The notes beneath the pieces were generated by a model. That model worked only from the letters and a program-made list of their open reading frames with translations, was not told where the DNA came from and ran no database searches. From the sequence record MW233709: DNA of 64,000 nt; one strand, 5' to 3'. This DNA comes from Escherichia phage UPEC01. The position numbers and the translations under genes were made by a program. Numbering within the stretch: the first letter of the stretch is position 1; the number at the start of each line of letters is the position of its first letter. This document shows, piece by piece, positions 1 through 64,000 of the stretch.

Positions 1-13
1 CCCTAAACTAGAC

Positions 14-439
14 GTGGGCAAGAAAACTTTCTTTAATGATACAATCTATACCCTTGACCATGACTCCATCCACGAGGCCGTGGCACTTGCTGATAAGCCT
101 GCATATAAGTTCTATATGAAGGATGATTCAGAAGTCATGACCTCACGTGAAAAATTTGAAGCACTCCCTGATGTTATTAAACTGGCAGGGGTTTATGAAG
201 AAGCATGTGTGCTTGCTCTGGAACGTTCACAGGTTCCTAATGAGTTCAATATCTCTCCATCCGTGAGCTTCCATATTGCTCTGGAAAAAGTCTGTACCTC
301 CATTACTTCTGGATGGTTCCGTGAGTATGCCTGGGAACATTACCAGGATGTGGTTAATATGTACAACACCCTGGGACACGAAGACTATGTTAAACGTTTC
401 AAAGCTAACCAACATTTAATTCGTCCTTTCGAAAAATAA
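14..439 (+). CDS. hypothetical protein (start uncertain; may be truncated by window edge)
   Basis: Open frame from window edge, 141 aa with GTG as first in-window start; same strand as gene array. Confidence 0.45.
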   Translation: MGKKTFFNDTIYTLDHDSIHEAVALADKPAYKFYMKDDSEVMTSREKFEALPDVIKLAGVYEEACVLALERSQVPNEFNISPSVSFHIALEKVCTSITSGWFREYAWEHYQDVVNMYNTLGHEDYVKRFKANQHLIRPFEK

Positions 440-441
440 GT

Positions 442-476
442 GTGTACAACCAAATGGGGCTATGACATAATGGTCC
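442..476 (+). promoter_or_regulatory. early promoter cassette (GTGTACAA -35-like, CATAATG -10-like)
   Basis: GTGTACAA 442-449, 16-nt spacer, CATAAT 466-471; member of repeated cassette family upstream of CDS 499. Confidence 0.5.
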
Positions 477-498
477 CACAATCAATGAGGAAAATATT

Positions 499-1185
499 AT
501 GAACGGTCCTAAAACTTTTAATAGTCAAGCTCGTGCAGTAGGTGGTTTTGCCGGCGGTATTTCTAATGATAAAATCAAGAACGAGCCTATGTTCTTCAAC
601 TGTAGTTTAGAATTTGCTTATAATAACGGCGGTCCTATTACTCGCAGCTTCATCATGAACTTGCCAGATGATTGGAACACCGACCAGGTTGTATTTGATT
701 CTCGGGTTCATATGCTGATGCCTGGTTGGTATCCTGCTATCCCAGGTTATCACCATGACGATGTACCACGCCCGGATATTCCGGTTGGTCAACACTTTAT
801 TACTGCAGGGCAACCTGATTATGATAATCCTCGTTACCATTCTGAACATATTCTTGGTCTTGTTAACGCTGATGTGTGTCCTACTTATTTTGCAACCGGA
901 ACTGCACAATTTAGTCAGATTCCTGAAGGCGAACTTATCTATCGCCAGTGGCATAAAGAAGTTCTGGAAAAAATTGAGTCCAATGAATTAACCAAGTGGG
1001 ATGCTCCTGACCGCACGTTGCTCCAGTTTGATTGGCAGACATGGCATACAGGTTCTCGCGCAGTAAGTAACGGTTGGCGCTGGTTTGGTCGCGTGTCTCG
1101 TAATACCGACCGTGTTAAAAAGATTACAAATGAAATCCGCGTTAATGCTCAAGTATATCTGGAATTCCCTATGGAGGGATGGTAA
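499..1185 (+). CDS. hypothetical protein (228 aa)
   Basis: Intact ORF with ATG after promoter cassette; no confident motif. Confidence 0.65.
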   Translation: MNGPKTFNSQARAVGGFAGGISNDKIKNEPMFFNCSLEFAYNNGGPITRSFIMNLPDDWNTDQVVFDSRVHMLMPGWYPAIPGYHHDDVPRPDIPVGQHFITAGQPDYDNPRYHSEHILGLVNADVCPTYFATGTAQFSQIPEGELIYRQWHKEVLEKIESNELTKWDAPDRTLLQFDWQTWHTGSRAVSNGWRWFGRVSRNTDRVKKITNEIRVNAQVYLEFPMEGW

Positions 1186-1760
1186 TGATGTATGAACCCG
1201 GTTGCATGGGTGATATGAAAGGTCCACAAGGATGTGCAGGTATTCCAGTTCCAAGAGATGAATTTATGATTACCAAAAGATATTGGGCAGACCTTGATGA
1301 TGGCGATGAAGGAATCAAGGTGGAAAACGTTGATTGGTCGCGATGCAATCGCCATATGAAAGAGCTTTTAATTGAGGAATATAAAATGAAGCACATCGTT
1401 AAAGGTTGGCAACCAGAACCACATAAAGAACAAACACCTGACCCATTGATTTGTTATAGTGAAAAATATGGTTTTCGTACATGGAGCGATGAATATGACA
1501 AGTTAGTGTGCTCCAGATTCTATGCCTGGATGGGAATACTATTTTTTCCAATCCTGTGGTTTTTCCTGACAACGAAAAATGACTTGCCAGTTTGCATATT
1601 CGGGGCAGCAGTGACTGCGGCCATTGCAGGTATTATCGCCTCATTTTTATGGACTGCGATTATTGAAGTACCTTTTCGTATTTCTAAAGTTAAAAAGGTA
1701 TATGACAATATCACAAAGAAAAATACATTGAACTCTTTTATTGAGGAATGTCGCAAATGA
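1185..1760 (+). CDS. hypothetical membrane protein
   Basis: GGAGGG SD 6 nt upstream of ATG 1185; C-terminal hydrophobic helices (ILFFPILWFFL, AAVTAAIAGIIASFLW). Confidence 0.55.
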   Translation: MMYEPGCMGDMKGPQGCAGIPVPRDEFMITKRYWADLDDGDEGIKVENVDWSRCNRHMKELLIEEYKMKHIVKGWQPEPHKEQTPDPLICYSEKYGFRTWSDEYDKLVCSRFYAWMGILFFPILWFFLTTKNDLPVCIFGAAVTAAIAGIIASFLWTAIIEVPFRISKVKKVYDNITKKNTLNSFIEECRK

Positions 1761-1993
1761 GTATTGCAATTTATATTAAATCCGAGTCATGTGATTCTTA
1801 CCTGTATTCCTATGATAAAGGTACGCCCGAAGTTGAAATCAAAGATGATTTAGAAATTGACCTGGACTTGTTCCGCCCAATTTCTGAATACAGAGTTCAA
1901 ACTTCTAGTAGTGAATCACCTTCAACAGAAACACGCATTGAAATTATTATGGCTGAAATCTTTAAAAAATCTTGGGAACGTGATGATGAGTAA
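1757..1993 (+). CDS. hypothetical small acidic protein
   Basis: ORF overlapping stop of upstream gene (ATGA coupling). Confidence 0.45.
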   Translation: MSIAIYIKSESCDSYLYSYDKGTPEVEIKDDLEIDLDLFRPISEYRVQTSSSESPSTETRIEIIMAEIFKKSWERDDE

Positions 1994-2444
1994 GAAAAAC
2001 GTGGTGAAAGAATTATCTGCTGGCATTATTTTCATGACTGAAGATAAAGAGTTATTCATGGGGCGCGTGACTGGTTCTCGCAAACCGGGTATGCCTGCGC
2101 ATAAATGGGATATCCCTAAGGGTCATGTTGAAGCCGGTGAATCCCCGATTGAAGCAGCTATGCGTGAATGTGAAGAAGAAACAGGCTTTACCCAGTATGA
2201 CCCGGCATTCTTAAAAGACCTAGGCGAGTTCCGTTATTCAGATAACAAAAACCTTCACCTGTTTTTGTACACGGCCCCGGTCGAGCATGAGCAGTTCAGA
2301 CATAGTAAATGCTCTGCCTATCATACCTTCCCGGATGGTAGTTCGGTCCCCGAGTTTGATGCATTTGCTCTGATTAAACCGAGCCAATGGCAATACGTAA
2401 TGGGTAAATCGATGTACAAGGTTTTGACTCAAATTTTCGGATAA
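1983..2444 (+). CDS. nudE: Nudix hydrolase (T4 NudE / e.1-like)
   Basis: Nudix box GHVEAGESPIEAAMRECEEETGF; position immediately upstream of lysozyme gene. Confidence 0.8.
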   Translation: MMSKKNVVKELSAGIIFMTEDKELFMGRVTGSRKPGMPAHKWDIPKGHVEAGESPIEAAMRECEEETGFTQYDPAFLKDLGEFRYSDNKNLHLFLYTAPVEHEQFRHSKCSAYHTFPDGSSVPEFDAFALIKPSQWQYVMGKSMYKVLTQIFG

Positions 2445-2470
2445 TAAATACCCCTATATAAGGGGGTATT
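2443..2470 (+). promoter_or_regulatory. late-promoter-like AATAAATA plus hairpin CCCC-tatataa-GGGGG covering the e ribosome-binding site
   Basis: AATAAATA 2443-2450; stem 2451-2454/2462-2466 includes Shine-Dalgarno; ATG at 2471. Confidence 0.5.
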
Positions 2471-2962
2471 ATGAATATATTCGAAATGTTACGCATAGAT
2501 GAAGGTTGTAAGTTGGATTTGTACCGTGACACCGAAGGCTTTTGGACCATCGGCATCGGTCAATTGATAACTAAGAACCCATCGAAAGACGTTGCTCGCG
2601 CTGAGCTGGACAAATTAATGGGTCGTGTTTGCAACGGTAGGATTACCCAGATTGAAGCTGAAACCTTGTTTAACCGTTCAGTGGAAAAAGCTAAAGCCGG
2701 AATCTTGAAACATCCTGTCTTAAAACCTGTTTATGATGTACTGGATGAAGTTCGTCGTTGCGCACTCATTAATATGGTATTCCAAATGGGTGTAGCTGGT
2801 GTAGCTGGTTTTCCTAAGGGGCTGCGATTGCTCAAGGCTAAATCATGGGAAGCTGCTGCTAAGGAACTGGCTGACTCAAGATGGTATAAAGTCCAGACTC
2901 CGAACCGGGCCAAACGAGTTATTGAAACTTTCCGTACTGGAACTTTTGACGCATACAAATGA
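2471..2962 (+). CDS. e: T4-type lysozyme (endolysin)
   Basis: Near-collinear match to recalled T4 lysozyme ([12 protein letters not shown]..., DAYK C-terminus). Confidence 0.95.
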
Positions 2963-3018
2963 GTTTACATCTCCAAACGATAGGGTTATAATGACCCTAT
3001 CAACTACGGAGAACAAAC
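2963..3018 (+). promoter_or_regulatory. early promoter cassette upstream of denV
   Basis: GTTTACA 2963-2969, TATAAT 2987-2992, leader CCCTATCAACTACGGAG. Confidence 0.5.
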
Positions 3019-3435
3019 ATGACTCGCATTAATTTAACCCTGGTATCTGAACTTGCTGACCAACACCTTATGGCTGAATACCGTGAGCTTCCTCGCGTGT
3101 TTGGTGCTGTTCGTAAGCATGTGCAAAATGGTAAAAAGGTGTCTGACTTTAAAATCCCATCATCTTTTCTTTTAGGAACTGGTCATGTCACCTTCTTTTA
3201 TGATAAGCTTTTGTTCCTTAAAAACCGTCATCAAGAACTTATTGCTGAATGTTTAAAGCGAGGGTTTAATATAAAAGATATTTCTACCCAAGATTTAAAT
3301 GATATTCCTGATGAATGGAAGAATGATTATCAACCATCAATCTGGTCAATTGAAATCAGTCAATCCAGACTGAATGAGAAAATTTCTCAAAAGCCTACCT
3401 GGTACAAATACTATGGGAAAGCTGTGTACGCTTAA
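3019..3435 (+). CDS. denV: endonuclease V (pyrimidine-dimer DNA glycosylase)
   Basis: Strong match to recalled T4 DenV ([34 protein letters not shown]...). Confidence 0.95.
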
Positions 3436-3483
3436 CTAAAAAGGTTGTATAATGATTTTATCAACCAAACAATGGAATATAAA

Positions 3484-3798
3484 ATGAAAACTTATCAAGA
3501 ATTTATTACTGAATCTACTCAACAACGTGTTGAAGGTGGTTATGTCTGGATTGAACAGTTAACCCCACCAAGTGAAACAAGCACTGGTTCGTGGAAAATT
3601 ACTGTTGATGGTCCTGGTGGAAAACGCAAGACTATTAAAGAAATTAAAGGTTATTATGACGAAGCTAAATCATGGGCTGGTAGTCATGTAATGCAGATTA
3701 AAATTGCAAACCCAGATAACGTTCATGCGGCAAAAGCGTTCCGTCGCATTGGTAATAAACTTTATGATGCGTTTTTGCGCGATTTCCCTAAAGCTTAA
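3484..3798 (+). CDS. internal head protein (IPII/IPIII-like) with capsid-targeting leader
   Basis: N-terminus MKTYQEFITE matches T4 internal-protein targeting sequence; ORF-track upstream extension rejected. Confidence 0.8.
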   Translation: MKTYQEFITESTQQRVEGGYVWIEQLTPPSETSTGSWKITVDGPGGKRKTIKEIKGYYDEAKSWAGSHVMQIKIANPDNVHAAKAFRRIGNKLYDAFLRDFPKA

Positions 3799-3811
3799 CT
3801 AAAGAGCCATT

Positions 3812-4075
3812 ATGAAAACTTATCAAGAATTTATTACTGAATCCGCTAAAGCTCCTGCTGGTTCCTTTAAAGTCCGCGCCTTCGCTGGTGATGCTGAAGA
3901 CTTTGGTACCATGAAGCGCAATGGTTATTCTTTCTTTGGCGGCGATGGCAAAGAAATTGTTACCTATGCAAAACGCCGCGAAATCGCATTTGTGGTTGCT
4001 GGTAAGAAAGTTGATGTTGACGATATTGAATGGGACTTTGAGACCTTTGGTATTGTTTCTGGCGGTAAAGCGTAA
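3812..4075 (+). CDS. internal head protein (IPII/IPIII-like) with capsid-targeting leader
   Basis: N-terminus MKTYQEFITE; tandem to previous internal-protein gene. Confidence 0.8.
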   Translation: MKTYQEFITESAKAPAGSFKVRAFAGDAEDFGTMKRNGYSFFGGDGKEIVTYAKRREIAFVVAGKKVDVDDIEWDFETFGIVSGGKA

Positions 4076-4217
4076 TAATTAAATGGGAATAACCTGGACC
4101 TCAATCCTGAGGGACTCCCGCCAACCTGTAATAAGGTCGAGCCCGCAGCGGTAATGGGTAATACAGGAAGGGATGAATTAATGTGCCAAGGAACGGCCCC
4201 ACAACTAAGAGACAACT

Positions 4218-4745
4218 ATGAAATTTTTAACTCCAATTTATCTAACCTTAATGCACGCCTTCGCTGAACGCGCCATTGAACGCTTAGATTCAGACCAATA
4301 CACCTGGTATGAACCTACTTCAAGAATGCAAGAGTTTGGTACTCTTAGACTTGATGGTGGAAGACAAACAGGTAAAACAAGTGCCATTGCACAGTTCGCC
4401 GCAGATTGGGTTTCTAAGGGTAATGATGTGATTGTTATGTCGAGTTCTTCGCATCGCTCACGAGAAATCTGTGATATAATAAAGCGGGTTTCTAAAGCAC
4501 AACCACATCTTAATGTTGAACGACCTGGTTTTGTTGTATATGATACCGTTCGTTCATTTTTAGACGAAGATAATTTCCATAAGTATCGTGGGTTATCTGT
4601 TACTCGATTATTGATTATTATCGAAGAGCCTATTCGCCTTCCAGCGATGGATAAGTTCTATGAAGCTTACCAGGTAATGCTGAATAAATTTATGTGTCAA
4701 GGTTCTAAACCTCTGCCGTTATTCTTTGTGATAGGAATGCAATAA
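4218..4745 (+). CDS. hypothetical small P-loop NTPase-like protein
   Basis: Walker A-like GGRQTGKTS and Walker B-like LLIIIEE. Confidence 0.55.
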   Translation: MKFLTPIYLTLMHAFAERAIERLDSDQYTWYEPTSRMQEFGTLRLDGGRQTGKTSAIAQFAADWVSKGNDVIVMSSSSHRSREICDIIKRVSKAQPHLNVERPGFVVYDTVRSFLDEDNFHKYRGLSVTRLLIIIEEPIRLPAMDKFYEAYQVMLNKFMCQGSKPLPLFFVIGMQ

Positions 4746-5041
4746 TGACTCATGAAGAGCTTTTTGACCAAATCTATTTTATTCCAAAGGTTAGGTCTGA
4801 AGATTTCGTAAAGAATTTTGAAATCTTTAATAAAGCAAATTTCTTTGAGTACGTGTTTTTGTCTGGACCTTTTATTGGGTCCAGATTTCGTTGCACTGCT
4901 CCGAGTATTCGCTTGATGAAGTTGGTTCCTTACTTTACTCTGGAATTTATTTCTGGACCATGTAGGGGTATTATAACTCGTAGCCTCCTGACGTATGACC
5001 AGGATGTGCGATTAATTAGTGACTGGAAAAAATATGTCTAA
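4745..5041 (+). CDS. hypothetical protein
   Basis: Intact ORF abutting upstream stop. Confidence 0.5.
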   Translation: MTHEELFDQIYFIPKVRSEDFVKNFEIFNKANFFEYVFLSGPFIGSRFRCTAPSIRLMKLVPYFTLEFISGPCRGIITRSLLTYDQDVRLISDWKKYV

Positions 5042-5248
5042 ACTGACGATTGAAGGCTCTGATGCAGCCTTGAAAAGATTCGTTGAATGGTTTAATGGCC
5101 CTGGTGAACAAGACTTTCTGGAAGTCTGGGACGGTGGTCAATGGAACGGTAAAGAACTGGTTTATCCTAGCACTTATATCTCCGTACAAGGTTGGACGGA
5201 TGGGCTTCGTTTGGTAGAATATGATATCGCAACCGGCGAGGAAGTGAA

Positions 5249-5252
<4 letters not shown>
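5019..5252 (+). CDS. hypothetical protein (start uncertain, 5019 or 5034)
   Basis: Intact ORF in array. Confidence 0.45.
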
Positions 5253-5831
<579 letters not shown>

Positions 5832-5832
<1 letters not shown>

Positions 5833-5888
5833 TGTACAAGCAGGTTGAAATGAGTTATGATTATCCCATCAAACAAAAGGAGATAATC
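5832..5888 (+). promoter_or_regulatory. early promoter cassette
   Basis: GTGTACAA 5832-5839, TATGAT -10-like, leader ATCCCATCAAACAAAAGGAG. Confidence 0.5.
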
Positions 5889-6347
5889 ATGACTACTATC
5901 GATTCAAGTGTTTACATTCGCCGCAATAAACTTCGTCGTATTTTTGAAACGGAGTTCCTCAAAATTAATAATGCTATCAACAAGGCTTGTAAAGAAGCAG
6001 GTCTTGAAGCATTCTTCATTAAGTACAGTCCACACCTGTTGGACCGTGCAATCCAACGTGAAATTGACGAACAATATGTTTTTGACTTGTTTGGAAAAAT
6101 CACACCACATGTAAAAGAAATCGTTGAATTCCTGGAGATGAAACCACTCCCGGAAGTTGAAGCACAAATTGACCCGAGTGTGAACTACCGTCCACTTCGT
6201 CTGGAAATCACAGACAAGAACCTATGGTTAGGAATGACAGTTAACCCAGCTCTTCCTGGGAAGTCTCCAACCATGTGTTGTCGTATGGCGTTTGTTAACT
6301 CTAATCGTCTTGAAGGAAAAATTAGCACAAAAGTGATTTATATCTAA
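5889..6347 (+). CDS. hypothetical protein
   Basis: ATG after AAGGAG SD at end of promoter leader. Confidence 0.55.
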   Translation: MTTIDSSVYIRRNKLRRIFETEFLKINNAINKACKEAGLEAFFIKYSPHLLDRAIQREIDEQYVFDLFGKITPHVKEIVEFLEMKPLPEVEAQIDPSVNYRPLRLEITDKNLWLGMTVNPALPGKSPTMCCRMAFVNSNRLEGKISTKVIYI

Positions 6348-6357
6348 TGGGGAATTC

Positions 6358-6900
6358 ATGAAAAAAGTAATCGCCACCTTACTATTGACAGTTAGTATGT
6401 CTGCCCATAGCGTAGAGCCTACTTTCAGTAATGAACAGATGGAAAATCTTCAATATGCTTATGCGTTTGGAGAACAGTTCCAGAAAAATGGTAAGTACAA
6501 AGAAAATCCGCACCAACATAATGGTTTGGGATATATCATGGCTGGTTTAACCTGGCAGGAATCATCTGCTGGTGTTAATACAGGATTAAATAAAGATAAG
6601 CATCATGCATATGGTATATTCCAAAATTATCTTCCAACCGTGCGCGCGCGCGTAAAACAGGTTGGGTGGACAATGACAGATAAAGAAATAATCAAGATGA
6701 TAAGCAAGAGAGAGAACAGTGCACGCTGGGCTTATATTGAGTTTTCATACTGGTTAAACATTCACAAGGGGGACATAAGAAAAACACTATCATCATATAA
6801 CGCAGGGTGGAATGTGAAAGCTGGAAATACGTATGCTTCGCAAGTCCTAGAAAAAGCTAACTACTTAAAATCACGAGGCCTATTAAAAACGGTGGATTAA
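6358..6900 (+). CDS. secreted lytic-transglycosylase-like protein (candidate)
   Basis: N-terminal signal peptide MKKVIATLLLTVSMSAHS; SLT-like motifs TWQESSAG, GIFQ, SYNAGWN. Confidence 0.55.
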   Translation: MKKVIATLLLTVSMSAHSVEPTFSNEQMENLQYAYAFGEQFQKNGKYKENPHQHNGLGYIMAGLTWQESSAGVNTGLNKDKHHAYGIFQNYLPTVRARVKQVGWTMTDKEIIKMISKRENSARWAYIEFSYWLNIHKGDIRKTLSSYNAGWNVKAGNTYASQVLEKANYLKSRGLLKTVD

Positions 6901-7260
6901 ATGGTAAGAGTCATAACTTTAGCCATAGGGTTAGTATTCAGCACGGGAGGAATAGCTTCAGTACAGAGCGATGACAATAATAGCATCATAGAATATGCAA
7001 CGAGGACGGCCAAAGATTATTGCGCATCAAGCAATGTGGATTGTGTAATCCGGTTCAGTGCCAAGCTCACCGCGGCATATAAAGACGGTCAAAATGATGT
7101 TGAACACACTCTTATGAAAAAGAGCACTTTATCCAACAAATATGAAAAGAAACTATTTGAAATGGATTGTATTCTGTCGAGTGCCAAATATAAAGCGGCC
7201 TGCACCAGTATGGTTGACAGGTTAGTCGATTCCTATAACAGAGGATTGAACTCTAAATGA
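6901..7260 (+). CDS. secreted Cys-containing hypothetical protein
   Basis: Signal-peptide-like N-terminus MVRVITLAIGLVFSTGGIASV; four Cys. Confidence 0.5.
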   Translation: MVRVITLAIGLVFSTGGIASVQSDDNNSIIEYATRTAKDYCASSNVDCVIRFSAKLTAAYKDGQNDVEHTLMKKSTLSNKYEKKLFEMDCILSSAKYKAACTSMVDRLVDSYNRGLNSK

Positions 7261-7721
7261 TTGTTAACTATATTAAGGGCGATATTGTCGCCCTTTTTCT
7301 CGAAGGAAACATCATAGCTCATGGCTGTAACTGCTTCCATACAATGGGTTCAGGCGTTGCTGGCCAACTGGCAAAGGCTTACCCAAAAATTTTAGAAATG
7401 GATAAGACAACAACTGAATACGGTTCCCGAGAAAAACTCGGTGATATGTCTATTGTTTTTAAACATAAGCCAACTGGATTTGGTATGTGCTATAACCTTT
7501 ATACCCAGTATGAACCGGGTCCAAATCTGGATTATGGCGCTTTAGTAAATTGTATGATAGAATTAAATCTACAAGCAGAAACCCTTTTGTTTAAACCGGT
7601 AATTTATATTCCCAGGATTGGCTGTGGTATTGCAGGTGGTGATTGGGATAAGGTTTCCCGGTTAATTGATATGTTTACTCCTGATATTGATTTGATAGTG
7701 GTGGATTATGAGTCAAACTAG
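7257..7721 (+). CDS. macro-domain-like protein (candidate ADP-ribose binding/hydrolase)
   Basis: Motifs GDIV, AHGCNCFHTMGSGVAGQL and IGCGIAGGDWDKV resemble macro-domain signatures. Confidence 0.45.
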   Translation: MIVNYIKGDIVALFLEGNIIAHGCNCFHTMGSGVAGQLAKAYPKILEMDKTTTEYGSREKLGDMSIVFKHKPTGFGMCYNLYTQYEPGPNLDYGALVNCMIELNLQAETLLFKPVIYIPRIGCGIAGGDWDKVSRLIDMFTPDIDLIVVDYESN

Positions 7722-7914
7722 TATTCTTAAAAATGCTCACTGTGAAAAGTGTAAATGGCCAGTTGTTTTTGCTTTATGCAACGATGAAATGATATGTGAT
7801 TTTGATTATTGGTGCTATTGTTCTAATAAAGGGTGTGTGAATCATGCAGGCGCCGGTTTCTATTCCGGGTTTCAACCGTATCCAGACTTTGTAAAACAAG
7901 GTGAACCGAAATGA
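7708..7914 (+). CDS. hypothetical Cys-rich small protein
   Basis: Ten Cys in 68 aa (CEKCKW, CYCSNKGC). Confidence 0.5.
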   Translation: MSQTSILKNAHCEKCKWPVVFALCNDEMICDFDYWCYCSNKGCVNHAGAGFYSGFQPYPDFVKQGEPK

Positions 7915-8096
7915 GTTTAAGTATTAGTCAGAAAAGTAGATTGTTTGAGCTTATCCATGAGCTTTTGGACGAGCATACGGAAGCGAACGCTTTTTATGAT
8001 GAATACGGCCCGATAGATGCCGAGCATCAGGAAGAATTTGCTAATCGGTTTGATGAGAAAGAAAACGAATTAATTGCTTATGTGAATACTCTTTAA
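7911..8096 (+). CDS. hypothetical small acidic protein
   Basis: ATGA-coupled ORF. Confidence 0.45.
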   Translation: MSLSISQKSRLFELIHELLDEHTEANAFYDEYGPIDAEHQEEFANRFDEKENELIAYVNTL

Positions 8097-8105
8097 GAAG
8101 GTGAT

Positions 8106-8678
8106 ATGGCGAGTTTAATTTATCATTACGCGGCAATGAATGCAGGCAAAACAGCTTCATTGCTGACTGCAGCTTATTCCTATAAAGAGCGTGGAATGAG
8201 TGTGCTTTTGCTAAAACCTGTTATTGATAATCGGGACTCGGAATCTGAAATTAAATCACGTATTGGTATTAGCCAGGAAGCAAACCTGGTAACGGCCGAC
8301 ATGAACCTGTTTGAATTCTATAAATGGGCCGAGTCTCAAAAGGATATCCATTGTGTCCTGGTCGATGAAGCTCAATTTTTGTTACCAGAGCAAATTGACC
8401 AGTTAGCACGAGTGGTTGATAATTATAATATCCCCGTTATGTGTTACGGGCTAAGAACAGATTTTCGGGGTCAGTTATTTCCCGGTTCGGCCAGACTTCT
8501 GGCTATTTCGGATAAACTGGTTGAATTAAAGGGCGTCTGCCATTGCGGCCGGAAAGCAACCATGACCGCTCGAGTAATCGACGGTGCTGCTGTAAAGGTC
8601 GGCGAGCAAGTATTGGTCGGTGGGAATGAATCGTACGTATCTTTATGCAGGAAACATTGGCTCGAATTGACAAGCTGA
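8106..8678 (+). CDS. tk: thymidine kinase
   Basis: P-loop NAGKTASLL, zinc motif CHCGRKAT..C; matches recalled T4 Tk. Confidence 0.92.
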   Translation: MASLIYHYAAMNAGKTASLLTAAYSYKERGMSVLLLKPVIDNRDSESEIKSRIGISQEANLVTADMNLFEFYKWAESQKDIHCVLVDEAQFLLPEQIDQLARVVDNYNIPVMCYGLRTDFRGQLFPGSARLLAISDKLVELKGVCHCGRKATMTARVIDGAAVKVGEQVLVGGNESYVSLCRKHWLELTS

Positions 8679-8685
8679 GGTCCTT

Positions 8686-8961
8686 ATGATATATAAGATT
8701 TGGACGTATATCTCTATTTTTGTTATTGCTGGAATTGCATTTATCCCCACACAAACAGATAGCGAGAGATATGAAAGGGAAATTGAAATAGTAGCAAGCA
8801 CGTACCATTCTGTTAATAAAGAATGCCCGAATAAAAATGGAATAAATTTACAAAAAGCACATTATATGCTGACTGTTACTAGCCCAGTGCAAAGAATATG
8901 GGTTGATAGACATTTTTCTGATTTATTTGCAATATATTGTTTCAAGTTTAAAAGATTATAA
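8686..8961 (+). CDS. hypothetical membrane-anchored protein
   Basis: N-terminal hydrophobic helix ISIFVIAGIAFIP. Confidence 0.5.
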   Translation: MIYKIWTYISIFVIAGIAFIPTQTDSERYEREIEIVASTYHSVNKECPNKNGINLQKAHYMLTVTSPVQRIWVDRHFSDLFAIYCFKFKRL

Positions 8962-8964
8962 ATA
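8957..8964 (+). promoter_or_regulatory. late-promoter-like TATAAATA
   Basis: Exact TATAAATA 8957-8964 upstream of CDS 9036. Confidence 0.35.
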
Positions 8965-9035
8965 CAGTTACTAACTAGTATTCCGCTATGTTAAGGCTGC
9001 AAAGCGTAATCATGACCAACAATAAGGAGTCCTTT

Positions 9036-9332
9036 ATGGACCTTATTCGAGGACTTTCTCTAAGTCTATTACTAATGGGCTGTTTAGGCCCAAATCTGTC
9101 CTCTGCTACAGATGGTAAATTTACCCAGTACGCAGATAGTGCGATGCAAATCTATTCGCAATTCAAAGAACCCAGCGTCGAGCAGTCCGAACAATTTTGG
9201 GCTTTTATTAAAACCGAATGGAACAATAAGAGTCAATGTGTAAATGAAATCACATGTCAAATTGATGGCCGGGCTGCTGCAGTCGAATATGCTAAATTAA
9301 TGAAGGTAAAATTGGAAGATGAAATTCGATGA
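9036..9332 (+). CDS. hypothetical secreted/lipoprotein-like protein
   Basis: AAGGAG SD 6 nt before ATG 9036; signal-like LSLSLLLMGC. Confidence 0.5.
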   Translation: MDLIRGLSLSLLLMGCLGPNLSSATDGKFTQYADSAMQIYSQFKEPSVEQSEQFWAFIKTEWNNKSQCVNEITCQIDGRAAAVEYAKLMKVKLEDEIR

Positions 9333-9702
9333 TTTCGTAACAGGTCGTGGGTCTGAGGTGGATTCATACATTGGGTGGCTATTAGTCTCTTTAGCATATT
9401 TTAAGTCCGCCCATCTTGAAACCAAAAGTTACGCCCGCCATAAAGCTTATGATTTCTACTTCACAGAAATCCAAGGTCCACTCGACCAGTTCAGTGAGCA
9501 ATGGTTAGGTTACAGCGGGAAACAATACAAAGCTGCATTACCGTCCGCCTCGGACTTGCCGAAAGATACAATTTTGTTTTTAGATGAAATGATTAAAAGC
9601 TCTGAAAGAGTCTATAAAGTTGTGCCCAAGGCTATTCAATCGACTCTGGACGATATCGTTGGCGTTTTCTTTCAAACCAAGTACCTGTTAACATTAGAGT
9701 AA
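9319..9702 (+). CDS. hypothetical protein
   Basis: Intact ORF followed by terminator. Confidence 0.5.
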   Translation: MKFDDFVTGRGSEVDSYIGWLLVSLAYFKSAHLETKSYARHKAYDFYFTEIQGPLDQFSEQWLGYSGKQYKAALPSASDLPKDTILFLDEMIKSSERVYKVVPKAIQSTLDDIVGVFFQTKYLLTLE

Positions 9703-9706
9703 TTCA

Positions 9707-9736
9707 AAAGGTCTGCCTTCGGGTGGACCTTTTTTC
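9707..9736 (+). terminator. rho-independent terminator
   Basis: GC stem with TTCG loop then TTTTT. Confidence 0.6.
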
Positions 9737-9744
9737 ATTTAGGG

Positions 9745-9802
9745 GTTTACATCCTCATCAAAAGGGTGTACTATTATCCCATCAACTACTGAGGAGAATA
9801 CA
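9745..9802 (+). promoter_or_regulatory. early promoter cassette with CAACTACTGA leader
   Basis: GTTTACA 9745-9751, GGGTGTACTATTAT, leader ATCCCATCAACTACTGAGGAG. Confidence 0.5.
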
Positions 9803-10006
9803 ATGAGAATTAAAAATATCAAGATTGATGCAGTTAATACTGGTGATGAGGTTGTTATCTATCTTAATGATTATGCAATCTTTATGGACAGTGCCACTGA
9901 TGAAGAAGTGGTTGAACTCTTACAGAAAGCTCCATTTGAACTGTGTGAAGAAGATGCTACTCATCTTTCATCAGCAATTTTCTCATTATCATATGTGGTG
10001 GAATAA
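9803..10006 (+). CDS. hypothetical protein
   Basis: ATG directly after cassette leader. Confidence 0.5.
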   Translation: MRIKNIKIDAVNTGDEVVIYLNDYAIFMDSATDEEVVELLQKAPFELCEEDATHLSSAIFSLSYVVE

Positions 10007-10242
10007 TGAAACTTACAAATACCATGGTTTCATTGGAATATGAAACCAATAATCATATTCTTGAAATTAAGATATTTGATGACAGAAGTATATTTGCTGA
10101 TTACAGGGGATACAGAATCCGCCTGGAAAAGGAACAGCTTAAAGATGTTGAGCTTTTTAAAGAAACATTAAAAAGTTGTGGGTGTAAACTGAAAAATACT
10201 CAAGTCCAAGAATTAATTTCTACCATCAACAAATACTGGTGA
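10006..10242 (+). CDS. hypothetical protein
   Basis: ATGA-coupled ORF. Confidence 0.5.
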   Translation: MKLTNTMVSLEYETNNHILEIKIFDDRSIFADYRGYRIRLEKEQLKDVELFKETLKSCGCKLKNTQVQELISTINKYW

Positions 10243-10246
10243 TATT

Positions 10247-10429
10247 ATGTTAACTACTGAACAAATTGAAAAAATTATTAAACTCGCCTGGCATATTGAA
10301 AATGCATCTAATGACCTGGCAGTGGAATTATGTGAAGGCTATTCATATTCTGGAATAGAACAGTGTAAGCGTGATTTGAATAGTTCTAAAGCTAATTTGG
10401 TTGAATATCTGAATGGGTTGAAAGCATAA
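10247..10429 (+). CDS. hypothetical protein
   Basis: Intact ORF. Confidence 0.45.
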   Translation: MLTTEQIEKIIKLAWHIENASNDLAVELCEGYSYSGIEQCKRDLNSSKANLVEYLNGLKA

Positions 10430-10686
10430 TGGCTGTTGGATTTGCAAAAGATGGCGCTGAACAGTTAGAGATGGAAGCGGTTGTACAAGCCGCTATCACC
10501 CATGCGAGAGCACAGGTTGCAGTTGAAAGGGAGTCTGCTGAATTCTGTTTTGACTGCGACGAAAAAATTCCTGAAGCGCGGAGACAAGCGATTAAGGGTG
10601 TGATATATTGTGTTGGTTGTCAATCAATGCATGATGAAATTTTTAAACGTGAGCCACGTAACTGTTGGCATAGGAGCATGAGATGA
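10429..10686 (+). CDS. TraR/DksA-type C4 zinc-finger protein (candidate)
   Basis: CFDCDEKIPEARRQAIKGVIYCVGC motif. Confidence 0.55.
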   Translation: MAVGFAKDGAEQLEMEAVVQAAITHARAQVAVERESAEFCFDCDEKIPEARRQAIKGVIYCVGCQSMHDEIFKREPRNCWHRSMR

Positions 10687-10777
10687 TTTACTATCTTGAA
10701 CCTTGGGCTTGGTTAATAATGGCTGTAGGGCCTGTTTTAATTGGTTTATTCTTTTCATGGTTAGCGAGGAAACTGTA

Positions 10778-10993
10778 ATGTTATACGACCCAAGTGGTAA
10801 TTCTGAAAATGGTGTGATTGTTCTGGAGCCTGAGCATCCGACTGGTGAGGTGTACCGTACCGTTGAAGTGTGTGAATGTAATTTCGTTGAAGGAAATACC
10901 GGTGGGATTTCCATTGAGCAAGATGATGATGTTATTTACCTGGATGCAAGCCAAGTAGAAGCTCTTTATAGTATTTTAAAACATAACCGTTAA
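10778..10993 (+). CDS. hypothetical protein
   Basis: GAGGA SD before ATG 10778. Confidence 0.5.
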   Translation: MLYDPSGNSENGVIVLEPEHPTGEVYRTVEVCECNFVEGNTGGISIEQDDDVIYLDASQVEALYSILKHNR

Positions 10994-11005
10994 GAGGAAA
11001 TTAAA

Positions 11006-11560
11006 ATGATTATTGAAAAATCTGGGTTGTTTGGTGACCTGACTGCCGATGTAATTGATAATGCAATCGTGCTTAAACAAGAAGATGATACAGTCGTTTT
11101 AACCATTCAAGATATTCAGAACCTGTACAAGTTGTCTGTTATTGATGCAGAGCAGTATATTCGAACTCATAATCGTGTCTTTAAAATTAACGATGAAGTT
11201 GTGGCTTGGTTGTATCGAGGTGAAAATGGCTTTAATCTGGAAACCGAATGGGCTTGTTTATCCATTAAAAACCGTTCAGAATTTTTAGAGAAAATTTTTA
11301 AACTGTTCCAAGAAGAGTGTGTACCTGAGCTCGAATGGAAAATCCCTGGTTGTGATGCTATTATGCATTCAAGCGAAACCTTTGAAGGTGATGAAGAAGG
11401 TGATTATAATACTGAATTCAGTGTCCACCAACATCAAGGTCGCGATATGTTATCTATCATCCAGACCCACGATGGTGAAGCTGAAGTAGTATTCACTAAA
11501 GACGAATTAAAAGTTCTGGTAAAATACCTGAACACTGTTATCCCAACTATGAACGCATAA
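11006..11560 (+). CDS. hypothetical protein
   Basis: Intact 184-aa ORF. Confidence 0.55.
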   Translation: MIIEKSGLFGDLTADVIDNAIVLKQEDDTVVLTIQDIQNLYKLSVIDAEQYIRTHNRVFKINDEVVAWLYRGENGFNLETEWACLSIKNRSEFLEKIFKLFQEECVPELEWKIPGCDAIMHSSETFEGDEEGDYNTEFSVHQHQGRDMLSIIQTHDGEAEVVFTKDELKVLVKYLNTVIPTMNA

Positions 11561-11569
11561 GGAATTACA

Positions 11570-12022
11570 ATGATTATTAATGAAAACGCCTGGCACGTTA
11601 AATTACACGACCGTTTTTATGGCCATTATTCTCGCCCACACTCTTTGTGTGCTTACTTCTGGAAAATTGTATGGGTCTGCTTTATTTGTTCTGTGCTTGC
11701 AGGTAGTACAATCTTCGCCTTAACTGTTGCAGGTGCTGGTGTATTGGAGCAGTTCTTTGTATTAAGTACTCCTGTTGGTTTAGGGTTAGGGTTTATTTTA
11801 GGATTAGCTACAATGGCTCTTATTTTGGCGGTAGCATTTGGTTTAATATATGGTCTAATGAATTTATGGGCCTGGTATGATTTACGTAAAGAAGAAAAAG
11901 AATGGGAACGAATTAAAGCCAAACGCGAAGGAAAGGAAATTAAAGAAAACGTTTTCATTCAATATATCAAAGCTCGTAAATCTAAGATGTGTCCGGTAAT
12001 CCATTTTGAGGCGAAGAAATGA
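11570..12022 (+). CDS. hypothetical multi-pass membrane protein
   Basis: Hydrophobic helices (VWVCFICSVLAGSTIFALTVAGAGVL; LGLGFILGLATMALILAVAFGLIYGL); stop overlaps next start. Confidence 0.55.
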   Translation: MIINENAWHVKLHDRFYGHYSRPHSLCAYFWKIVWVCFICSVLAGSTIFALTVAGAGVLEQFFVLSTPVGLGLGFILGLATMALILAVAFGLIYGLMNLWAWYDLRKEEKEWERIKAKREGKEIKENVFIQYIKARKSKMCPVIHFEAKK

Positions 12023-13029
12023 GAACAGTTATGAAAGGCTACTTCGGTAGCCATCTTTATGGAACAAGTACTCCTGAATCTGATGTCGATTTTAAGGAAA
12101 TCTTTGTTCCACACCCACGTGATATTCTGTTAGGTACGGCTATGAACCATACCAACTTGAACACGAATAATACGGCATCCAAAAACACTAAAGACGATGT
12201 TGACCACGAGCTTTATAGTCTGAAATATTTCTTTAAACTGGCGGCTGAAGGCGAAACTGTTGCTCTGGACATGATTCACACTCCGGCTAACCTGGTAGTC
12301 AAATCCGATTTACCAGATGTATGGAAATTTATCCAAGACAACCGTTCACGGTTCTATACGACCAACATGAAAGCATATTTGGGGTACGTCCGTAAGCAAG
12401 CTTCAAAATATGGTGTTAAAGGTTCTAGACTGGCTGCTTTACGTGGTGTACTGGCAATTGTTAACCAGATTCCTGAACAGTGGGTTGACTACCAAGAAGA
12501 TGGTTCGACTAAACAACGTCGCACTAAAGTTGAAGATATTAAGCATCGTCTTCCAGAGAACGAATTCTGCGAATGGGTATTCCATAACCATGAGAAAACT
12601 GGCCCTCAAACGTTTTATACTGTTCTCGGTCGCAAATACCAAACTACTTTGTCATTAATCGAGCTTAAGCAATCTCTGAATAAACTTGATGCCGAATATG
12701 GTGAACGCGCTCGTAAGGCAGAAGCCAATGAAGGTATTGACTGGAAAGCTCTGAGCCATGCTTATCGTGCTGGATACCAGTTGAAGGAAATCTATCAAAC
12801 TGGTGACCTGGTTTATCCGCTCAAAAACGCTTCTATTATTAAAGCAATCAAAGCTGGCGATATGCCTTTCAAAGTAGTCCAAGGCCTGTTGGAAAATACT
12901 GTCGATGAAGTCGAAGTCCTGGCTATCCAGGCCCATAAGAACGGTATGCCTGAGAAGGTAGACATGAAGTTCTGGGACAAGTTCGTTGAAGAGGTATACC
13001 TTGACAACCACAATTCCTATTATCGTTAA
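12019..13029 (+). CDS. Pol-beta superfamily nucleotidyltransferase (family unresolved)
   Basis: GS..YG..(11)..SDVDF motif near N-terminus; 336 aa; translationally coupled to upstream membrane protein. Confidence 0.6.
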   Translation: MRTVMKGYFGSHLYGTSTPESDVDFKEIFVPHPRDILLGTAMNHTNLNTNNTASKNTKDDVDHELYSLKYFFKLAAEGETVALDMIHTPANLVVKSDLPDVWKFIQDNRSRFYTTNMKAYLGYVRKQASKYGVKGSRLAALRGVLAIVNQIPEQWVDYQEDGSTKQRRTKVEDIKHRLPENEFCEWVFHNHEKTGPQTFYTVLGRKYQTTLSLIELKQSLNKLDAEYGERARKAEANEGIDWKALSHAYRAGYQLKEIYQTGDLVYPLKNASIIKAIKAGDMPFKVVQGLLENTVDEVEVLAIQAHKNGMPEKVDMKFWDKFVEEVYLDNHNSYYR

Positions 13030-13034
13030 ATTCT

Positions 13035-13060
13035 AAGGACCCTTCGGGGTCCTTTTTTAT
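13035..13060 (+). terminator. rho-independent terminator
   Basis: AAGGACCC-TTCG-GGGTCCTT then T-run. Confidence 0.65.
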
Positions 13061-13071
13061 TTTAAAAAGTA

Positions 13072-13142
13072 GTGTACAACCAGATGGTCATGAGGCATAA
13101 TGATTCCATACTGAGTTAACAAATAAACAAACGGAGAATAAA
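13072..13142 (+). promoter_or_regulatory. early promoter cassette (CCATACTGAGTTA leader variant)
   Basis: GTGTACAA 13072-13079, CATAATG 13096-13102, leader TTCCATACTGAGTTA. Confidence 0.5.
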
Positions 13143-13349
13143 ATGTTAGAATTAATCAAAGCTGCTGGTGAAAAAGGTCTGATGGTTAACACTCGTGACC
13201 CAGAACAACGTCAAGCATTTGGTGAGTTAAAAGCCAAAGGTCTGGTTAAAGCATCCCTTGGTATTGGTAATGCTTTGCGTGTGACTTTGACCCCTGCAGG
13301 TAAAGCAATGTTCTTCCCTAAACCATTACCAAAACGTCGTCGCAAGTGA
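13143..13349 (+). CDS. hypothetical basic protein
   Basis: ATG after GGAGAATAAA leader. Confidence 0.5.
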   Translation: MLELIKAAGEKGLMVNTRDPEQRQAFGELKAKGLVKASLGIGNALRVTLTPAGKAMFFPKPLPKRRRK

Positions 13350-13355
13350 GGAATT

Positions 13356-13658
13356 ATGAAAAAGTATGAACTTGACATGATTGAGGCATGTCTGAAATCT
13401 GCTGACCATTTTAAGTTGAAAATGCACAAGTTAAGAGGAATGGTCAAAACTTCAGAAGAGAAGAAGCGATATGCTCTGAAGGAGAAATGTAAAGCTCTTA
13501 TCATGATGGATAAGCTGCAAATGGTCGCCGCAGAAGCTCACAGGACACGTAAGGCTGAGGCCCTTGGTGTTTATATGGCAGAGCAGCTTCATCGTGCCCA
13601 GCAAGCCGTTAAGAGCGTCTGGTTCAGCGGTGAAAATACTGAAAGAACTTTTAATTAA
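13356..13658 (+). CDS. hypothetical protein
   Basis: GAGG SD; intact ORF. Confidence 0.5.
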   Translation: MKKYELDMIEACLKSADHFKLKMHKLRGMVKTSEEKKRYALKEKCKALIMMDKLQMVAAEAHRTRKAEALGVYMAEQLHRAQQAVKSVWFSGENTERTFN

Positions 13659-13660
13659 AT

Positions 13661-13726
13661 GTGTACATAGTATGGGGATAGACGTATAATGTTCCCATAC
13701 TGAGTTACCAAATACTGGAGAATAAA
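13661..13726 (+). promoter_or_regulatory. early promoter cassette (CCATACTGAGTTA leader variant)
   Basis: GTGTACAT, TATAATG, TTCCCATACTGAGTTA. Confidence 0.5.
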
Positions 13727-14251
13727 ATGGAAGCCAAATCAATCTTTAATCTGATTAATTACAATAATGGTAATTTTAAATCAGAAGCACAAAGTAAGTT
13801 CTTTAATGATGTTGCTTGTGCAGGCGAGATTACAGTATCAGGTGGTCAGACTTATAAAAACGCCTGGAACTGGATTGTGACTGTTGATTCAGTTGGTATT
13901 GTTGATGTGTATAAAAACACCAACAAAAACCGCTCTTTGTTCTGGTCAAGAGAGACTAATGCAGAATATCAAGCGGCAAGAGCAAAGAAAAATATGCCTA
14001 CTGAATCTGATGTACAAAACATCAAATCAGATATCCAATATTATGATGGTCTGATTGCTGAACAACAAGCAGTGCTTGATAAGTTCAATGAAATCAAAGC
14101 ATGTAAAGAGATTCCTGAATTCATGCGGGAATCAGTTAATGAACAATACAATCTCACTTCAGAGCGTATTGAAACCTATACCAAACAAAGAGCAGAGCGC
14201 CAGGTACTCCTTCAGAAGTTTGAAGAGCGTTTAAAGACGGTTCTCGCATAA
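13727..14251 (+). CDS. hypothetical protein
   Basis: Intact ORF after cassette. Confidence 0.55.
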   Translation: MEAKSIFNLINYNNGNFKSEAQSKFFNDVACAGEITVSGGQTYKNAWNWIVTVDSVGIVDVYKNTNKNRSLFWSRETNAEYQAARAKKNMPTESDVQNIKSDIQYYDGLIAEQQAVLDKFNEIKACKEIPEFMRESVNEQYNLTSERIETYTKQRAERQVLLQKFEERLKTVLA

Positions 14252-14277
14252 ACGCTTTATACCAAGGATGGTATAAT
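14251..14277 (+). promoter_or_regulatory. middle-promoter-like element (MotA-box-like CGCTTTA, CAAGGATG spacer, TATAAT)
   Basis: CGCTTTA 14253-14259, 12-nt spacer, TATAAT 14272-14277. Confidence 0.4.
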
Positions 14278-14314
14278 GGTTCTGACCTTTGATTAATCTA
14301 TTGAGGAAATTATT

Positions 14315-15166
14315 ATGTCACAAGCAATTAATGAAATTCGTTCTGAAGTTAAAAACGCTGTTAAATTCACAGGACGTATTCCAAGCACTAAAGATGTGGT
14401 TTTAAATGTTCTGTATATGATGTGGAATAAGTTCAATGTTTGTACTAATTCTGCTGAATTCACTAAAATCTTTGAAAAGACCAAAGGCCTTCTTACATTA
14501 GAAGACCGAGTCATGAAATCTCTTCATCGTTCGGGTATGTTGTCTCGCGCTAATGCCAAAATTATTCTTAAAAAATATAACAAAGGTTACGACCTTTATG
14601 GTCGTGCGATTAGCACCATGACGTTTGATGAAGTGGTTAAAGACCTTTGGAAGAACCAACGCCGTTTGCTGGCGCTTGGTGCGCGTCTTGCGAGTGGTCA
14701 AGATAAACAAATGACCTTTAAAACCAATAATTCTTTAGATTATAAACTATTTAATGTTATTAAAGGTCAAAATGAAGGTGAATACAGTATTTCTTCTTTT
14801 AGTGGATGTCAATACGAAAACTGGAAATTCCATCTTCGTTTGGCGTTGTCTGTACTGGAATGTCATGGTGTTCTTACCTTTTATGATGTTCAAACTGGAG
14901 GCGTCCAGCGTATTAAATTATGTCAAATTAAAGACCAAGTTGAAGTCGAGAGTCCTTCAGAACAAGCTCCTAAAATGGAACCTGTTCCAGTGCGAAGCAA
15001 TGAAAAATATTCAGAGCAAATTGAGCTTTTCACTAAACAGATTGAAGAACTTAACATCACCATCCAGCAACAAGATGATGAAATTTTCCGCCTGACAGGA
15101 TTGAACAGTGCAGCGAAAGCTGAACGTCAGAAACTGATGAACGTTATTGAATTACTTAAGGATTAA
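14315..15166 (+). CDS. hypothetical protein with C-terminal coiled-coil-like segment
   Basis: Intact 283-aa ORF; heptad-like C-terminus. Confidence 0.55.
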   Translation: MSQAINEIRSEVKNAVKFTGRIPSTKDVVLNVLYMMWNKFNVCTNSAEFTKIFEKTKGLLTLEDRVMKSLHRSGMLSRANAKIILKKYNKGYDLYGRAISTMTFDEVVKDLWKNQRRLLALGARLASGQDKQMTFKTNNSLDYKLFNVIKGQNEGEYSISSFSGCQYENWKFHLRLALSVLECHGVLTFYDVQTGGVQRIKLCQIKDQVEVESPSEQAPKMEPVPVRSNEKYSEQIELFTKQIEELNITIQQQDDEIFRLTGLNSAAKAERQKLMNVIELLKD

Positions 15167-15250
15167 TAATGGAATGGCTTGCTGTTCTTGGTTATGTAAT
15201 TGCCGCCACAGGTATTCTGTGGCTTATATTCTCAAATATTGTAGGTTAAT

Positions 15251-15466
15251 ATGGAAATCGTAGGTTTTATTCTCCTTTACTTTGTGCTAGGATTCATGAC
15301 GACCATTATCATTCATAAATCGGGTGATTGGAATCCAATCGAAATTGAATCAAGCTATGACGCAGTATTCATTACACTAGTATGGCCTCTGCTTTGGTTT
15401 GTTTGGGCAATTATGATGGTGTTTTGGCCTATTGCTAAATTCTATGAAAAATTATTTGGACTATGA
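15251..15466 (+). CDS. hypothetical membrane protein
   Basis: Two hydrophobic helices. Confidence 0.5.
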   Translation: MEIVGFILLYFVLGFMTTIIIHKSGDWNPIEIESSYDAVFITLVWPLLWFVWAIMMVFWPIAKFYEKLFGL

Positions 15467-15467
15467 T

Positions 15468-16349
15468 ATGAAAATTAAAACACGTAAAGAATATTCTCGA
15501 TTTGAACAGCGTGAAGGACGTGCAACCCGTCTTATCGCGATGAATTCTCTGGTTAACTTTGGCAAAATTAAATCAGGTTCTGCCACCCAGGGTTATGGCC
15601 AACGTATTGTAAGAATTAACTCTCTGAATGATTACTGCCGCCGCCCGGCGTTTTTGTTTGGTGCTACGGTTCGTAAGAGCATCAAGGAACTCCTGGCAGC
15701 TGGACTTCGTATTCGTAAAGCTCCGGTTAACATCAAGAACTATAATTTCAATTCCAGTAACTTGATTATCAATATCAAGAATGATGGCGTGCAGATTAAG
15801 TTCAAGCCAACCACCAAGGGCGATGTTGCTCTTTGTGATACCTTTAAAGAGGTTATGGGTATTGCACTGTTTTATATGCGTTATGCCGTTGAAGCATACA
15901 CGTTTGAAGAAGATACAAATTATATCCATCAAACAGAAAAATTCCTTAAAACTATAGTCATTGATATTAAATTAACTAAAGAATATCTTTTGTCTTATGC
16001 TCCTTATCAAGAGAAAAAGGAACCAGAAATGGCGGAACGTATCCCTACTGCATCATATGGTCCAGCATTTGCGGGTCAGTTTAAATCTTATGACCAGGCT
16101 AAAATTTCGCCACTGGACGTTAAAAACATGTACAAATGGAAAGTCCAACCATCCAGCTCTCTTGAAATCTTTAACCCACCAATGAAGCCTATTGAGAGCT
16201 ATCATGCTGATGCTATCCAGGAATCAGTTAACCGCTTAAATGGTCTGATTGAAGATGAGAAAAAGGGTATCCAGGATGTCCTGAATCGCATCAAGAACAT
16301 GGAAACGCAACGCAATAAATTGCAAGCTGCAATCAAAGCATTAAAATAA
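15468..16349 (+). CDS. hypothetical protein with C-terminal coiled-coil-like segment
   Basis: In-frame ATG 15468 just after upstream stop; earlier ATGs overlap previous gene. Confidence 0.55.
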   Translation: MKIKTRKEYSRFEQREGRATRLIAMNSLVNFGKIKSGSATQGYGQRIVRINSLNDYCRRPAFLFGATVRKSIKELLAAGLRIRKAPVNIKNYNFNSSNLIINIKNDGVQIKFKPTTKGDVALCDTFKEVMGIALFYMRYAVEAYTFEEDTNYIHQTEKFLKTIVIDIKLTKEYLLSYAPYQEKKEPEMAERIPTASYGPAFAGQFKSYDQAKISPLDVKNMYKWKVQPSSSLEIFNPPMKPIESYHADAIQESVNRLNGLIEDEKKGIQDVLNRIKNMETQRNKLQAAIKALK

Positions 16350-16407
16350 TGTTTACTTCCAAGGATGGAGGGAGTATAATGAATTCCTACTTTATGAGGA
16401 GAACACT

Positions 16408-17397
16408 ATGACACGTAACGAATATATCCAGGCCTTTAACGCAACTATCGACACAAAAGTAAAACCATTAATAGGCGAATTGGCTATCCTTTTAATTATC
16501 AATTATTGGTTAAATCAGATTGACTCGACGATTGTTGCATCTGGGCGCTTCAAGAAAGACATTGCAACTATTGCGAGTCGTGCTGGTAACGATGATATCA
16601 AGAAAACTTTTAAAAGTTCCCGAGTCCTGGCATACCTGGTTAATAAAGACCTTCTTAATAAGTTTGGTGTTGAATCCAGGCGTGGTAAAGGTACAATTGG
16701 ATATCATTGGTTTGGCGATGTTGAAAAATACTATCTTGATAAACAAGGCTATACTGCTTCTGAATTCGCAAATTGTTGGGCTCGTGAATTCAGAGATAAC
16801 AAAATGTCTATCATCAAATCAGCGACAAAAATGATGGATGGTGATTACCGCACTATCTGCCATTTGGCAGAGCACATGATAAATGTTAAAGAGTCTGGCG
16901 AAAACCAGGTAATTATTACAGTTAAGTATGAATTCTTTACGCCAGTGGCTACTCCAGAAAATGTCAAAAAGTATCTTGATGCTGCGAGCGCGCTTACTTC
17001 ACAGCTGCAGTGCGCCCTTAACTATATGCGCACTGTTGAAAAAATTAAAGTAGACCCTATCACCAGTACTCATGGTTGGAAAGGTTGGAAAATTGTGGCG
17101 ACATTGCGTGAAGTTAAATGTGCAAAACAACCAACTGTTGCAGAAATTTATAAAAAGAAAAGTGAGGAAATTATGAATGCACCACAAGAAACCACCCTTG
17201 AAGACCTGATTGATAATCTGAATAATGAGCCAGTGGAACAAAAAGCGCCTGAAATTGTTGCTCTGGAAATGGCGTATAATAAAGCTCTTGCTGTTAATAA
17301 AAAGGCAACTGAAGACTATACCAAAGCCAAGCGACTTTGGGAAGAATCAACTAATCGTCTGGATAAACTGGAACAGGCTCTGGAGCTGCTGAAATGA
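16408..17397 (+). CDS. hypothetical protein with C-terminal coiled-coil-like segment
   Basis: GAGG SD; intact 329-aa ORF. Confidence 0.55.
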   Translation: MTRNEYIQAFNATIDTKVKPLIGELAILLIINYWLNQIDSTIVASGRFKKDIATIASRAGNDDIKKTFKSSRVLAYLVNKDLLNKFGVESRRGKGTIGYHWFGDVEKYYLDKQGYTASEFANCWAREFRDNKMSIIKSATKMMDGDYRTICHLAEHMINVKESGENQVIITVKYEFFTPVATPENVKKYLDAASALTSQLQCALNYMRTVEKIKVDPITSTHGWKGWKIVATLREVKCAKQPTVAEIYKKKSEEIMNAPQETTLEDLIDNLNNEPVEQKAPEIVALEMAYNKALAVNKKATEDYTKAKRLWEESTNRLDKLEQALELLK

Positions 17398-17711
17398 AAC
17401 AACGTTTAGCTGAAGATATTGCTTCAGCATCTAATACAGGTTTATTGGAATTTATTAAAGAAGCCGACCTTGCTGAAGTTGAACTGAATGGTAAGATTCA
17501 TGGCTGTGATGATTATAGCCAAGATATTCCTGATTGGAATGCTATTATTAAAATTGTCGAACGTCGTGAAAAAGCTTCTAAGAACGTTCCGAACTGTCCT
17601 ATGTGTGGAACCGAACAGGTCCAGTTGGTTCAATGGCGGCATAATCCGCTTCAATATAAATGCAGACATTGTAAACACCGATTTGAGCGAGAAGAAAATG
17701 GCAAAGCGTAA
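17394..17711 (+). CDS. hypothetical zinc-ribbon protein
   Basis: CPMCG...CRHCKH. Confidence 0.5.
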
Positions 17712-17940
17712 AGAATATGTTGAGACCGCTGAAAGAGTGGTCCGTGAATTAACTCTGGCTTATTATAAAGAACACGGTAAACTTCCGGATAGTTATTCAG
17801 TATTGAAATCTGCTTTAACTCGTTCATATAATAATATGCGTTCAGAAGTTTATGGTATTATGGTCAAACATAAAGAACAAACCGGTCAATACCCCGATTA
17901 TACTGAGACCTTCAAACAAGTATTAGGAATTAAGGAATAA
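17695..17940 (+). CDS. hypothetical protein
   Basis: ORF overlapping upstream stop. Confidence 0.45.
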
Positions 17941-17941
17941 T

Positions 17942-18205
17942 ATGTTTAAAGTATATGGTTACGATTCATCTATCCATCGCTGTGTTTTCTGTGATAATGC
18001 AAAACGTTTACTTGACGTTAAAAAACAACCTTACGAATTCATTAACGTTATGCCTGAAAAAGGTGTGTTTGATGATGAGAAGATTGCTCAACTCCTGGTT
18101 GCGCTTGGTCGCGAATCCCAAATTGGTTTGACCATGCCGCAAGTATTTGCCCCTGATGGAAGTCATATTGGTGGCTTCGACCAACTGCGAGCTTATTTTA
18201 AATGA
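17942..18205 (+). CDS. nrdC: glutaredoxin/thioredoxin (T4 NrdC-like)
   Basis: Near-identical to recalled T4 NrdC (MFKVYGYDS..CVFCDNAKRLL...). Confidence 0.9.
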   Translation: MFKVYGYDSSIHRCVFCDNAKRLLDVKKQPYEFINVMPEKGVFDDEKIAQLLVALGRESQIGLTMPQVFAPDGSHIGGFDQLRAYFK

Positions 18206-18369
18206 TTGAATTATTGTTGGGTGTTTTGTATCTTATCATCGGTATTGGTTATGCTAAGACCCTAGCTAAATTAGATGATTTCGGTGCAGGTGACTTTTGT
18301 TGGTGGCTGACGTCTATGATTTGTTGGCCTTTATTTCTGGTTGGTGCTTCATTCTGGAACTTTAAATGA
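18202..18369 (+). CDS. hypothetical small membrane protein (55 aa; not in ORF track)
   Basis: ATGA overlap with nrdC stop; hydrophobic. Confidence 0.4.
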   Translation: MIELLLGVLYLIIGIGYAKTLAKLDDFGAGDFCWWLTSMICWPLFLVGASFWNFK

Positions 18370-18554
18370 CCGAATTTGATATGGCTTATGAAACCTGCGC
18401 AAGAGAGTTCACAAGAGAGTTTGATACTCCTGCGCTTAGTAAAGAAACCGTATTGGCAAATCTCCCGGATTGGTTAAAAGAAGAAGCCAACAAATGGGGT
18501 TGGACTGATACTTGTGTACGCGACCAGCTATTTGAATTTATGGTGGAATTATGA
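18366..18554 (+). CDS. hypothetical protein
   Basis: ATGA-coupled ORF. Confidence 0.45.
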   Translation: MTEFDMAYETCAREFTREFDTPALSKETVLANLPDWLKEEANKWGWTDTCVRDQLFEFMVEL

Positions 18555-18859
18555 GTGAATTAGACGGACAAACAATTTATCTGGGTGACGGTAAAGAAGA
18601 CGACCTGGAATATAAACTCTATGAATATATGGTAGCCTTGGCGAAAGAAGAAGGTATTGACTTTGCTGTGGCTAACCCGTATGGCGAGAACACTGTTGTA
18701 ATCGGCGGCACTGCTTATGAAGTCCAATGGCAATATGTTGGACTTGAATCTGAAATATACGAAGAAGATAAGCATGGCGATTGGCATCCGGTTGGTCCTT
18801 GGTACTGGGACGACGGCGAGCCTGATTTTGAAGTATCAAGCTATTGGAGTGACCAATGA
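18551..18859 (+). CDS. hypothetical acidic protein
   Basis: ATGA-coupled ORF. Confidence 0.5.
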   Translation: MSELDGQTIYLGDGKEDDLEYKLYEYMVALAKEEGIDFAVANPYGENTVVIGGTAYEVQWQYVGLESEIYEEDKHGDWHPVGPWYWDDGEPDFEVSSYWSDQ

Positions 18860-19176
18860 CTATTGAAAATGAATTAGATGTTGATGCTGTTTTAAGCGAA
18901 ATCATTGAAGACCATGACGCGTTTACTGAATCATACGAGTTTGAATTTTCGGACTACCTGGTTCCGGTTGAATTAGGCGAATGGACACAAACCGGCAAAT
19001 ACCAATATCGCCAGGCAATTTATTTCAGCAAAAAACATAATGTGCATGTGGCTGTAAACGAAACTCGTACCGGCTCTTATCATACTGACTGGGACCATAC
19101 GGTCCCGACTGTTGAACTGGTTAAGCTCCAAGAACGTGTCGTAACCCAAACTATCAGAGAATGGATTACGCTATAA
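18856..19176 (+). CDS. hypothetical protein
   Basis: ATGA-coupled ORF. Confidence 0.5.
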   Translation: MTIENELDVDAVLSEIIEDHDAFTESYEFEFSDYLVPVELGEWTQTGKYQYRQAIYFSKKHNVHVAVNETRTGSYHTDWDHTVPTVELVKLQERVVTQTIREWITL

Positions 19177-19293
19177 AACCATGGTATACCGCTCGATGGG
19201 AAACTGTCGAGCCAGAGGAACCTGTTTACAACGATTCCGAAATAGATTATAATGAACCTTCAAACAATGATTTAATTGATATGGAGTTTGGAT

Positions 19294-19467
19294 ATGAGTA
19301 CCAAAATTGAAGTTGGCCGTCATAAAGGCCGTCTGATTGAGCATTCGCTTTACGAATTGTCGGATTCTCGTAAGTTACCCGATGAAGAATCTGCTTTAAT
19401 TTTTGCTGCAGCTGACTACATTCATTGGCTTGAAGCCCAACTCCGCTTTTCTGATGAGGCCTTTTAA
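19294..19467 (+). CDS. hypothetical protein
   Basis: GGAG SD 7 nt before ATG 19294. Confidence 0.45.
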   Translation: MSTKIEVGRHKGRLIEHSLYELSDSRKLPDEESALIFAAADYIHWLEAQLRFSDEAF

Positions 19468-19739
19468 TGTTTTTAGAAATTGTTAATATTCATGCTGCGG
19501 CTCAATCAGGTTTTATGAAAGAGCTTCAAGACGCAGGATTTAAAAATGGCGATGTTATCCAGGCGTTAAGACAACGTTTTGACCCTGATGTTGAATGTAA
19601 TGTTTGGGACGTTGTTGAAACAGATGAATACCTTTTTGATACCATAGAAATTGAAGGGTCATGGACCTGTATCACTGAGTATATGATAATTGATAATGGT
19701 AACGTTGACTGCCATTATCCTTGTTTTAGGATTGTTTAA
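19467..19739 (+). CDS. hypothetical protein
   Basis: Intact ORF. Confidence 0.5.
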   Translation: MFLEIVNIHAAAQSGFMKELQDAGFKNGDVIQALRQRFDPDVECNVWDVVETDEYLFDTIEIEGSWTCITEYMIIDNGNVDCHYPCFRIV

Positions 19740-19915
19740 TGAAAACTGCATTAGTCTATACCGAAAAGTTAAACGGTGACAAGGTCTGGAAACTTCTTAT
19801 CAAAGGAAGTCCTACTGACCAGTTTATGGCCACCTGTGTGGGATTGTATACTCGTCCTACCAAAAAGATGATTCGTCAATTTAAACGGTTGCATCGTTCG
19901 TTCTATGGGGTCTGA
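19739..19915 (+). CDS. hypothetical small protein (58 aa; not in ORF track)
   Basis: Read manually from ATG 19739. Confidence 0.4.
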   Translation: MKTALVYTEKLNGDKVWKLLIKGSPTDQFMATCVGLYTRPTKKMIRQFKRLHRSFYGV

Positions 19916-20007
19916 TATGGATGCTCTTATTACGGTATTTTGGGCCGGAGTTGCTTTATTCGGATTGTTGTTAGTGCTAAGTTGCACTGCTAAACTATTA
20001 GGATATT

Positions 20008-20044
20008 AATAAATACCCTTATCTAATAATGGTAAGGGTTTATT
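20008..20044 (+). promoter_or_regulatory. late-promoter-like AATAAATA plus hairpin covering the gene 49 ribosome-binding site
   Basis: AATAAATACCC then stem CCCTTA/TAAGGG; same architecture as upstream of e. Confidence 0.5.
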
Positions 20045-20518
20045 ATGTTGTTGACTGGCAAATTATACAAAGAAGAAAAACAAAAACTTTATGATGCACA
20101 AGCTGGTAAGTGTCCAATTTGCCACCGTGATTTGGACTCCGATGTTCAGGCCAACCATCTTGACCATGACCACGAATTGAACGGGCCAAAAGCTGGTAAG
20201 GTTCGCGGGTTACTATGCAATCTGTGCAATGGAACAGAAGGACAAATGAAGCATAAGTTCAGCCGTTCGGGTCTAAAAGGTCGCAATGTTGACTACCTGG
20301 AATGGTTAGAGAGTTTGCTTGTCTATCTGAAATCTGATTATACCGAAAACAATATTCACCCTAATTTTGTGGCAGACAAAGCCAAAGAGTTCGGTCGTCT
20401 GGGGAAAGAAGAAATGATTCGGGAAATGCTTTTGAACGGTATGACTTATAATGAATCTGACACAAAAACACAATTAATGGCTTCATTTAAGAAGCAGCTT
20501 AGAAAGAGTTTAAAATGA
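20045..20518 (+). CDS. 49: endonuclease VII (Holliday-junction resolvase)
   Basis: Near-identical to recalled T4 gp49 (MLLTGKLYKEEKQK..CPICHR...). Confidence 0.93.
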   Translation: MLLTGKLYKEEKQKLYDAQAGKCPICHRDLDSDVQANHLDHDHELNGPKAGKVRGLLCNLCNGTEGQMKHKFSRSGLKGRNVDYLEWLESLLVYLKSDYTENNIHPNFVADKAKEFGRLGKEEMIREMLLNGMTYNESDTKTQLMASFKKQLRKSLK

Positions 20519-22332
20519 CAATTGAAAACGAAATTGAAGGATTGATTCATAAAACTAATAAAGACCTTTTAAACGAGAATGCTAATAAAGATTCTCGTGT
20601 TTTTCCAACTCAACGGGACCTTATGGCTGGTATTGTATCTAAACACATTGCCAAAAATATGGTCGCGTCTTTTATTATGAAAGCACATGAAAGCGGAATT
20701 ATTCATTTCCATGATATTGATTATTCCCCTGCTCTTCCATTTACTAATTGCTGTTTAGTAGATTTAAAAGGAATGCTTGAGAACGGGTTTAAGCTCGGTA
20801 ATGCACAGATTGAAACTCCTAAATCAATCAGTGTTGCTACTGCAATTATGGCACAAATTACTGCGCAGGTTGCTTCCCATCAATATGGCGGAACGACTTT
20901 TGCGAATGTAGATAAAGTACTTTCTCCTTATGTTAAACGTACCTATGCGAAACATATTGAGGACGCGGAAAAATGGCAAATCACTGATGCGTTGAATTAT
21001 GCTCAATCTAAAACAGAAAAAGACGTATATGATGCATTCCAAGCTTATGAATATGAAGTAAATACTCTCTTTAGTTCAAATGGTCAGACTCCTTTTGTGA
21101 CAATTACATTTGGTACTGGAACTGACTGGACTGAACGAATGATTCAGAAAGCAATTCTGAAAAATCGTATTAAAGGTCTTGGTCGTGATGGGATAACTCC
21201 TATTTTCCCTAAACTTGTTATGTTTGTTGAAGAAGGTGTTAATCTTTATAAAGACGACCCGAACTATGATATTAAGCAGCTTGCTTTAGAGTGTGCAAGC
21301 AAAAGAATGTATCCTGATATCATTTCAGCTAAGAATAACAAAGCTATCACTGGTTCATTTATTCCTGTTTCTCCAATGGGTTGCCGTAGTTTCTTGGGCG
21401 TATGGAAAGATTCGACTGGTAATGAAATTCTTGATGGACGTAATAATCTTGGTGTTGTAACACTGAATCTTCCTCGCATTGCATTAGATTCTTATATTGG
21501 AACACAGTTCAATGAACAGAAATTTACTGAATTGTTCAATGAGCGAATGGATTTATGTTTTGAAGCTTTGATGTGTAGAATTAGTTCCTTAAAAGGAGTT
21601 AAAGCGACTGTTGCTCCTATTCTTTATCAAGAAGGTGCATTCGGGGTTCGTCTTAAACCTGATGACGATATAATTGAGTTATTTAAAAACGGTAGAAGTT
21701 CAGTATCCCTGGGATACATCGGTATTCACGAATTGAATATTCTTGTCGGTCGTGATATTGGGCAAGAAATTTTGACTAAAATGAATGCTCGTCTTAAGCA
21801 GTGGACTGAAAGAACCGGATTTGCTTTTAGCTTGTATTCTACACCTGCTGAAAACCTGTGTTATCGCTTCTGTAAACTCGATACCGAAAAATATGGAAGT
21901 GTAAAAGATGTTACTGATAAAGGCTGGTACACTAACAGTTTCCATGTTTCAGTAGAAGAAAATATTACTCCGTTTGAAAAGATTTCTCGTGAAGCCCCAT
22001 ATCATTTCATTGCGACAGGCGGTCACATTTCTTATGTTGAACTTCCTGATATGAAAAATAACTTAAAAGGTCTTGAGGCTGTATGGGATTATGCTGCACA
22101 GCATTTAGATTATTTTGGTGTTAATATGCCAGTGGATAAATGTTTTACATGTGGAAGTACCCATGAAATGACTCCTACTGAAAACGGATTTGTTTGTTCT
22201 ATTTGTGGAGAAACTGACCCTAAAAAGATGAACACAATAAGAAGAACATGCGGCTATTTGGGAAATCCGAACGAACGCGGATTTAATCTCGGCAAAAATA
22301 AAGAAATCATGCATAGGGTTAAACACCAATGA
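20515..22332 (+). CDS. nrdD: anaerobic ribonucleoside-triphosphate reductase
   Basis: 605 aa; glycyl-radical motif RRTCGYLG near C-terminus; uninterrupted (no intron). Confidence 0.95.
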   Translation: MTIENEIEGLIHKTNKDLLNENANKDSRVFPTQRDLMAGIVSKHIAKNMVASFIMKAHESGIIHFHDIDYSPALPFTNCCLVDLKGMLENGFKLGNAQIETPKSISVATAIMAQITAQVASHQYGGTTFANVDKVLSPYVKRTYAKHIEDAEKWQITDALNYAQSKTEKDVYDAFQAYEYEVNTLFSSNGQTPFVTITFGTGTDWTERMIQKAILKNRIKGLGRDGITPIFPKLVMFVEEGVNLYKDDPNYDIKQLALECASKRMYPDIISAKNNKAITGSFIPVSPMGCRSFLGVWKDSTGNEILDGRNNLGVVTLNLPRIALDSYIGTQFNEQKFTELFNERMDLCFEALMCRISSLKGVKATVAPILYQEGAFGVRLKPDDDIIELFKNGRSSVSLGYIGIHELNILVGRDIGQEILTKMNARLKQWTERTGFAFSLYSTPAENLCYRFCKLDTEKYGSVKDVTDKGWYTNSFHVSVEENITPFEKISREAPYHFIATGGHISYVELPDMKNNLKGLEAVWDYAAQHLDYFGVNMPVDKCFTCGSTHEMTPTENGFVCSICGETDPKKMNTIRRTCGYLGNPNERGFNLGKNKEIMHRVKHQ

Positions 22333-22799
22333 ATTATGATAGAATTTATCCTTGCGATTTTGTGAATGGCCCTGGTTGTAGGGTCGTTCTTTTCGTTACA
22401 GGTTGTTTGCATAAATGCGAAGGGTGTTATAATAAATCAACATGGAATGCTAGAAATGGTGTTCCATTCACTGGTGAAACACTAGAACAATTAATTGAAT
22501 GTTTGAATAATGATTATATAGAAGGATTAACTATAACCGGAGGAGACCCTCTCTATCCTGATAACCGAGATGTTATTCACTCTGTGGTTCAAACTATTAA
22601 AAATCTTTATCCCAATAAAAGCATTTGGATGTGGACAGGATATAAGTTTGAAGATATTAAACAACTAGAAATGCTTAAATATGTTGATGTTATTATTGAT
22701 GGGAAGTATGAGAAAAATCTTCCGACCAAAAAACTGTGGCGAGGGTCAGATAATCAGCGACTTTGGTCAAATACCGATGGGGTGTGGAAACATGATTAA
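22329..22799 (+). CDS. nrdG: anaerobic RNR activating protein (radical SAM)
   Basis: CLHKCEGC motif; ATGA overlap with nrdD. Confidence 0.92.
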   Translation: MNYDRIYPCDFVNGPGCRVVLFVTGCLHKCEGCYNKSTWNARNGVPFTGETLEQLIECLNNDYIEGLTITGGDPLYPDNRDVIHSVVQTIKNLYPNKSIWMWTGYKFEDIKQLEMLKYVDVIIDGKYEKNLPTKKLWRGSDNQRLWSNTDGVWKHD

Positions 22800-22913
22800 A
22801 TTGAATTACATTATGGGTACTATAAATGATATGATTTTTCATTTTGGTCCAGAATTTTATTCGCAGTATAGTTTAGTGCTTATCAATGCTTGGTTAATCA
22901 ATTAAGGGTAAAT

Positions 22914-23129
22914 ATGGATAAATTTCGTAATGCTGCAGCAGATATTCTGGCAAACATAACGCTTGTGTTGTTCATCGTTTGCCTGCTTATTCTGGCTATT
23001 CCGTTTGGTTTGCTGTTTGTTATCATCGGTTGGTTAAGTACCAATCCTGGCCTCGAAAGCTCTGAATTCAACAAACGAATCCAGGCTATCCATAATACCA
23101 TCGCAAAAATGATGAAGGTGAAAGAATGA
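22914..23129 (+). CDS. hypothetical membrane protein
   Basis: AAGGG SD before ATG 22914; hydrophobic helix. Confidence 0.45.
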   Translation: MDKFRNAAADILANITLVLFIVCLLILAIPFGLLFVIIGWLSTNPGLESSEFNKRIQAIHNTIAKMMKVKE

Positions 23130-23425
23130 AACGTTTTGAAGAATATGTAACTACTAATTGGACCGCGTGGGACAAGTTCGGTGATGAATGGTACTTCCAC
23201 GACTGTGACCTGAACCCGGAATTCTTTGTCGATAAGGAAGAAGACCTTAAAGACATCTATGCTCTATCAGAGATTCACGGAATCAAACCGACGGTTTATT
23301 TCAGCTTCGACGATACCAGATTTCTTATTCGGATTTATGTTCCATACGAAACCGTTGATGATGAAGAAGATATTACAACCTGGGACTACCAAGGAGTGAT
23401 TTCCTGTGGACCAAAAGTTAACTAA
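23126..23425 (+). CDS. hypothetical acidic protein
   Basis: ATGA-coupled ORF. Confidence 0.5.
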   Translation: MKRFEEYVTTNWTAWDKFGDEWYFHDCDLNPEFFVDKEEDLKDIYALSEIHGIKPTVYFSFDDTRFLIRIYVPYETVDDEEDITTWDYQGVISCGPKVN

Positions 23426-23723
23426 GATTGAAATCTATGGTATCCCCGAAGAAGTCGGTCGATGCCCCGGTTGTATGCACGTCAGGAGCCTTCTGGGCTC
23501 CTTAAACCTTCCTTATACATTCTATTCAGTCCTTAACAAACAAGGCTCTGAAATCGCTTATGACAGGCCTTTAATCGTGTCTTTGGCTAAGCGTGCTGGA
23601 TATCCTACCCTTAACATTCGTTACCCAGTGATTTTTGTCAATGATGAAAAAATGACCAATATTCCTGCCTTTAAAACAAAACTGATATCCCTGGGGTATG
23701 ACCAGGACTTAATTGAAGATTAA
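23406..23723 (+). CDS. glutaredoxin/thioredoxin-fold protein (NrdH-like candidate; GTG start)
   Basis: CPGC active-site-like motif; AAGGAG SD 9 nt before GTG. Confidence 0.55.
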   Translation: MDQKLTKIEIYGIPEEVGRCPGCMHVRSLLGSLNLPYTFYSVLNKQGSEIAYDRPLIVSLAKRAGYPTLNIRYPVIFVNDEKMTNIPAFKTKLISLGYDQDLIED

Positions 23724-23725
23724 AA

Positions 23726-23790
23726 AGGGGTGTACAAGCCCCTTTGAATGATGTATCATTATCCCATCAACTACTGATGAGGAGAACATT
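23726..23790 (+). promoter_or_regulatory. early promoter cassette with CAACTACTGATGAGGAG leader
   Basis: GGGG-TGTACAAG-CCCC hairpin carries the -35-like GTGTACAA; TATCATTAT; leader ATCCCATCAACTACTGATGAGGAG. Confidence 0.5.
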
Positions 23791-23967
23791 ATGACTATCC
23801 AAGATAAAGAAATTAAAGTCAACCAGTATTATTCAATCAACGGCAAAGCTGTTCTAGTAACTGAAATATCTAGCCTGGATGTGTGGTATACCATAATTGA
23901 CCTTAATATTAAAATGATTTGTGACCGTGGTGTATTTTGCTCGATAGCTAAGGAAATTAAATTATGA
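23791..23967 (+). CDS. hypothetical small protein (58 aa; not in ORF track)
   Basis: ATG immediately after cassette leader. Confidence 0.4.
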   Translation: MTIQDKEIKVNQYYSINGKAVLVTEISSLDVWYTIIDLNIKMICDRGVFCSIAKEIKL

Positions 23968-24218
23968 GCCTGAAATTACATTCAATGAAAAATGTCGCCA
24001 CCCTTAATCTGGATGATGAGCGCCTAATTTTTATCACCGTCACTGATAAGAATATTGAAATTGCAAATGGTCCTAAGACTTATTGTTGTCCAGTGAAGAA
24101 TTGGAAACATGTAACCTTTTTGACCCTGGGTGACCGTCTGAAAGACCTTAAGTTGGATTTGGATGTCAAAGATATCCAGTACATTAAAAATCTTATTGGA
24201 TACAAACTGCTGAGGTAA
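23964..24218 (+). CDS. hypothetical protein
   Basis: ATGA-coupled ORF. Confidence 0.5.
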   Translation: MSLKLHSMKNVATLNLDDERLIFITVTDKNIEIANGPKTYCCPVKNWKHVTFLTLGDRLKDLKLDLDVKDIQYIKNLIGYKLLR

Positions 24219-24220
24219 CT

Positions 24221-24514
24221 ATGGGTAAAACTATTCGTCGCAAAGAATTGTCTGTAAAAGATTTTTATTATTCAGGGCGTCGTCAGGCGCCTGATGGTGT
24301 AAGTCAAGAACAAGTTGAAGAAAATATCTTCCGTTCAGACAAATGGAAGCGTATGCGTGGCGTTGATTCAGAAGTCAAGAATGAGATGAATCGTCAACTG
24401 CGTAAAGAAGTTCGTCAGTTGAAAAAAGATGTATACGTTGAGGATGATTTGGATTATAATACTTCTCATCGTGTTGCAAAACGTAAATCAAACGAGTGTT
24501 ATCGTTACAGCTGA
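24221..24514 (+). CDS. hypothetical basic protein
   Basis: Intact ORF. Confidence 0.5.
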   Translation: MGKTIRRKELSVKDFYYSGRRQAPDGVSQEQVEENIFRSDKWKRMRGVDSEVKNEMNRQLRKEVRQLKKDVYVEDDLDYNTSHRVAKRKSNECYRYS

Positions 24515-24521
24515 GGAAAAT

Positions 24522-24719
24522 ATGAATCCACAATCTAAATTATCACAGCGAATTGCTGAATCTCGTCGTCAGTTCTTTGAAAATATGATAGCTCAAGGTA
24601 TTGATGACGAAGTTTTTCTAAACTGGTTTTGGAATCTCTATTATTCAAAATGTGCAGGAGCAATATTAATTTCTGCCGCGATGATGTATGAAGGTTGGAA
24701 AGGCGCAAAAGCGCAGTAA
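24522..24719 (+). CDS. hypothetical protein
   Basis: GAGGAAAATATG; longer ORF-track start overlaps upstream gene. Confidence 0.45.
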   Translation: MNPQSKLSQRIAESRRQFFENMIAQGIDDEVFLNWFWNLYYSKCAGAILISAAMMYEGWKGAKAQ

Positions 24720-24791
24720 AAACCAGCGGGGTCATGGTATAATGACCCCAGGATAATAAAATTTTAATTTAATGAGACTGAGGAATATATC

Positions 24792-25118
24792 ATGACTGCA
24801 TCTATCACTAACACCATCGCTAATTTCGCATTTGCTAAAGTTAACACTCTGATGAAATCTGGTTTCGTTACCCCTGAGATTCTGGACCAGTGGGAAGGCG
24901 ATGTACAGAAGCTGATTATTGCAGAAGGTCAGACAATGGGTAAAGCGCGTATTCGTGAAAGCCTTGTTCAGTATATCCTGAATGAATTTGATGTAGTAGC
25001 GTTTGGTCTGCCGCTTCCACGCGAAAACAAAGAAGTTTCTGACAAAGCCATCAAGCGCATGAACTCCCAACGTAAGAAAGGTTTTGTTGACCTGAAAATT
25101 ATTAAGGGTGCGAAATGA
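24792..25118 (+). CDS. hypothetical protein
   Basis: GAGGAATATATCATG. Confidence 0.5.
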   Translation: MTASITNTIANFAFAKVNTLMKSGFVTPEILDQWEGDVQKLIIAEGQTMGKARIRESLVQYILNEFDVVAFGLPLPRENKEVSDKAIKRMNSQRKKGFVDLKIIKGAK

Positions 25119-25378
25119 TGTGTCCTGCTATTGAATTACCTGAAGGTGTTGCGGTAATAGTATCATACAAACATACGTATGCTAATGGAATTCGCCGAGC
25201 TCATAAAATTAGTCAAGGTTACTATTTACAAAGGACTTTAAATTATTTCATTTCAATGGGATATGAATTCAGAATCTATCCTATGTGTACTAAAACCAAG
25301 TACACTAAAATCGATGCTTGGGAAGCTTGGGCGGAAGGCATGACATTAGACGAATTCCTGGACTACTTAAATGATTAA
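25115..25378 (+). CDS. hypothetical protein
   Basis: ATGA-coupled ORF. Confidence 0.5.
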   Translation: MMCPAIELPEGVAVIVSYKHTYANGIRRAHKISQGYYLQRTLNYFISMGYEFRIYPMCTKTKYTKIDAWEAWAEGMTLDEFLDYLND

Positions 25379-25637
25379 AATAAAACTCTCTAATTACGAT
25401 AAAAACTTGGAAATGATTACTATGAAAGAAGAACTCCTGAATGATGTTCGCTTTACGGGTTATGCAGTTCAATTTAATGGTGATGGGGTTCTCCAGATTG
25501 AAGGTGACCACTTTATTATTGAATATGAATTCCACCAATATTGGTTGTATGCTAAAGATGAAGTTGGTGGGATTGATTATATTGACCAGTTTGATAAGCT
25601 TGATGATGTTTTAGAAGCTGCTCAATTGGTGTACTGA
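25371..25637 (+). CDS. hypothetical protein (start uncertain)
   Basis: Intact ORF. Confidence 0.45.
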   Translation: MIKIKLSNYDKNLEMITMKEELLNDVRFTGYAVQFNGDGVLQIEGDHFIIEYEFHQYWLYAKDEVGGIDYIDQFDKLDDVLEAAQLVY

Positions 25638-25903
25638 TGCACATCAATCATACAATGATATCTATCCAGGACCTGGGAACGTTTTGGGTGGATGAATTCA
25701 TGAAAATAACATTCTTCCCACACGCAGAAGGGTATGGCTCTTGGGAGTCTCATATCGGCATGTTGAATGAAGGACAATACCGCAACGAGCATGACCGTCT
25801 GATGGAATTCATTAGTGATGCCGAGGTTATCCCTTATATTGACATCCATGAATTTAAGGCAATTATGGAGAAGGTCTTCCAGGCTTACTGTTTACTTCGC
25901 TAA
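25637..25903 (+). CDS. hypothetical protein
   Basis: Intact ORF. Confidence 0.5.
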   Translation: MHINHTMISIQDLGTFWVDEFMKITFFPHAEGYGSWESHIGMLNEGQYRNEHDRLMEFISDAEVIPYIDIHEFKAIMEKVFQAYCLLR

Positions 25904-25928
25904 TGCTTTGTATCAAGGATGATATAAT
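25902..25928 (+). promoter_or_regulatory. middle-promoter-like element upstream of gene 55
   Basis: TGCTTTG 25904-25910, 12-nt CAAGGATG-containing spacer, TATAAT. Confidence 0.4.
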
Positions 25929-25951
25929 ATTCATATACTAAGTGAGGCGAT

Positions 25952-26509
25952 ATGAACGAAATTAAATTAACCAAGAATAACTATGTAAATAATAAAGAGC
26001 TTTTGAAAGCTATTTCGGAGTGGAAACAGAAGCTGAATGCGAACACCGACCCGAACAAAATTATTCGCCAGAACGATGTTATTGGTCTGGCGATTATGCT
26101 TATAGCCGAAGGTCTTAGCAAACGTTTCAACTTCTCCGGATATACCCAATCCTGGAAGCAAGAAATGATTGCTGACGGTATTGAGGCCGCAATAAAAGGT
26201 CTTCACAACTTCGACGAAACAAAATACGATAATCCACATGCTTACATAACAATGGCTTGCTTCAATGCTTTCGTTCAGCGTATCAAAAAAGAACGTAAAG
26301 AAATGGCAAAGAAATATAGCTACTTCGTCCATAACGTATATGATTCACGTGACGACGATATGGTGGCTCTGGCTGATGAAACATTTATCCAGGACATCTA
26401 TGACAAAATGACACAGTACGAATCCTCTTTAGTTAAAGCGCCAGGGTCTGATAAGAGCGCCAAAGATAAAGAAGGTGATTTGGATTTTTTATATGGAACA
26501 TCAATTTGA
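25952..26509 (+). CDS. 55: late-transcription sigma factor gp55
   Basis: Long identical stretches to recalled T4 gp55 (NYVNNKELL..., [41 protein letters not shown]). Confidence 0.93.
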
Positions 26510-26726
26510 TATTACCGATTTTTTAGATAAAATCGAGGAAGACTTTACGGCTCTCCCATATTTCATTAAACTTTATCTGCGAGACATAAAAGGTCTTCCA
26601 ATTGATATCGACCCTTTAAACGTCCGGAATCTGGAATTTACTTCTCCGGACAATAACGTTGATTACCGTTATCATGTGGATAATGCTAATCTATATTTTA
26701 CAATTGAGTTAACTCCCAAGGATTAA
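26493..26726 (+). CDS. hypothetical protein (start uncertain)
   Basis: ORF overlapping gp55 3' end. Confidence 0.4.
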
Positions 26727-26727
26727 T

Positions 26728-27039
26728 ATGCAAGCTCCAGATATTTCTCAACTGACCGATAAGCAGATTGAAGAAGCACAGGAACGTCTCGAAGAAGCGA
26801 ACGCACTCGAAGCAACCAGTCAAGCAGCGAAGATTCTGAAAAAGAATGCTCGTGAAATTGCACGACTGAATAAGCATGCTCAAGGCGCAGTGCTGGAAAA
26901 CAATTTTGAAGCATACAAATACGCTTTAGTTAAACTGCGTGGGATTTACCGCCAACCCGTTACGGAAGACCTGATTAAGTTGATGTGGGATTCTACTCGC
27001 AAACAAATTTGGGAAATCGTAAATGGCATTAGTAAATAA
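26728..27039 (+). CDS. hypothetical protein
   Basis: Intact ORF. Confidence 0.5.
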   Translation: MQAPDISQLTDKQIEEAQERLEEANALEATSQAAKILKKNAREIARLNKHAQGAVLENNFEAYKYALVKLRGIYRQPVTEDLIKLMWDSTRKQIWEIVNGISK

Positions 27040-27223
27040 ACCCTTTAAACGGCTTCTTATTGGAGCCGCTTTCAGACTTCGCTCATATGGTAATATCTGT
27101 ATCAAGCAGACCGAAACCGAATACAAAATGATGGGCCAATATTCTGATGGTATTTTTAAGATTGAGCCTGTAGCCAAGGTTTGGGTAGATTCTCATCAAC
27201 TTAAGAAATGGTGGCAACGATGA
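27023..27223 (+). CDS. hypothetical protein
   Basis: Intact ORF. Confidence 0.45.
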   Translation: MALVNKPFKRLLIGAAFRLRSYGNICIKQTETEYKMMGQYSDGIFKIEPVAKVWVDSHQLKKWWQR

Positions 27224-27288
27224 TAACATGGACAGGTGGCTAATGAACGACGAACATCCAGATTTTTAAGAGGTCATATGAATGACGA

Positions 27289-27453
27289 ATTCGACGGATT
27301 TTGATAAGATTAAATCTGACAAAAACGAGATGATTCTTCAATTTGAAGCTGCTCGTATTAAAGCAGAAAATGAAGGTACTATTACCTATAAGCCTATCAA
27401 GTTCAGGTCTTCTCACGAACCTCTGTACGGTGTATTAATTGGAAAGGAAGCCT
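27289..27453 (+). CDS. hypothetical small protein (54 aa; not in ORF track)
   Basis: Read manually; followed by terminator. Confidence 0.4.
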
Positions 27454-27460
27454 AGTGCTT
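27436..27460 (+). terminator. rho-independent terminator
   Basis: GGAAGC-CTAGT-GCTTCC then TTTTTT. Confidence 0.6.
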
Positions 27461-27482
27461 CCTTTTTTGCTTTATATTCGGG
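27456..27482 (+). promoter_or_regulatory. middle-promoter-like element upstream of gene 47
   Basis: TGCTTTA 27458-27464 fused to terminator T-run; 12-nt spacer; TAAAAT. Confidence 0.4.
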
Positions 27483-27652
27483 ATGATAAAATGAACCAAC
27501 TGAGGAGAGTATATGGAATTATTTTTAGGATATGTCGTGTTATTCATGGCATTCTACACATTCACAAGAGCTTGTTGGATAGGATTCTTTTCTACTCCTG
27601 ACGGGTTCATTTCAGTAATTTTATTTTGCATTGCAATAACGGTGCTTGGCTT

Positions 27653-28672
27653 ATGAAAATTTTAAATTTAGGTGATTGGCACTTAGGTGTCAAAGCTGAC
27701 GACCCATGGGCTCAAAACATTCAACGCGATGGTATTTTACAGGCGATTGCATATTCCAAAGCGAATGGGATTAAAGTCTGGATTCAATATGGTGATATTT
27801 TTGACGTCCGTAAGGCCGTAACGCATAAGACGATGGAATTCAGCCGTGAGATTATGGAACTCCTTCGTGAAGCAGGAATTACTATGCACACGATAGTCGG
27901 GAACCATGACATGAATCTGAAGAATAAGATTCATCCTAATGCTATCACTGAGCTCCTGAATAAGTATGACCATGTTAAAATCTATGATAAGCCAACGACT
28001 GTTGATTTTGACGGTTGTCAGATTGATATGATTCCATGGATGTGCGACGAGAACGCAACTGACATTCATCAACACATCAAAACTTCTGGGGCTGAATATT
28101 GCATCGGTCACTGGGAATTAACCGGGTTTTATTTCTATAAAGGATTGAAATCCCACGGACTTGAGCCTGATTTCCTTAAGAAGTACAAGCAAGTTTGGTC
28201 TGGTCACTTTCACACAATTTCAGAAGCTGCAAACGTTAAGTACATCGGGACCCCATGGACATTAACAGCAGGTGATGAGAACGACCCACGCGGGTTCTGG
28301 GAATTTGATACCGAAACCGAAGAGATGAAATTTATTCCGAATGAAACCACCTGGCATCGGAAGATTTTTTATCCAAACGAAACTATTAACTACGACGACT
28401 TCAAAGACTTATCAGTCCGTGTTATTGTAGAAAAAGTCGATAAAGACCTGACCAAGTTCGAATCTGAATTAGAAAAGCGTGTACATGAATTGCGTGTTGT
28501 CAATAAGGTTGATAACAGTGTTGATACGACTGACTCCGAAGAAGAGTTAGACATAAAACGCTTAACTGATATGATGGCAGAATATATTGATGCATTACCT
28601 GACACCAATGAGAAAGAATCAAAAGCTCTTAAAGCATTGGCCAACAAATTATATCTTGAGGTGCAACCGTGA
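27653..28672 (+). CDS. 47: recombination endonuclease subunit gp47 (Mre11-like)
   Basis: MKILNLGDWHLG, GNHD phosphoesterase motifs; ORF-track N-terminal extension rejected. Confidence 0.92.
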   Translation: MKILNLGDWHLGVKADDPWAQNIQRDGILQAIAYSKANGIKVWIQYGDIFDVRKAVTHKTMEFSREIMELLREAGITMHTIVGNHDMNLKNKIHPNAITELLNKYDHVKIYDKPTTVDFDGCQIDMIPWMCDENATDIHQHIKTSGAEYCIGHWELTGFYFYKGLKSHGLEPDFLKKYKQVWSGHFHTISEAANVKYIGTPWTLTAGDENDPRGFWEFDTETEEMKFIPNETTWHRKIFYPNETINYDDFKDLSVRVIVEKVDKDLTKFESELEKRVHELRVVNKVDNSVDTTDSEEELDIKRLTDMMAEYIDALPDTNEKESKALKALANKLYLEVQP

Positions 28673-28932
28673 GACTTTATGATTTTAATGAAGCGGGGCT
28701 TGAACATATCCGCGAATGTGATGTGGTTGACGACGATAATCAACCGAATACTATTAAGTATTGGTTTGAAGCTATCACTGACCGGGAAACTGGTCAACTT
28801 ATCAAAGTCTATGTAGTCACCGATTGGGCCGTAGAATTTAGCTTTAATGTAATGGAAGATGATACTCCAGAGACATTAATCCATATGGCTGAATCATGTA
28901 TCAAGGATGCTTATTATGATGAAAATGTATAA
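28669..28932 (+). CDS. hypothetical protein (GTG start)
   Basis: GAGGTG SD; GTGA overlap with gp47 stop. Confidence 0.45.
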   Translation: MRLYDFNEAGLEHIRECDVVDDDNQPNTIKYWFEAITDRETGQLIKVYVVTDWAVEFSFNVMEDDTPETLIHMAESCIKDAYYDENV

Positions 28933-29131
28933 ACATGATTTTCATATTGGCGATGGCTGGTTCGGTAATGTAGAATGGGACGTGGATGGTTCTTGGTATA
29001 CCGGAACTATGTATGTCACTTCTGAATATTCTGAAGGTGTTTCATGGGCCATGGAACTTGACGACGTGTTTGCTTCTTCCGAAGAAATGCTAGAATATGC
29101 TGAACAAACAATTCGTGAGAACAATACATGA
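28907..29131 (+). CDS. hypothetical protein (start uncertain)
   Basis: Intact ORF between 47 and 46. Confidence 0.45.
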   Translation: MLIMMKMYKHDFHIGDGWFGNVEWDVDGSWYTGTMYVTSEYSEGVSWAMELDDVFASSEEMLEYAEQTIRENNT

Positions 29132-30810
29132 AAACGTTTAAGTTAAAGAAAGTAACGTATAAAAATATTATGTCGGTAGGCCAGCAACCTATTACAATCC
29201 AACTTGATAAGGTCCAAAAGACCTTAGTCACCGGTAAAAATGGCGCTGGGAAATCTACGTTCCTTGAAGCTGTTACATTTGCTCTGTTTGGTAAGCCTTT
29301 TCGTGATGTTAAGAAAGGGCAATTAATTAACTCAAGTAACAAGAAAGACCTTTTGGTCGAACTGTGGATGGAATATGATGGAAAAGAATACTATATCAAA
29401 CGCGGGCAAAAACCCAATGTTTTTGAAATCTCTTGTGGCGGTAAACGTCTTGATGAATCTGCCAGCAGTAAAGACTTCCAAGCGGAATTTGAACAGCTCA
29501 TCGGAATGTCCTATGCAAGCTTCAAACAAATTGTCGTACTCGGCACAGCTGGATATACCCCTTTTATGGGCCTATCCACTCCTGCAAGAAGAAAACTCGT
29601 CGAAGACCTTTTAGAGGTTTCTGTACTGGCCGATATGGATAAGCTGAACAAATCTCTTATCCGCGAAGTCAATAGTCAAATCCAGGTGCTGGATGTGCAG
29701 CATGATGGTATTGTTCAACAGATTAAAATCTATCAGGACAACGAAGACCGTCAAAGAAAATTATCAGGTGATAATCTGTTGCGGCTGCAAACGATGTATG
29801 ATGAACTTGCCACAGAAGCACGTGGAATCAAAACGACTATCGAAGAAGCAACGACAAGACTGACCGAGATAATCTTGGGAGAAGACCCTGAGCATGAACT
29901 CACGAAGTTAAAGCAAGAATCATTCCTGATTAAGTCGAAGATAGACGATTACCGAAAGGTTGTTGGTCTGTACGAGAAAGGTGGTTGTTGTCAGACTTGT
30001 GCCAGCCAGTTGCATCCAGGAGACCCTATTGTCGCCAGGATTGAGTCAAAGATTGAAGAATGTAATGTATCAGCTGATAACCATAAAGCTCGCCAGAACG
30101 CTGTTCAGGAGCAATTTGATGCGTATTCTGCTGCAAGACAAAAACAACGTACAATAGCTCAAGACATTCAAACTAAGAAACAAACCTTAGTTCAGACTGT
30201 CGAAAAAGCTAAAAAGGTTAAAGCATTAATCGAGCAAGCTAAGTCAGAATTCATTGACCATGCGGCAGACATTAAAATGCTTCAAGACCAGCTTGATAAA
30301 ATAGTCAAACAGAAATCCGACCTTGTGATGGAAAAATATCAACGTGGTATCCTAACGGATATGTTGAAAGATTCCGGTATCAAAGGTGCGATTATTAAGA
30401 AATATATTCCTATCTTTAATAAGCAAATTAATGCTTACCTTAAAGTTATGGAAGCTGATTATAGTTTTACGTTAGATGAAGAGTTCAACGAAACGATTAA
30501 ATCTCGTGGACGTGAAGACTTCAGCTATGCATCATTTAGCCAGGGTGAAAAAGCTCGTATCGATATTGCATTGCTGTTTACATGGCGTGATATTGCTGCG
30601 AAAGTATCTGGTGTTAATATTAACACCTTGATTCTGGACGAAGTTTTCGATTCAGCTACTGATGTAGAGGGGGTTAAAGCAATTGCTACCATCCTGAACA
30701 AATTGGAAGACACCAACATCTTTATTATCAGTCACCGAGACCACGACCCGGAAGCATACGGTCAACATCTCCAGATGAAAAAAGTTGGTCGATTCACTGT
30801 TATGGAATAA
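29128..30810 (+). CDS. 46: recombination endonuclease subunit gp46 (Rad50/SbcC-like ATPase)
   Basis: Walker A GKNGAGKST, Walker B LILDEVFD, long coiled coil. Confidence 0.95.
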   Translation: MKTFKLKKVTYKNIMSVGQQPITIQLDKVQKTLVTGKNGAGKSTFLEAVTFALFGKPFRDVKKGQLINSSNKKDLLVELWMEYDGKEYYIKRGQKPNVFEISCGGKRLDESASSKDFQAEFEQLIGMSYASFKQIVVLGTAGYTPFMGLSTPARRKLVEDLLEVSVLADMDKLNKSLIREVNSQIQVLDVQHDGIVQQIKIYQDNEDRQRKLSGDNLLRLQTMYDELATEARGIKTTIEEATTRLTEIILGEDPEHELTKLKQESFLIKSKIDDYRKVVGLYEKGGCCQTCASQLHPGDPIVARIESKIEECNVSADNHKARQNAVQEQFDAYSAARQKQRTIAQDIQTKKQTLVQTVEKAKKVKALIEQAKSEFIDHAADIKMLQDQLDKIVKQKSDLVMEKYQRGILTDMLKDSGIKGAIIKKYIPIFNKQINAYLKVMEADYSFTLDEEFNETIKSRGREDFSYASFSQGEKARIDIALLFTWRDIAAKVSGVNINTLILDEVFDSATDVEGVKAIATILNKLEDTNIFIISHRDHDPEAYGQHLQMKKVGRFTVME

Positions 30811-30834
30811 TGCTTTAAACAAGGATGTTATAAT
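30809..30834 (+). promoter_or_regulatory. middle-promoter-like element
   Basis: TGCTTTA 30811-30817, 11-nt CAAGGATG-containing spacer, TATAAT 30829-30834. Confidence 0.45.
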
Positions 30835-30844
30835 AGAGGCTGTT

Positions 30845-31036
30845 ATGGCTGACTTCTTAACCGGGCAGCATTTACTGGCTGTCCCCGAAATTAAACGATA
30901 TGTGTTAGTTAATACCTTTTCGAAAGATGAACACCTAGTTACTGAACGTGACTTGCAAAACGCTTTCGGTGAAGAATATGTTAAAATAATCGCGAACAGA
31001 CATCCTGCCTGGTTCGCATATGAATACTTTGATTAA
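30845..31036 (+). CDS. hypothetical small protein (45.2 position)
   Basis: GAGG SD; upstream ORF-track extension overlaps gp46. Confidence 0.5.
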   Translation: MADFLTGQHLLAVPEIKRYVLVNTFSKDEHLVTERDLQNAFGEEYVKIIANRHPAWFAYEYFD

Positions 31037-31060
31037 TTGATAATGAATAGAGAGAATATT

Positions 31061-31468
31061 ATGAACAACGTAACTGCTAAAGATATCCAAGTTAAAACCA
31101 TCCGCACCGACGCGAACCCACATAACCAAAACCGTGTTCGTAAATCCTGGGTCCTGGCATGTGATGAAGCATCTGCTACCCGTCTGCAGTCTCTGCCGCA
31201 AGAAATTAAATTCATGCTGTACGGTGTGATTGATACTGATGTATCTGATAAGTGGATTGAACTGATGCGTAATCACTACAACGATTCACTGGCTGCTGGT
31301 GCTAAACTGGTTATCGACCGTGACGGTTCCGAACGTCTTGAAGATGATTATTGTGTTAACTCTGACGACCATCTGGTGCAAGCTGGTTCTATTATTGCTG
31401 CGCAACTTCCAGAGTATATTGAATCTCTTCCGGAAGCTATCCGCAAACAAATGGCAGTTGTTGCTTAA
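31061..31468 (+). CDS. rpbA: RNA polymerase-binding protein RpbA-like (by position)
   Basis: Lies between 46 and 45 as in T4; AGAGAG SD before ATG 31061. Confidence 0.6.
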   Translation: MNNVTAKDIQVKTIRTDANPHNQNRVRKSWVLACDEASATRLQSLPQEIKFMLYGVIDTDVSDKWIELMRNHYNDSLAAGAKLVIDRDGSERLEDDYCVNSDDHLVQAGSIIAAQLPEYIESLPEAIRKQMAVVA

Positions 31469-31495
31469 TTTTTGATTTGAATAAAAGGTAATTAA

Positions 31496-32191
31496 ATGAA
31501 ATTCTCTAAAGACACTATCGCAGTTCTGAAAAACTTCACCTCCATTTACTCTGGCATTATGCTTAAGCCGGGTAATACCATCCTGACTCGTTCTGTAACC
31601 GGAGCGTCATATGGTGAATCTGAAATCAATGATACAATCGACTTTGAAGCTGCAATTTATGACCTGAACGGCTTCTTAAGTATCCTGGGTCTGGTAACTG
31701 ACCAAGCTGAAGTATCTCTGGCTGAAGATGCATCGAATATCATTATCAAAGACCAACGTTCAACGATTCACTGGCCTGCAGCTGACCCGAGCACTATCGT
31801 GTTCCCTGCTAAGAAGATTCCTTTCCCGGTAGCTAAGGTTATCTTCGACCTGAAAGGTAGTGACCTGCAGCAGCTTCTGCGTGTGGCTGGTGGGTTGTCT
31901 CTGGATACTTTTGCAATCACCAACAAAGACGGTAAGATTGTTATCCATGGTTATAACCAGCTCGAAGATAAAGAATTAGCACGCCCATTGTATTCCCTGG
32001 TGTGTGGCGATTACGAAGGCGATGCAGCGTTTAAATTTATCATTAACAAACTGAACATGAAAATGATTCCGGCTGATTACCGTGTTATGCTTTGGGCGAA
32101 AGATGATAAATTTGCTACGAAGTTTGAAGGCACACAAGCAAGCTATGTGATTGCAATGGAACAAGGCTCTAGCCACGAATTCCAAGATTAA
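31496..32191 (+). CDS. 45: sliding clamp gp45
   Basis: Clear match to recalled T4 gp45 (AIYDLNGFL, WPAADPST, LQQLLRV). Confidence 0.95.
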   Translation: MKFSKDTIAVLKNFTSIYSGIMLKPGNTILTRSVTGASYGESEINDTIDFEAAIYDLNGFLSILGLVTDQAEVSLAEDASNIIIKDQRSTIHWPAADPSTIVFPAKKIPFPVAKVIFDLKGSDLQQLLRVAGGLSLDTFAITNKDGKIVIHGYNQLEDKELARPLYSLVCGDYEGDAAFKFIINKLNMKMIPADYRVMLWAKDDKFATKFEGTQASYVIAMEQGSSHEFQD

Positions 32192-32196
32192 TAAAT

Positions 32197-32210
32197 GGGG
32201 CTTCGGCCCC
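32197..32210 (+). other. intercistronic hairpin GGGGCTTCGGCCCC without U-tract
   Basis: Perfect 5-bp GC stem with CTTCGG loop between 45 and 44; identical copy at 62948-62961. Confidence 0.5.
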
Positions 32211-32249
32211 ATGGAGTACAAAGTAGAAACTAATATGAGGAAAATAATA

Positions 32250-33227
32250 ATGGCAACAGTAATTAACGGTTTGACAGTCAACGAATCCGACTTCATGTGG
32301 GAACAAAAATACCGCCCAGGTACATTATCAGAGTGTATTCTCCCGGCCCATGATAAAGAAACATTAGAGGCGATTGTTAAAAAAGGTTTGATTCCTAACT
32401 TGATTCTGGTCAGTAGTTCCCCTGGTACTGGTAAGACAACAGTTGCAAAAGCTATGTGTGCAGATACGAATTCTGATATGCTGTTTGTTAACGGCTCCGA
32501 TTGCCGAATTGACTTTGTGCGTAATGAATTGACTCGCTTTGCATCATCCAAATCAATCGAAGGTCGCCGCAAGGTAATCGTTATCGATGAGTTTGACCGT
32601 GCAGGTCTGGCTGAATCACAACGGCACCTCCGTAGCTTTATGGAAGCTTATTCGAGTAACTGTTCAATCATTATGACCGCGAACAATATTGATGGCATCA
32701 TCACTCCGTTGCAGTCTCGTTGTCGCGTCATTAAGTTCGGTGAAGCAACTCCGGCTGACCAGACTACCATGATGAAAGAGATGATTCATCGTGCAGTTGC
32801 GGTATGTAAAAATGAAGGCGTTGAAATCGAAGACCTGAAAGTTGTTGCTGCTCTGGTTAAGCATAACTTCCCGGACCTGCGTAAGACAATTAACGAGCTT
32901 GACCGTTACTCTGCAAAGGGTGTTATCGATTCTGGTATTCTGAGTATCGTGACAAACAATCGCACGCCAATTGATGATGTGATTGATGCCCTTAAGGACC
33001 GTAATTTTAAAGTTCTCCGTGGTCTGGCTCCTAAGCATGCAAATGATTATTCAAGCTTCATTGCAAAGCTGGCTGATGAAATGTATGGCAAACTGACTGG
33101 TGCAAGTATCATCCGCATGTATGAGATTGTAGGTGAGAATAATCAGTATCATGGCATTGCGGCCAATACCGAAGTTCACTTGACTTATCTGTTTGCTCAA
33201 CTGGCTGGGGAAATGAAATGGCTGTAA
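32250..33227 (+). CDS. 44: clamp loader large subunit gp44 (AAA+)
   Basis: Matches recalled T4 gp44 (EQKYRP, SPGTGKTT, VIVIDEFDR, SRC). Confidence 0.95.
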   Translation: MATVINGLTVNESDFMWEQKYRPGTLSECILPAHDKETLEAIVKKGLIPNLILVSSSPGTGKTTVAKAMCADTNSDMLFVNGSDCRIDFVRNELTRFASSKSIEGRRKVIVIDEFDRAGLAESQRHLRSFMEAYSSNCSIIMTANNIDGIITPLQSRCRVIKFGEATPADQTTMMKEMIHRAVAVCKNEGVEIEDLKVVAALVKHNFPDLRKTINELDRYSAKGVIDSGILSIVTNNRTPIDDVIDALKDRNFKVLRGLAPKHANDYSSFIAKLADEMYGKLTGASIIRMYEIVGENNQYHGIAANTEVHLTYLFAQLAGEMKWL

Positions 33228-33796
33228 GTCTCTTTGATGATGACGTTCAATTAAACGAACATGAGGTTGCGTGGAAATCACGCGACTTTAACAAAATTCA
33301 GGAATTGTCCGATTCATACAAAGAGAAAGCAGAAAATGAATTGTTCGCGATTCTTAACGACATAACCGTTAGCAAAAAACCACGGAACCTGATTCAATCG
33401 GAAAACTACAATAAATTCTGGCTGGATAACGCATTGAGTCAACATGTTGATTGCATCATGCAGGTGAACGTGATGAACTTAATCGGTTCCGGGTTAACAG
33501 ACCAGCAGCATTATAATTATTTGCTGCATGCAGTTCCGCAAGGTAAGCGTTACGGCAAATGGGCGAAGGCTGAACCGGATGTAGTCAACGTCCAGCTTGT
33601 GCTCAAGCTTTTAATGAAATATTATACAATTAATGCAGATGATGCTTTGATGTATATGGAAACATTGAAAGTCAAAGGTAGTCTTAAAGATGTTTTGAAA
33701 AAGACAAAAGGTCTGGTAACGGATGAATTCTTAAAGACCGTTACCAGTAATGTGAAAGAACAAAAAGAAATTAAAAAACAAATATTGGAATGGTAA
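33218..33796 (+). CDS. 62: clamp loader small subunit gp62
   Basis: Matches recalled T4 gp62 (VQLNEHEVAW, KRYGKWAK, GLVTDEFLK). Confidence 0.9.
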   Translation: MAVSLFDDDVQLNEHEVAWKSRDFNKIQELSDSYKEKAENELFAILNDITVSKKPRNLIQSENYNKFWLDNALSQHVDCIMQVNVMNLIGSGLTDQQHYNYLLHAVPQGKRYGKWAKAEPDVVNVQLVLKLLMKYYTINADDALMYMETLKVKGSLKDVLKKTKGLVTDEFLKTVTSNVKEQKEIKKQILEW

Positions 33797-33797
33797 A

Positions 33798-34166
33798 ATG
33801 ATTGAAATTACATTAAAGCAACCTGAAGACTTCCTGAAAGTTAAAGAAACTCTGACCCGTATGGGCATCGCAAATAATAAAGACCGTGTGCTGTACCAGA
33901 GCTGCCACATCCTCCAAAAGCAAGGTCGTTATTATATTGTTCACTTCAAAGAAATGCTGCGCATGGATGGTCGTCAGGTTGATATTGACGGTGAAGACTA
34001 TCAGCGCCGTGATTCCATCGCCCAACTGCTTGAAGACTGGGGCTTAATCGCTATCAAAGAAGAAGAGCATAATGAATTGTTCGCAGTAACAAATAACTTC
34101 CGTGTTATTTCATTCAAACAAAAAGACGACTGGAAGCTCGTAGCCAAATATACAATTGGTAATTGA
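33798..34166 (+). CDS. regA: translational repressor RegA
   Basis: Near-identical to recalled T4 RegA (MIEITLKQPEDFLKVKETLTRMGIANNKD...). Confidence 0.95.
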   Translation: MIEITLKQPEDFLKVKETLTRMGIANNKDRVLYQSCHILQKQGRYYIVHFKEMLRMDGRQVDIDGEDYQRRDSIAQLLEDWGLIAIKEEEHNELFAVTNNFRVISFKQKDDWKLVAKYTIGN

Positions 34167-34383
34167 TATGAAGCATGAAATTGAAACATGTGAACGCCTT
34201 AAAGAAGTATATGGACTTTCCCCAACTCAAACTATTTTTGACCTTTCCGAAGAACTTCAAATAGAATTTCAAAAGGAACTCAATAAATTATTGCATCCTG
34301 GACAGAGAGTCTTCCAGGCTATGGTTAGAACTAAAGATGAAAATGGTAATCCGACCATCGAACGTCGTACAATAGAAATTTAA
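34156..34383 (+). CDS. hypothetical small protein
   Basis: Intact ORF followed by terminator. Confidence 0.5.
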   Translation: MVIDMKHEIETCERLKEVYGLSPTQTIFDLSEELQIEFQKELNKLLHPGQRVFQAMVRTKDENGNPTIERRTIEI

Positions 34384-34387
34384 AGCA

Positions 34388-34410
34388 AAGGGACTTCGGT
34401 CCCTTTTGTA
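34388..34410 (+). terminator. rho-independent terminator-like hairpin
   Basis: AGGGAC-TTCG-GTCCCT then TTTT. Confidence 0.55.
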
Positions 34411-34468
34411 GTATAATAGCGTCAAGTCATAAAACAAAAGTCAATCACTCGACTATAAAGGAAATCAA

Positions 34469-37183
34469 ATGCAAGAATTTTATTTAACTATCGAACAAAT
34501 CGGTGACAACCTACTCGAACGATATATTGACAAGAATGGTCATGAACGTGTTCGTGAAATCCCTTATGCTCCATGCTTGTTTATGCACGCCCGCGAAGAC
34601 CAAGCTGCAAAGTATACAGACATCTATAATAAAGGTTGTGTGAAAAAAGAATTCGATTCCATGCGTGATGCATCCCAGTGGATGAAGCGAATGAATGACA
34701 TGGGTCTCGAAGCTATGGGTATGGACGACTTTAAACTCGCATACTTGTCCGACCGTTACCCACACGAAATCAAATATGATTCAAGTAAAATCCGTGTTGC
34801 TAACTTCGATATCGAGGTGACATCTCCTGATGGGTTCCCTGAACCGTCTGAAGCACGTCACCCTATTGACGCCCTGACGCACTATGATTCGGTAGACGAT
34901 AAATTCTATGTCTTTGACCTTTTGGGCTCACCATACGCCACTGTGGAGCAATGGTCTATTGATATTGCTGCTAAGCTGCAGGAAGACGGTGGTGATGAAG
35001 TCCCGGAAGAAATCCTGGAAAAAATTGTTTATATGGCTTTCGATTCAGAAGAAGAAATGCTCCAGCAGTATTTGGTATTCTGGAACGAGAAAACTCCGGT
35101 TATGTTAACTGGTTGGAACATCGAGAAGTTTGATATTCCATATATCTACAACCGCCTTAAAAATGTATTTGGTGAAGCTACAGCAAAACGTCTGAGCCCA
35201 CATCGTCGTACAAAAGTTAAGGTCATTAACAACGGCTTTGGCGAAGAACAAGAAATCATTCAGATTCTGGGTATCTCTGTTCTGGATTATCTGGACCTGT
35301 ATAAAAAGTTCAGCTTCACAAACCAACCGTCTTATTCGTTGGATTATGTTGCGGAATCTGAACTGGGTGTTGGTAAACTCCCGTATGATGGCCCGATTTC
35401 TAAACTGCGCGAATCAAATCACCAGCGGTATATTTCTTATAACATCATCGACGTTTATCGTGTTGTGCAGATTGACCGTAAGCGACAGTTTATTAACCTG
35501 AGTCAGTCAATGGGTTATTACGCAAAAATGCAGATTCAGTCTGTATTCAGCCCAATCAAAACTTGGGATGCGATTATCTTTAACAGCTTGAAGACTCAAA
35601 ACAAAGTTATTCCGGAAACCAAATCGCATGTTCGCCAATCGTTCCCTGGTGCATTTGTTAAGGAACCTATTCCGAACGCATACAAATATGTAATGAGCTG
35701 TGACTTAACATCTCTGTATCCGAGCATCATCCGACAGATTAACATCAGTCCAGAAACGATTGCCGGGTCATTTGCGCCAGCCCAGATGTATGAATACATC
35801 GCAGGAACTGCTGACCGTCCATCTGATACATTTAGTTGTGCTCCAAATGGTATGATGTATTTTAAAGATGTTGCGGGTATTATTCCGACAGAAGTCACCA
35901 AGGTGTTTAATCAGCGTAAAGAGCACAAAGGCTATATGCTTGCGGCTCAACGTAATGGTGAACTGATTAAGGAAGCTCTGCGTAATCCAGGAACTGGCAC
36001 AACCGAACCAGAAGTTGATTATCGTCATGACTTTGATGACAATATGAAAACGACCCTGCATGGTCTGAATCAAACAGTCCTAAATGGTATGCTGTACAAA
36101 GCGCAGATGGAAGAAGTTGCAGGCATGACCGCACAGATTAACCGTAAACTGCTTATCAACAGTTGTTATGGCGCTCTGGGTAATATCTGGTTCCGTTACT
36201 TTGACCTGCGAAATGCAACCGCGATTACATCTTTCGGACAACTTGCACTGCAGTGGATTGAGCGTAAAGTTAACGAATACTTCGATAGTGTTTGTGGTAC
36301 AAGCGGTGAAACTTATGTGTTCTATGGCGATACTGACTCCATTTATATCCAGTGCGATAACCTGATTAAAAAGGTTGGTGGCGAATCTAAATTCCGCGAT
36401 ACAAACCACCTGGTTGACTTCATGGACAAGTTTGCGAAAGACCGTCTGGAACCGGCAATCGATAAAGCTTTCCGTGAGCTGGCTGAATACATGAACAACA
36501 AACAGCACCTTATGTTTATGGACCGTGAGGCGATTGCATGTCCTCCGCTGGGTTCGAAGGGTGTGGGTGGATTCTGGACGGCGAAGAAGCGTTATGCGTT
36601 GAACGTGTACGATATGGAAGGCACACGTTATGCTGTTCCAAAATTGAAAATCATGGGTCTGGAAACTCAAAAGTCGAGTACTCCAAAGGCATGTCAGAAA
36701 GCTCTGAAAGAATGCATCCGCCGTATGCTGCAAGAAGGTGAAGAATCTCTGCAGACATACTTCAAGGAATTCAATAAGGAATTTAATGAGCTTAACTACA
36801 TGACCATCGCAGGGGTATCATCGGTTAACAACATCCAGAAATATAATGAAGGTGGTTTCCCTGGATTTAAGTGCCCGGCTCATATCAAAGGTGTGCTTGC
36901 ATATATGCGTGCAACTAAAGGTCTGAAGACTGTTCCGCAAATCATGGAAGGGGAAAAGGTGTATGTACTTCCTCTTAAAGTCGGCAACCCATTTGGTGAA
37001 ACCGTGATTGCATGGCCATCAGGGATTGAACTCCCGATTGAAATTCGTGACCAAGTCTTGCAGTGGATGGACTACAACACACTGTTCCAGAAGACTTTTG
37101 TCAAACCGTTAACAGGTTTCTCTGAAGCTGCAAAGGTTGATTACGAAAAGAAAGCAACTCTTTTTGATATGTTTGACTTTTAA
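34469..37183 (+). CDS. 43: DNA polymerase gp43 (family B)
   Basis: 904 aa; exo and pol motifs (FDIEV, YGDTDS, KKRYA); uninterrupted. Confidence 0.97.
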   Translation: MQEFYLTIEQIGDNLLERYIDKNGHERVREIPYAPCLFMHAREDQAAKYTDIYNKGCVKKEFDSMRDASQWMKRMNDMGLEAMGMDDFKLAYLSDRYPHEIKYDSSKIRVANFDIEVTSPDGFPEPSEARHPIDALTHYDSVDDKFYVFDLLGSPYATVEQWSIDIAAKLQEDGGDEVPEEILEKIVYMAFDSEEEMLQQYLVFWNEKTPVMLTGWNIEKFDIPYIYNRLKNVFGEATAKRLSPHRRTKVKVINNGFGEEQEIIQILGISVLDYLDLYKKFSFTNQPSYSLDYVAESELGVGKLPYDGPISKLRESNHQRYISYNIIDVYRVVQIDRKRQFINLSQSMGYYAKMQIQSVFSPIKTWDAIIFNSLKTQNKVIPETKSHVRQSFPGAFVKEPIPNAYKYVMSCDLTSLYPSIIRQINISPETIAGSFAPAQMYEYIAGTADRPSDTFSCAPNGMMYFKDVAGIIPTEVTKVFNQRKEHKGYMLAAQRNGELIKEALRNPGTGTTEPEVDYRHDFDDNMKTTLHGLNQTVLNGMLYKAQMEEVAGMTAQINRKLLINSCYGALGNIWFRYFDLRNATAITSFGQLALQWIERKVNEYFDSVCGTSGETYVFYGDTDSIYIQCDNLIKKVGGESKFRDTNHLVDFMDKFAKDRLEPAIDKAFRELAEYMNNKQHLMFMDREAIACPPLGSKGVGGFWTAKKRYALNVYDMEGTRYAVPKLKIMGLETQKSSTPKACQKALKECIRRMLQEGEESLQTYFKEFNKEFNELNYMTIAGVSSVNNIQKYNEGGFPGFKCPAHIKGVLAYMRATKGLKTVPQIMEGEKVYVLPLKVGNPFGETVIAWPSGIELPIEIRDQVLQWMDYNTLFQKTFVKPLTGFSEAAKVDYEKKATLFDMFDF

Positions 37184-37184
37184 G

Positions 37185-37252
37185 TGTTTACAACGGCAAT
37201 GGATTGCCGTATGATTACCCCATCAACTGATGAATAACTTGAGGATATTAAA
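37185..37252 (+). promoter_or_regulatory. early promoter cassette
   Basis: GTGTTTACAA, TATGATTA, leader CCCCATCAACTGATGAATAACTTGAGGA. Confidence 0.45.
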
Positions 37253-37495
37253 ATGGAAACATTAATTGCGGGTACTGTTGTTCTTGGTGCAGGTTCTTTC
37301 TTCCTGGCTGCACTGGCATATTTTCTGCCGTGGATTATCGCGCTACTGCGTGGAACCAAAAGTAATTGCGGAATCTTCTTTGTTAACCTCCTGTTAGGTT
37401 GGACAATGGTCGGATGGTTTATTGCATTTATCTGGGCACTCGTTGCTGAACGTAAATCAAACGCACAAGTAATTATCATCAAGGAATCAAAATGA
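37253..37495 (+). CDS. small two-helix membrane protein (Imm position; identity not verified)
   Basis: Two hydrophobic helices; sits where T4 imm lies downstream of 43. Confidence 0.5.
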   Translation: METLIAGTVVLGAGSFFLAALAYFLPWIIALLRGTKSNCGIFFVNLLLGWTMVGWFIAFIWALVAERKSNAQVIIIKESK

Positions 37496-37642
37496 AGATA
37501 ATTACAATTATTGTATTGATTGCATTTTTAGTATGTCAATCTATTGGGCAATAATGACTCCACATATGATTCCAACTTTAATTTTGGGTTGGGTATTTTT
37601 GGGGCTCCAAGCCCGCTATGAATGTTTTAATTAGGAAGCAAA

Positions 37643-38146
37643 ATGAAAAAGTTAGCTATCGCAGCTGTTATGCTGCTATCTGGTTGTGCTTACCAGGGTG
37701 ATGTTGTTAATGCCAACGAGATTGGTAAAGCGCGAATTGCTGCAGACCGTCAGGTGCATAATGGTTCCTTTGATTTCAAAGGTGGTACTGGACTTATCTA
37801 CAAACGCGACAACAATCAATGTGGAAACAACTGCGCGAAATATGCTCAACAAGAAATTGAGTACAAACGCGAGCAAGCTGCGAAGCATGACGAAATCATT
37901 GCCAAGCTGGAAGCAGAAACCAAGCGACAAAATGACCTGGACACTGTTAACCAGATTTCACAGGTCTGCATGTCATACATCAATATGCAGATAAACATCA
38001 TGCGCGCAGAAGCTTATCAGGCAGCGGAGATGGGTTCTCCAAAAGCTAATGAGTACCGCGATATGTATCAGCGTTCTGCTCAAAACCGTCTGAGCTATAT
38101 TAATAAATGTGTAGCTAAAGAGAAAGCACGCCAAGGTATTAACTGA
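37643..38146 (+). CDS. hypothetical lipoprotein
   Basis: Lipobox LLSGC after basic N-terminus. Confidence 0.55.
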   Translation: MKKLAIAAVMLLSGCAYQGDVVNANEIGKARIAADRQVHNGSFDFKGGTGLIYKRDNNQCGNNCAKYAQQEIEYKREQAAKHDEIIAKLEAETKRQNDLDTVNQISQVCMSYINMQINIMRAEAYQAAEMGSPKANEYRDMYQRSAQNRLSYINKCVAKEKARQGIN

Positions 38147-38257
38147 TGTTATTATTACTTCTGATTGTTGTAACAGTAATTGGTTTGCTGCTATTAGAAA
38201 AGCGTAATAAGCATTTGGCTGAAGAAAACTGGAAATGTGGTAACGTTTACTGAGTTA

Positions 38258-38284
38258 ATTGCTCTAAAAATACAGTGATATAAT
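38258..38284 (+). promoter_or_regulatory. middle-promoter-like element upstream of uvsX
   Basis: TGCTCTA 38260-38266, 12-nt spacer, TATAAT 38279-38284. Confidence 0.4.
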
Positions 38285-38337
38285 TATCCTATCTTAAACC
38301 TGTGAGAAAAATATAATGGTGCCTATGGAAAAAATGA

Positions 38338-39516
38338 ATGTCTATTGCAGATTTGAAATCCCGTTTGATTAAAGCTTCTACATCCAAAATGACTGCGACT
38401 CTTACCAAGTCCAAGTTCTTTAATGATAAAGATGTAGTTCGTACAAAAATCCCGATGCTGAACATTGCAATCAGCGGTGCACTAGATGGTGGTATGCAGT
38501 CAGGTTTGACTATTTTTGCTGGTCCGTCAAAACACTTTAAATCCAATATGGGTTTAACGATGGTCTCTGCATATATGAACAAATACCCCGATGCAATCTG
38601 TTTGTTCTATGATTCAGAATTTGGTATCACAGAAGCATATCTTCGTGCAATGAAAGTTGACCCGGAACGTGTTATCCATACACCAATCCAGTCGGTTGAA
38701 CAATTGAAAGTTGATATGGTTAACCAGCTTGAAGCAATTGAGCGTGGTGAAAAAGTCATTATCTTTATTGACTCAATCGGTAACATGGCGTCGAAAAAAG
38801 AAACAGAAGATGCGATGAACGAAAAAGTTGTTGGTGATATGACTCGCGCTAAATCCCTGAAATCTCTGTTCCGTATTGTTACCCCATATTTTAGTATCAA
38901 GGATATTCCTTGTGTCGCGGTTAACCATACAATTGAGACGATTGAGATGTACAGCAAAACCGTTATGACCGGTGGCACAGGTGTTATGTATTCCGCAGAC
39001 ACCGTATTCATTATCGGCAAACGCCAGATTAAAGAAACTGGTAAAGAACTTGAAGGCTTCCAATTTGTTCTGAACGCCGAAAAATCTCGTATGGTCAAAG
39101 AGAAAAGTAAATTCTTCATTGATGTAAAATTCGATGGGGGTATTGACCCGTATTCTGGCCTGCTTGATATGGCAATGGAAATCGGATTTGTGGTGAAACC
39201 AAAAGTTGGTTGGTATAACCGTGAATATCTTGATGTTGAGACCGGCGAAATGGTCCGCGAAGAAAAATCATGGCGCGCAAAAGATACTAACTGCACCGAA
39301 TTCTGGGGTCCGCTGTTCAAGCACGAACCTTTCCGTGATGCAATTAAACGCCATTACCAACTGGGTGCAATCGATAGCAATGCTGTTGTTGATGCTGAAG
39401 TTGATGCGCTTATTGCCTCCAAGGTTGAAAAATACTCTGCTCCTGAAGGTAAGACAAAACCGTCCGCTGCAGATATCGAAAACGATTTAGATATGATGGA
39501 AGACCTTGATGAATGA
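38338..39516 (+). CDS. uvsX: recombinase UvsX (RecA-like)
   Basis: Long identical stretches to recalled T4 UvsX; Walker A GPSKHFKS. Confidence 0.96.
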   Translation: MSIADLKSRLIKASTSKMTATLTKSKFFNDKDVVRTKIPMLNIAISGALDGGMQSGLTIFAGPSKHFKSNMGLTMVSAYMNKYPDAICLFYDSEFGITEAYLRAMKVDPERVIHTPIQSVEQLKVDMVNQLEAIERGEKVIIFIDSIGNMASKKETEDAMNEKVVGDMTRAKSLKSLFRIVTPYFSIKDIPCVAVNHTIETIEMYSKTVMTGGTGVMYSADTVFIIGKRQIKETGKELEGFQFVLNAEKSRMVKEKSKFFIDVKFDGGIDPYSGLLDMAMEIGFVVKPKVGWYNREYLDVETGEMVREEKSWRAKDTNCTEFWGPLFKHEPFRDAIKRHYQLGAIDSNAVVDAEVDALIASKVEKYSAPEGKTKPSAADIENDLDMMEDLDE

Positions 39517-39850
39517 TATCGATTTATCTGATTTAGATAATTTCGAGAAAGATGCGGAGGGAGCTAAGGCTCCTTCTGTACCTTACTACGAAAAAAGTTT
39601 GGAGATTATCCGGCAATCCATGGGAACCGTACGACAGGAAATTCTGTTATCACTCCCTGATGGGTCCAGTCACATTGTGTACGTAACCGGAATTAAAATT
39701 GAACCATCTGGAAAAGTTTCAGTTGATTTCGGCACCCCTTCTGAAGACCGCAAAGCGGAGCTTGCAGTGCATGTAGAAAAGTGTGTTACAATGCAAATAC
39801 AAGATGAAATTGATAAGATTAAAATGAAAAAGAGGTGGTGGAAGTGGTAG
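39509..39850 (+). CDS. 40: gp40-like protein (by position between uvsX and 41)
   Basis: ATG 39509 overlapping uvsX stop; synteny only. Confidence 0.55.
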   Translation: MNDIDLSDLDNFEKDAEGAKAPSVPYYEKSLEIIRQSMGTVRQEILLSLPDGSSHIVYVTGIKIEPSGKVSVDFGTPSEDRKAELAVHVEKCVTMQIQDEIDKIKMKKRWWKW

Positions 39851-41274
39851 AAACTATTTTATCCCAGCTACTCTTTAACAAGGAATATTTTGTTAAAGTC
39901 TGGCCATATCTGAATAACACATATTTTGAAAAGGGTCCAGCAAAGACCCTTTTTAATACGATTAACGAACACGTAAAAGAATATCAAGCGGTACCAACTA
40001 AGACTGCACTTGATATCGCGCTCGACAGTTCTGACCTTTCTGAAGTCGAATATGAAGGCACAAAGAAACTCTTAGGAGTCCTGGCCGATACTCCAGAAGA
40101 CCAGGAATGGTTGGTTAAAGAAACCGAGAAGTATGTACAGAAGTCTGCGATGTTCAATGCCACATCCAGGATTATCGAAATCCAGAGCAATGCCGAACTT
40201 CCGAAAGATAAACGTGATAAACGAATCCCGGATATTGGTGCTATCCCTGACATCATGCGCGATGCATTGTCTATCTGTTTTGACTCTGCTCTGGGCCATG
40301 ACTGGTTAAACGATTACGAAGCTCGATTCCAGACTTATCTGAACAAATCGAAGAAGGTTCCGTTCCGTATTAACATCCTGAATAAAATCACGAAGGGCGG
40401 GGTTGAGTACGGTACAGAGAACGTTTTACTGGCCGGGACGAACGTCGGCAAATCCCTTGGACTTTGTTCGCTGGCGGCTGACTATCTTCAGACTGGTCAT
40501 AATGTGCTTTATATAAGCATGGAAATGGCTGAAGAAGTATGTGCCAAACGTATTGATGCCAACTTGCTGGATGTGTCTCTGGATGATATTGATGAAGGTC
40601 ATGTGTCATGGGCGGAATACAAAAGTAAGATGGAAAAATGGCGTGCAGCCGGGACCCTTGGGACTCTGAAGATAAAACAATATCCAACTGGCGGTGCTCA
40701 TGCGGATACCTTCCGTGCATTGCTGAATGAATACAAACTGAAGCAAGGGTTTGTGCCGGATGTGATTATTGTTGACTACCTGGCAATCTGTGCAAGCTCA
40801 AGACTGAAAACGTTTACCGAAAACAGTTACGGCCTGATTAAGATGGTTGCAGAAGAACTTCGTGGTCTGGCGGTCGAGAAAAATGTGGTCCTGTGGACTG
40901 CAGCGCAGACAACCAGGGGTGCGAACGTTGCAGCTGAGATTGATATGGCTGACATCGCTGAATCTTTTGGTATTGCTCACACGGCCGACTTTATGTTGGG
41001 TGTTGTTGAGACCGAAGAATTCGCTCAAATGGGACTACAGTTAATCAAACAGCTTAAGTCTCGTTACGGCGATAAGAACTACTATAATAAATTCAAGATG
41101 GGTGTTAAGAAAGGTAATCAGCGCTGGTACGAGGTTGATGATGATTCAGCTCCTAAACAAGGCCCTACGGTTAAAGAAGCCACTGGTGAGATGAATCGCC
41201 AGGCTGAAATGAATAGACAAACCAGGGTCAACAGGAGCGACCTGGACGACCTTGCTGCTCAAATGAAATTCTAA
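39844..41274 (+). CDS. 41: replicative DNA helicase gp41 (DnaB-like; GTG start)
   Basis: GTG 39844 gives MVETILSQLLF matching recalled T4 gp41 N-terminus; Walker A GTNVGKS. Confidence 0.94.
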   Translation: MVETILSQLLFNKEYFVKVWPYLNNTYFEKGPAKTLFNTINEHVKEYQAVPTKTALDIALDSSDLSEVEYEGTKKLLGVLADTPEDQEWLVKETEKYVQKSAMFNATSRIIEIQSNAELPKDKRDKRIPDIGAIPDIMRDALSICFDSALGHDWLNDYEARFQTYLNKSKKVPFRINILNKITKGGVEYGTENVLLAGTNVGKSLGLCSLAADYLQTGHNVLYISMEMAEEVCAKRIDANLLDVSLDDIDEGHVSWAEYKSKMEKWRAAGTLGTLKIKQYPTGGAHADTFRALLNEYKLKQGFVPDVIIVDYLAICASSRLKTFTENSYGLIKMVAEELRGLAVEKNVVLWTAAQTTRGANVAAEIDMADIAESFGIAHTADFMLGVVETEEFAQMGLQLIKQLKSRYGDKNYYNKFKMGVKKGNQRWYEVDDDSAPKQGPTVKEATGEMNRQAEMNRQTRVNRSDLDDLAAQMKF

Positions 41275-41296
41275 AGACCTTCGGGTCTTTTTCATT
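41274..41296 (+). terminator. rho-independent terminator
   Basis: AAGACC-TTCG-GGTCTT then T-run. Confidence 0.6.
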
Positions 41297-41301
41297 TAGA
41301 G

Positions 41302-41362
41302 GTTTACAACACCATAAAAAGGGTGTACTATTATCCCATCAACTACTGATGAGGATAATAAA
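41302..41362 (+). promoter_or_regulatory. early promoter cassette with CAACTACTGATGAGGA leader
   Basis: GTTTACAAC, GGGTGTACTATTAT, ATCCCATCAACTACTGATGAGGATAATAAA. Confidence 0.5.
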
Positions 41363-41611
41363 ATGTTATTAGTTAATGTGCAGTACCAGTTCAAATCTGA
41401 AGAAGCTCTCCAAAAGTATGCTGATATTTGTGAGCATAATAAAAGAACAGCTGCCATTGTTGGTCTGAAGCCTTTTAAAATTTTGGATTGCTCCTTGAAC
41501 AGAGCAAGACGCTGGTGTAGTGTTGCCTGTCATGCTTCAGTTGAAGGGAATGATTATTTTTTCATTACTTTCAATGCACAAGATTTTCATTTAATTAATG
41601 AATTAAAATAG
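41363..41611 (+). CDS. hypothetical protein
   Basis: ATG after cassette leader. Confidence 0.5.
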   Translation: MLLVNVQYQFKSEEALQKYADICEHNKRTAAIVGLKPFKILDCSLNRARRWCSVACHASVEGNDYFFITFNAQDFHLINELK

Positions 41612-41689
41612 TGTACAAGCCCCTTGTCTTAGGACATAATGATTCCATACTGAGTTACACAATAAACCAACTGTTAAAAGGAAAACCAT
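41611..41689 (+). promoter_or_regulatory. early promoter cassette (CCATACTGAGTTA leader variant)
   Basis: GTGTACAA 41611-41618, CATAATG, TTCCATACTGAGTTA. Confidence 0.5.
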
Positions 41690-41992
41690 ATGTTTAATCA
41701 AACCGATATGAACCGTTACTATTTTGGTCAGTTCGCTCGCCGTGATGAAAACTGTGCTGCTCTTATCGCATCAGGCATTCAAACTGGTAAATTAATAAAG
41801 CTCAAAAGCGATGTTCAACCTTCATCTGTTCGCAGCTCTCTTCGTGAGTATCTGCTTGCAGGCGGGGCAGTATATGTTATCGCTGAACCTTTTGTTAACG
41901 TGTGCGACGATTACACAATTAGTGTGACTGTTATGCACCCAACTACTGGGAAAATTCGTTGTCTGACTATGCACAACTATGAGTTGGCGTAA
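41690..41992 (+). CDS. hypothetical protein
   Basis: Intact ORF. Confidence 0.5.
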   Translation: MFNQTDMNRYYFGQFARRDENCAALIASGIQTGKLIKLKSDVQPSSVRSSLREYLLAGGAVYVIAEPFVNVCDDYTISVTVMHPTTGKIRCLTMHNYELA

Positions 41993-42000
41993 GTGAATAA

Positions 42001-42060
42001 AGGGGCTTACAGCCCCTTTTTCTTATGTTATAATGACTCTATCAACTACTGGAGAATAAA
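42001..42060 (+). promoter_or_regulatory. terminator-like hairpin fused to early promoter cassette
   Basis: AGGGGC-TTAC-AGCCCCT + T-run; GTTATAATG; leader CTATCAACTACTGGAG. Confidence 0.45.
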
Positions 42061-42378
42061 ATGAAAACCATTGATTGCAAGGCAGAATACAAAGTTTATT
42101 ATCATGGGTCAAGTTCTAATGCTGGAATCCAAAATATGCTTTGTCCTCCTGATGCAACTGGTGTTCTGTCAGAAGTTGGGCGTAAGAAAAATTTAGGGCG
42201 TGTGTTTTTTACTGAAGATATTGGTTTGGCGCGTATCTATGCAGGAAGAGCAGCTCGCTCATATGGAGGAGAACCCCGTCTTTATCGTGTGATTGCACCT
42301 GTTGACGTGGTTTGTTTAAATGATACTAAAGGCGCAACAGTTTATCACGCTGACTGGGCCTTCTGTGAGGAAATCTAA
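42061..42378 (+). CDS. hypothetical protein with PARP-like H-G-S motif (possible minimal ADP-ribosyltransferase fold)
   Basis: YYHGSSSNAGI resembles PARP HGSRTTNFAGI; RVFFTED resembles GIYFAD; only 105 aa. Confidence 0.5.
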   Translation: MKTIDCKAEYKVYYHGSSSNAGIQNMLCPPDATGVLSEVGRKKNLGRVFFTEDIGLARIYAGRAARSYGGEPRLYRVIAPVDVVCLNDTKGATVYHADWAFCEEI

Positions 42379-42582
42379 ATGTATAAATTAGAGAACGTAG
42401 TATTTATTGGTTGGTTTGAAAATGGTAATATGTTTACCAAAGAAACCGCGCTGGATGTCAGTGACAAAAATATGATTGAATGGGTTACAGTGCAGTATGC
42501 GGAAGTGAATAATGCGCTGGTTAAAGCCTTTGTTAATGACAATAAAGTTTTTGAATATGATGCCCGCATTGAGGAAATCTAA
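42379..42582 (+). CDS. hypothetical protein (paralogue of 42583 gene)
   Basis: Shares NALVKAFVNDNKV with next ORF; repeated junction GAGGAAATCTAAATG. Confidence 0.5.
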   Translation: MYKLENVVFIGWFENGNMFTKETALDVSDKNMIEWVTVQYAEVNNALVKAFVNDNKVFEYDARIEEI

Positions 42583-42924
42583 ATGACTTTTAATCCAGAA
42601 GACCGCGTAAAAGTAACAATCAAAGTGAGTGCCGTTGGCGTTCCATCTTTTGAGCGCTCAAGTATGTTCCATCCCGCAGGTATTCACTGGTATGTTCAGA
42701 AGACTGCTGATAACTATAATGCGCTGGTTGAAGCTTTTGTTGATGACAAGCTAATTCATAAAGTAGACATGCGTAAGGGTACTGCATTGCGTAATCTGAT
42801 TTTGACCGTTGAAGCGCAACTGGTAAATGAAGAAATCTGCCTTACTGATATTGAAGCAGCTCTTCATATTGCACGTGCTGAATATTACAAATTGACTGGT
42901 TTTTCAGTTGAAGGTGAAAAATAA
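42583..42924 (+). CDS. hypothetical protein (paralogue of 42379 gene)
   Basis: YNALVEAFVDDKLIHKV; repeated junction. Confidence 0.5.
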   Translation: MTFNPEDRVKVTIKVSAVGVPSFERSSMFHPAGIHWYVQKTADNYNALVEAFVDDKLIHKVDMRKGTALRNLILTVEAQLVNEEICLTDIEAALHIARAEYYKLTGFSVEGEK

Positions 42925-42982
42925 GTGTACATCAAAGGGGTAATGCAGTATATTATCCCTATCAACTACTGAGGAGATTGAA
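42925..42982 (+). promoter_or_regulatory. early promoter cassette
   Basis: GTGTACAT, TATATTAT, CCCTATCAACTACTGAGGAG. Confidence 0.5.
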
Positions 42983-43276
42983 ATGAAAAAGTTATTAATC
43001 GCAGCAATTCTTACCGTAGCATCATGTGGTACAGCCCCAGTTACTGCTGGGCTTGATAAAGACCTTTGTGAGTGGTCCATGACTGCGGACCAGACTGATG
43101 TTGAACACCAGATTTATGCTGACATCATGAACATTACTAAACGTGACCACCCAGATATGGTTAAAGAAGTATCTGACCAACTGGCTTCTGGTGACGTTAT
43201 GCAGTATAACTATGTTCTGTATTGCGATGCTTCATTTGACAACAGCAAGATTGTTCAATGGGTTACAGGTGAATAA
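42983..43276 (+). CDS. hypothetical lipoprotein
   Basis: Lipobox VASCG. Confidence 0.55.
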   Translation: MKKLLIAAILTVASCGTAPVTAGLDKDLCEWSMTADQTDVEHQIYADIMNITKRDHPDMVKEVSDQLASGDVMQYNYVLYCDASFDNSKIVQWVTGE

Positions 43277-43277
43277 A

Positions 43278-43718
43278 ATGATTAACAGAAATTTAGTTAT
43301 CAAAAAACTTCGTTGTAAAAATCAAAATGCACAAGCATACAGGATGTTTTGGAGCGACGAACCCATTCAATACCTGGGTTATTTTCTTGTTGATAGTGAT
43401 AATAGAATTACGTTTGCTCATAAACTTCTTAACAAAGAATTAAACCATTGGCAAGAACTTATTGCGGTCAAGTCTAAATTATTTTCGCGCAATACAATGC
43501 ACCAATTGGTTTATTTTTTCGCTGACGGTATTCCTGACAAGGTTGAGTTTGATGGGTTTGAATTTAAAGACATCACCCCTGATAATGAATTGAATGACAG
43601 TATTGTTAATATGGGTATCCCGGGTAAGTACATCAAAAACAGTCTTTTGAAACTTCTGGAAACCCCTGTATATTCAGTTGACGACCAGATTTTTAATGCC
43701 TTCATGAAGCGAGATTAG
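43278..43718 (+). CDS. hypothetical protein
   Basis: ATG 43278 after upstream stop; C-terminus SVDDQIFNAFMKRD. Confidence 0.5.
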   Translation: MINRNLVIKKLRCKNQNAQAYRMFWSDEPIQYLGYFLVDSDNRITFAHKLLNKELNHWQELIAVKSKLFSRNTMHQLVYFFADGIPDKVEFDGFEFKDITPDNELNDSIVNMGIPGKYIKNSLLKLLETPVYSVDDQIFNAFMKRD

Positions 43719-43722
43719 TATG
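43677..43722. repeat. direct repeat copy A (about 37-46 bp) at 3' end of CDS 43278-43718
   Basis: GTTGACGACCAGATTTTTAATGCCTTCATGAAGCGAG identical to 44033-44069. Confidence 0.8.
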
Positions 43723-44073
43723 AGTTATTATAATTTTCTGAATTTTGAACTGGCGAGCAATAATGATGGTAATGCTCATTATGAATTTCGTGAGCCACGG
43801 TTTAATCAAGCGATTGGTTATATTATCGTCAAAGATGATGTTATCATAAAGGCTCGCTCATTTATGGTAATGAATGGACCTTATGAAGATACTCGCGGCT
43901 ATCCATTTGATAAAAAGAATGTGCGCGATTGTGCAGCATGGATAACCGGAAACCCCGAAATTGGGGTCATGATATCTACTGAAGCGAATGACATTCTGGA
44001 AGGGGCTTGGGTCAAAGCTCAAGAACAGTCTGTTGACGACCAGATTTTTAATGCCTTCATGAAGCGAGGTTAA
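43720..44073 (+). CDS. hypothetical protein flanked by direct repeats
   Basis: C-terminus SVDDQIFNAFMKRG duplicates that of upstream gene. Confidence 0.5.
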   Translation: MSYYNFLNFELASNNDGNAHYEFREPRFNQAIGYIIVKDDVIIKARSFMVMNGPYEDTRGYPFDKKNVRDCAAWITGNPEIGVMISTEANDILEGAWVKAQEQSVDDQIFNAFMKRG

Positions 44074-44078
44074 TATGT
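44033..44078. repeat. direct repeat copy B
   Basis: Identical 37-mer; flanks differ. Confidence 0.8.
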
Positions 44079-44296
44079 TTGTTTTGACCCAATTCTCTAA
44101 AGCAATATATAGTTACTCTTGCCAGTGGGAAGTCTTTATTGATACGCCGTCTCCCAAGTATGGAGTTTTTGGACGAGTAACTACTCAAGCTTATGTTGCG
44201 CGACCGACTAAACGTCAGATTCGTAAACTTAAAAAGGCACATCGTCAACTGATTAAAAGAAGGGAACAATATGAGTGCAATGTGTACGGGCTCTAA
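44075..44296 (+). CDS. hypothetical basic protein
   Basis: Intact ORF. Confidence 0.45.
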   Translation: MFVLTQFSKAIYSYSCQWEVFIDTPSPKYGVFGRVTTQAYVARPTKRQIRKLKKAHRQLIKRREQYECNVYGL

Positions 44297-44462
44297 GATT
44301 TCCGTCTTCCAGATTTTTGAAGAATATGAAATCGTGTCGCAAGACCAAGAAGCAATCCATGCTATCGCTGATGATGGGGTTACCTGGATTATTCCGTTGT
44401 ATCATGAAGACACTTATGAAGTGACTGATGCAAATGGTGATAAAGCTATCTTCGTTGTATAA
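44271..44462 (+). CDS. hypothetical protein
   Basis: Intact ORF. Confidence 0.45.
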   Translation: MSAMCTGSKISVFQIFEEYEIVSQDQEAIHAIADDGVTWIIPLYHEDTYEVTDANGDKAIFVV

Positions 44463-44482
44463 ATAGCGGAAAGGGGGGTGTT

Positions 44483-44650
44483 ATGAAAACATTCAAAGAT
44501 TTTATCAACGAAGATATGGTTGCTGGTGATGCAGGTGGAAACCCAACTAATATCGCAACAGGTACCACTTCCGGGGCAGTTGTCAATAAAGGCCCTGAAC
44601 AAATCCCATCAAAAAAGCGTAAGAACAAAGACGATAAACCTACAGTATAA
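44483..44650 (+). CDS. small protein with internal-protein-like capsid-targeting leader (55 aa; not in ORF track)
   Basis: N-terminus MKTFKDFINE parallels MKTYQEFITE of the IP genes at 3484/3812; SD AAGGGGGG. Confidence 0.45.
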   Translation: MKTFKDFINEDMVAGDAGGNPTNIATGTTSGAVVNKGPEQIPSKKRKNKDDKPTV

Positions 44651-44669
44651 TGGTCCTCCGGGACCATTG
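44651..44669 (+). other. hairpin TGGTCC-TCCG-GGACCA upstream of gene 61
   Basis: 6-bp stem, no U-tract. Confidence 0.4.
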
Positions 44670-44682
44670 AAATGAGGAAACT

Positions 44683-45711
44683 ATGTCATATATTGATAGA
44701 GAATTTGCAGTCAGAGCTTTATCGTATCAACCACGTTATAGAGAAGTCACCGGGAGCACATTTAAAGCAAACTGTCGTTGCAAGGTTTGTGGGGACTCCC
44801 AGAAAGATTCACACAAGGCTCGATTCTGGGCGTATACTAATCCGGCCGATGGCGCGGTTTACGTGAAATGTTTTAACTGTGACTACTCCACGCATATAAG
44901 CAAATACATAAAAGAGTTTGAGCCGGATTTACACCGGGAATATATGGTTGAGAAGTATAAGGAGAATGCCTTTGGGCGACAACGCAATGAAGTCATTGAA
45001 ACTCCGAAAGAACCAGAAAAAACTCCGGTTATCGAACAGCTTGCTTTTTGTGAAAGACTCGATACTTTACCAGAAGCACATCCGATAATTAAGTATGTAA
45101 AAAGTCGATGTATTCCAAGCAATGTTTGGAATCGACTATGGTTTACAAACCAATGGCCCACATTAGTTAACTCCGTTAATCCTGGGACGTATAAGAATGA
45201 AACGAATGAACCACGCTTGGTTATTCCTATCTTCAACGGCAAAAAAGAAATCGAATCTTTCCAAGGACGAGCTCTTCGCAAAGATGCACCACAAAAATAT
45301 ATCACAATCAAAGCTCACCCAGAAGCTTCCAAAGTCTATGGCGTAGACAAGATTGATGAGCGTAAACGCGTATGGGTAATGGAAGGTCCGATTGATAGTT
45401 TGTTTATCCCTAACAGCATTGCGATAACTGGTGGAACATTGTCATTGGAAGCCGTTCCTTATCCAGAAACCAGAGTATGGGTAATGGACAACGAACCAAG
45501 ACATCCGGATACGATTAAACGTATGAAGAAGCTCGTTGAAGCTGGCGAAGCTGTTATGTTCTGGGACAATGCACCATGGCATACGAAAGACATAAATGAG
45601 ATGGTTAAATCAGAAGGAGCAACCCCTGAACAAATCGAATCATATATGGCTGATAACGTTGCCCAAGGATTGATGGCGAGAATGCGACTTTCGAAGTACG
45701 CAAAAGTTTAG
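44683..45711 (+). CDS. 61: DNA primase gp61
   Basis: Zinc ribbon CRCKVCGDS..CFNCDY; long matches to recalled T4 gp61. Confidence 0.95.
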   Translation: MSYIDREFAVRALSYQPRYREVTGSTFKANCRCKVCGDSQKDSHKARFWAYTNPADGAVYVKCFNCDYSTHISKYIKEFEPDLHREYMVEKYKENAFGRQRNEVIETPKEPEKTPVIEQLAFCERLDTLPEAHPIIKYVKSRCIPSNVWNRLWFTNQWPTLVNSVNPGTYKNETNEPRLVIPIFNGKKEIESFQGRALRKDAPQKYITIKAHPEASKVYGVDKIDERKRVWVMEGPIDSLFIPNSIAITGGTLSLEAVPYPETRVWVMDNEPRHPDTIKRMKKLVEAGEAVMFWDNAPWHTKDINEMVKSEGATPEQIESYMADNVAQGLMARMRLSKYAKV

Positions 45712-45908
45712 GAAGGGATTCCGGTAAAGTAACCAATAATAGAATGGATATGTTCCATTGTGACCTGAGGTAAGTGCACCCCTTGTGTTGCGGCGATGGG
45801 TACAACCAGTAAGTTCCACAGGAAAACATCAAGAGCTAAAAAGCCCATGATGAGCTTCTTGTCTTTCTTACTGGTTAATTTCCAAATCTGATAGAATAAT
45901 GTTCCCAT
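45708..45908 (-). CDS. small membrane protein, paralogue B (minus strand)
   Basis: Lies in a 490-bp gap with no + ORF; paralogous to 45917-46114. Confidence 0.5.
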   Translation of the reverse strand: MGTLFYQIWKLTSKKDKKLIMGFLALDVFLWNLLVVPIAATQGVHLPQVTMEHIHSIIGYFTGIPS

Positions 45909-45916
45909 AGTTCCAC

Positions 45917-46114
45917 CTATATAAGGCCGATTAATGCCAGTGAAACATCTACAACTGATTCGAGCGCGACGACTGGTAATATAACACCATGTGCCAATGC
46001 AATAGGGGCAACAATGAAATTCCAGAGTAGAACTAAACAGAGTACCGAAAGGACCAGAATCGTTCGCTTACGACTGCCTTTGATGGCTTGAATTAGACTA
46101 GATAGTTTTAGCAT
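45917..46114 (-). CDS. small membrane protein, paralogue A (minus strand)
   Basis: AGGAGG SD before ATG on minus strand; late-promoter-like CATAAATA upstream. Confidence 0.5.
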   Translation of the reverse strand: MLKLSSLIQAIKGSRKRTILVLSVLCLVLLWNFIVAPIALAHGVILPVVALESVVDVSLALIGLI

Positions 46115-46130
46115 ACATCCTCCTTTCTTG

Positions 46131-46138
46131 TATTTATG
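46131..46138 (-). promoter_or_regulatory. late-promoter-like CATAAATA on minus strand
   Basis: Reverse complement of TATTTATG 46131-46138. Confidence 0.35.
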
Positions 46139-46160
46139 CTTTAAACCAATACGATATAAT
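46137..46160 (+). promoter_or_regulatory. middle-promoter-like element upstream of gene 56
   Basis: TGCTTTA 46137-46143, 11-nt spacer, TATAAT 46155-46160. Confidence 0.4.
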
Positions 46161-46198
46161 TAACATACAAACAACATGAATTGATAAGGAAAAATATA

Positions 46199-46717
46199 AT
46201 GGCACATTTTAACGAATGTTCTCAACTGATTGCTGGTGTTGATAAAGCTCAAGGCGCTTATGATAATGCAATTTTTGAAGGCACTGACCCACTGCAAATT
46301 ATGCTTGATATGCAGAAATCGTTGCAGGTTCGTCTGGCTAAAGAAAAACCAGAATATAACGAACATCCTGATAACCTGGCGACTGCTGGTGAAGTTGTTA
46401 CCTGGCTCCGCAACCAGAAAGATTATATTGATGATGAATTCCGTGAACTGATTACTGCATTAGGTGGCATGTCCAATGGCGAGAAAGCTGCCTCGGCCGT
46501 ATGGAAGCCTTGGAAAGCACAACATGGCGAAATGCAGCAAACCCTAATTAATGATTTATCTCCTGAAGACCAGCTCGAAATTAAATTTGAGATGATTGAT
46601 ATCCTGCACTTTGTTCTGAATATGTTCCATGGCCTTGGACTGACTGCAGAAGAAATCTTTAAATTGTATTACCTGAAAAATGCTGAGAACTTTGCTCGTC
46701 AAGACCGAGGTTATTAA
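46199..46717 (+). CDS. 56: dCTP pyrophosphatase gp56-like
   Basis: Strong match to recalled T4 gp56 (MAHFNEC, DPLQIMLDMQ, EIFKLYYLKN..FARQDRGY). Confidence 0.9.
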   Translation: MAHFNECSQLIAGVDKAQGAYDNAIFEGTDPLQIMLDMQKSLQVRLAKEKPEYNEHPDNLATAGEVVTWLRNQKDYIDDEFRELITALGGMSNGEKAASAVWKPWKAQHGEMQQTLINDLSPEDQLEIKFEMIDILHFVLNMFHGLGLTAEEIFKLYYLKNAENFARQDRGY

Positions 46718-46998
46718 TGGCTCGTTTAAATAAACGTCAGCTTAAGAAAGCTCGCAAGAAATATATTAACGATATAATTGAAAATGTTAATACCGAAATC
46801 TTCGTAGAACTCTTATCTAATCAACTAAAACATTTATCTAAACATGAAATTGATATGAATACTGAAAATGCTAAAAATGTAATTGAAACTCATAATGCTT
46901 TTGCTAATGCAACAGCAGAATGGATGGCGAATCCTACTGCTGAAAATCTAGCTAAAATGACTGAAGCCAATAAAGCAGTTCAAGCCATCAAATTGTAA
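46717..46998 (+). CDS. hypothetical protein
   Basis: ATGA-coupled ORF. Confidence 0.5.
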   Translation: MARLNKRQLKKARKKYINDIIENVNTEIFVELLSNQLKHLSKHEIDMNTENAKNVIETHNAFANATAEWMANPTAENLAKMTEANKAVQAIKL

Positions 46999-47000
46999 GT

Positions 47001-47008
47001 TATAAATA
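47001..47008 (+). promoter_or_regulatory. late promoter TATAAATA upstream of soc
   Basis: Exact TATAAATA 32 nt before soc ATG. Confidence 0.55.
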
Positions 47009-47039
47009 CACCTGTAATTAAACAACAAAGGAGTTAATT

Positions 47040-47273
47040 ATGGGTGGTTTCGTTAATATCAAAACCTTTACGCATCCAGCTGGTGAAGGTAAAGAAGTTA
47101 AAGGTGTTGAAGTATCTGTTCCGTTTGAAATCTATTCAAATGAGCACCGTATTGCCAATGCTCATTATCAGACTTTTCCTTCCGAAAAGGCCGCTTATGT
47201 CACCGTAGCGTCTAGTGCAGCTGATTGGCGAACTAAGAACGCGGCGATGTTTACGCCTACCCCAGTAGTTTAA
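47040..47273 (+). CDS. soc: small outer capsid protein Soc
   Basis: AHYQTFPSEKAAY identical to recalled T4 Soc. Confidence 0.85.
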   Translation: MGGFVNIKTFTHPAGEGKEVKGVEVSVPFEIYSNEHRIANAHYQTFPSEKAAYVTVASSAADWRTKNAAMFTPTPVV

Positions 47274-47278
47274 TTATA

Positions 47279-47303
47279 GGGAACCTTCGGGTTCCCTTTT
47301 TGC
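47279..47303 (+). terminator. rho-independent terminator
   Basis: GGGAACC-TTCG-GGTTCCC then TTTTT. Confidence 0.65.
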
Positions 47304-47324
47304 TTTTAATAGAAGCGGTATAAT
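47299..47324 (+). promoter_or_regulatory. middle-promoter-like element fused to terminator
   Basis: TGCTTTT 47301-47307, 11-nt spacer, TATAAT 47319-47324. Confidence 0.4.
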
Positions 47325-47349
47325 TATTTCAATTACAGAGGAGAATACT

Positions 47350-47547
47350 ATGTTAAACCGTTGGATTAAACCAAATAAAACTTTAGATGAAGTTATTGCC
47401 CATGATGTCCATTTTAAGTATGGTCTGGGTGTGTTTGATGAGGTTGTCGTACATTCATTCATGATGCACGATGATGATTCTTTAGAATTCAATATTGAAA
47501 TCCGTTGTGATGATGGTAAAGTTGAATTTAAACGAGGTTTTCTATGA
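47350..47547 (+). CDS. hypothetical protein
   Basis: GAGGAGAATACTATG. Confidence 0.5.
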   Translation: MLNRWIKPNKTLDEVIAHDVHFKYGLGVFDEVVVHSFMMHDDDSLEFNIEIRCDDGKVEFKRGFL

Positions 47548-47885
47548 TTAGTTGGCTCAAGAATTTATTCAAGACCAAACCGAATGAAGGTGTGGTTCCC
47601 GTTAGCCTACCGGATGTTAAGCTAAGAGAATATGTTTACATGGGCGATGGCATGATGGAAGAAGTGGTCAAATCAAAATCAAAAGACCTATATTCTACAA
47701 TGTCAGAAGAAGACTTACAAAAACGTTTAACTCGACTGCAAGAACAAAGAGCTCAAGCCCAAAGCAGTATCGATACTACTTCGATTGTGGTTACCGCTGC
47801 TGCAGTTAGTTCGTGGACTGGTGATTCGTCTTATTCCTCCTATGATTCAGGAAGCTGCGATTCGTCTTCCAGCTCGTGTGATTAA
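47544..47885 (+). CDS. hypothetical protein with Ser/Cys-rich C-terminal tail
   Basis: Tail SSWTGDSSYSSYDSGSCDSSSSSCD. Confidence 0.5.
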   Translation: MISWLKNLFKTKPNEGVVPVSLPDVKLREYVYMGDGMMEEVVKSKSKDLYSTMSEEDLQKRLTRLQEQRAQAQSSIDTTSIVVTAAAVSSWTGDSSYSSYDSGSCDSSSSSCD

Positions 47886-48080
47886 ATGAGAATTACAAGT
47901 TGGCTTAAAGATTGGTTGGTTACTCCAGGGATTGATGATTCCTGGGTGGCCAGAGCCGAGGAAGAAATGCAGCGCGAAGCTGAAGAATGGGCTGCTACAG
48001 GGCTTAAAGCTATGCAGGAAAAGAAGACCGAACGAGCTGCGCTTAAACTGATGCGTGATATCTACGGAGATAAATCATGA
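47886..48080 (+). CDS. hypothetical protein
   Basis: Intact ORF. Confidence 0.45.
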
Positions 48081-48222
48081 CACAAGAAGAAGCTGAACGC
48101 CGGGCAAAAGAAGCACTGGATTTGCTTTTGAAAATTGGCAGTAAAATGATGGAAGAAAATGAAAAGTACATCAAGGAAAATAAAGTTCCTGATGGTCCAT
48201 TAGTTGGTAAGAGGAAAACATT

Positions 48223-48711
48223 ATGAAAGTATATGAATTAGAATTCTATGTCCGTGATTCTGCTGGGCAAACACGACCTTACGATGCAACAGCCTGTCTT
48301 ATCTTTGCATATAATGGCATGGATTCGGTTACTGAGTTGGAAACAAAATTAATGAACCTGACGATGCCAGAAAACGTTATGCTGAAGGTATTTCATAGAA
48401 AAAACGTTAATGTGGCTGAAGGGTGTCCGTTTACTGTTTCCGAAGCTCTGCATATCAAAGGCTATCGTCACCCGGACCCATATGCAGAAGGTACTGCGGA
48501 TATTTTCTATAAAGATAGAGATAAAATGGCCACTGAACGTCTCCAAGGTCGCACATATCTGATTTCCACTACCGACGACCTTGCTGAAGTTGAACGTCAG
48601 ATTTGGAAGCACTTTGATATCGGCTTGCGCTTTACTTTAACAGAAGAAGCTATTCAAGATACTAAAATGCGTGCTCGTATGTATGGTTACGGTCCTATCG
48701 GTGGCTACTAA
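48223..48711 (+). CDS. hypothetical protein (Mrh position)
   Basis: Position between soc and Mod-like genes; sequence identity not verified. Confidence 0.5.
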
Positions 48712-48886
48712 TGGATTTATTTGAACTTTTTGAAGAGCCTAAAGCTCCTACGGAAGCCCGTGTGGACCTAGTTGACGAACTTGATGCGATTATACAGAAG
48801 CACGGTTTTAGTCTCCCAATGGAAGTTCTGCGCGACCTGGCCTCATATTACGACGACCCACCTCCATGGGCACCGTGGGTGAAACA

Positions 48887-49120
48887 ATGAACTGGTTAAC
48901 AAATATCCCTACATCGGCGCTGGATATCGACCGGAAATACGCTCATAAGGAAGTCGAGCAACAAAAAATTAATCGCTTGCAAAGGCTTAAGACTGAATCC
49001 GAGACAATTAAAGTCGAAACCCCGATAAAATCGAAAAGTTCTTACTCATCATATCAATCTCCTATTGGCATGGCCACAGACATCGCTATCTTCGGCGTCC
49101 CACTTGGAGTATTTAAGTAG
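48887..49120 (+). CDS. hypothetical protein
   Basis: In-frame ATG 48887. Confidence 0.4.
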   Translation: MNWLTNIPTSALDIDRKYAHKEVEQQKINRLQRLKTESETIKVETPIKSKSSYSSYQSPIGMATDIAIFGVPLGVFK

Positions 49121-49176
49121 TTTACTTACTTCCCTCCTAATGACATAATGGTCTTTCTTACAACAGAGAGGCCATT

Positions 49177-49737
49177 ATGAACATCATCAAATCTGATACC
49201 GAACCCAACCAGTTAAAATTTAGTGAAATGGAGATAGCTTCATTATTTGAATGCCGTACATCAAAGGTTGATAAAACCTTGCATTCAAACATCAACTCAA
49301 TTATCAAGCCAAGGTTGTCTATACCCGATACAGTCTTGTGGCGCGGGGTAACCCAGCAAGAGATTGATTTGTTAGATGAAGCAAAAGAATCAATGCAACC
49401 TTTTGAATTTGGACGGATAACCTCCTTTACAGAAGACTATGGTATTGCCAGGGATTTTGCTGCAATGGAATATGCATCAAGGACTATCGTCAGATTGAAT
49501 CAGACAAAAGCTTTTTGTTACCATGATGCGATGCGCAAAATCGCGCTTGATGTTCCGCTGGAATTCTTCAATACAGTTTCTGGTTCCGAACAGGCAGCAA
49601 CGTTAAGACGTGAAGAATACATGGACATGATTGATTCTGAGCTTGAATGGTTTGTTCCAGTTGACCAGAAATTCGTGGTGGTTGATGCTGGATTTGTTGG
49701 TGATTATTATGTTCTTGACTGTGTACAAGAGCAATAA
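49177..49737 (+). CDS. ADP-ribosyltransferase (ModB-like by order)
   Basis: R-S-E-type ART motifs: LWRGV, SFT, ELEW. Confidence 0.65.
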   Translation: MNIIKSDTEPNQLKFSEMEIASLFECRTSKVDKTLHSNINSIIKPRLSIPDTVLWRGVTQQEIDLLDEAKESMQPFEFGRITSFTEDYGIARDFAAMEYASRTIVRLNQTKAFCYHDAMRKIALDVPLEFFNTVSGSEQAATLRREEYMDMIDSELEWFVPVDQKFVVVDAGFVGDYYVLDCVQEQ

Positions 49738-49781
49738 GACACGTTAAGATGCTCCTATCAACTACTGATGAGGATAATAAA
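49721..49781 (+). promoter_or_regulatory. early promoter cassette overlapping 3' end of upstream ART gene
   Basis: GTGTACAA 49721-49728, GTTAAGATG, CTCCTATCAACTACTGATGAGGA. Confidence 0.45.
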
Positions 49782-50396
49782 ATGCTGTACACTGATGACG
49801 TTTTGAATGGAATTATTGACACTGCCGCTTCTAGTGAGTCTTTTCGTGACCAATGTCAAGCAGAGATTGATGCTCTTTATACAGATAATGAGCAATCAGT
49901 ACTCTGGCAGTGTATGGAAAATAAACCTGACCTGATTCAAGAAGACTTAACCAGGATTATCCGCAACAATCTGAATACTACACCGCCGGCAGCGTTGTTC
50001 CGCGGTATATCAAAGAAAACCATGGAATACCTGGAAGATTTAAGATATGTTGGTGCGACAATTGAGTTCAACCGTGTGATGAGTTTTTCCAGAGACTGGC
50101 AGGTTGCAAGAAATTTCGCATCATATAGTTTCTATGGCACAAGGAATATTTTCTGCATAAACAATGCACCTTATGCGTATAACTATCAGGAAGCAATCTT
50201 TAAAATGATTTGCGGTGCTCCTCCTGAAGAGTTCAATGGTGCATATCCAGAAGCAACCAGGAAGTCAAACTTACACCTAGTTAATGATGAGGATGAGTTT
50301 ATGTTTCCCGCTGGGACTACGCTTCGCGTAGATTTGATTGAGAAACACCCATTGAATAACCTTTATACTGTTTGGCATTTGACTGTTTTGAACTAA
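49782..50396 (+). CDS. ADP-ribosyltransferase (ModA-like by order)
   Basis: LFRGI, SFSRD, DEDEF; ORF-track start lies inside promoter leader. Confidence 0.65.
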   Translation: MLYTDDVLNGIIDTAASSESFRDQCQAEIDALYTDNEQSVLWQCMENKPDLIQEDLTRIIRNNLNTTPPAALFRGISKKTMEYLEDLRYVGATIEFNRVMSFSRDWQVARNFASYSFYGTRNIFCINNAPYAYNYQEAIFKMICGAPPEEFNGAYPEATRKSNLHLVNDEDEFMFPAGTTLRVDLIEKHPLNNLYTVWHLTVLN

Positions 50397-50455
50397 CCAA
50401 AGACCTTAGAACCATTATACACGGTAAAAATAAAAGCGTTAAAGGCGAAAAAGTA

Positions 50456-50531
50456 GTGTACATGAAAGATGAATAGTGTATAATAATTCCATACTGAGTT
50501 ATTTAATCGTCCGTAAGATGAGAAAAATATC
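50456..50531 (+). promoter_or_regulatory. early promoter cassette (CCATACTGAGTTA leader variant)
   Basis: GTGTACAT, TATAATAA, TTCCATACTGAGTTA. Confidence 0.5.
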
Positions 50532-51278
50532 ATGACTTTATCAAAAACCAAAACGCTGAAAGTTAAACGTCGCCTGGAACACACTCAAGCTTCTGCTAAA
50601 CGTCGTGGTAAGGACTTTAACCTGGATTTCAATTACCTGGTTAACATTCTTGACCAAAAAGTTTGTGCTTATTCTGGTGAAGCATTTAATAACTCTATTG
50701 AAGACGAGAAGTTATCATTAGAACGTTTTAACAATGATATTGGTTATATCAAGGGTAATGTTATTCCTGTTAAAAAGAAATACAATACCATGCGTTCTGA
50801 TTGGTCCTTGGATGAGCTTAAACAACGTCGCGATGATGTTGCTGTAAAAATTGCTCGCCCCTCTGCCAAGAAGATTGAAAAGTTAAATCTGACTTCAGAG
50901 AAATGGGAACAGATTAAAAAGTCATATACTCATATCAAGAACATCCAGCACAAACGTGATAATCGCGTTAAGCATTATGCTCAAATGAGTAAATCAGAGC
51001 AGTCCAAAGAAAACCAATTAAAAATGGTTGCTCTGAAGGCTCGCATTGATGGTTCCCGTGTTGCGGAAGGACATGAGCTTACTAAATTGAATGTCCTGCT
51101 CAAAGGTAATGACTGGAAAGTTACCAAGAAATTAACTGATGCTGAAACGCTTTTTGATTGCTATGATAAAATCATTCAAGGTCTTGAGCGTTTTGAGAAG
51201 ATTGGTTTTATTGGTAAATTAAAACTGAAACGTGGTCTGCCTTTGAACGCGTCAATTTTTAAACTGATTAGAGGTTAA
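50532..51278 (+). CDS. hypothetical basic protein (Srd position)
   Basis: 248 aa between Mod-like genes and dda; LSLERFNNDIGYIKGNV resembles a degenerate HNH-like segment. Confidence 0.5.
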   Translation: MTLSKTKTLKVKRRLEHTQASAKRRGKDFNLDFNYLVNILDQKVCAYSGEAFNNSIEDEKLSLERFNNDIGYIKGNVIPVKKKYNTMRSDWSLDELKQRRDDVAVKIARPSAKKIEKLNLTSEKWEQIKKSYTHIKNIQHKRDNRVKHYAQMSKSEQSKENQLKMVALKARIDGSRVAEGHELTKLNVLLKGNDWKVTKKLTDAETLFDCYDKIIQGLERFEKIGFIGKLKLKRGLPLNASIFKLIRG

Positions 51279-51279
51279 T

Positions 51280-51579
51280 GTGATGTACTACGCATATGTG
51301 CTGGTTCACAAAGATAAAGATGGTTTTGAACGCCCATTGGAGTATGATGGAAAGGTTACCTTATACACCACAAAACCGGGCGCAGAGTATGAACTTGCCA
51401 ACTATTTATATACTACAAACCGCTATTTACGCATGGGACGTATTGAAACACGGTATACTCCCAGAAAATGGTGGTTTGATAAGCGGGAAACAAAAACTGT
51501 TTTTCCTACTGAAGAACACGCACGAGAATTGAAATTAGTTTTAGATACTTTATATGTTAAGCGAGTAAAATTGGCATGA
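51280..51579 (+). CDS. hypothetical protein
   Basis: Stop overlaps dda start. Confidence 0.5.
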   Translation: MMYYAYVLVHKDKDGFERPLEYDGKVTLYTTKPGAEYELANYLYTTNRYLRMGRIETRYTPRKWWFDKRETKTVFPTEEHARELKLVLDTLYVKRVKLA

Positions 51580-52904
51580 TTAAATTTGAAGACTTGAACA
51601 CAGGACAAAAAGAAGCTTTTGATTATATCACTGAAGCTATTCAGCGACGTTCAGGGGAATGTATCACTCTGAATGGTCCAGCTGGTACAGGTAAGACCAC
51701 TCTGACAAAATTTGTCATTGACCATCTAGTGCGTAATGGAGTTATGGGAATTGTGCTTGCTGCGCCAACTCACCAGGCGAAAAAAGTTTTATCTAAATTG
51801 TCTGGTCAAACCGCGAATACAATCCATAGTATCCTGAAGATTAACCCGACCACATATGAAGACCAAAACGTTTTTGAACAACGCGAAATGCCTGACATGT
51901 CAAAATGCAATGTTCTGGTTTGTGATGAAGCAAGTATGTATGACGGGTCTCTGTTTAAGATTATTCTTAACTCTGTTCCTGAATGGTGTACTATTCTTGG
52001 GATTGGTGATATGCACCAGCTGCAGCCAGTTGACCCAGGAAGCACACAACAAAAGATAAGCCCATTCTTTACGCATCCTAAGTTCAAACAGATTCATCTG
52101 ACTGAGGTCATGCGAAGCAATGCTCCTATCATTGAAGTGGCGACAGAAATTCGTAATGGTGGTTGGTTCCGTGACTGTATGTATGATGGTCATGGTGTAC
52201 AGGGTTTCACCTCACAAACCGCTTTAAAGGATTTCATGATAAACTATTTCAGTATTGTAAAAGATGCTGATATGTTGATGGAAAACAGGATGTATGCGTA
52301 CACGAATAAATCAGTTGAAAAACTGAACAATATTATTCGTCGCAAGCTCTATGAAACGGATAAAGCATTTTTACCGTATGAAGTCCTGGTTATGCAAGAG
52401 CCACACATGAAAGAGCTGGAATTTGAAGGCAAGAAATTCAGCGAAACCATTTTTAATAATGGTCAGTTGGTTCGCATCAAGGATTGCAAATACACTTCCA
52501 CAATTCTCCGTTGTAAAGGTGAATCGCACCAGTTAGTGATTAATTACTGGGACCTGGAAGTTGAGTCAATTGATGAAGATGAAGAATATCAGGTTGACCG
52601 CATCAAAGTTTTACCAGAAGACCAGCAACCGAAATTCCAGGCATATCTGGCTAAAGTTGCTGACACATACAAACAGATGAAAGCCGCTGGTAAACGTCCA
52701 GAGTGGAAAGACTTCTGGAAAGCTCGCCGGACCTTCTTGAAAGTTCGGGCTCTTCCGGTCAGTACAATCCACAAGGCCCAGGGCGTTTCAGTAGACAAAG
52801 CATTCATCTATACCCCATGCATCCATATGGCCGAAGCTTCATTAGCGAGCCAGTTGGCTTATGTTGGAATCACACGAGCGAGGTACGACGCATATTATGT
52901 ATAA
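51576..52904 (+). CDS. dda: DNA helicase Dda (SF1)
   Basis: Walker A GPAGTGKTT; long matches to recalled T4 Dda. Confidence 0.95.
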   Translation: MIKFEDLNTGQKEAFDYITEAIQRRSGECITLNGPAGTGKTTLTKFVIDHLVRNGVMGIVLAAPTHQAKKVLSKLSGQTANTIHSILKINPTTYEDQNVFEQREMPDMSKCNVLVCDEASMYDGSLFKIILNSVPEWCTILGIGDMHQLQPVDPGSTQQKISPFFTHPKFKQIHLTEVMRSNAPIIEVATEIRNGGWFRDCMYDGHGVQGFTSQTALKDFMINYFSIVKDADMLMENRMYAYTNKSVEKLNNIIRRKLYETDKAFLPYEVLVMQEPHMKELEFEGKKFSETIFNNGQLVRIKDCKYTSTILRCKGESHQLVINYWDLEVESIDEDEEYQVDRIKVLPEDQQPKFQAYLAKVADTYKQMKAAGKRPEWKDFWKARRTFLKVRALPVSTIHKAQGVSVDKAFIYTPCIHMAEASLASQLAYVGITRARYDAYYV

Positions 52905-53142
52905 AGTACATAAAGAAGATTTAGATAATCTTATCTACGGTATTCAGGACGCGGTTGAATTTTTCGAAGATAATTCGACTATCGTCGTGCAGGGTAATTA
53001 CGTTTTACTGGAACTGAATCTTATTCGGAAACGTATGGCCGCGATTGAATATTTTAACAATGAAGAGCCAGGGATTTTTATCTCTGATTATGTTGCTGGT
53101 GAAATTCAGAAATTAAAAGAGATGTGCGATGGTTGCTGGTGA
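52897..53142 (+). CDS. hypothetical protein (dda.1 position)
   Basis: ATG overlapping dda stop; C-terminus lies inside 40-bp tandem repeat. Confidence 0.5.
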   Translation: MYKVHKEDLDNLIYGIQDAVEFFEDNSTIVVQGNYVLLELNLIRKRMAAIEYFNNEEPGIFISDYVAGEIQKLKEMCDGCW

Positions 53143-53171
53143 AATTCAGAAATTAAAAGAGATGTGTGATG
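53092..53171. repeat. 2 x 40-bp tandem direct repeat at dda.1/dexA junction
   Basis: 53092-53131 and 53132-53171 differ at one position (C/T). Confidence 0.85.
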
Positions 53172-53852
53172 ATTGATGCTATTATTGACTTTGAAACTCT
53201 GGGAAACGGCTCGAAGGGAGCCGTTATTGACCTGGCGCTGATTACATTCGAATCTGACCCTGCTATTGTGGAATCGTTCGAAACCCTGGTTAATCGCGGC
53301 AAACGCATTAAGTTTAGTCTCGAATACCAAAAAGGAAAACGTCTGTTTGATACAACAACCATGGGTTGGTGGAAAAAGCAATCAGCAGAAGCTCGTGTTA
53401 ACCTGACTCCTTCTGCACATGATGTTGATACTCTGACCGGTATCCAACAGGCGATTGACTATCTGAATGGTAATGGAATTAACAAATACGAAAGCCTTAT
53501 GTGGTGCCGTGGGATGTCTTTTGACTTCCCGTTGTTTGTTGACCTTATCCGCGACCTACAGCGCAATGAGGGGATTCCTGAGCGTGAATTGAATACCTAT
53601 AACCTGGAGCCGGTTGTATTCTGGAACCAGCGAGATATCAGGACAGCCATCGAAGCCTTGTCACTCGTCCGTAAGATGTGTGAAACCCCATTACCGAAAG
53701 GGACTTTAGATGGATTTGTGGCGCACGATTCGGTACATGACTGCGCGAAAGATATTTTGATGTTGAAGTATGCCCAGCGCTATGCTCTTGGTTTAGATGA
53801 AGTTCCTTCCGAAGAAGATGCAGACCCATTATCTTTGCCGAAAAAACGATAA
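53169..53852 (+). CDS. dexA: exonuclease A (DexA)
   Basis: IIDFET, WCRGMSFDFP, AHDSxHDCAKD match recalled T4 DexA; start 53169 (ATG) or 53166 (GTG). Confidence 0.93.
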   Translation: MIDAIIDFETLGNGSKGAVIDLALITFESDPAIVESFETLVNRGKRIKFSLEYQKGKRLFDTTTMGWWKKQSAEARVNLTPSAHDVDTLTGIQQAIDYLNGNGINKYESLMWCRGMSFDFPLFVDLIRDLQRNEGIPERELNTYNLEPVVFWNQRDIRTAIEALSLVRKMCETPLPKGTLDGFVAHDSVHDCAKDILMLKYAQRYALGLDEVPSEEDADPLSLPKKR

Positions 53853-53858
53853 AAAGTA

Positions 53859-53919
53859 GTGTACAAGGCCAATGGAAAGAGACATAATCATCTCATCAAC
53901 TACTGATGAGGATAACAAA
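53859..53919 (+). promoter_or_regulatory. early promoter cassette
   Basis: GTGTACAA, CATAATCA, CTCATCAACTACTGATGAGGATAAC. Confidence 0.5.
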
Positions 53920-54177
53920 ATGATTACTTCTTTTGAAATTGGCCAACAATATGAAATGTCCGCTCTTCAAGCTGCTGAAGCAGGTCTGACTAAAGCGTTT
54001 GAATGTGCATTTGCAAATATTCGTGGTAAAATCTTTACTGTCAATAAAATTGCGGTATATGATAAAGAAACTGATATGAACAAAGGCATCTACCTGAACG
54101 TGTCAAATGCAAAAGGTCGTCGTGAAATTATGGTTGTACAACCTAATCAACTGGCGATGTTCAATAAGGTTGCATAA
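53920..54177 (+). CDS. hypothetical protein
   Basis: ATG after cassette leader. Confidence 0.5.
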   Translation: MITSFEIGQQYEMSALQAAEAGLTKAFECAFANIRGKIFTVNKIAVYDKETDMNKGIYLNVSNAKGRREIMVVQPNQLAMFNKVA

Positions 54178-54932
54178 TGAAACCAGAATTTATTGACTTT
54201 GATGTTGTAAGTATGTATGTTCGCCCAATTAAACCATTAAAACTTGAGAAACAAAATATGACTATTGAAATTAACAAAACTTATCAACTGATTGAACCTA
54301 TTATTCAAAACGCAGCTATGGTTTCTGGGTATAATACTCTGACTGATGCTTTAGGTGAAGGTGAATTTATTGTTGAAACTTTTGTAAAAAGTAACTGGTT
54401 TGATAAAGCATATATTCTACATGCACGTCGCCTTGATACAAATGAAGTAGAAAAAATTATGGTTTATGAAGCTGAGATTGAACTCTTCAAAGAAGTTGAA
54501 GAAACTCCTATCAAAGTTGGTAAAACCTATCAGCTTATTGAAGATGATAGTCAGTTTGGAAAGACTGTCGCAATGCATGCTGGTTGGCGGGTACTGAAAG
54601 GTATTTTTGGATTTGCTCCATTTACCGTTAAAACAGTTAAGTACCACAATCACCAAAGCATCTTTGAATTTACTGCAGTCAATGAATCAGGTGACAATCT
54701 TGAAGCTATCCTTTATCCGCGTGAATCTGTGCTGCTGGAAGAAGTTAGCGAGCTTGGCGACCCTATTGACTTGCTATGTAAACCAGTTCAAATCAAACGC
54801 CCATTTAACAGTTCCATTTGTGGTTGGGTAACAGACCAGTGGATTGAAGATGGTGTTGAACTCCTGAACGTTGTTCATTGTGGTAGTTTTACTGTTGTAC
54901 CACGTTCCATGGTTGTTGAAATTTTTAATTAA
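54177..54932 (+). CDS. hypothetical protein with internal repeat (paralogue of 55009 gene)
   Basis: KTYQLIE repeated; C-terminal WVTDQWIEDGVELLNVVHCGSFTVVP shared with next gene. Confidence 0.55.
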   Translation: MKPEFIDFDVVSMYVRPIKPLKLEKQNMTIEINKTYQLIEPIIQNAAMVSGYNTLTDALGEGEFIVETFVKSNWFDKAYILHARRLDTNEVEKIMVYEAEIELFKEVEETPIKVGKTYQLIEDDSQFGKTVAMHAGWRVLKGIFGFAPFTVKTVKYHNHQSIFEFTAVNESGDNLEAILYPRESVLLEEVSELGDPIDLLCKPVQIKRPFNSSICGWVTDQWIEDGVELLNVVHCGSFTVVPRSMVVEIFN

Positions 54933-54936
54933 ATTT

Positions 54937-55008
54937 GTGTACAAACTCGTGGGGCCAGAGTATAATGGTCCCACTGGAGAATAAACTTATTAATCAAGAG
55001 AGAAAATT
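54937..55008 (+). promoter_or_regulatory. early promoter cassette
   Basis: GTGTACAA 54937-54944, TATAATGG, CCCACTGGAG. Confidence 0.5.
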
Positions 55009-55500
55009 ATGAAAGTTGAAGCTGGTGATATTGTACGCGTTTCTAAAGAATCTCGTTCTAAAGCTGCTGGTCGTTTTGTTGAGGTTGTGGGTCTTCGCAC
55101 TAATTTAGTAGGTGGAATTAAAGAAGTTAAAGTGCGTATTATTCCTAAAAATGGCCAGACTGAAACTCAATTGGCTTATGTACATCCTAAATTCCTGGAA
55201 TCAACTGAATTTACTGGATATATCGCTCCTGTGGTTGAAGAAGTTGAAACCATTGACCAGTCTCATGTTGGGGTTGATTTTAAATGGAAATTAGGTAAAG
55301 GTGTCTTTTTCGTTTCACCTAAACCGTTTGAATACAATTGCAAGTATGGTCCGACTTATGAAACCACTAGCATGTCTGGTTATATCACAGACCAGTGGGT
55401 TGAAGAAGGGGTTAAACTGTATAATATTGTGTTCCTTGGAACCTTTAAGGTTGTTCCTGAAAGTTTTATCGTTGAGTATGCTGATATTCATTTTGCCTAA
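55009..55500 (+). CDS. hypothetical protein (paralogue of 54177 gene)
   Basis: YITDQWVEEGVKLYNIVFLGTFKVVP. Confidence 0.55.
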   Translation: MKVEAGDIVRVSKESRSKAAGRFVEVVGLRTNLVGGIKEVKVRIIPKNGQTETQLAYVHPKFLESTEFTGYIAPVVEEVETIDQSHVGVDFKWKLGKGVFFVSPKPFEYNCKYGPTYETTSMSGYITDQWVEEGVKLYNIVFLGTFKVVPESFIVEYADIHFA

Positions 55501-55550
55501 ATTATAAAATAATGATAGGGTAATTTTGCCCTATCAATGAGGAGAATATT

Positions 55551-55781
55551 ATGTTTAATGAAGATTGCGTGACCACTTCCCTGACCGCTGAAGAGTTCTG
55601 GGAAACCGCTGAAAGTGATAAAGTGATTGTTAAGAAAAACATCAATGAATTTCTTTGCACCACTGATATCATTTATGTGTATGCGTATGAAGGCGCGGAA
55701 TTACCTAGCTATGCACTGTTCCGTGAAGAATCAGAAGATGGCACAGATTTTTGGAAGGAGACTTATCATGTTGAAATTTGA
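55551..55781 (+). CDS. hypothetical acidic protein
   Basis: GAGGAGAATATTATG. Confidence 0.5.
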   Translation: MFNEDCVTTSLTAEEFWETAESDKVIVKKNINEFLCTTDIIYVYAYEGAELPSYALFREESEDGTDFWKETYHVEI

Positions 55782-56142
55782 AACTGATAAATGGTATTAT
55801 TTTAAAGATAATGTTGCTGAAAGCAGATTTCGTTTGTTATGCTCTGATAATGATAATATAGCTGATGCTATAATCAATGGTGAAGGATTTAGACCAGTCG
55901 GAATTGAAGGTGGTGATGTATATCGGATAGAATTTTCGACCGGTGGAATAGAGAGAATATTCATAAAGGAAGATGAGCGTCGTTTCTTTGAAGAAGAAAA
56001 AGATGACGATACTGAAGACGAATGCGAAGACGCTGATGAAGCATTTGAACCAAGCGAATTCCCTTTGACTAAAATCACCATTTCTAATAACTCTGAAGCC
56101 TGGACCGTTTACCAGATGTTGAAAGCACACTTTAAGGAATAA
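55768..56142 (+). CDS. hypothetical acidic protein
   Basis: ATG 55768 overlapping upstream stop; longer ORF-track form rejected. Confidence 0.5.
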   Translation: MLKFETDKWYYFKDNVAESRFRLLCSDNDNIADAIINGEGFRPVGIEGGDVYRIEFSTGGIERIFIKEDERRFFEEEKDDDTEDECEDADEAFEPSEFPLTKITISNNSEAWTVYQMLKAHFKE

Positions 56143-56143
56143 C

Positions 56144-56320
56144 ATGCCACTTTATGATTACAAATGCCAATCCAATGACTGCGCGAAAGAATACGAAAAA
56201 ATCAAGAAAATCTCTGAAAGAGATAATGATGTTTGCCCTGATTGCCATCGGCTGGCTGTTCGGTTAGTCTCGGCTCCTAAACATGTTAATGGCGGTTTTT
56301 ACGACCTGCTGACTAAGTGA
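56144..56320 (+). CDS. zinc-ribbon small protein (58 aa; not in ORF track)
   Basis: YDYKCQSNDC...CPDCHRL. Confidence 0.45.
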   Translation: MPLYDYKCQSNDCAKEYEKIKKISERDNDVCPDCHRLAVRLVSAPKHVNGGFYDLLTK

Positions 56321-56326
56321 GGAATT

Positions 56327-56587
56327 ATGAAATACATTAATCGTTCTATTGCAGCACTGGTACTGGCGGTTTCATTGGCTGGTTGTACTGATGCAGATAA
56401 TGCCATTCGTGTATTAGATGCAAACGGCTATGAGCAAATCCAAATCACCGGATATAATTGGTTCTCTTGCGGTAAAGATGATTTTCAACACACAGGTTTT
56501 ACAGCCGTGGGCCCAACTGGTAAGAAAGTTGAAGGAACCGTTTGTTCTGGATTGCTGTTTAAGAATTCAACCATCCGATTCGAATGA
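56327..56587 (+). CDS. hypothetical lipoprotein
   Basis: Lipobox SLAGC. Confidence 0.55.
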   Translation: MKYINRSIAALVLAVSLAGCTDADNAIRVLDANGYEQIQITGYNWFSCGKDDFQHTGFTAVGPTGKKVEGTVCSGLLFKNSTIRFE

Positions 56588-56594
56588 GGATATT

Positions 56595-56993
56595 ATGTTT
56601 AAAATTGGAAAGAGTTATTGCATTAAAGATTTAGATGGCTTCCTTAAACATGTCGGTATGCCTGGTAGCATTTTGAACCAACAAGGAACCTCTATCATTG
56701 ATTTGGTTACTACCAAAGAGTTTTCAGTCACTAAGATGGAAGCAAATGTTGTTACGGAATTTAGTACTATAGATGGAACTGGATTTTCTTTCCATAGTCG
56801 TAATGGAACCGGTCTTATTTTTGGTGATGAATTTAAATATTTTGAAGAAGTCCCGGAATGTGATTCTGAAATAACCGAACAGGAATCAAAAGAGGATATC
56901 GTTGTTACCGGCGGCGATGTTATTATTACGGTTAAAACTGAAGCCGGCCGTCTACAAGCTATTAAAATGTTAGAGCAGCTTCGATTCAAATAA
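56595..56993 (+). CDS. hypothetical protein
   Basis: GAGGA SD then ATG 56595; ORF-track extension overlaps lipoprotein gene. Confidence 0.5.
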   Translation: MFKIGKSYCIKDLDGFLKHVGMPGSILNQQGTSIIDLVTTKEFSVTKMEANVVTEFSTIDGTGFSFHSRNGTGLIFGDEFKYFEEVPECDSEITEQESKEDIVVTGGDVIITVKTEAGRLQAIKMLEQLRFK

Positions 56994-57013
56994 AAGGCCT
57001 TCGGGCCTTTTTG
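56994..57013 (+). terminator. rho-independent terminator
   Basis: AAGGCC-TTCG-GGCCTT then TTTTT. Confidence 0.65.
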
Positions 57014-57036
57014 CTTTAAAATATGTGACTTATAAT
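57010..57036 (+). promoter_or_regulatory. middle-promoter-like element upstream of gene 39
   Basis: TGCTTTA 57012-57018 fused to terminator T-run; 12-nt spacer; TATAAT 57031-57036. Confidence 0.45.
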
Positions 57037-57058
57037 ACCTCCATACACAAGAGGAAAG

Positions 57059-58891
57059 ATGATGATTAATAATGAAATTAAAGTACTCTCGGACGTCGAG
57101 CATATCAAAAAACGTTCCGGGATGTATATTGGTTCCAGTTCAAATGAAGCGCATGAGCGATTCTTGTTTGGTGAATATAAGTCTGTAAGCTATGTTCCTG
57201 GTATTGTAAAACTGATTGATGAAATTATCGATAACTCTGTTGATGAAGCAATTCGCACCAGTTTTAAATTTGCCAATAAAATTGATGTTCAAATTAAAGA
57301 TAATCAGATTTCGGTTTCTGATAATGGTCGTGGTATTCCTCAAGCAATGGTTACAGACCAAAACGGTGAACAAATCCCTGGCCCTGTTGCAGCATGGACT
57401 ATTCCAAAAGCCGGTGGCAACTTCGGTGATGATGCTGAACGTAAAACTGGCGGGATGAATGGTGTCGGGTCTTCTCTGACCAATATTTTCTCTGTATTGT
57501 TCACCGGGATTACCTCTGATGGAGCAAACGAAATTACTGTTAACTGCTCCAACGGTATGGAAAACAAAGGTTGGTCCACCAAGAAATCTAAGGGCAAAGG
57601 TACAACTGTTATATTTGTTCCAGATTTTAGTCACTTTGAAGAAAATAGTCTGTCCCAGATTTATCTGGATATTACATTGGACCGTTTACAGACTCTCGCG
57701 GTTGTTTATCCGGATATTCAGTTCACCTTTAATGGTAAAAAGGTTGATGGTAATTTCAAGAAGTTCTCCAAGCAATTCGGAACCGAAGTTGTTATCCAGG
57801 AAACTGATACAGTATCAATGGCTTTTACGACCAGCCCGGATGGTTTCCGTCAGTTGACTTATGTCAACAACATTCATACAAAGAATGGCGGACACCACGT
57901 TGAATGTGTTATGGATGATATCTGTGAACACCTTCAGCCTGCGATTAAGCGCAAATATAAAGGCATCGAGGTGACCAAGGCACGAGTTAAAGAATGCCTC
58001 ACCATGCTTATGTTCATCCGCGATATGAGCAACATGCGATTTGATTCCCAGACCAAGGAGCGATTGACTTCTCCGGCTGGTGAAATTCGAAATCACATTA
58101 AGATTGATGCTAAGAAAATCGCACAAGCTATTCTGAAAAATGAACCGCTGATTATGCCGATTGTTGAAGCTGCATTGGCTCGTAAATTGGCTGCAGAGAA
58201 AGCAGCAGAGACCAAGGCGAATAAGAAAGCTTCGAAGGCCAAGGTGCAGAAACACATCAAGGCAAACGAATGGGGCAATGATAAGCTGGAAACGACTCTA
58301 TTCCTGACCGAAGGGGATTCTGCAACTGGTCCATTTATCAAGGTTCGCGACCGTGAATTGCAAGGTGCTTATCCATTACGTGGTAAGTTTAAAAACACAT
58401 GGGGTCTGAAAGCTGTTGAAGTTATGAAGAACGCTGAAGCCTTTGATGTGTGTGCAATTACTGGGTTAACGATTGGACAACCGGCCGAGAATATGAATTA
58501 CCGAAACATTGCTATCATGACAGATGCGGATGTGGATGGTGTCGGTAGTATCTATCCATCGTTATTGGCGTTTTTCAGTAACTGGCCAGAGTTGTTCCAT
58601 GAAGGACGAATTCGCTTTGTGAAAACACCTGTTATTATTGCACAGCTCAAAGATAAACAAGAATGGTTCTATTCTCTTCCTGACTATGAAGAAGCTAAGG
58701 ATAAACTTCCGAAGCACACCATCCGATATATCAAGGGGCTTGGTTCTCTGGAAGATTCCGAGTACAAACGCGTATTGCTCGAACCGGTATTCGAAGTTGT
58801 TCAATTGCCCGACAACTGGAAAGAACTGTTCGAAATGCTATTCGGTAAAGATTCCCAGCAGCGTAAAGACTGGATGAATGCGACGCTATAA
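57059..58891 (+). CDS. 39: DNA topoisomerase II large subunit (fused 39+60 form)
   Basis: 610 aa continuous; GHKL ATPase motifs (EIIDNSVDE, GRGIP); no gene-60-type interruption. Confidence 0.95.
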   Translation: MMINNEIKVLSDVEHIKKRSGMYIGSSSNEAHERFLFGEYKSVSYVPGIVKLIDEIIDNSVDEAIRTSFKFANKIDVQIKDNQISVSDNGRGIPQAMVTDQNGEQIPGPVAAWTIPKAGGNFGDDAERKTGGMNGVGSSLTNIFSVLFTGITSDGANEITVNCSNGMENKGWSTKKSKGKGTTVIFVPDFSHFEENSLSQIYLDITLDRLQTLAVVYPDIQFTFNGKKVDGNFKKFSKQFGTEVVIQETDTVSMAFTTSPDGFRQLTYVNNIHTKNGGHHVECVMDDICEHLQPAIKRKYKGIEVTKARVKECLTMLMFIRDMSNMRFDSQTKERLTSPAGEIRNHIKIDAKKIAQAILKNEPLIMPIVEAALARKLAAEKAAETKANKKASKAKVQKHIKANEWGNDKLETTLFLTEGDSATGPFIKVRDRELQGAYPLRGKFKNTWGLKAVEVMKNAEAFDVCAITGLTIGQPAENMNYRNIAIMTDADVDGVGSIYPSLLAFFSNWPELFHEGRIRFVKTPVIIAQLKDKQEWFYSLPDYEEAKDKLPKHTIRYIKGLGSLEDSEYKRVLLEPVFEVVQLPDNWKELFEMLFGKDSQQRKDWMNATL

Positions 58892-58933
58892 ATAGATACG
58901 GGAGAATATTCTCCCGTCTTATAGGAGAAGTCC

Positions 58934-59086
58934 ATGAAAAAGTGGTGGGTTACGTTGTCAAATGGCGAATACGGTTATCTGTGGGCCGATACTAAACCCC
59001 TGTTTGCATCCTTTGTCACCATTATGTGCGAGACCTGGGATGGTGAATACTATACCGCGTATGGGCAAGTCTATAAAGTTGAGTAG
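58934..59086 (+). CDS. hypothetical small protein (50 aa; not in ORF track)
   Basis: Read manually; followed by terminator. Confidence 0.4.
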   Translation: MKKWWVTLSNGEYGYLWADTKPLFASFVTIMCETWDGEYYTAYGQVYKVE

Positions 59087-59089
59087 CCA

Positions 59090-59114
59090 AAAGGACCTTC
59101 GGGTCCTTTTTTAT
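59090..59114 (+). terminator. rho-independent terminator
   Basis: AAGGACC-TTCG-GGTCCTT then TTTTTT. Confidence 0.65.
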
Positions 59115-59288
59115 TATGTACAAGCCATAAAAATTGCGTTAAGATGTCCTTGAGGTGAAAATATGATTATGTCTGACGGAAGTTTAGTTAATCTACATTT
59201 TTTATTATGTACAAGCCATAAAAATTGCGTTAAGATGTCCTTGAGGTGAAAATATGATTATGTCTGACGGAAGTTTAGTTAATCTACA
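59107..59288. repeat. 2 x 91-bp perfect tandem duplication (promoter-like element, RBS and first 12 codons)
   Basis: 59107-59197 identical to 59198-59288. Confidence 0.9.
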
Positions 59289-59538
59289 GAATGTTGCTCG
59301 TTGTATTATGGAAGCAGGCCTGAGGAAGGTGCAGGAGCTCCCAGATAGCGACAGGAAGCGAAGTTACTTGTTGGCTGTAAGAGCATCAGCCATGAGCATT
59401 AAGGCTGGCCAGAAGGTTCCTGAGGAGCGAATTGAAGCACTCCTTGCATTGATATACCATGGCCAAGAACATAAAGCTACCATGCGTAGTATGAGAAAAA
59501 TATTACAGGAGATTGGAAATGACGAACTTCAAAGTTAA
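59254..59538 (+). CDS. hypothetical protein (complete copy downstream of duplication)
   Basis: ATG in second repeat copy; first copy gives a 26-codon truncated frame. Confidence 0.5.
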   Translation: MIMSDGSLVNLQNVARCIMEAGLRKVQELPDSDRKRSYLLAVRASAMSIKAGQKVPEERIEALLALIYHGQEHKATMRSMRKILQEIGNDELQS

Positions 59539-59722
59539 TATGGAACTGTTTGATAAGGCTATCCATAAAGAGTACCGTGTTATCCAACGATTTTTTGATA
59601 TAAGAGAAGCTGAAGAGTTTAAAGAACGCTTCAAAGAAATCCGTATTAAAATAGCTTCAGACACCGCAACAAAGGATGAACTTCTTGAAGTTGCAGAATT
59701 AATCAAACGTAACATAAAGTGA
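59519..59722 (+). CDS. hypothetical protein (start uncertain)
   Basis: GGAG SD 7 nt before ATG 59519. Confidence 0.45.
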   Translation: MTNFKVNMELFDKAIHKEYRVIQRFFDIREAEEFKERFKEIRIKIASDTATKDELLEVAELIKRNIK

Positions 59723-59729
59723 GAAAAAC

Positions 59730-61964
59730 ATGATTTTAGAAACTGAAAAGGAAACAATCCTTGGTAATGGTGCCAAGGCATCAGCATTCACAATCCAGGC
59801 ATCTCCAAAGGTGTTTAAGATTCTGACCAGCGACCTTTATACAAACAAGGTGCGTGCGGTTGTTCGTGAGCTGATTACCAATATGATTGATGCTCATATG
59901 CTCAATGGTTGTCAGGATAAATTCATTGTGCAAGCTCCTGGTGAACTGGACCCACGTTTTGTATGCCGTGACTTTGGTCCGGGTATGAGTGATTTCCAGA
60001 TTCGTGGTGATGAAAATACCCCAGGTCTGTATAACAGTTTCTTTGCATCATCCAAGGCTGAATCCAACGATTTTATTGGCGGCTTTGGTCTGGGCTCTAA
60101 ATCTCCGTTCAGTTATACAGAGACGTTTAGCCTGATTTCATATCACGATGGTCAAGTTAATGGTTATGTCGCTTATATGGACGGCGATGGCCCACAGATT
60201 AAACCAACCTTTAGCGAACCAATGAAACCTGGTGACCGCACGGGGATTGAAGTTGTTGTCCCGGTTGATAGTAATGATTTTGGTAAGTTCCGCTACGAGA
60301 TTGCATATATCATGCGTCCATTTGCTGGACTGGCTGAAGTGCAAGGCGTAAGCGAAATTGAATACTTCCCGGAATTTGATGATTATTATGCTCCAGAGCG
60401 TATTAATTATAGCAGCCCAGAACGTTATGGTCTTTATGCAATTTACGGTGGAATTGTTTATCCAATTGCCGACGGTTATACAAAGAAAACCTGGATGACT
60501 GCCAAAAACGATGTTGTCTTTATTAAGTTCCCGATGGGTTCGTTGGATATTGCACCTTCTCGCGAAGCATTATCACTGGATAAACGTACGGTCGCAAATA
60601 TCGTTGAACGTATTGAATCCCTTGATAAGAAAGTCATGGAAGATGATTGTAAGAAATGGCAGGAATCAGAATGTATCCGCCACACGTATCGCGAATTACA
60701 GAGTCTGAGTTATGAAGCTCGTAATTTTCTGAAAGCTCGTAATGCTGAAACGAAATTTACGAAATCGCAATTGACCTTTAACCAGATGTATGAAATGTTC
60801 GAGCTGGACAAAGACCTTATTAATGCCGGGGTTGTCTATGATATCTATAGCACTACCCGTCTGAAACGTCTGCGTAACTCAAGCTCGAACACGAATACTG
60901 CAAGTCTGACGAGCATGTTTGGTATTCAGAATAATACCTTGAACATTGTTATTGACGATGCTAAAGGGCGAATTGCGATGATTCGTGGTATCAGTTCAAT
61001 GCTATATGACACCAGCGCGAAAGCCAAAAAGCTCAAAGCATCTGGTAAAGTCCCGACTGTACAAGGTAGTAGTCTATTGTTCGTTGACCCAACCAGCGAA
61101 ATTCAAACACGTCTGATGGTTCAACTTCAAGAACGATTTAAAGGCGATACAGTTAATATCTATCGTACGTCTGAACTGACCGCCCTTGTAAAAGACTGGA
61201 TTCCGGTTGCTGACCCGAAAGCGCGCGTTAAGTCAAAGACTCCATCATTGATTCGTTGGACTAAAACTAATGGCAAATGGCAGTCTGTTGAAGAATTTAC
61301 ATGTGCAGCTGATGCAGAGGAAATCGATGGTTATGCTGTATTCATTAACCGCAGTAGCATTTCCCCGTTGAATCAAGAATATGGCACCACGACCTTCGGG
61401 ACCCAGACATTGTGTAAACTGGCAAACCTGTTGGAAATCAATGAATTCTGTGTTATTCGTCCACAGCTTCAGAAAAAGATTACCAAGCTGGCGCAGTGTG
61501 ATTGTCTGATTGAAGCTGCAGTCAATCGTTATGTGGAATTGATTGATGCGGTTGATGCGGACCAGTACATTGCCGCTTCAAGCCGTTCGCGTTATTATAT
61601 TCCTATCCTGTCTGAATATGCAGAACTGAATTTTATGTTCAAGTATTTTTATGCAAAAGATGTTCAGAAAGATGTGAATACTGACTATGCCGAATTAATG
61701 CAGTTCAATAAGTTCTTTGCTTATAACGCATATAACAGTGGAACAGTTGATAAGACCATGCAGGAAACTCTGGTCCTTTGTAATAAGATTTATGACGACC
61801 TGACCAAAAACGCTTCGGTAACAAGCGATAAAATGGTTTTTGAATTTGAAAAGAATCACCCGATTGTTTCACACTTTTTATATAACCGTAACGCCATGTC
61901 AACTGAACAAGTACAGAACGTTGCTCAAATCATGAAGGCCGTGGAAGCGGCCAATAAGGAATAA
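59730..61964 (+). CDS. rIIA: membrane-associated protein RIIA
   Basis: 744 aa; N-terminal GHKL-like motifs (ELITNMIDA, DFGPGM, GGFGLGSKS); long matches to recalled T4 RIIA. Confidence 0.95.
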   Translation: MILETEKETILGNGAKASAFTIQASPKVFKILTSDLYTNKVRAVVRELITNMIDAHMLNGCQDKFIVQAPGELDPRFVCRDFGPGMSDFQIRGDENTPGLYNSFFASSKAESNDFIGGFGLGSKSPFSYTETFSLISYHDGQVNGYVAYMDGDGPQIKPTFSEPMKPGDRTGIEVVVPVDSNDFGKFRYEIAYIMRPFAGLAEVQGVSEIEYFPEFDDYYAPERINYSSPERYGLYAIYGGIVYPIADGYTKKTWMTAKNDVVFIKFPMGSLDIAPSREALSLDKRTVANIVERIESLDKKVMEDDCKKWQESECIRHTYRELQSLSYEARNFLKARNAETKFTKSQLTFNQMYEMFELDKDLINAGVVYDIYSTTRLKRLRNSSSNTNTASLTSMFGIQNNTLNIVIDDAKGRIAMIRGISSMLYDTSAKAKKLKASGKVPTVQGSSLLFVDPTSEIQTRLMVQLQERFKGDTVNIYRTSELTALVKDWIPVADPKARVKSKTPSLIRWTKTNGKWQSVEEFTCAADAEEIDGYAVFINRSSISPLNQEYGTTTFGTQTLCKLANLLEINEFCVIRPQLQKKITKLAQCDCLIEAAVNRYVELIDAVDADQYIAASSRSRYYIPILSEYAELNFMFKYFYAKDVQKDVNTDYAELMQFNKFFAYNAYNSGTVDKTMQETLVLCNKIYDDLTKNASVTSDKMVFEFEKNHPIVSHFLYNRNAMSTEQVQNVAQIMKAVEAANKE

Positions 61965-61965
61965 T

Positions 61966-62940
61966 ATGTTTAATATCAAATGTATGTCTAAAGCCGAACA
62001 AGCTGATGTGGTCCAGATGTATTCAACGGGCAATTATACCCAGCCTGAATTGGCAGAATATTTTGCTGTGTCCGTTGACACCATTCGCCGCGTTTTGAAA
62101 AATGATAAAGAATCAAAATTAGCTAAAACCATTTCTGCATCACTGAAAGCAGCTGTTGGTGTGGCGATTAATGCTCCGGTGACAGTAACGGTTGAAGTCC
62201 CGGTTGTTGAAGATACAATCGGTGGAAGCCGCCCGGAAATCGTATGGAACGCATCGAGTAAATTCGTTTCCATCACTGAAGGCCGTACAGTCTGGAACGC
62301 AACAAAAGACCATAAACACTTTGATGATATTATTCAGGCATTGATTGAATTCCGTTATGAAGATGCTATTGAGTATATCTCAATCAAAGCCGCGGTGCAA
62401 AAATATGTGAAAGGTGATGTGCGTATTGAAGGTGGTAGTCTGTTCTATCAGGGAATTGAACTGCGCTCTGGTTTGGTTACTCGTATCATCGATTCAATGC
62501 AAAATGGCGAAGACTTTGAATTCTATCTGCCATTCCTTGAAAATCTCCTTGAGAACCCAAGCGAAAAAGCAGTACAACGTTTGTTTGACTTCCTGGTTGC
62601 GAATGATATCGAAATCACCGAAGACGGTCATTTCATCGCATGGAAAATGGTTCGTTCAACCTACAAAGATTGTCACTCAAACACATTCGACAACAGTCCT
62701 GGTCAATATGTTAAAATGCCACGCTCTCGTGTGAATGACAATGACGAACAGACCTGTTCAACTGGGCTGCACGTTTGTTCTAAAGGTTATATCGGAAGTG
62801 GTTTTGGTCATGGTGATGGGCGCATCGTATCCTGTAAAGTTCACCCGCGTGATGTTGTAAGTATCCCGGTAGATTATAACGATTCCAAAATGAGGGTCTG
62901 TGGTTACCTGGTTCTTGATGATGTAACTGAACAATTTTAA
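61966..62940 (+). CDS. rIIB: protein RIIB
   Basis: Strong match to recalled T4 RIIB (YSxGNYTQ, VSVDTIRRVLKN, GGSLFYQ, RVNDxDxQTCSxGLHVCSK). Confidence 0.95.
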   Translation: MFNIKCMSKAEQADVVQMYSTGNYTQPELAEYFAVSVDTIRRVLKNDKESKLAKTISASLKAAVGVAINAPVTVTVEVPVVEDTIGGSRPEIVWNASSKFVSITEGRTVWNATKDHKHFDDIIQALIEFRYEDAIEYISIKAAVQKYVKGDVRIEGGSLFYQGIELRSGLVTRIIDSMQNGEDFEFYLPFLENLLENPSEKAVQRLFDFLVANDIEITEDGHFIAWKMVRSTYKDCHSNTFDNSPGQYVKMPRSRVNDNDEQTCSTGLHVCSKGYIGSGFGHGDGRIVSCKVHPRDVVSIPVDYNDSKMRVCGYLVLDDVTEQF

Positions 62941-62947
62941 ATTAATC

Positions 62948-62961
62948 GGGGCTTCGGCCCC
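62948..62961 (+). other. intercistronic hairpin GGGGCTTCGGCCCC without U-tract
   Basis: Identical to hairpin at 32197-32210. Confidence 0.5.
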
Positions 62962-62973
62962 TAATGAGGCTTT

Positions 62974-63171
62974 ATGTTAGGTTTCCAAGCACGTGTAGTT
63001 GAAGAGTATGACCAGCTGGTTTTGAAAATTAACGCTCTTGAAGAGTTTATTAAGGGTGGAGTTTTTGAAACTCTCGATGCTCGTCAACAAGGTCTTTTGA
63101 ATGCCCAGTTAGATGCAATGAGTGCTTATGCTCATGTACTGGCAATTCGTATCTCTTATTTTGGTGAATAA
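62974..63171 (+). CDS. hypothetical protein
   Basis: GAGG SD before ATG. Confidence 0.5.
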   Translation: MLGFQARVVEEYDQLVLKINALEEFIKGGVFETLDARQQGLLNAQLDAMSAYAHVLAIRISYFGE

Positions 63172-63174
63172 ATT

Positions 63175-63444
63175 ATGATTAAGCATTTCAATGTGTCAGA
63201 CCGTGACATCAAAGTTTCAAATCTCCGGGGTCACCATTACGCAGGAATAGTTTACTGTGGTAAGCTCATTAAGCATGAAGGTGATGTTCACTATGGCTGG
63301 TTGGAATGTGATGAAGTAGTTGTTGGGGAATTCCCTGACCCGGATTCTGATACATTTGATGCTAATGACCGTTTGTACTATGGCGAGCTTCATATCCGAG
63401 GAATCGTCGGTATCGATGAGGTTCAAGATGATTCAGAAGAGTAA
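63175..63444 (+). CDS. hypothetical protein
   Basis: Intact ORF. Confidence 0.5.
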   Translation: MIKHFNVSDRDIKVSNLRGHHYAGIVYCGKLIKHEGDVHYGWLECDEVVVGEFPDPDSDTFDANDRLYYGELHIRGIVGIDEVQDDSEE

Positions 63445-63466
63445 AACATGGGAGCATCTGAAAAAG

Positions 63467-64000
63467 ATGCCCTCCTTTCTTTATACAAAGGAAGACTTAA
63501 CCCCCGAATCCCTGCAAAAGATTGTAGATACAGCCAGGTATTCATTGCGTAAAGACCCGGGTCAGGACCGTGAGCAAGTCATGCAAAGATGTATGGTGGC
63601 TACAATGGCTGAACAAGCTATTGCTAAATGGACTTCAGGTTTTTTATGCGGCGGCGACGAAGATTACGATAATCCTTATTCCTTTGCATTTGATGTAGTT
63701 TCGAAAGAAGGGGTGAGAATCGAAGTCAAGACACATCAATCTGGCTCCAAATGGATATCCGTGCATACTGGTCACCAGGGTGATTATCCACATGGTTACG
63801 GGGTCAATCTTGGTCCTTTTATGCAACACAAGCTTGCCGACCTTATGATTATGTTCAATGTAAAAGAGACTATCAAAGGGTATAGATTTAAACCAAAATT
63901 CCTTGCTGGACCTGGTGCTTTCGTTCCTGAGTCTGGTCTTGTGCAGAAGTCACAAGGGGATGGCTGGTACCTCCGTTCTTGTTCAGAAGAAAAATTTCCC
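63467..64000 (+). CDS. hypothetical protein, 3'-truncated by window end
   Basis: Open frame from ATG 63467 to window edge; absent from ORF track. Confidence 0.45.
   Translation, partial: MPSFLYTKEDLTPESLQKIVDTARYSLRKDPGQDREQVMQRCMVATMAEQAIAKWTSGFLCGGDEDYDNPYSFAFDVVSKEGVRIEVKTHQSGSKWISVHTGHQGDYPHGYGVNLGPFMQHKLADLMIMFNVKETIKGYRFKPKFLAGPGAFVPESGLVQKSQGDGWYLRSCSEEKFP

Follow-up and report, generated by a model that had tools for sequence, protein, structure and literature searches.

The same sequence module recurs upstream of many small genes of Escherichia phage UPEC01, which raises the question whether it is kept as a promoter, as an RNA element or as a device for the shuffling of genes. The window, i.e. 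the complete stretch of 64,000 nucleotides that was analysed, belongs to a T4-like coliphage in the VR7/VR25/TH41 group of the genus Gaprivervirus, and the strand shown is the early strand. The module is real and represents the host-polymerase early promoters of this phage. In our preferred reading, to which we assign a probability of roughly 0.85, the repeats are T4-like early promoters forming compact expression units wedged between one stop codon and the next start codon.

Copy number and promoter anatomy

The cassettes were detected with a weight matrix of two blocks and scored leave-one-out. A total of 20 copies were found, all on the + strand, which are named here by the first position of their −35 element: 442, 2963, 3424, 5832, 9745, 13072, 13661, 16351, 19224, 23730, 37186, 41302, 41611, 42005, 42925, 49120, 49721, 50456, 53859 and 54937. 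The motif search thus bears out the initial annotation, which had described a module recurring upstream of genes; its span (442–55008) was exact, but its count of at least 16 copies was too low. Members score 11–45 bits, the top non-member on either strand reaches 7.5 bits, and shuffled sequence yields 0.2 sites of ≥10 bits. The strict pattern GT[GT]TACA-N16-17-[CT]ATAAT matches nine times on the + strand and not once on the − strand.

The cassette is composed of an A-rich tract, GT(G/T)TACA, a spacer, the −10 hexamer, YCCA where transcription would start, a leader, a Shine-Dalgarno (SD) sequence and the ATG. The spacer, previously given as 15–17 nt, measures 17 nt in all copies but 50456, where it is 16 nt. 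In 13/20 copies the stop codon of the upstream gene abuts or overlaps the −35 element. Within the −10 hexamer A−11 and T−7 are invariant (20/20 each), and conservation extends to A at −40 (18/20), G−36 and C−31 (19/20 each), C at −3 (14/20), −2 (16/20) and −1 (13/20) and A at +1 (17/20). The published T4-type early consensus has GTTTAC at −36 to −31 and an A-rich stretch at −40 to −44, and early promoters of RB69, RB49 and 44RR have C at −3 to −1 (Nolan 2006, PMC1524935; Hinton 2010, PMC2988021). The agreement of the per-position conservation with this consensus, whose G and TAC positions are the same as in the cassette −35 element, counts for early promoters. Two features count against them: G at −34 makes GTGTACA a poorer fit to TTGACA than the GTTTACA of T4, and only a few copies possess the extended −10 TGn reported for the T4 'uber' early promoter.

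Genes downstream of the cassettes are T4 early gene orthologues (regB, motB, srd, modA, modB, imm, sp, denV, pin), promoter-like sites also occur in T4 itself, at the corresponding genes motB, modB, sp, imm.1, 55.6, pin and srd, and the core replication block (23.8–37.2 kb) is free of cassettes. It is highly improbable that the cassettes, instead of being early promoters, are middle promoters dependent on MotA/AsiA or belong to the late class. They have the −10 hexamer in common with middle promoters, and a −35-less copy (24724–24761) and the uvsX site (38253) resemble their downstream half; nevertheless GTKTACA stands at −36 to −30 in 20/20 copies, and both the MotA box (TGCTT at about −30) and the late motif TATAAATA, as defined in PMC1524935 and PMC2988021, occur in 0/20. 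The −35-less copy (24724–24794, + strand) carries the stem GGGGTC-ATGGTATAAT-GACCCC, then GGATAATAAAA and the ATG of a 55.2-like gene at 24792. It scores 10.7 bits for block B and −5.7 bits for block A, and is a cassette that has degenerated or else a promoter belonging to a different class.

Start site, early timing and terminator activity of the early promoters are predicted from the sequence. Host sigma-70 RNA polymerase, unmodified or Alt-modified, would start at the +1 A immediately after infection, and the resulting mRNA, with a G-poor and unstructured leader of 20–43 nt, should load ribosomes efficiently.

Leaders and ribosome-binding sites

The leaders, 20–43 nt long, had been described as one of two conserved types. 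This applies to most copies, with leader A (AUCAACUAC...) in 11 and leader B (AUACUGAGUUA) in four, but not to 442, 16351, 19224, 49120 and 54937, which carry other leaders. A search with ATCCCATCAACTACTGA (leader A, ≤3 mismatches) gave 8 + strand matches against 0.22 expected on both strands, and one with TTCCATACTGAGTTA (leader B) gave 4 against 0.15.

Leader A is carried by 2963 (2949–3021; −10 2987–2992, +1 at about 2999, ATG 3019), which precedes denV as identified by synteny with VR25, by 9745 (9706–9805; −10 TACTAT 9769–9774, ATG 9803 of a mobD.5-like gene; SD GGAGAATACAA) and by 42005 (41991–42063; −35 GCTTACA, −10 42029–42034, ATG 42061; SD GGAGAATAAAA). The same leader precedes sp (spackle) at 42925 (42911–42985; −10 TATATT, ATG 42983) and, with SD GGATAATAAAA, both modA at 49721 (49707–49784; −35 inside the end of modB, −10 TAAGAT, ATG 49782; 11.1 bits) and, at 41302 (41273–41365; −10 TACTAT, ATG 41363), an 82-aa ORF missing in VR7, VR25, TH22 and TH40. 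It takes the form TGATGAGGAG at 23730 (23716–23793; −10 TATCAT, ATG 23791 of 55.6) and TGATGAGGA at 53859 (53845–53922; −10 53883–53888, ATG 53920 of an 85-aa ORF). It is a variant at 37186 (37172–37255; −10 TATGAT, ATG 37253 of imm), partial at 5832 (5818–5891; −10 TATGAT 5856–5861, ATG 5889 of regB) and weak (ATCAACCAAAC) at 3424 (3410–3486; −35 GTGTACG, −10 3448–3453, ATG 3484; leave-one-out score 13.8 bits), where the gene encodes an ip10-like internal protein.

Leader B is found at 13072 (13035–13145; −10 13096–13101, ATG 13143 of a 68-aa protein) and 13661 (13647–13729; −10 13685–13690, ATG 13727 of nrdC.8), both with SD GGAGAATAAAA, at 41611 (41597–41692; −10 41635–41640, ATG 41690 of a 100-aa ORF missing in TH22 and TH40) and at 50456 (50442–50534; the 16-nt spacer, −10 50479–50484, ATG 50532 of srd), which has CGTCCGTAAGATG in common with the T4 srd promoter. 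Other leaders belong to 442 (428–501; −35 442–448, −10 466–471, inferred +1 478, ATG 499 of a 228-aa VR7 gp134-like protein), 16351 (16337–16410; −35 GTTTACT, −10 16375–16380, ATG 16408 of nrdC.4; 13.1 bits), 49120 (49106–49179; −35 GTTTACT, −10 49144–49149, ATG 49177 of modB; 12.0 bits) and 54937 (54923–55011; −10 54961–54966, ATG 55009 of motB), the orthologue of T4 PmotB. The remaining one, 19224 (19210–19296; −10 19248–19253, ATG 19294 of a PinA-like gene), lies within or adjoining a 49.1-like ORF and has an orthologous site in T4.

Six related genomes carry 20–27 copies each on the same strand, with stable leader class at orthologous sites. Identity among orthologues is 98.4% for the −35 element, 97.6% for the −10 element and 98.3% for +1 to +12, whereas the spacer reaches 91.6% and coding sequence 94.1%. 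That positions +1 to +12 are conserved like the two promoter boxes, and that leader A recurs in most of 30 copies of a Dhakavirus-like phage and in three T4 promoters, would also be expected if leaders A and B were cis-acting RNA elements, in the earlier version a 5′ hairpin in front of the SD with a role in translational control or as the mark of an RNase target. We consider this unlikely. The full inverted repeat CATCA-ACTAC-TGATG, a further point in favour of a hairpin, is present in only four copies (23730, 41302, 49721, 53859) and as a variant in 37186; most A-type copies lack the hairpin, which cannot form at all where a copy ends in CTGAGGAG, CTGGAG or CGGAG. Counted from the inferred +1 the stem has at most 4 bp (−0.6 kcal/mol), and the leaders are essentially unstructured, 18/20 folding at 0 to −1.3 kcal/mol. 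An Rfam search gave no match. Furthermore, the opening TATCCYATC recurs behind the −10 element of the middle-promoter-like uvsX site at 38253, which suggests a constraint on the start site or initial transcribed sequence and not on an RNA fold.

The proposed RegB target lies at the ribosome-binding site and not at the leader hairpin. With ≤1 mismatch the RegB consensus GGAGAAUAAAA (Durand 2006, PMC1702504) matches 8 times on the + strand (7 matches fall in cassettes) and twice on the − strand, compared to 1.2 in shuffles. By this motif match the ribosome-binding site of about half of the copies is a putative 11-nt RegB/S1 target, an assignment which presupposes the specificity of the T4 enzyme. 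The phage RegB nuclease, whose gene stands behind cassette 5832, may later inactivate these messages.

Stem-loops

Approximately 11/20 copies have a stem-loop around the −10 element, around the −35 element, in the spacer or as a separate upstream terminator. The GGGG...CCCC-type hairpins of the initial annotation are real, with the −10 element in the loop at five copies and the −35 element at two. The −10 element is enclosed at 442 by TGGGGCTA/TGGTCCCA (455–478; z=−3.05), at 2963, as TATAATG, by the 8-bp stem GATAGGGT/ACCCTATC (z=−3.0), at 13661 by the 13-bp stem TAGTATGGGGATA/TGTTCCCATACTG (z=−3.1), at 42925 by AGGGGTAAT/ATTATCCCT, which overlaps it, and at 54937 by GTGGGGCCA/TGGTCCCAC, directly followed by GGAGAATAAAC (z=−2.65; covariation). 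The T4 sp promoter has AACTACTGAGGAGATT in common with 42925. These five stems are not followed by a U-run and are thus not classical intrinsic terminators. The −35 element lies in the loop of AAAGGGG/CCCCTTT at 23730 (23724–23745) and of the intrinsic terminator AAAGGGGC-TTACA-GCCCCTTT plus T-run at 42005 (41999–42019). Cassette 37186 has CGGCAAT-GGA-TTGCCG in its spacer (37193–37210), and upstream intrinsic terminators stand at 9745 (9706–9733, then a T-run; z=−5.6) and 41302 (41273–41290), with a further terminator, GGACCCTTCGGGGTCC plus T-run, at 13072 (13035–13060). Nine copies, among them 5832, show no convincing stem, so a hairpin is not obligatory.

The arms of UPEC01 cassettes pair better with their own partners than with permuted ones (P~0.0005), and the mean folding z is −1.9. 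The Dhakavirus-like genome has 10 stems of ≥7 bp against 2.2 expected, a count reached in 0/1000 permutations. In the motB/442 stem family 98.7% of cells are paired and two pairs are changed on both sides; the observed covariation was reached in 0/500 shuffles. Compensatory changes are shown to preserve stem pairing, with wobble pairs indicating the sense strand. The stems may act on read-through RNA from upstream, as terminator, attenuator or 3′-end protector insulating each unit.

A comparable composite is known from RB49/phi1 and T4/PST as the PeSL, in which a sigma-70-type early promoter follows an AT-rich tract, a stem-loop lies at variable position, mostly overlapping the −10 element or in between the two boxes, and SD and ATG complete the unit (Arbiol 2010, PMC2839356; Comeau 2014, PMC4122927). 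In line with the initial annotation, the UPEC01 cassettes match this layout; they precede T4 early gene orthologues. The arrangement of promoter, hairpin or terminator, short unstructured leader and ribosome-binding site is already known and is no novel element type; modestly new are the compensatory changes from T4 to UPEC01 in the stem with the −10 element in its loop.

Indel boundaries and exchange between copies

The cassettes had also been proposed to mark the boundaries of hyperplastic gene modules. Compared to six relatives, indel boundaries show an excess at cassettes when random positions are the reference (8/40 against an expectation of 2.6, P=0.004), but none when the remaining gene junctions are (7/19 vs 35/106, P=0.47), also when only junctions of ≥40 nt are considered (7/19 vs 14/28), so that this claim is weakly supported. 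It bears on a possible but rather doubtful alternative, namely that the cassettes are PeSLs in the strong sense, primarily recombination modules kept for excision, insertion and shuffling of ORFs, with a secondary promoter role. Mini-circles have been reported for RB49 and phi1 (PMC2839356), and two deletions, at 41292–41630 (VR25, VR7) and 41275–41999 (TH22, TH40), extend precisely from one cassette to another. TH41 and TH44 contain an extra module at window position 4075 with its own cassette at its start, and TH44 has a mosaic cassette, with a 13072-like upstream and a 41611-like downstream half, before an unrelated gene. Nevertheless, cassette-to-cassette gain or loss is confined to one locus (41.3–42.0 kb), 12/20 cassettes show no indel event across the six genomes, and inserted segments mostly lack a cassette and sit between the stop codon and the pre-existing −35 element. 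Orthologues as distant as T4 keep both cassette position and leader class, and the conserved positions are those read by RNA polymerase. As early promoters, the cassettes could additionally be used as homology patches because about 60–100 bp are common to copies; this role is evident at one locus and one mosaic copy, and cassettes are not the main indel site.

The mosaic copy shows that exchange happens, and 9745 and 41302 have terminator, spacer and leader in common. That copy similarity as a whole merely reflects recent duplication or gene conversion, selection acting on nothing more than a generic promoter, is nevertheless very unlikely. Paralogue spacers are unrelated (32% identity) though boxes and leader are common, the leader is better kept than coding sequence among orthologues, and the stems stay paired through compensatory changes. 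Leader and hairpin geometry are the same at orthologous genes of T4 and the Dhakavirus-like phage (70–80% genome identity), and cassette sequence phylogenies follow the locus, not the genome.

Copy number, promoter anatomy and gene context

A motif search and a two-block weight matrix (block 1, upstream tract and −35; block 2, −10 and the 12 nt downstream; leave-one-out scoring) were applied to the window. The strict pattern GT[GT]TACA-N16-17-[CT]ATAAT occurs nine times on the + strand and is absent from the − strand. The matrix recovers 20 sites, all on the + strand, with leave-one-out scores of 11–45 bits, against 7.5 bits for the top non-member on either strand and 0.2 sites reaching 10 bits in shuffled sequence. 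This bears out the repeated cassette of the initial annotation, which had counted at least 16 copies, as well as its range of 442-55008: the copies extend from 442 to the ATG at 55009 (cassettes are named here by the window start of their −35). A spacer of 15–17 nt had been proposed; 17 nt was found in 19 copies and 16 nt in one, and a length of 15 nt was not borne out. A generic sigma-70 scan did not discriminate as a promoter finder (68 sites versus 52.8 expected) and was useful for terminators only.

The −35 element GT(G/T)TACA is exact in 16 of the 20 copies and carries one mismatch in four. Taking as +1 the A located 7 nt after the −10, conserved upstream positions are A at −44, −42, −41 and −40 followed by G−36, T−35, (G/T)−34, T−33, A−32, C−31 and A−30, and conserved downstream positions are T−12, A−11 and T−7 (both 20/20), C at −3 to −1, A+1 and T+2. 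Within the A-rich, UP-like tract, A−40 is present in 18/20 copies, and positions −41, −42 and −44 each carry A in 13/20; close to the −10, G−16 is found in 12/20 and G−13 in 11/20. The extended −10 motif TGn (‘uber’ promoter) is usual in T4 early promoters, where it is dispensable, but TG at −15/−14 is rare in the window, with only a few copies such as 442 and 49120. The published T4-type early promoter has GTTTAC at −36 to −31 and an A-rich tract at −40 to −44 (PMC1524935; PMC2988021). The cassette positions match it, and on this basis transcription of each cassette is predicted to start at the A at +1. Judged by the −35 and −10 elements, the UP-like tract, the orientation and the gene context, the cassettes are putative T4-type early promoters, and they share with those of T4 also the TATAAT with invariant A−11 and T−7. 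They differ from them in three further respects: G is preferred at −34, which makes the −35 the palindromic TGTACA; CCC stands at −3 to −1, a published feature also of early promoters of RB69, RB49 and 44RR (PMC1524935; PMC2988021); and the two leader families of the window are only occasional in T4. The preferred core TGTACA, a perfect palindrome, occurs 30 times in the window, 11 times as a cassette −35, and G and T interchange at −34 among orthologues (e.g. 2963, 42005). An open-access description of early promoters for the VR7 group or JS98 was not found, and a prior listing by the genome authors is possible; the literature search on T4 start-site mapping by sequencing returned nothing.

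A 15-kb stretch of the window has 97.4% identity to Escherichia virus TH41 and 92–95% to vB_EcoM_VR25, VR20 and VR7, all members of the T4-like genus Gaprivervirus. The + strand carries all long ORFs, and synteny with VR25 and VR7 gives the order e.2/denV region, tk, nrdC, nrdD, gp55, gp47-gp43, uvsX, gp41, gp61, dda, gp39, rIIA, rIIB. Thus, the window represents the early/middle strand of a T4-type genome. All 20 cassettes are on the coding strand, with an ATG preceded by a Shine-Dalgarno sequence (SD) 20–43 nt downstream of the start, and in 13/20 the preceding gene's stop codon touches or overlaps the −35. From −35 to ATG they span 56–79 nt, and about 110 nt at most if upstream terminators are included. 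According to VR25 synteny the genes driven by cassettes include orthologues of the T4 early genes denV, regB, nrdC.8, nrdC.4, 55.6, imm, sp, modB, modA, srd and motB as well as genes for an ip10-like internal protein, a mobD.5-like and a PinA-like protein; the others are six small ORFs of unknown function. Promoter-like sites in T4 also precede motB, modB, sp, imm (imm.1), 55.6, pin and srd, and at sp, imm.1 and srd the leader sequence is recognisably common with the window cassettes. Clusters are located at 41.3-43.0 kb and 49.1-50.5 kb, and the weight-matrix scan detected no cassette in the window at 23.8-37.2 kb (gp55 to gp43) or beyond 55 kb (gp39, rIIA, rIIB).

Leader sequences and RegB consensus sites

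Between the inferred +1 and the ATG, leader A is found in 11 copies, leader B in four and other leaders in five; four of the 11 A copies (3424, 5832, 37186, 42005) have a partial or variant form. Leader A (ATCCCATCAACTACTGA) is matched 8 times on the + strand with at most three mismatches versus 0.22 expected on both strands, and leader B (TTCCATACTGAGTTA) 4 times versus 0.15. The six Gaprivervirus genomes contain 20–27 copies each in the equivalent region, with opposite-strand matches only in TH44 and VR7 (one each), and the leader class is constant at each orthologous site. Identity among orthologues amounts to 98.4% in the −35, 97.6% in the −10 and 98.3% from +1 to +12, compared to 91.6% in the spacer, 86.2% in the upstream tract and 94.1% in nearby coding sequence. 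The Dhakavirus-like genome PQ561406, 70–80% identical to the window, has 30 copies in 100 kb, all on one strand and mostly with TACTAT as −10 hexamer and leader A. The retention of the leader start among orthologues and in PQ561406 argues for long-term constraint and not for a relic of recent duplication.

A CATCA-ACTAC-TGATG hairpin had been proposed in front of the SD. The repeat exists in four copies, but from the inferred +1 only AUCA/UGAU pairs (−0.6 kcal/mol), and A-type copies ending in CTGAGGAG, CTGGAG or CGGAG are unable to form it; as a conserved element the hairpin had to be given up. Predicted folding energies are 0 to −1.3 kcal/mol for 18/20 leaders, which by these predictions are kept unstructured and G-poor. 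The conserved feature is the linear sequence, and its conservation would fit a role as initial transcribed sequence or in ribosome/S1 loading. The window gave no Rfam match at the gathering threshold, thus the leaders belong to no curated RNA family, and a tRNA search of the window was negative as well. A hammerhead-like CUGAUGAG in leader A, which has neither a matching GAAA core or helices nor an Rfam hit, was dropped. A middle-promoter-like sequence lies 5′ of uvsX (38253-38340), consisting of a MotA-box-like TGCTCT, 13 nt, TATAAT and then TATCCTATC; the start context after its −10 (TATCCYATC) is the same as in leader A.

The efficient RegB/S1 target in T4 is GGAGAAUAAAA (Durand et al. 2006, PMC1702504), and GGAU is tolerated when the A-rich tail is strict (PMC1702504). 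With at most one mismatch this consensus occurs 8 times on the + strand, twice on the − strand and 1.2 times in shuffles. Seven of the 8 matches fall into cassette leaders (9745, 13072, 13661, 41302, 42005, 49721, 54937), and the eighth, at 24751, belongs to a copy lacking the −35. The motif constitutes the SD in six cassettes, 10 nt 5′ of the start codon, and adjoins the 3′ side of the hairpin in a seventh. Lying in leaders predicted to be unstructured, these single-stranded GGA(G/U) sequences with their 7-nt A-rich, C-poor tract are predicted RegB/S1 sites, and the regB gene itself is located in the window, downstream of cassette 5832. The initial annotation had considered the leader hairpin as RegB target; this is reasonable for the ribosome-binding site, given 7 of 8 motif matches in leaders, and not for the hairpin. 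As in T4 early mRNAs, the candidate sites present an exact or one-mismatch 11-nt consensus as SD region, whereas about half of the cassettes have GAGGA-type or other ribosome-binding sites.

The −35-less copy (24724-24794) comprises the downstream half of a cassette, with a stem GGGGTC-ATGGTATAAT-GACCCC, GGATAATAAAA directly after it and a 55.2-like ATG at 24792. Only two GGAU sites have been reported to be cleaved by RegB, and that of T4 55.2 is one of them (PMC1702504). The Dhakavirus-like genome has a hairpin-bearing copy of similar kind, there with a full −35.

Stem-loops at the promoter elements

Segments from 45 nt 5′ of the −35 through +10 were folded and compared to dinucleotide shuffles, yielding a mean z of −1.9 with eight copies below −2. 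The −10 lies in the loop of a stem in cassettes 442, 2963 (denV), 13661 (nrdC.8), 42925 and 54937 (motB), the −35 in 23730 and 42005; the stem is placed between the boxes in 37186, a separate terminator is located upstream in 9745, 13072 and 41302, and nine copies are without a clear stem. Canonical terminators (stem plus U-run) are predicted for only four copies, 9745, 13072, 41302 and 42005, the last with a full predicted intrinsic terminator at 41999-42019. A strong predicted intrinsic terminator (AGGGAACCTTCGGGTTCCCT plus T-run) is also present at 47278-47297, with no adjoining cassette.

Stem arms pair better with their own partners than with those of other copies (mean helix 5.55 versus 4.87 bp, P ~0.0005). 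The Dhakavirus-like genome replicates this result, with 10 stems of at least 7 bp versus 2.2 expected, a count reached in 0/1000 permutations. T4 PmotB has the same hairpin as the window, GGGACC...GGTCCC, around its −10. In the family of motB and 442 including T4 PmotB, 98.7% of cells are paired, two pairs vary on both sides (AU/GC/GU and CG/UA/GC), and 0/500 shuffles reach the observed pairing or covariation. As the set comprises only 11 sequences, which are related, the covariation is supportive without amounting to proof. G.U occurs in nine cells; because the other strand would have A.C there, the structure is most probably read on the sense strand, in RNA reading through from upstream. The −10-in-loop stems have no U-run and are thus not classical terminators.

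Pairing of the −10-in-loop stem is kept by compensatory changes, with G.U tolerated, from T4 to Gaprivervirus and the Dhakavirus-like phages, and this preservation across genera suggests a selected role at the RNA level. The hairpin of the motB/55.2 subfamily is directly followed on its 3′ side by a RegB-type site, GGAGAAUAAAC or GGAUAAUAAAA. A tentative reading is that the hairpin, beyond being a by-product of the promoter, is a selected RNA element on read-through transcripts, acting in this subfamily as a ‘cistron separator’; we would give this a probability of roughly one in four. The upstream message would have its 3′ end capped and protected by the hairpin, RegB would cleave just 3′ of this stem, and the embedded promoter would restart transcription.

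Relation to PeSLs and module boundaries

Promoter-early stem-loops (PeSLs) have been described by Arbiol et al. 2010 (RB49/phi1) and Comeau et al. 2014 (PST/T4, nt-1/KVP40). In these units an AT-rich tract precedes an early promoter, with SD and ATG at the 3′ end and a stem-loop that takes one of five positions; the stem-loop, often GGGG...CCCC, is found mostly between the boxes or over the −10, and about 100 bp are conserved, with a concentration in hyperplastic regions (PMC2839356). PeSL-like sequences were mentioned for JS98 (PMC2839356), and PeSLs were extended to T4/PST with the promoter TTTACW-N17-TAYWAT (PMC4122927). Comparison with these reports (PMC2839356, PMC4122927) supports the PeSL resemblance noted initially: the window cassettes share the AT-rich tract, the 17-nt spacer, the often GGGG...CCCC stem in variable position (over the −10, between the boxes, over the −35 or upstream), the 3′ SD and ATG, a common sequence of about 100 bp, the single orientation, and the location among small accessory ORFs and outside core blocks. 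The likeness is one of sequence, and the window differs in its −35, GT(G/T)TACA instead of the near-perfect TTGACA of RB49, and in having a stem in only about 11/20 copies.

Chained BLAST alignments of the window versus six genomes gave 40 distinct events with a minimum size of 30 bp. Eight of the 40 have boundaries at cassettes versus 2.6 expected by random placement (P=0.004), whereas 7/19 cassette junctions and 35/106 other gene junctions are affected (P=0.47), both for six genomes and one 64-kb window; among junctions with a spacer of at least 40 nt the ratio is 7/19 to 14/28. The proposal that cassettes mark module boundaries thus finds weak support, against random positions and at one locus but not against gene junctions, the last another point of difference to PeSLs. 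Cassettes are not preferred breakpoints in these data; breakpoints fall at gene junctions generally, so PeSL shuffling should be judged against a junction control and not against random positions. Inserts in relatives are mostly free of a cassette and separate a stop codon from the −35 already present there.

The one clear cassette-to-cassette locus, with PeSL-like gain and loss, is 41.3-42.0 kb, composed of the units 41302 plus ORF82 and 41611 plus ORF100: VR25 and VR7 lack 41292-41630, TH22 and TH40 lack 41275-41999. Furthermore, an additional module of 623 bp, headed by its own cassette, is present at 4075 in TH41 and TH44, and TH44 contains a mosaic cassette (L013:18155-18300) past the right end of the window, 5′ of an unrelated gene, with terminator, A-tract and −35 like 13072 (81% over 131 bp) and spacer, −10 and leader B like 41611 (94% over 65 bp). 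Together these cases indicate that exchange between copies occurs. That every module brings its own promoter was rejected as a general rule, since it applies only to the module at 4075 and those at 41.3-42.0 kb. These modules (41302-41611, 41611-42005 and the extra TH41 module) resemble lambdoid morons, being a self-contained promoter, small ORF and terminator between existing genes, but the flanking regulatory sequences form a conserved family oriented with the surrounding operon, and most cassettes are fixed at orthologous positions across genera.

The initial observation is thus confirmed and its interpretation was largely right. The kind of cassette was already known, and the additions are modest: the covariation that supports the −10-in-loop hairpin, the clustering of RegB-consensus sites in leaders, and the negative outcome of the junction-controlled breakpoint test. 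The map of 20 predicted early transcription units, with predicted starts and likely RegB-controlled messages, may serve annotation and the engineering of therapeutic T4-like phages; the view of how T4-like phages begin infection is unchanged.

The intergenic spacer at 4076-4217, 5′ of a vs.8-like gene, is unusually long (143 nt) and has a GC content above its surroundings; a structured RNA was rejected here, the fold being no better than shuffles (z=+0.5). The nrdD-nrdG block (20505-22914, 2.4 kb) is missing in VR7 and TH44, which have about 125–135 bp in its place, and its edges lie away from cassettes. In place of the 244-bp segment 3′ of rIIB (63182-63427), TH41, TH22, TH40 and TH44 have an unrelated sequence of 316 bp.

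Follow-up and report, generated by a model that had tools for sequence, protein, structure and literature searches.

The question raised by this locus is whether three consecutive genes, two of which start with what look like export signals and the third of which resembles a macrodomain, act as a single unit. A sequence-only reading of the window (the whole stretch of DNA analysed, 64,000 nucleotides from Escherichia phage UPEC01, record MW233709) had proposed such a unit, namely an uncharacterised ADP-ribosylation reader, eraser or counter-defence factor together with an envelope-acting module. The three open reading frames (ORFs) lie on the plus strand exactly where that reading placed them, and all of the SLT and macrodomain motifs that it quoted were located.

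The observation holds, although most of it is already known. Across the whole window the sequence matches the T4-like phage Escherichia virus TH22 at 100% identity, and the block corresponds to vs.1–vs–tk.4, a T4 early-gene run carried here by a T4-like coliphage, that is, a set of orthologs of catalogued T4 early genes. As a discovery it matters little, since these genes have long been catalogued and the macrodomain was recently identified as AdfM. The explanation favoured here, which we regard as likely, is that the run consists of an anti-DarT2 macrodomain plus a separate, exported vs.1/vs pair.

Gene order and identity

The gene order regB–vs.1–vs–tk.4–tk.3…tk is as in T4 and is kept among close T4 relatives (Table 1). 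T4 Vs.1, Vs and Tk.4 are 66%, 46% and 59% identical to the window proteins, and the PHROG families matched by ORF1 (9.5e-67), ORF2 (phrog_1256, 5.4e-33) and ORF3 (4.4e-70) are those of the T4 genes. Because of these matches, the three frames are real conserved genes and not chance ORFs. Their description as uncharacterised does not hold: they are T4 vs.1, vs and tk.4, the second of which had gone unrecognised as Vs. SLT and A1pp/macro matches for vs.1 and tk.4 have been in print since 2006 (PMC1524935).

The genes are tightly packed. The stop of vs.1 is followed at the very next base by the start of vs, the vs/tk.4 junction is a shared ATGA overlap, and tk.4 overlaps the downstream tk.3-like frame by 14 nt. 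Scans for sigma-70 promoters (9 sites against 10.3 expected) and terminators (2 against 2.3) were at chance level. MotA-box middle-promoter motifs are enriched across the window (9 against 3.1 expected), with none seen within 5-9 kb, and an Rfam search of 5000-9000 gave no match.

Table 1. Features of the vs.1–vs–tk.4 region and the distal ADP-ribosyltransferase genes, in window coordinates.
Feature	Coordinates	Strand	Length or residues	Basis
regB endoribonuclease, directly 5' of vs.1	5832..6347	+		Pfam REGB_T4 2.1e-71; T4 position identical
vs.1 ortholog (ORF1), predicted exported SLT-family (lytic-transglycosylase-like) protein	6358..6900	+	180 aa	
Predicted Sec signal peptide of Vs.1, MKKVIATLLLTVSMSAHS then VEP	6358..6411	+	aa 1-18	rule-based
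vs ortholog (ORF2), 'valyl-tRNA synthetase modifier' family	6901..7260	+	119 aa	PF26829 / phrog_1256
Predicted signal peptide of Vs, MVRVITLAIGLVFSTGGIAS then VQS	6901..6960	+	aa 1-20	rule-based
tk.4 / adfM ortholog (ORF3), stand-alone macrodomain (ALC1-like class, predicted SCO6735/Bt_1257-type active site)	7257..7721	+	154 aa	
tk.3-like phage zinc-binding protein, overlapping tk.4 end	7708..7914	+		Pfam Phage_zn_bind 1.3e-28
Thymidine kinase (tk)	8106..8678	+		Pfam TK 4.5e-57
rI antiholin (periplasmic lysis-inhibition protein)	9036..9332	+		Pfam Antiholin 3.5e-30
ModA/ModB-like ADP-ribosyltransferases (two)	49177..50396	+		phrog_832 'RNA polymerase ADP-ribosylase' 6.1e-27, 1.1e-38

The Vs protein

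Signal peptides were called by rules (a basic n-region, a 10-residue Kyte-Doolittle (KD) window and small residues at -3 and -1) and not by a trained predictor. By these rules both Vs.1 and Vs start with a Sec (SPase I) signal peptide, as the sequence-only reading had anticipated. Their 10-residue windows reach KD 2.4 and 2.9, and in the predicted structures N-termini of low pLDDT precede confident domains. An NCBIfam search with the two proteins gave no useful match. For both Vs.1 and Vs, export and activity are inferred.

Assignment of ORF2 to the Vs family is read via its homologs (28 of 28 carry PF26829), phrog_1256 and the identity with T4 Vs. The protein has exactly four Cys, the number counted earlier, at positions 41, 48, 90 and 101; two Cys pairs are invariant in the family and are placed at hairpin turns. 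Its N-terminus is basic with a hydrophobic core (KD 2.85), AF2 pLDDT is below 50 over aa 1-22, and T4 Vs has a canonical ASA/D site. The signal-peptide layout is found in all full-length Vs proteins and is absent in an N-terminally truncated fragment (P0114). Distant relatives keep an export signal, for example a lipobox (LSGC, P0240) or an AFS/S site (P0241), and also keep the Cys pairs.

Predicted export looks to be in conflict with the name 'valyl-tRNA synthetase modifier'. The genetics and biochemistry of Neidhardt and Marchin in the 1970s are said to have the vs product act on cytoplasmic valyl-tRNA synthetase (ValRS), a placement that conflicts with it. Vs could instead be cytoplasmic as named, with its hydrophobic N-terminus serving as a membrane anchor or ValRS-binding surface and its Cys unbonded. 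The annotation is long-standing; reportedly, T4 vs+ makes a thermolabile host ValRS more stable in vivo, and the fitness defect of T4 vs mutants in minimal medium would suit a protein active in translation or in the supply of amino acids. This alternative is doubtful, if still to be taken seriously, given that the signal-peptide layout is kept while the sequence drifts and in one distant relative is swapped for a lipoprotein signal, that the two invariant Cys pairs sit where hairpins would be stapled, and that vs is coupled to the exported SLT-like gene vs.1. The computed mass of T4 Vs is 13.1 kDa for the precursor and 11.0 kDa for the processed form, and it is the latter that is nearer to the purified ValRS-modifying factor, reportedly of about 10 kDa.

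Mature Vs is a four-helix protein of about 11 kDa, probably with two disulfide staples. Tentatively, and with rather low confidence in the full proposal, Vs may be such an exported, disulfide-stapled protein paired with Vs.1 as a two-gene envelope module, e.g. as a transglycosylase regulator or inhibitor. Inhibition of Vs.1 by Vs would then be comparable to that of gp5 lysozyme by Spackle, or to the neutralisation of Tse3 by Tsi3. No report of Vs export was found in the literature searched. If Vs is periplasmic, the minimal-medium phenotype of vs would reflect cell-wall physiology and not aminoacylation, and either the ORF-to-function assignment of the 1980s would be wrong or Vs would have a second location. 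The predicted export of Vs and Vs.1, their distant linkage and their shared fitness loss in T4 transposon data put a question mark over a 50-year-old label.

The Vs.1 protein

Vs.1 contains the motifs TWQESSAG (aa 65), GIFQ (aa 86) and SYNAGWN (aa 146), in agreement with the Glu-Ser, G-L-M-Q-type and A-Y-N-x-G-type motifs of the SLT family. In 33 Vs.1 sequences, down to 42% identity, E68-S69-S70, G86-I-F-Q89 and S146-Y-N-A-G150 vary little or not at all. By fold comparison the predicted structure has a lysozyme-like (goose-type) fold, with Foldseek E-values of only 0.04-0.3 and low model confidence at residues 73-79. The proposed SLT likeness was therefore recovered in both motifs and fold, though the window protein scores below the cut-off against Pfam SLT (PF01464; 12.7 vs 21.3 bits, E 0.096). 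The same model is matched at E<=0.01 in 31 of the 33 relatives (best 1.3e-7), and PF01464 is annotated on several database homologs.

Single-sequence and profile searches of PDB sequences with Vs.1 returned only metacaspase and amylin at E 0.4-0.9; the comparison of folds alone was productive. An hhalign comparison with the Slt70 catalytic domain, used solely for residue correspondence, has a probability of 0.6%, yet E68 and GIFQ align with RQES and GLMQ. The N-terminus has a net charge of +2, a hydrophobic core of KD 2.39 and A-H-S at -3 to -1, and this layout is present in all 33 aligned sequences despite poor sequence conservation there.

Because Vs.1 keeps the catalytic Glu-Ser together with the G-x-F-Q and Y-N-A-G groove motifs, it probably cleaves or binds peptidoglycan. 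As a small, basic SLT protein of lysozyme fold, it would do so in the periplasm early in infection. It is unlikely, in our estimate, that Vs.1 is no active lytic transglycosylase at all and serves as a non-catalytic peptidoglycan-binding protein or decoy, e.g. one that modulates host transglycosylases or phage lysozymes. The divergence of Vs.1, seen in its sub-threshold Pfam score, the lack of PDB sequence matches and the weak Foldseek values, would suit such a role, as would the low-confidence segment at 73-79 and the fact that T4 vs.1 is non-essential. Against it, the catalytic Glu, the Ser and both groove motifs are invariant in the 33 sequences, as is expected under selection for catalysis. 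A published vs.1 function or a 1,6-anhydro-MurNAc assay was not found in the literature searched.

The stand-alone macrodomain

ORF3 is a macrodomain with conserved catalytic residues and is the ortholog of T4 AdfM. The motifs GDIV (aa 8), HTMGSGVAGQL (aa 28) and IGCGIAGG (aa 121), from which a macrodomain had been suspected, are accompanied by a Pfam Macro (PF01661) match that passes the gathering cut-off (33.5 bits vs 22, E 4.4e-8) and aligns residues 22-136 with model positions 2-117 of 118. Orthology with T4 Tk.4 is given by a full-length alignment (152 aa, 59% identical, E 4e-70) and by the position between vs and tk.3. Searched against the PDB, the family profile ranks Bt_1257 first (7e-20), followed by TARG1 (3.6e-18), SCO6735 (2.8e-16), yeast Poa1p (1e-14) and DarG, the last from Mtb (5e-12) and Taq (6e-10).

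The residues H22, G23, N25, Q84, P119, G122, G124 and W130 are invariant in the family. Q84 is kept in all 29 members and aligns to TARG1 K84 and to the Gln of 'NMIGQ' in Bt_1257. A mark of the SCO6735/Bt_1257 subclass, members of which cleave thymidine-linked ADP-ribose off DNA, is a Gln where DarG (K80) and TARG1 (K84) have their catalytic Lys. ORF3 has this Gln and, with His22 and Asn25, the full signature of the subclass; the Lys/Gln equivalence to DarG rests on the TARG1 alignment and a statement in PMC9411070. In SCO6735 this residue is Gln85, and the Q85A mutant is inactive (PMC9411070). SCO6735 strips thymidine-linked ADP-ribose from DNA and rescues DarT toxicity, and in vitro it also takes protein-linked ADP-ribose off PARP1 (PMC9411070). 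The subclass also stands out by its mobile loop, which exceeds that of DarG or TARG1 by about five residues (PMC9411070). In the profile alignment the phage family has a 6-residue gap opposite 'YKDSKGLPPIRY' of Bt_1257, and the ORF3 loop has the length of that in TARG1. Because the longer loop is absent, ORF3 is an atypical member of the subclass.

The protein differs from DarG and TARG1 in other respects. The macro part of NCBIfam antitoxin_DarG (NF048014) matches ORF3 at 1.3e-6, and as a full DarG it falls far short (27.9 bits vs an equivalog cut-off of 250, model positions 2-138 of 338). The Lys84-Asp125 dyad of TARG1/OARD1 is not found; the aligned positions are Gln84 and Ala126. As judged from these alignments, the T4-type AdfM active site is of the Gln type (SCO6735-like) and not of the Lys type (DarG/TARG1), but with a short loop. 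A Gln-type site predicts H22, N25 and Q84 as the residues of interest, and it suggests that phages may have recruited a branch of ALC1-like macrodomains other than that of the cognate antitoxin.

In T4, tk.4 (renamed adfM) is required for resistance to DarTG2; the knockout is DarTG2-sensitive, and tk.4 is the single significant hit in a DarTG2 transposon screen (bioRxiv 10.1101/2025.11.20.689424). In vitro, ADP-ribose written by DarT2 is taken off by the AdfM of phiKZ, a chimallivirus macrodomain. For the window protein we infer the enzymatic activity from the T4 ortholog, the anti-DarTG2 phenotype being that of this 59%-identical protein as reported in a preprint. Most likely, given the orthology and the presence of His22, Asn25 and Gln84, Tk.4/AdfM is cytoplasmic and hydrolyses ADP-ribose off thymidine bases in single-stranded DNA. 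Modification by host DarT2 would thereby be undone, allowing the phage to replicate in DarTG2-carrying hosts.

The counter-defence role proposed by the sequence-only reading was thus right in kind, as T4 AdfM acts against DarTG2; the part that did not stand is that the function is uncharacterised, since the T4 gene has been assigned. The two ADP-ribosyltransferases that it pointed to elsewhere in the genome do match phrog_832 (6e-27 and 1e-38). No link of the macrodomain to phage ModA/ModB was found, and DNA modified by host DarT2 is the single target that has been tested.

It is improbable that the macrodomain is mainly an A1pp phosphatase (acting on ADP-ribose-1''-phosphate or O-acetyl-ADP-ribose), or that it reverses or trims ADP-ribosylation or RNAylation by Alt, ModA and ModB. 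Database labels such as 'phosphatase' and 'Poa1p-like', together with the Poa1p match of the profile, point that way; ModA/ModB-like enzymes encoded in the genome could write its substrates, and the action of SCO6735 on PARP1 extends to protein-linked ADP-ribose. However, the sole genetic phenotype reported for T4 tk.4 is the loss of DarTG2 resistance, and because the gene is dispensable on K-12 in LB and M9, there is no detectable housekeeping role on Mod or Alt targets. Alt and Mod enzymes modify arginine, and cleavage of the arginine-ADP-ribose linkage is not known for ALC1-like macrodomains.

Linkage of the three genes

In one distant contig (L003) vs.1 and vs are adjacent, with an antiholin close by, and at an hhalign probability of 0.2% the ORF that follows them is no macrodomain. 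In another (L004) vs.1 adjoins a lysozyme gene, and no macrodomain is seen next to it. Counted gene by gene, vs.1 occurs in 2069 phage records, vs in 797 and the macrodomain in 2768. In T4, the LB-versus-M9 transposon screen gave log2FC values of -2.19 for vs, -0.87 for vs.1 and -0.07 for tk.4; vs mutants fall short of full fitness in minimal medium, and on K-12 the phage can do without tk.4 in either medium (T4 transposon data). The macrodomain lacks a signal peptide and would therefore belong to another compartment than the two proteins predicted to be exported. The genes vs.1 and vs are a tightly linked pair, and the macrodomain is functionally separate; it is T4 synteny that keeps the three side by side, not membership in one joint system.

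A single module of macrodomain and two exported proteins, combining ADP-ribosylation erasure or reading with envelope action and possibly tied to the phage ADP-ribosyltransferases, would fit the abutting or overlapping genes with no promoter or terminator detected between them, the order kept in close T4 relatives and the ModA/ModB-like genes in the same genome, but it is highly improbable and largely refuted by the L003 and L004 loci, the unequal spreads and the T4 transposon data, including the DarTG2 screen in which tk.4 alone was significant, while overlapping stops and starts and dense packing are usual throughout T4 early regions.

Comparison with known systems

In comparison with family 1 lytic transglycosylases (Slt70, MltC/D/E/F, EtgA), Vs.1 is minimal, a single domain of some 160 aa that lacks accessory domains. 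Unlike virion or lysis-cassette transglycosylases, it belongs to an early-gene block. Vs shares with T4 Vs the four Cys of the mature protein, the C-terminal SMVDRLVDSYNRGL and the locus position, and nothing distinguishes it from the Vs (PF26829) family.

The macrodomain is of the same class as DarG and TARG1, and a shared substrate class, thymidine-ADP-ribosylated DNA, may be presumed from the T4 DarTG2 screen and the SCO6735 results. In contrast to them, it has Gln in place of the catalytic Lys (DarG K80 / TARG1 K84) and Ala in place of TARG1 D125, and the 154-aa protein lacks the C-terminal DarT-binding domain of DarG. With SCO6735 and Bt_1257 it shares the Gln at the catalytic-Lys position and the conserved His and Asn in the first loop, whereas their mobile loop is longer by about 5-6 residues, an extension absent in the phage protein. 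T4 Tk.4, now AdfM, is the ortholog: it occupies the same place between vs and tk.3 and has H22, N25, Q84, P119, G122, G124 and W130 in common with the window protein. A difference lies in the loop that follows the second glycine-rich motif, which reads IGAGIGKGNW in T4 AdfM and IGCGIAGGDW in the window protein.

Identity and organization of the locus

The three consecutive plus-strand ORFs that the sequence-only reading had picked out are recovered by ORF listing, and they are orthologs of genes already known in T4: vs.1, vs, and tk.4/adfM. The sequence motifs quoted for their products are all found where that reading placed them. Over the 2.9 kb surrounding the three ORFs, Escherichia virus TH22 (MT446396) is 100% identical, and other T4-like coliphages, e.g. 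vB_EcoM_VR20, are 92–98% identical. ORF2 starts on the base immediately after the ORF1 stop, an ATGA overlap joins ORF2 and ORF3, and ORF3 overlaps its downstream neighbour. With regB upstream, and a tk.3-like zinc-binding protein, tk, and rI downstream, the locus matches the T4 gene order regB - vs.1 - vs - tk.4 - tk.3 ... tk - rI.

Features of the vs.1-vs-tk.4 locus and related sites (window coordinates unless a contig is named; identities are pairwise)
Feature	Position	Strand	Description
regB	5832-6347		mechanical start GTG 5832
ORF1, vs.1 ortholog	6358-6900	+	180 aa; 66% identity to T4 Vs.1; phrog_600
ORF2, vs ortholog	6901-7260	+	119 aa; 46% identity to T4 Vs; phrog_1256 'valyl tRNA synthetase modifier'
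ORF3, tk.4/adfM ortholog	7257-7721	+	154 aa; 59% identity to T4 Tk.4; phrog_335 'phosphatase'
rI antiholin	8988-9332		Pfam Antiholin 3.5e-30 from ATG 9036
Middle-promoter-like motifs (examples)	22672, 27468, 30811, 46137, 57012	+	
Two adjacent ModA/ModB-like ADP-ribosyltransferase genes	49177-50396		match phrog_832; Pfam, weak DRAT similarity only
T4 vs counterpart	L001:4387-4734	-	shares signal-peptide layout and Cys pairs
Distant vs.1 homolog locus	L004:3468-4555		ENA ERZ28618579 scaffold_1495; vs.1 directly downstream of PF00959 gene; no vs

The Pfam RegB match starts only at residue 23 of the regB ORF, and translation more likely begins at one of two in-frame ATGs (codons 7 and 20) than at the GTG; one relative is annotated as 165 aa. 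The antiholin gene lies ~1.3 kb downstream of the block. An antiholin is also close to vs.1-vs in the distant T4-like contig L003, and thus genes for several exported proteins lie together in this early region.

Neither sigma-70-like promoter nor terminator signals rise above chance in the ORF1–ORF3 block, which also contains no Rfam family; MotA-box motifs are absent from the block and from 5–9 kb. Window-wide, motifs resembling T4 middle promoters (a -10 element with the MotA box TGCTTNA) number 9 vs 3.1 expected by shuffling. Transcription of the block probably starts at early promoters upstream of it and continues through, as happens in T4.

Vs.1 and Vs as predicted exported proteins

ORF1 alone matches Pfam SLT with an E-value of only 0.096, and PDB sequence searches with Vs.1 give no match. 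At the family level, 31 of 33 Vs.1 members match SLT at E <= 0.01, and the invariant residues (W66, E68, S70, G86, Q89, N90, Y147, N148, G150) form the motifs by which family 1 lytic transglycosylases are recognised: Glu-Ser, G-x-F-Q, and Y-N-A-G. E68 and GIFQ align to 'RQES...GLMQ' of E. coli Slt70, and a Foldseek comparison agrees with the assignment. All members have a basic N-terminus, a hydrophobic core, and small -3/-1 residues; predicted cleavage of ORF1 between AHS and VEP leaves a basic mature protein of 18.7 kDa. The description of Vs.1 as a predicted secreted, SLT-like protein therefore holds; the SLT resemblance of T4 vs.1 was already described in 2006 (PMC1524935). In T4 transposon data, vs.1 is non-essential on rich medium (46/52 TA sites hit). 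The T4-lysozyme-family neighbour in the distant contig L004 may place vs.1 in a peptidoglycan-related context.

ORF2 is a Vs family member by sequence, with the predicted signal peptide and the four Cys that had been noticed. Signal-peptide-like N-termini are predicted by rules in all full-length Vs members (canonical T4 cleavage between ASA and D, TH22 between IAS and V); processing would reduce T4 Vs from 13.1 to 11.0 kDa (computed). In the structural model, residues 1–22 are unstructured and of low confidence, followed by four helices (24–40, 46–69, 74–90, 95–116). The four Cys are invariant in the family and paired 41/48 and 90/101 at two hairpin turns, and the C-terminus is strongly conserved. 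A structural-neighbour search with the model returned none that is informative. The family is very small (8 matches among 1.84 billion representative proteins), and in its two most distant relatives both Cys pairs are preserved, as is a predicted export signal, which is of lipoprotein type (lipobox LSGC) in one and a Sec signal in the other. Because of the signal-peptide layout, the Cys pairs, the model, and the distant relatives' export signals, the evidence points to an exported, disulfide-bonded protein. P0237, a 3694-aa metagenomic protein, matches the Vs profile at E 2e-12; it carries 17 identical tandem repeats, each weakly like Vs positions 14–54, and the match is almost certainly an additive-score artefact.

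The predicted export fits poorly with a cytoplasmic aminoacyl-tRNA synthetase as binding partner, and we did not find this conflict with the 'valyl-tRNA synthetase modifier' label discussed in the accessible literature. Recent T4 work states that the role of ValRS modification is unknown, and reports that T4 lacking vs forms plaques less well in M9 glucose (bioRxiv 10.1101/2025.11.20.689424).

Three genes, not one module

The sequence-only reading had suggested a coupling of the macrodomain to its periplasmic neighbours. This coupling is not supported. In L003 (Vs.1 41% identical), vs.1 and vs are still adjacent, the vs start coinciding with the last base of vs.1, and the ORF that follows is no macrodomain; in L004, from another lineage, vs.1 follows the lysozyme-family gene, and the locus has neither vs nor a macrodomain. 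The phage spreads are also unequal: among 50,697 phage records (E <= 1e-5), relatives of vs.1 occur in 2069, of vs in 797, and of the macrodomain in 2768; the macrodomain count takes in numerous phages that are not of the T4 type (Pseudomonas, Vibrio, and FelixO1-like). In T4 LB-vs-M9 competition (bioRxiv 10.1101/2025.11.20.689424, Ext. Data Table 6, sheet S8), tk.4 (log2FC -0.07) is unlike vs (-2.19, adjusted p 0) and vs.1 (-0.87, p 0.0055, adjusted p 0.155). Even in the liquid LB control, vs and vs.1 carry roughly one tenth of the insertions seen in neighbouring genes (22–27 vs 179–767 mean reads), and tk.4 shows no such depletion. The vs.1 signal may reflect polarity on vs or a function shared with vs. 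Finally, ORF3 has no signal peptide, and thus the macrodomain would act in another compartment than the ORF1 and ORF2 products. The genome does encode at least two ADP-ribosyltransferases, the ModA/ModB-like genes, as had been claimed; no result supports a link between them and the macrodomain.

The macrodomain and its active site

ORF3 scores 33.5 bits against Pfam Macro (cut-off 22) and matches the macro half of the NCBIfam DarG antitoxin model (E 1.3e-6, positions 2–138 of 338). As a profile against PDB, the 29-sequence family alignment matches Bt_1257 (7e-20), human TARG1 (3.6e-18), SCO6735 (2.8e-16), yeast Poa1p (1e-14), and the DarG proteins of M. tuberculosis (5e-12) and T. aquaticus (6e-10). 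The macrodomain call is thus confirmed, and the A1pp/macro match of tk.4 was published in 2006 (PMC1524935). Sixteen positions are invariant in the alignment: G8, H22, G23, N25, C26, G33, A35, D49, N80, Y82, T83, Q84, P119, G122, G124, and W130.

The proposed counter-defence role is probably right for ORF3 by orthology, and the factor is not uncharacterised: the role was previously assigned to the T4 ortholog. In a T4 transposon screen with the host defence system DarTG2, tk.4 was the single gene needed, a clean knockout proved sensitive to DarTG2, and tk.4 now bears the name adfM (bioRxiv 10.1101/2025.11.20.689424). A chimallivirus has an analogous macrodomain, AdfM, which in vitro strips off the ADP-ribose written by DarT2 (PMC13309987).

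In the profile alignment, invariant Gln84 lies opposite the catalytic Lys84 of TARG1, and Ala126 opposite TARG1 Asp125. Bt_1257 likewise has Gln at the Lys84 position, and in SCO6735 the residue structurally equivalent to DarG K80 and TARG1 K84 is Gln85; Q85A and Q85E abolish activity (PMC9411070). SCO6735 also rescues DarT toxicity, and its cleavage of thymidine-linked ADP-ribose from DNA is faster than that by either DarG or TARG1 (PMC9411070). Because of the Gln84 alignment and the Gln85 equivalence, the predicted active site of ORF3 is of SCO6735 type.

What remains of interest at this locus is that 'Vs' and its conserved partner Vs.1 are both predicted to be exported, and that a T4-type AdfM has a Gln-type active site. 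The ORF3 protein differs from the SCO6735/Bt_1257 subclass, whose longer mobile loop corresponds to a 6-residue gap in ORF3, and from DarG, which carries a DarT-binding domain that ORF3 lacks.

Follow-up and report, generated by a model that had tools for sequence, protein, structure and literature searches.

Introduction

Bacteriophage T4 counters PrrC by a heal-and-seal repair of tRNA, in which the polynucleotide kinase/phosphatase PseT acts together with the ligase Rnl1. To our knowledge, T4 tRNA repair has never been shown to include a step of nucleotide addition.

Addition of nucleotides to the 3'-OH of RNA has been demonstrated only for two Pseudomonas enzymes of the RNA-ligase-associated Pol-beta family (RlaP, PF10127), PfRlaP and PaRlaP (PMC12776372). 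These enzymes add 1-2 NMP with a preference for Mn2+, use neither DNA nor protein as substrate, and raise the aminoacylation of repaired tRNA that was previously one nucleotide short (PMC12776372, a 2025 preprint). In the crystal structure of PfRlaP, an N-terminal nucleotidyltransferase domain and a C-terminal helical domain together form the substrate cleft (PMC12776372). On the phage side, a match of T4 NrdC.11 to COG3541 was pointed out as early as 2006 (PMC1524935), and NrdC.11 has been assigned to PF10127 SSN cluster 5 and annotated as a nucleotidyltransferase (PMC12776372). The phage clade is predicted to put nucleotides back on cleaved tRNAs ahead of ligation (PMC7824862). A nucleotidyltransferase of another kind, HalB (217 aa) of the Hailong system, synthesises oligo-dA in a protein-primed reaction, and this product gates the channel HalA (PMC13434031).

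Here, we analysed a stretch of 64,000 nucleotides from Escherichia phage UPEC01 (MW233709; hereafter the window), in which a first-pass annotation made from the sequence had drawn attention to a nucleotidyltransferase gene preceded by a membrane protein gene.

Results

The window encodes a long-form RlaP orthologous to T4 NrdC.11

The ORF at 12019-13029 (plus strand, like all the features described below between 11006 and 13054) encodes a protein of 336 aa (NTase) that matched phrog_388 with an E-value of 2e-130 in a PHROGs profile search, and the ORF preceding it, at 11570-12022, encodes a protein of 150 aa (MEM) that matched phrog_944, the RB69ORF104c family, with an E-value of 1.5e-53. Given these values, both ORFs are genuine genes and not chance ORFs. 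In Pfam, NTase matched RlaP (PF10127) with 44.9 bits (E-value 1.5e-11) against a gathering cut-off of 23, its residues 8-134 aligning to profile positions 25-142 of 249, and all 120 of the 120 NTase homologs among the matches listed carried a precomputed match to PF10127. NTase is ~82% identical to T2/T6-type proteins over 336 aa, its family is found in 1546 phage records, and the phage long-form RlaP clade to which it is assigned comprises 806 clusters (50% identity, E <= 1e-30). As judged from these comparisons, the ORF is the counterpart of T4 nrdC.11 and a divergent, long-form RlaP. The first-pass annotation was right to recognise a Pol-beta-fold nucleotidyltransferase, and also right that its family could not be decided by eye. 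Profile searches placed NTase in RlaP/PF10127. In itself, NTase is a routine nrdC.11 ortholog: the family is already named, included in Pfam and partly characterised, and GenBank already contains an identical sequence. Among the matches, a protein of Escherichia phage UPEC01 is 100% identical to NTase.

The nucleotidyltransferase signature lies in codons G10-S11 and S21-D22-V23-D24 (12046-12090), opposite the GS and SDYD motifs of canonical RlaP, and G10, S11, S21, D22 and D24 were invariant in a 90-sequence alignment of the family. The signature had first been described as GS-(x11)-SDVD; its residues hold and its spacing does not, as it reads GS-x9-SDVD. S11 and D22 are separated by ten residues, a spacing that the canonical hG[GS]x9-13Dh[DE]h pattern allows. 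Three further acidic residues, D60, D62 and D84, were conserved in at least 90% of the aligned sequences (D84 in 96%). By using hhalign, we found that D62 (codon 12202-12204) pairs with D72 of canonical RlaP, and that D84 (codon 12268-12270), a further conserved acidic residue, pairs with its E94; both canonical residues are invariant. D62 sits at the start of a strand (residues 61-67), and its alignment and strand position together suggest that it is most likely the third catalytic carboxylate. The NTase sequence contains the Pol-beta catalytic set, in which hG[GS] and Dx[DE] are joined by a conserved third carboxylate.

The protein is laid out as an N-terminal nucleotidyltransferase domain (residues ~1-135), a beta-rich insert (~150-210) and a C-terminal helical domain (~213-335). 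The AF2 model (pLDDT 91) has an alpha/beta N-terminal domain, and its helices 213-335 matched HEPN/KNTase_C-like bundles. With canonical RlaP, hhalign aligned 81 N-terminal columns only (probability 47%, E-value 2e-4), and the C-terminal half of NTase did not align. Since the insert and the C-terminal domain are specific to the clade, the substrate or product of the phage enzymes could differ from those of canonical RlaP.

We also compared NTase with other families of the same fold. First, neither NTase nor MEM had a PADLOC match at E <= 0.1, and no SMODS/CD-NTase match was found in Pfam, so that CD-NTase/CBASS was rejected. Second, the NCBIfam model of MntA, the nucleotidyltransferase of MNT/HEPN (type VII TA) modules, gave 13.3 bits where 60 are required; the neighbours of NTase are a y05I-like gene and MEM, with no separate HEPN toxin gene, and an MntA/AbiEii module was likewise rejected. 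Third, a CCA-adding enzyme or poly(A) polymerase was rejected as well, NTP_transf_2 reaching only 13.9 bits (cut-off, 21) and PolyA_pol giving no match in Pfam. Sequence searches with NTase, its family profile and the canonical RlaP profile retrieved no nucleotidyltransferase from a PDB copy that did not include the PfRlaP structure.

NTase closes an early/middle transcription unit

Downstream of NTase, an intrinsic terminator (AAGGACCC-TTCG-GGGTCCTT followed by a T-run; 13035-13054) closes the transcription unit, and a second, matching strong terminator at 9706-9733 forms its upstream boundary. NTase is thus the final gene of an early/middle transcription unit that lies between these two terminators. 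The unit also holds a mobD.1/y05I-like gene of 184 aa (11006-11560; Pfam T4_y05I_N, E-value 5e-31, and T4_y05I_C, E-value 1.7e-20), which is a conserved neighbour upstream of MEM: in T-even-type loci, MEM is closely preceded by a y05I-like ORF or by just the C-terminal domain of one. Among the ORFs of the unit (9746-13054), Pfam matched neither an RNA ligase nor a kinase. The window as a whole gave no match in Rfam and none in a tRNA scan. A hairpin at 12037-12052 was considered as a conserved regulatory element and rejected, being lineage-restricted and missing from T4.

As first annotated, MEM and NTase overlap by start and stop codons: the MEM stop codon TGA (12020-12022) lies within the ATGA (12019-12022) that opens the NTase ORF. 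A Shine-Dalgarno-like GAGG (12006-12009) is found inside the 3' end of MEM and ends 9 nt before the NTase ATG at 12019. The same ATGA overlap is present in RB69 and in 11 loci among those examined, and it may give translational coupling of MEM and NTase. However, taking such coupling as a sign of partnership was rejected, because ATGA is common in the window and also joins the unrelated endonuclease VII and nrdD genes. Indeed, 19 of the 125 same-strand junctions of the window are ATGA (46 of the 125 overlap in some way), so the overlap alone carries little information and is ordinary T4-type gene packing.

RNA-repair genes accompany RlaP in phages and bacteria

Genes for other RNA-repair enzymes were found next to RlaP in several loci. 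An Rnl1-like ligase is encoded directly upstream of RlaP in loci L083/L086 and L079/L081, an Rnl2-like ligase is encoded nearby in locus L062, and an AAA_33 kinase gene overlaps the RlaP start in loci L090-L092. The bacterial relatives adjoin genes for a Pnkp ligase, RtcA, Ro60 or a second RlaP, and bacterial genomes often encode both RlaP forms in tandem. In three loci (L005, L064 and L084), the RlaP gene lies inside a phage tRNA/tmRNA array. Since arrays stand beside RlaP in only 3 of 55 loci, we consider this adjacency anecdotal and dropped it as a general rule.

MEM is a two-pass membrane protein with conserved tails

The hydropathy profile of MEM shows a hydrophobic region (residues ~27-102) between basic N- and C-terminal tails, and its AF2 model (pLDDT 69) has two long helices, 26-61 and 67-119. 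Together these data support the earlier description of a multi-pass membrane protein of 150 aa, and indicate a two-pass inner-membrane hairpin with both ends predicted to be cytoplasmic. The MEM family, found in 1106 phage records, has a hypervariable transmembrane core, and its conservation is concentrated in the predicted cytoplasmic tails, with SWH and LCxYFW motifs at the N-terminus and KAxKxKxCPxIxF at the C-terminus. H9, C27, Y29, K139 and C141 are invariant across 19 divergent members. A match of MEM to oleosin was below threshold and was rejected as probably compositional, because of the hydrophobic composition of the protein.

Several of these properties would fit an unrelated early "moron" acting in superinfection exclusion, in host takeover or as a holin-like protein, whose gene happens to fall within the hyperplastic nrdC-tk region. 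In its size, in having two transmembrane helices with both ends inside, and in its charged C-terminus, MEM recalls small phage membrane effectors, and the PHROGs category of phrog_944 is moron/host takeover. A holin profile was also matched weakly, below threshold (Pfam Phage_holin_3_6, 17.3 bits; cut-off, 28.4). In addition, MEM evolves far faster than NTase (34% versus 82% identity), as is typical of conflict genes. However, such a role does not readily account for conservation that resides in the cytoplasmic tails and not in the membrane core. We regard this reading as possible but less likely than not.

MEM recurs beside RNA-repair genes, and its pairing with NTase is dispensable

In separate phage lineages, MEM lies at most 300 bp from differing RNA-repair enzymes, RlaP being the one found in the T-even types. 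First, in Pseudomonas Pakpunavirus-type phages, Rnl1 stands beside MEM with a gap of 11 nt, in a metallophosphoesterase-HTH-MEM-Rnl1-AAA_33 kinase cassette. Second, in IME13 and Aeromonas T4-like phages, a PF09414 ligase gene is beside MEM (gap of 82 nt) and RlaP is ~75 kb away. Third, metagenomic T4-like contigs show an Rnl1-x-MEM arrangement, with Rnl2, a phosphoesterase, a kinase and RlaP also within 6 kb. Further, an AAA_33 kinase gene is beside MEM in one more locus (L162; gap of 9 nt), and in phiR1-37 an NAD-dependent DNA ligase gene is ~400 bp downstream of MEM with one gene between them. The binomial tails for immediate adjacency of MEM to RNA-repair genes, collapsed by lineage, ranged from ~4e-5 to 7e-3, and the nearest RNA-repair match within 5-kb flanks was at a median of 274 bp (P ~8e-5); both statistics are post hoc and rely on rough background rates without a matched control family.

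That MEM should lie directly beside several different RNA-repair enzymes, time and again and in divergent phages, is difficult to put down to chance if MEM is a moron, and speaks for MEM as a membrane-anchored, optional accessory of phage RNA-repair cassettes that works with NTase. The invariant H9, C27 and C141 fall in the conserved tails. For example, these His/Cys tails could be zinc-binding and could serve to recruit or control RlaP, a ligase, a kinase or the damaged tRNA at the inner membrane, while the ATGA overlap would secure co-expression with NTase. An accessory role of this kind is possible, but we regard it, too, as less likely than not. Several observations speak against it. T4 has RlaP, Rnl1, Rnl2 and Pnk despite having no MEM homolog (best E-value 0.13 in a six-frame search of its genome), and MEM was found in 0 of 80 bacterial loci of NTase relatives. 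In about 25 of the 51 MEM clusters, a flank of 5 kb contains no gene that could be recognised as one of RNA repair, and unrelated neighbours are found at many MEM loci. In many phages, insertions of unrelated genes or of a homing endonuclease split MEM from RlaP, and Aeromonas and Stenotrophomonas T4-like phages keep both genes ~75 kb apart. The faster evolution of MEM and the post hoc character of the statistics weigh on the same side.

Since T4 and the bacterial relatives lack MEM, NTase does not need it, and the pairing of the two genes is dispensable. This separability also fits a moron. Nevertheless, because MEM recurs beside RNA ligases and kinases elsewhere, it may belong to an RNA-repair pathway. 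Taking all our observations together, we put an optional accessory of RNA repair and an unrelated neighbour at roughly even odds for MEM.

Discussion

We propose, with a probability of about 0.6, that NrdC.11-type enzymes add nucleotides to broken RNA and thereby feed tRNA repair, a mechanism drawn by analogy from the biochemistry of bacterial RlaP and from gene neighbourhoods. D22, D24 and D62 would form the active site with a divalent metal, probably Mn2+, and the enzyme would add 1-2 nucleotides, template-free, to the 3'-OH of broken RNA. It would act chiefly on tRNA 5' halves short of the nucleotide removed by RloC-type host anticodon nucleases, and the polynucleotide kinase/phosphatase of the phage, together with its RNA ligases, would then reseal the tRNA at its correct length. 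Against this proposal, T4 survives the loss of nrdC.11-mobD.3 in the laboratory (PMC9825161), and the transcription unit of the window encodes no ligase or kinase of RNA. T4 offers a tractable system for asking whether phages rebuild nucleotides excised by RloC-type anticodon nucleases, and the phage long-form RlaP clade to be explored is large and differs in structure from the bacterial enzymes characterised so far.

The MEM family occurs beside RNA-repair enzymes of four different kinds, a previously unreported hint that RNA repair in infected cells may have a membrane-associated component. If MEM were indeed an accessory of the repair cassettes, phages would carry out some of their tRNA repair at the membrane, which is in no current model.

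The pair had first been likened to nucleotide-signalling or toxin modules. The most plausible of these would be a Hailong-like one, in which an oligonucleotide gates or neutralises MEM, or in which NTase mimics HalB and keeps the HalA of the host closed. Hailong itself consists of a transmembrane effector and a nucleotidyltransferase (PMC13434031), and the two genes here follow an order, with the membrane gene first, that would suit such a module. However, our sequence searches of the PDB copy showed no similarity to HalB or to any other nucleotidyltransferase, nor did PADLOC retrieve MEM or NTase. Moreover, MEM occurs without an adjoining NTase and NTase without MEM, and the neighbourhoods of the family are those of RNA repair and not defence islands. 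Membership of Hailong is not supported, and we consider a Hailong-like module very unlikely. The first-pass annotation had also named, as the result that would speak against its module, a profile search placing the protein firmly in a family with a conserved T4 counterpart. Such a family and such a counterpart, nrdC.11, were found, and since NTase is an RlaP and an nrdC.11 ortholog, the signalling or toxin reading is refuted by that standard. What survives of it is that MEM may share a pathway with NTase, that of RNA repair.

How, then, does this locus compare with known systems? In Hailong, HalA is a channel with a cytoplasmic ligand-binding crown and forms an obligate pair with its nucleotidyltransferase, whereas MEM is a small hairpin of 150 aa, without a large cytoplasmic ligand-binding domain, and is separable from NTase. 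To the aminoglycoside nucleotidyltransferases ANT(4')/KNTase, NTase has no sequence-model match, and it has no antibiotic-resistance context. With bacterial RlaP (PF10127 cluster 1a), NTase shares a Pfam family above threshold and the GS, DxD, third Asp and subsequent acidic residue. Its model, like bacterial RlaP, has an N-terminal nucleotidyltransferase domain and C-terminal helices, and RNA-repair genes adjoin some members of the phage clade as they do bacterial ones. In contrast, the phage clade is ~80 aa longer, has the beta-rich insert (~150-210) as a feature of its own, and has a C-terminal half that does not align with canonical RlaP.

The T4 counterpart is NrdC.11 (NP_049709, 336 aa), an ortholog of equal length whose gene occupies the same place in the genome, after mobD.1 and before the nrdC.x genes. 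In T4, the HNH homing endonuclease gene mobD is immediately upstream of nrdC.11 (PMC2988022). The T4 order is therefore mobD.1-mobD-nrdC.11, whereas in the phage studied here MEM takes the place of mobD and overlaps the NTase start. The T4 heal-and-seal system is the pathway that NTase is proposed to feed. In T4-type genomes its genes are dispersed, and none of them is in the transcription unit of the window, whereas in some phages the homologs of its kinase, phosphoesterase and ligase are clustered with both RlaP and MEM.

Gene arrangement at the MEM-NTase locus

UPEC01 is a T4-like myovirus with its early genes on the + strand, and its region 11000-13200 shares 94-96% identity with Escherichia phages TH22 and VR25 and matches 623 phage records. 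In agreement with the first-pass annotation, we found the ORF of the membrane protein MEM (11570-12022, + strand, 150 aa) and that of the nucleotidyltransferase NTase (12019-13029, + strand, 336 aa) at the places proposed, with the start of the second overlapping the stop of the first by ATGA. A GAGG element lies 9 nt 5' of the NTase start codon, and the mobD.1 (y05I-like) gene (11006-11560, + strand) lies upstream of MEM. The pair forms the end of a transcription unit delimited by two strong intrinsic terminators (9706-9733 and 13035-13054). By counting same-strand junctions in the window, we observed ATGA overlaps at 19 of 125, unrelated gene pairs included; the MEM/NTase overlap is routine gene packing.

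Other features of the locus were also noticed. A perfect tetraloop hairpin, GGCUAC-UUCG-GUAGCC (12037-12052), sits 19 nt into the NTase ORF and spans codons G7-H12, the catalytic GS among them. It is retained in close relatives, in RB69 (with a UUUG loop) and at one Klebsiella-type locus, is missing from T4 and others, and could possibly have a local effect on translation. The same transcription unit holds an 85-aa ORF (10429-10686) whose CxxC...CxxC pattern resembles DksA/TraR-type zinc fingers; Proteus phage PM2 and an Acinetobacter phage carry a comparable small zinc-finger ORF at the corresponding place. The nrdD-like ORF (20515-22332, 605 aa) is uninterrupted, while T4 nrdD contains an intron. 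Searches of the window (1-64000) for tRNA genes and Rfam families returned none at threshold.

The enzyme belongs to the RlaP family and likely keeps its catalytic residues

Pfam places NTase in RlaP (PF10127; 44.9 bits, cut-off 23, residues 8-134) and PHROGs in phrog_388 “nucleotidyltransferase” (E 2e-130). An Escherichia phage UPEC01 protein already on record is 100% identical to it, the T2/T6-type protein is about 82% identical, and related records give the gene name nrdC.11. Homologs form 3100 clusters (50% identity) at E <= 1e-3 and 806, almost all matching at full length, at E <= 1e-30. Many nrdC.11 orthologs are misnamed “thioredoxin” in GenBank and UniRef, which looks like name bleed from the adjacent nrdC gene, and some are named polynucleotide kinase, thymidine kinase or HNH endonuclease.

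The Pol-beta signature read by eye is present and canonical, except that G10-S11 is followed by nine residues, not eleven, before S21-D22-V23-D24. In a 90-sequence alignment (35-94% identity), we observed that G10, S11, G15, S21, D22, D24, Y131, K243, H247, R250, P267, K278 and G280 are invariant and that N56, D60, D62, D84, Q127, R230 and D241 are conserved at 90% or more. When the family profile was compared with that of canonical bacterial RlaPs (255 aa), the N-terminal 81 columns alone aligned (probability 47%, E 2e-4), pairing GS with GS, D22 and D24 with D39 and D41, and D62 and D84 with D72 and E94 respectively, both of which are invariant. Judging from these pairs, the catalytic set is likely kept, with D62 as the probable third carboxylate. 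AlphaFold modelled NTase with confidence (pLDDT 91.2, pTM 0.76), predicting an N-terminal alpha/beta domain, a beta-rich insert (~150-210) and a C-terminal helical domain (213-335). No solved structure matched NTase by sequence.

Gene neighbourhoods of the enzyme's relatives point to RNA repair

The RlaP name derives from linkage to RNA ligases, and jumbo phages are reported to carry RlaP more often than any other such NTase (PMC7824862). Two RlaPs from Pseudomonas extend RNA 3'-OH ends by one or two NMPs, prefer Mn2+, do not act on DNA or protein, and raise aminoacylation of repaired tRNA missing a nucleotide (PMC12776372). In the papers searched, we found no experiment on a phage NrdC.11-type protein; T4 tolerates loss of nrdC.11-mobD.3 (PMC9825161).

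Among homologous phage loci (L-numbers), an Rnl1-like ligase lies directly upstream of RlaP (L083/L086) or near it (L079/L081), and an Rnl2-like ligase lies close to it in L062. In L090-L092 the RlaP start is overlapped by a polynucleotide-kinase-like AAA_33 gene, with metallophosphoesterase, Rnl1 and Rnl2 within 6 kb. In Phaeobacter phage MD18 (L005), L064 and L084, RlaP sits inside tRNA/tmRNA arrays, two of these three including a phage-encoded tmRNA. At 80 bacterial and archaeal loci (L179-L258) with long-form NrdC.11-like homologs, a canonical RlaP paralog accounts for 14 of 139 nearest neighbours, others being Pnkp ligase-domain and AAA_33 domain proteins, metallophosphoesterase, RtcA and Ro60. 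Together, these data suggest that NTase would likely repair RNA 3' ends, independently of a template, before ligation.

In Desulfobacterales, Nitrospirota, Alphaproteobacteria and others, the canonical 255-aa paralog is the commonest gene directly after the long form, a pattern suggesting that the two forms are non-redundant. Some long forms adjoin 850-890-aa Pnkp-type kinase-phosphatase-ligase proteins.

MEM is a separable, fast-evolving neighbour

MEM belongs to phrog_944 (E 1.5e-53), a family present in 1106 phage records. It has a hydrophobic stretch at ~27-102 and basic tails, and a low-confidence model shows two long helices. Comparison of divergent members shows a hypervariable transmembrane core between conserved tails (SWH(Y) and LCxYFW at the N-terminus, KAxKxKxCPxIEF at the C-terminus), with H9, C27, Y29, K139 and C141 invariant. 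Some T4-like genomes carry two paralogous MEM genes, flanking RlaP (L056/L176) or in tandem upstream of it (L151).

Several observations argue against an obligate MEM-NTase pair, together with the commonness of ATGA overlaps. First, among the loci examined at the outset, just 11 have MEM directly abutting RlaP; Klebsiella/Enterobacter-type phages separate the two genes by an unrelated ORF of 136-185 aa (phrog_10164, 12852 or 7981), whose own end shares an ATGA overlap with the RlaP start. Second, the junction is a homing-endonuclease insertion site, since mobD occupies it in VR26 (L009/L101) and T4 (PMC2988022) and not in UPEC01; in VR26, a close relative, the mobD-type HNH gene is inserted exactly there. 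Third, the family HMM gave no MEM hit in any of the six frames of the whole T4 genome (best E 0.13 versus 8.6e-60 in the window), and 40 or more of the remoter RlaP loci as well as all 80 bacterial loci lack MEM. Fourth, MEM evolves far faster than the enzyme (34% versus 82% identity in Tequatrovirus-like loci, 42% versus 70% in RB69).

MEM beside other RNA-repair genes

The sole novel element here is a possible tie of the MEM family to phage RNA-repair cassettes. Pseudomonas phages of the Pakpunavirus type carry, one after the other, HD, x, metallophosphoesterase, x, HTH, MEM, Rnl1-type ligase (PF09511) and AAA_33 kinase, with 11 nt between MEM and ligase. The stretch from HD phosphohydrolase to AAA_33 kinase forms a compact putative RNA-repair cassette (Pseudomonas phage SW_PA2862_11_24, L087 1944-5764; L129, L131, L142, L152), and PRPP synthetase and NAMPT genes come after it. 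Stenotrophomonas phage IME13 and T4-like phages of Aeromonas have, 82-90 nt after MEM, a PF09414 ligase that carries a PHA02142 OB domain, and RlaP is ~75 kb distant in the same genomes. Metagenomic T4-like contigs carry Rnl2-x-Rnl1-x-MEM, then phosphoesterase, kinase and RlaP; AAA_33 kinase follows MEM by 9 nt in L162, and in phiR1-37 one gene separates MEM from an NAD-dependent DNA ligase.

By clustering 124 members at 45% identity into 53 clusters, we found an RNA-repair enzyme within 1.5 kb in 23. About 25 clusters, mostly singletons from jumbo or metagenomic phages, had no recognisable one. With the T-even-type MEM-RlaP clusters merged as one event (35 units), immediate adjacency to an RNA-repair gene occurred in 6 (post hoc binomial tail 4e-5 to 7e-3, for an estimated background of 1.8-5%). 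In the cases with such a gene no more than 5 kb away, the nearest one lay at a median of 274 bp (post hoc P ~8e-5 versus uniform). We regard the link as a lead only, with a probability of about 0.3, and rank slightly above it the reading of MEM as an unrelated early-gene membrane effector, itself short of an even chance.

Comparison with known systems

The first-pass annotation had suggested a nucleotide-signalling or toxin module. PADLOC defence/toxin families matched neither protein, MntA scored 13 bits for NTase, short of its cut-off of 60, NTP_transf_2 stayed under threshold, and no CD-NTase or CCA-enzyme model matched; these empty searches leave that suggestion unsupported. It gives way to a firm family, RlaP, that includes a conserved T4 counterpart, the very outcome that the first-pass annotation had named as refuting it. 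In structure NTase comes closest to HalB, and in Hailong an NTase is coupled to a membrane channel (PMC13434031), which could speak for a Hailong-like or anti-Hailong pair. However, no sequence similarity to Hailong was detected, MEM is a small hairpin lacking a ligand-binding domain, the two genes are separable in phages and the enzyme family's neighbourhoods are those of RNA repair, making this reading very improbable.

NTase is instead of an already known kind. In 2006, five of six nrdC.11 orthologs matched COG3541 (PMC1524935), and a 2025 preprint assigned T4 NrdC.11 to cluster 5 of the PF10127 network (PMC12776372). T4 has the order mobD.1-mobD-nrdC.11-nrdC.10, whereas RB69 and UPEC01 have mobD.1-membrane gene-nrdC.11; family matches and genomic position make NTase an RlaP and the ortholog of T4 NrdC.11.
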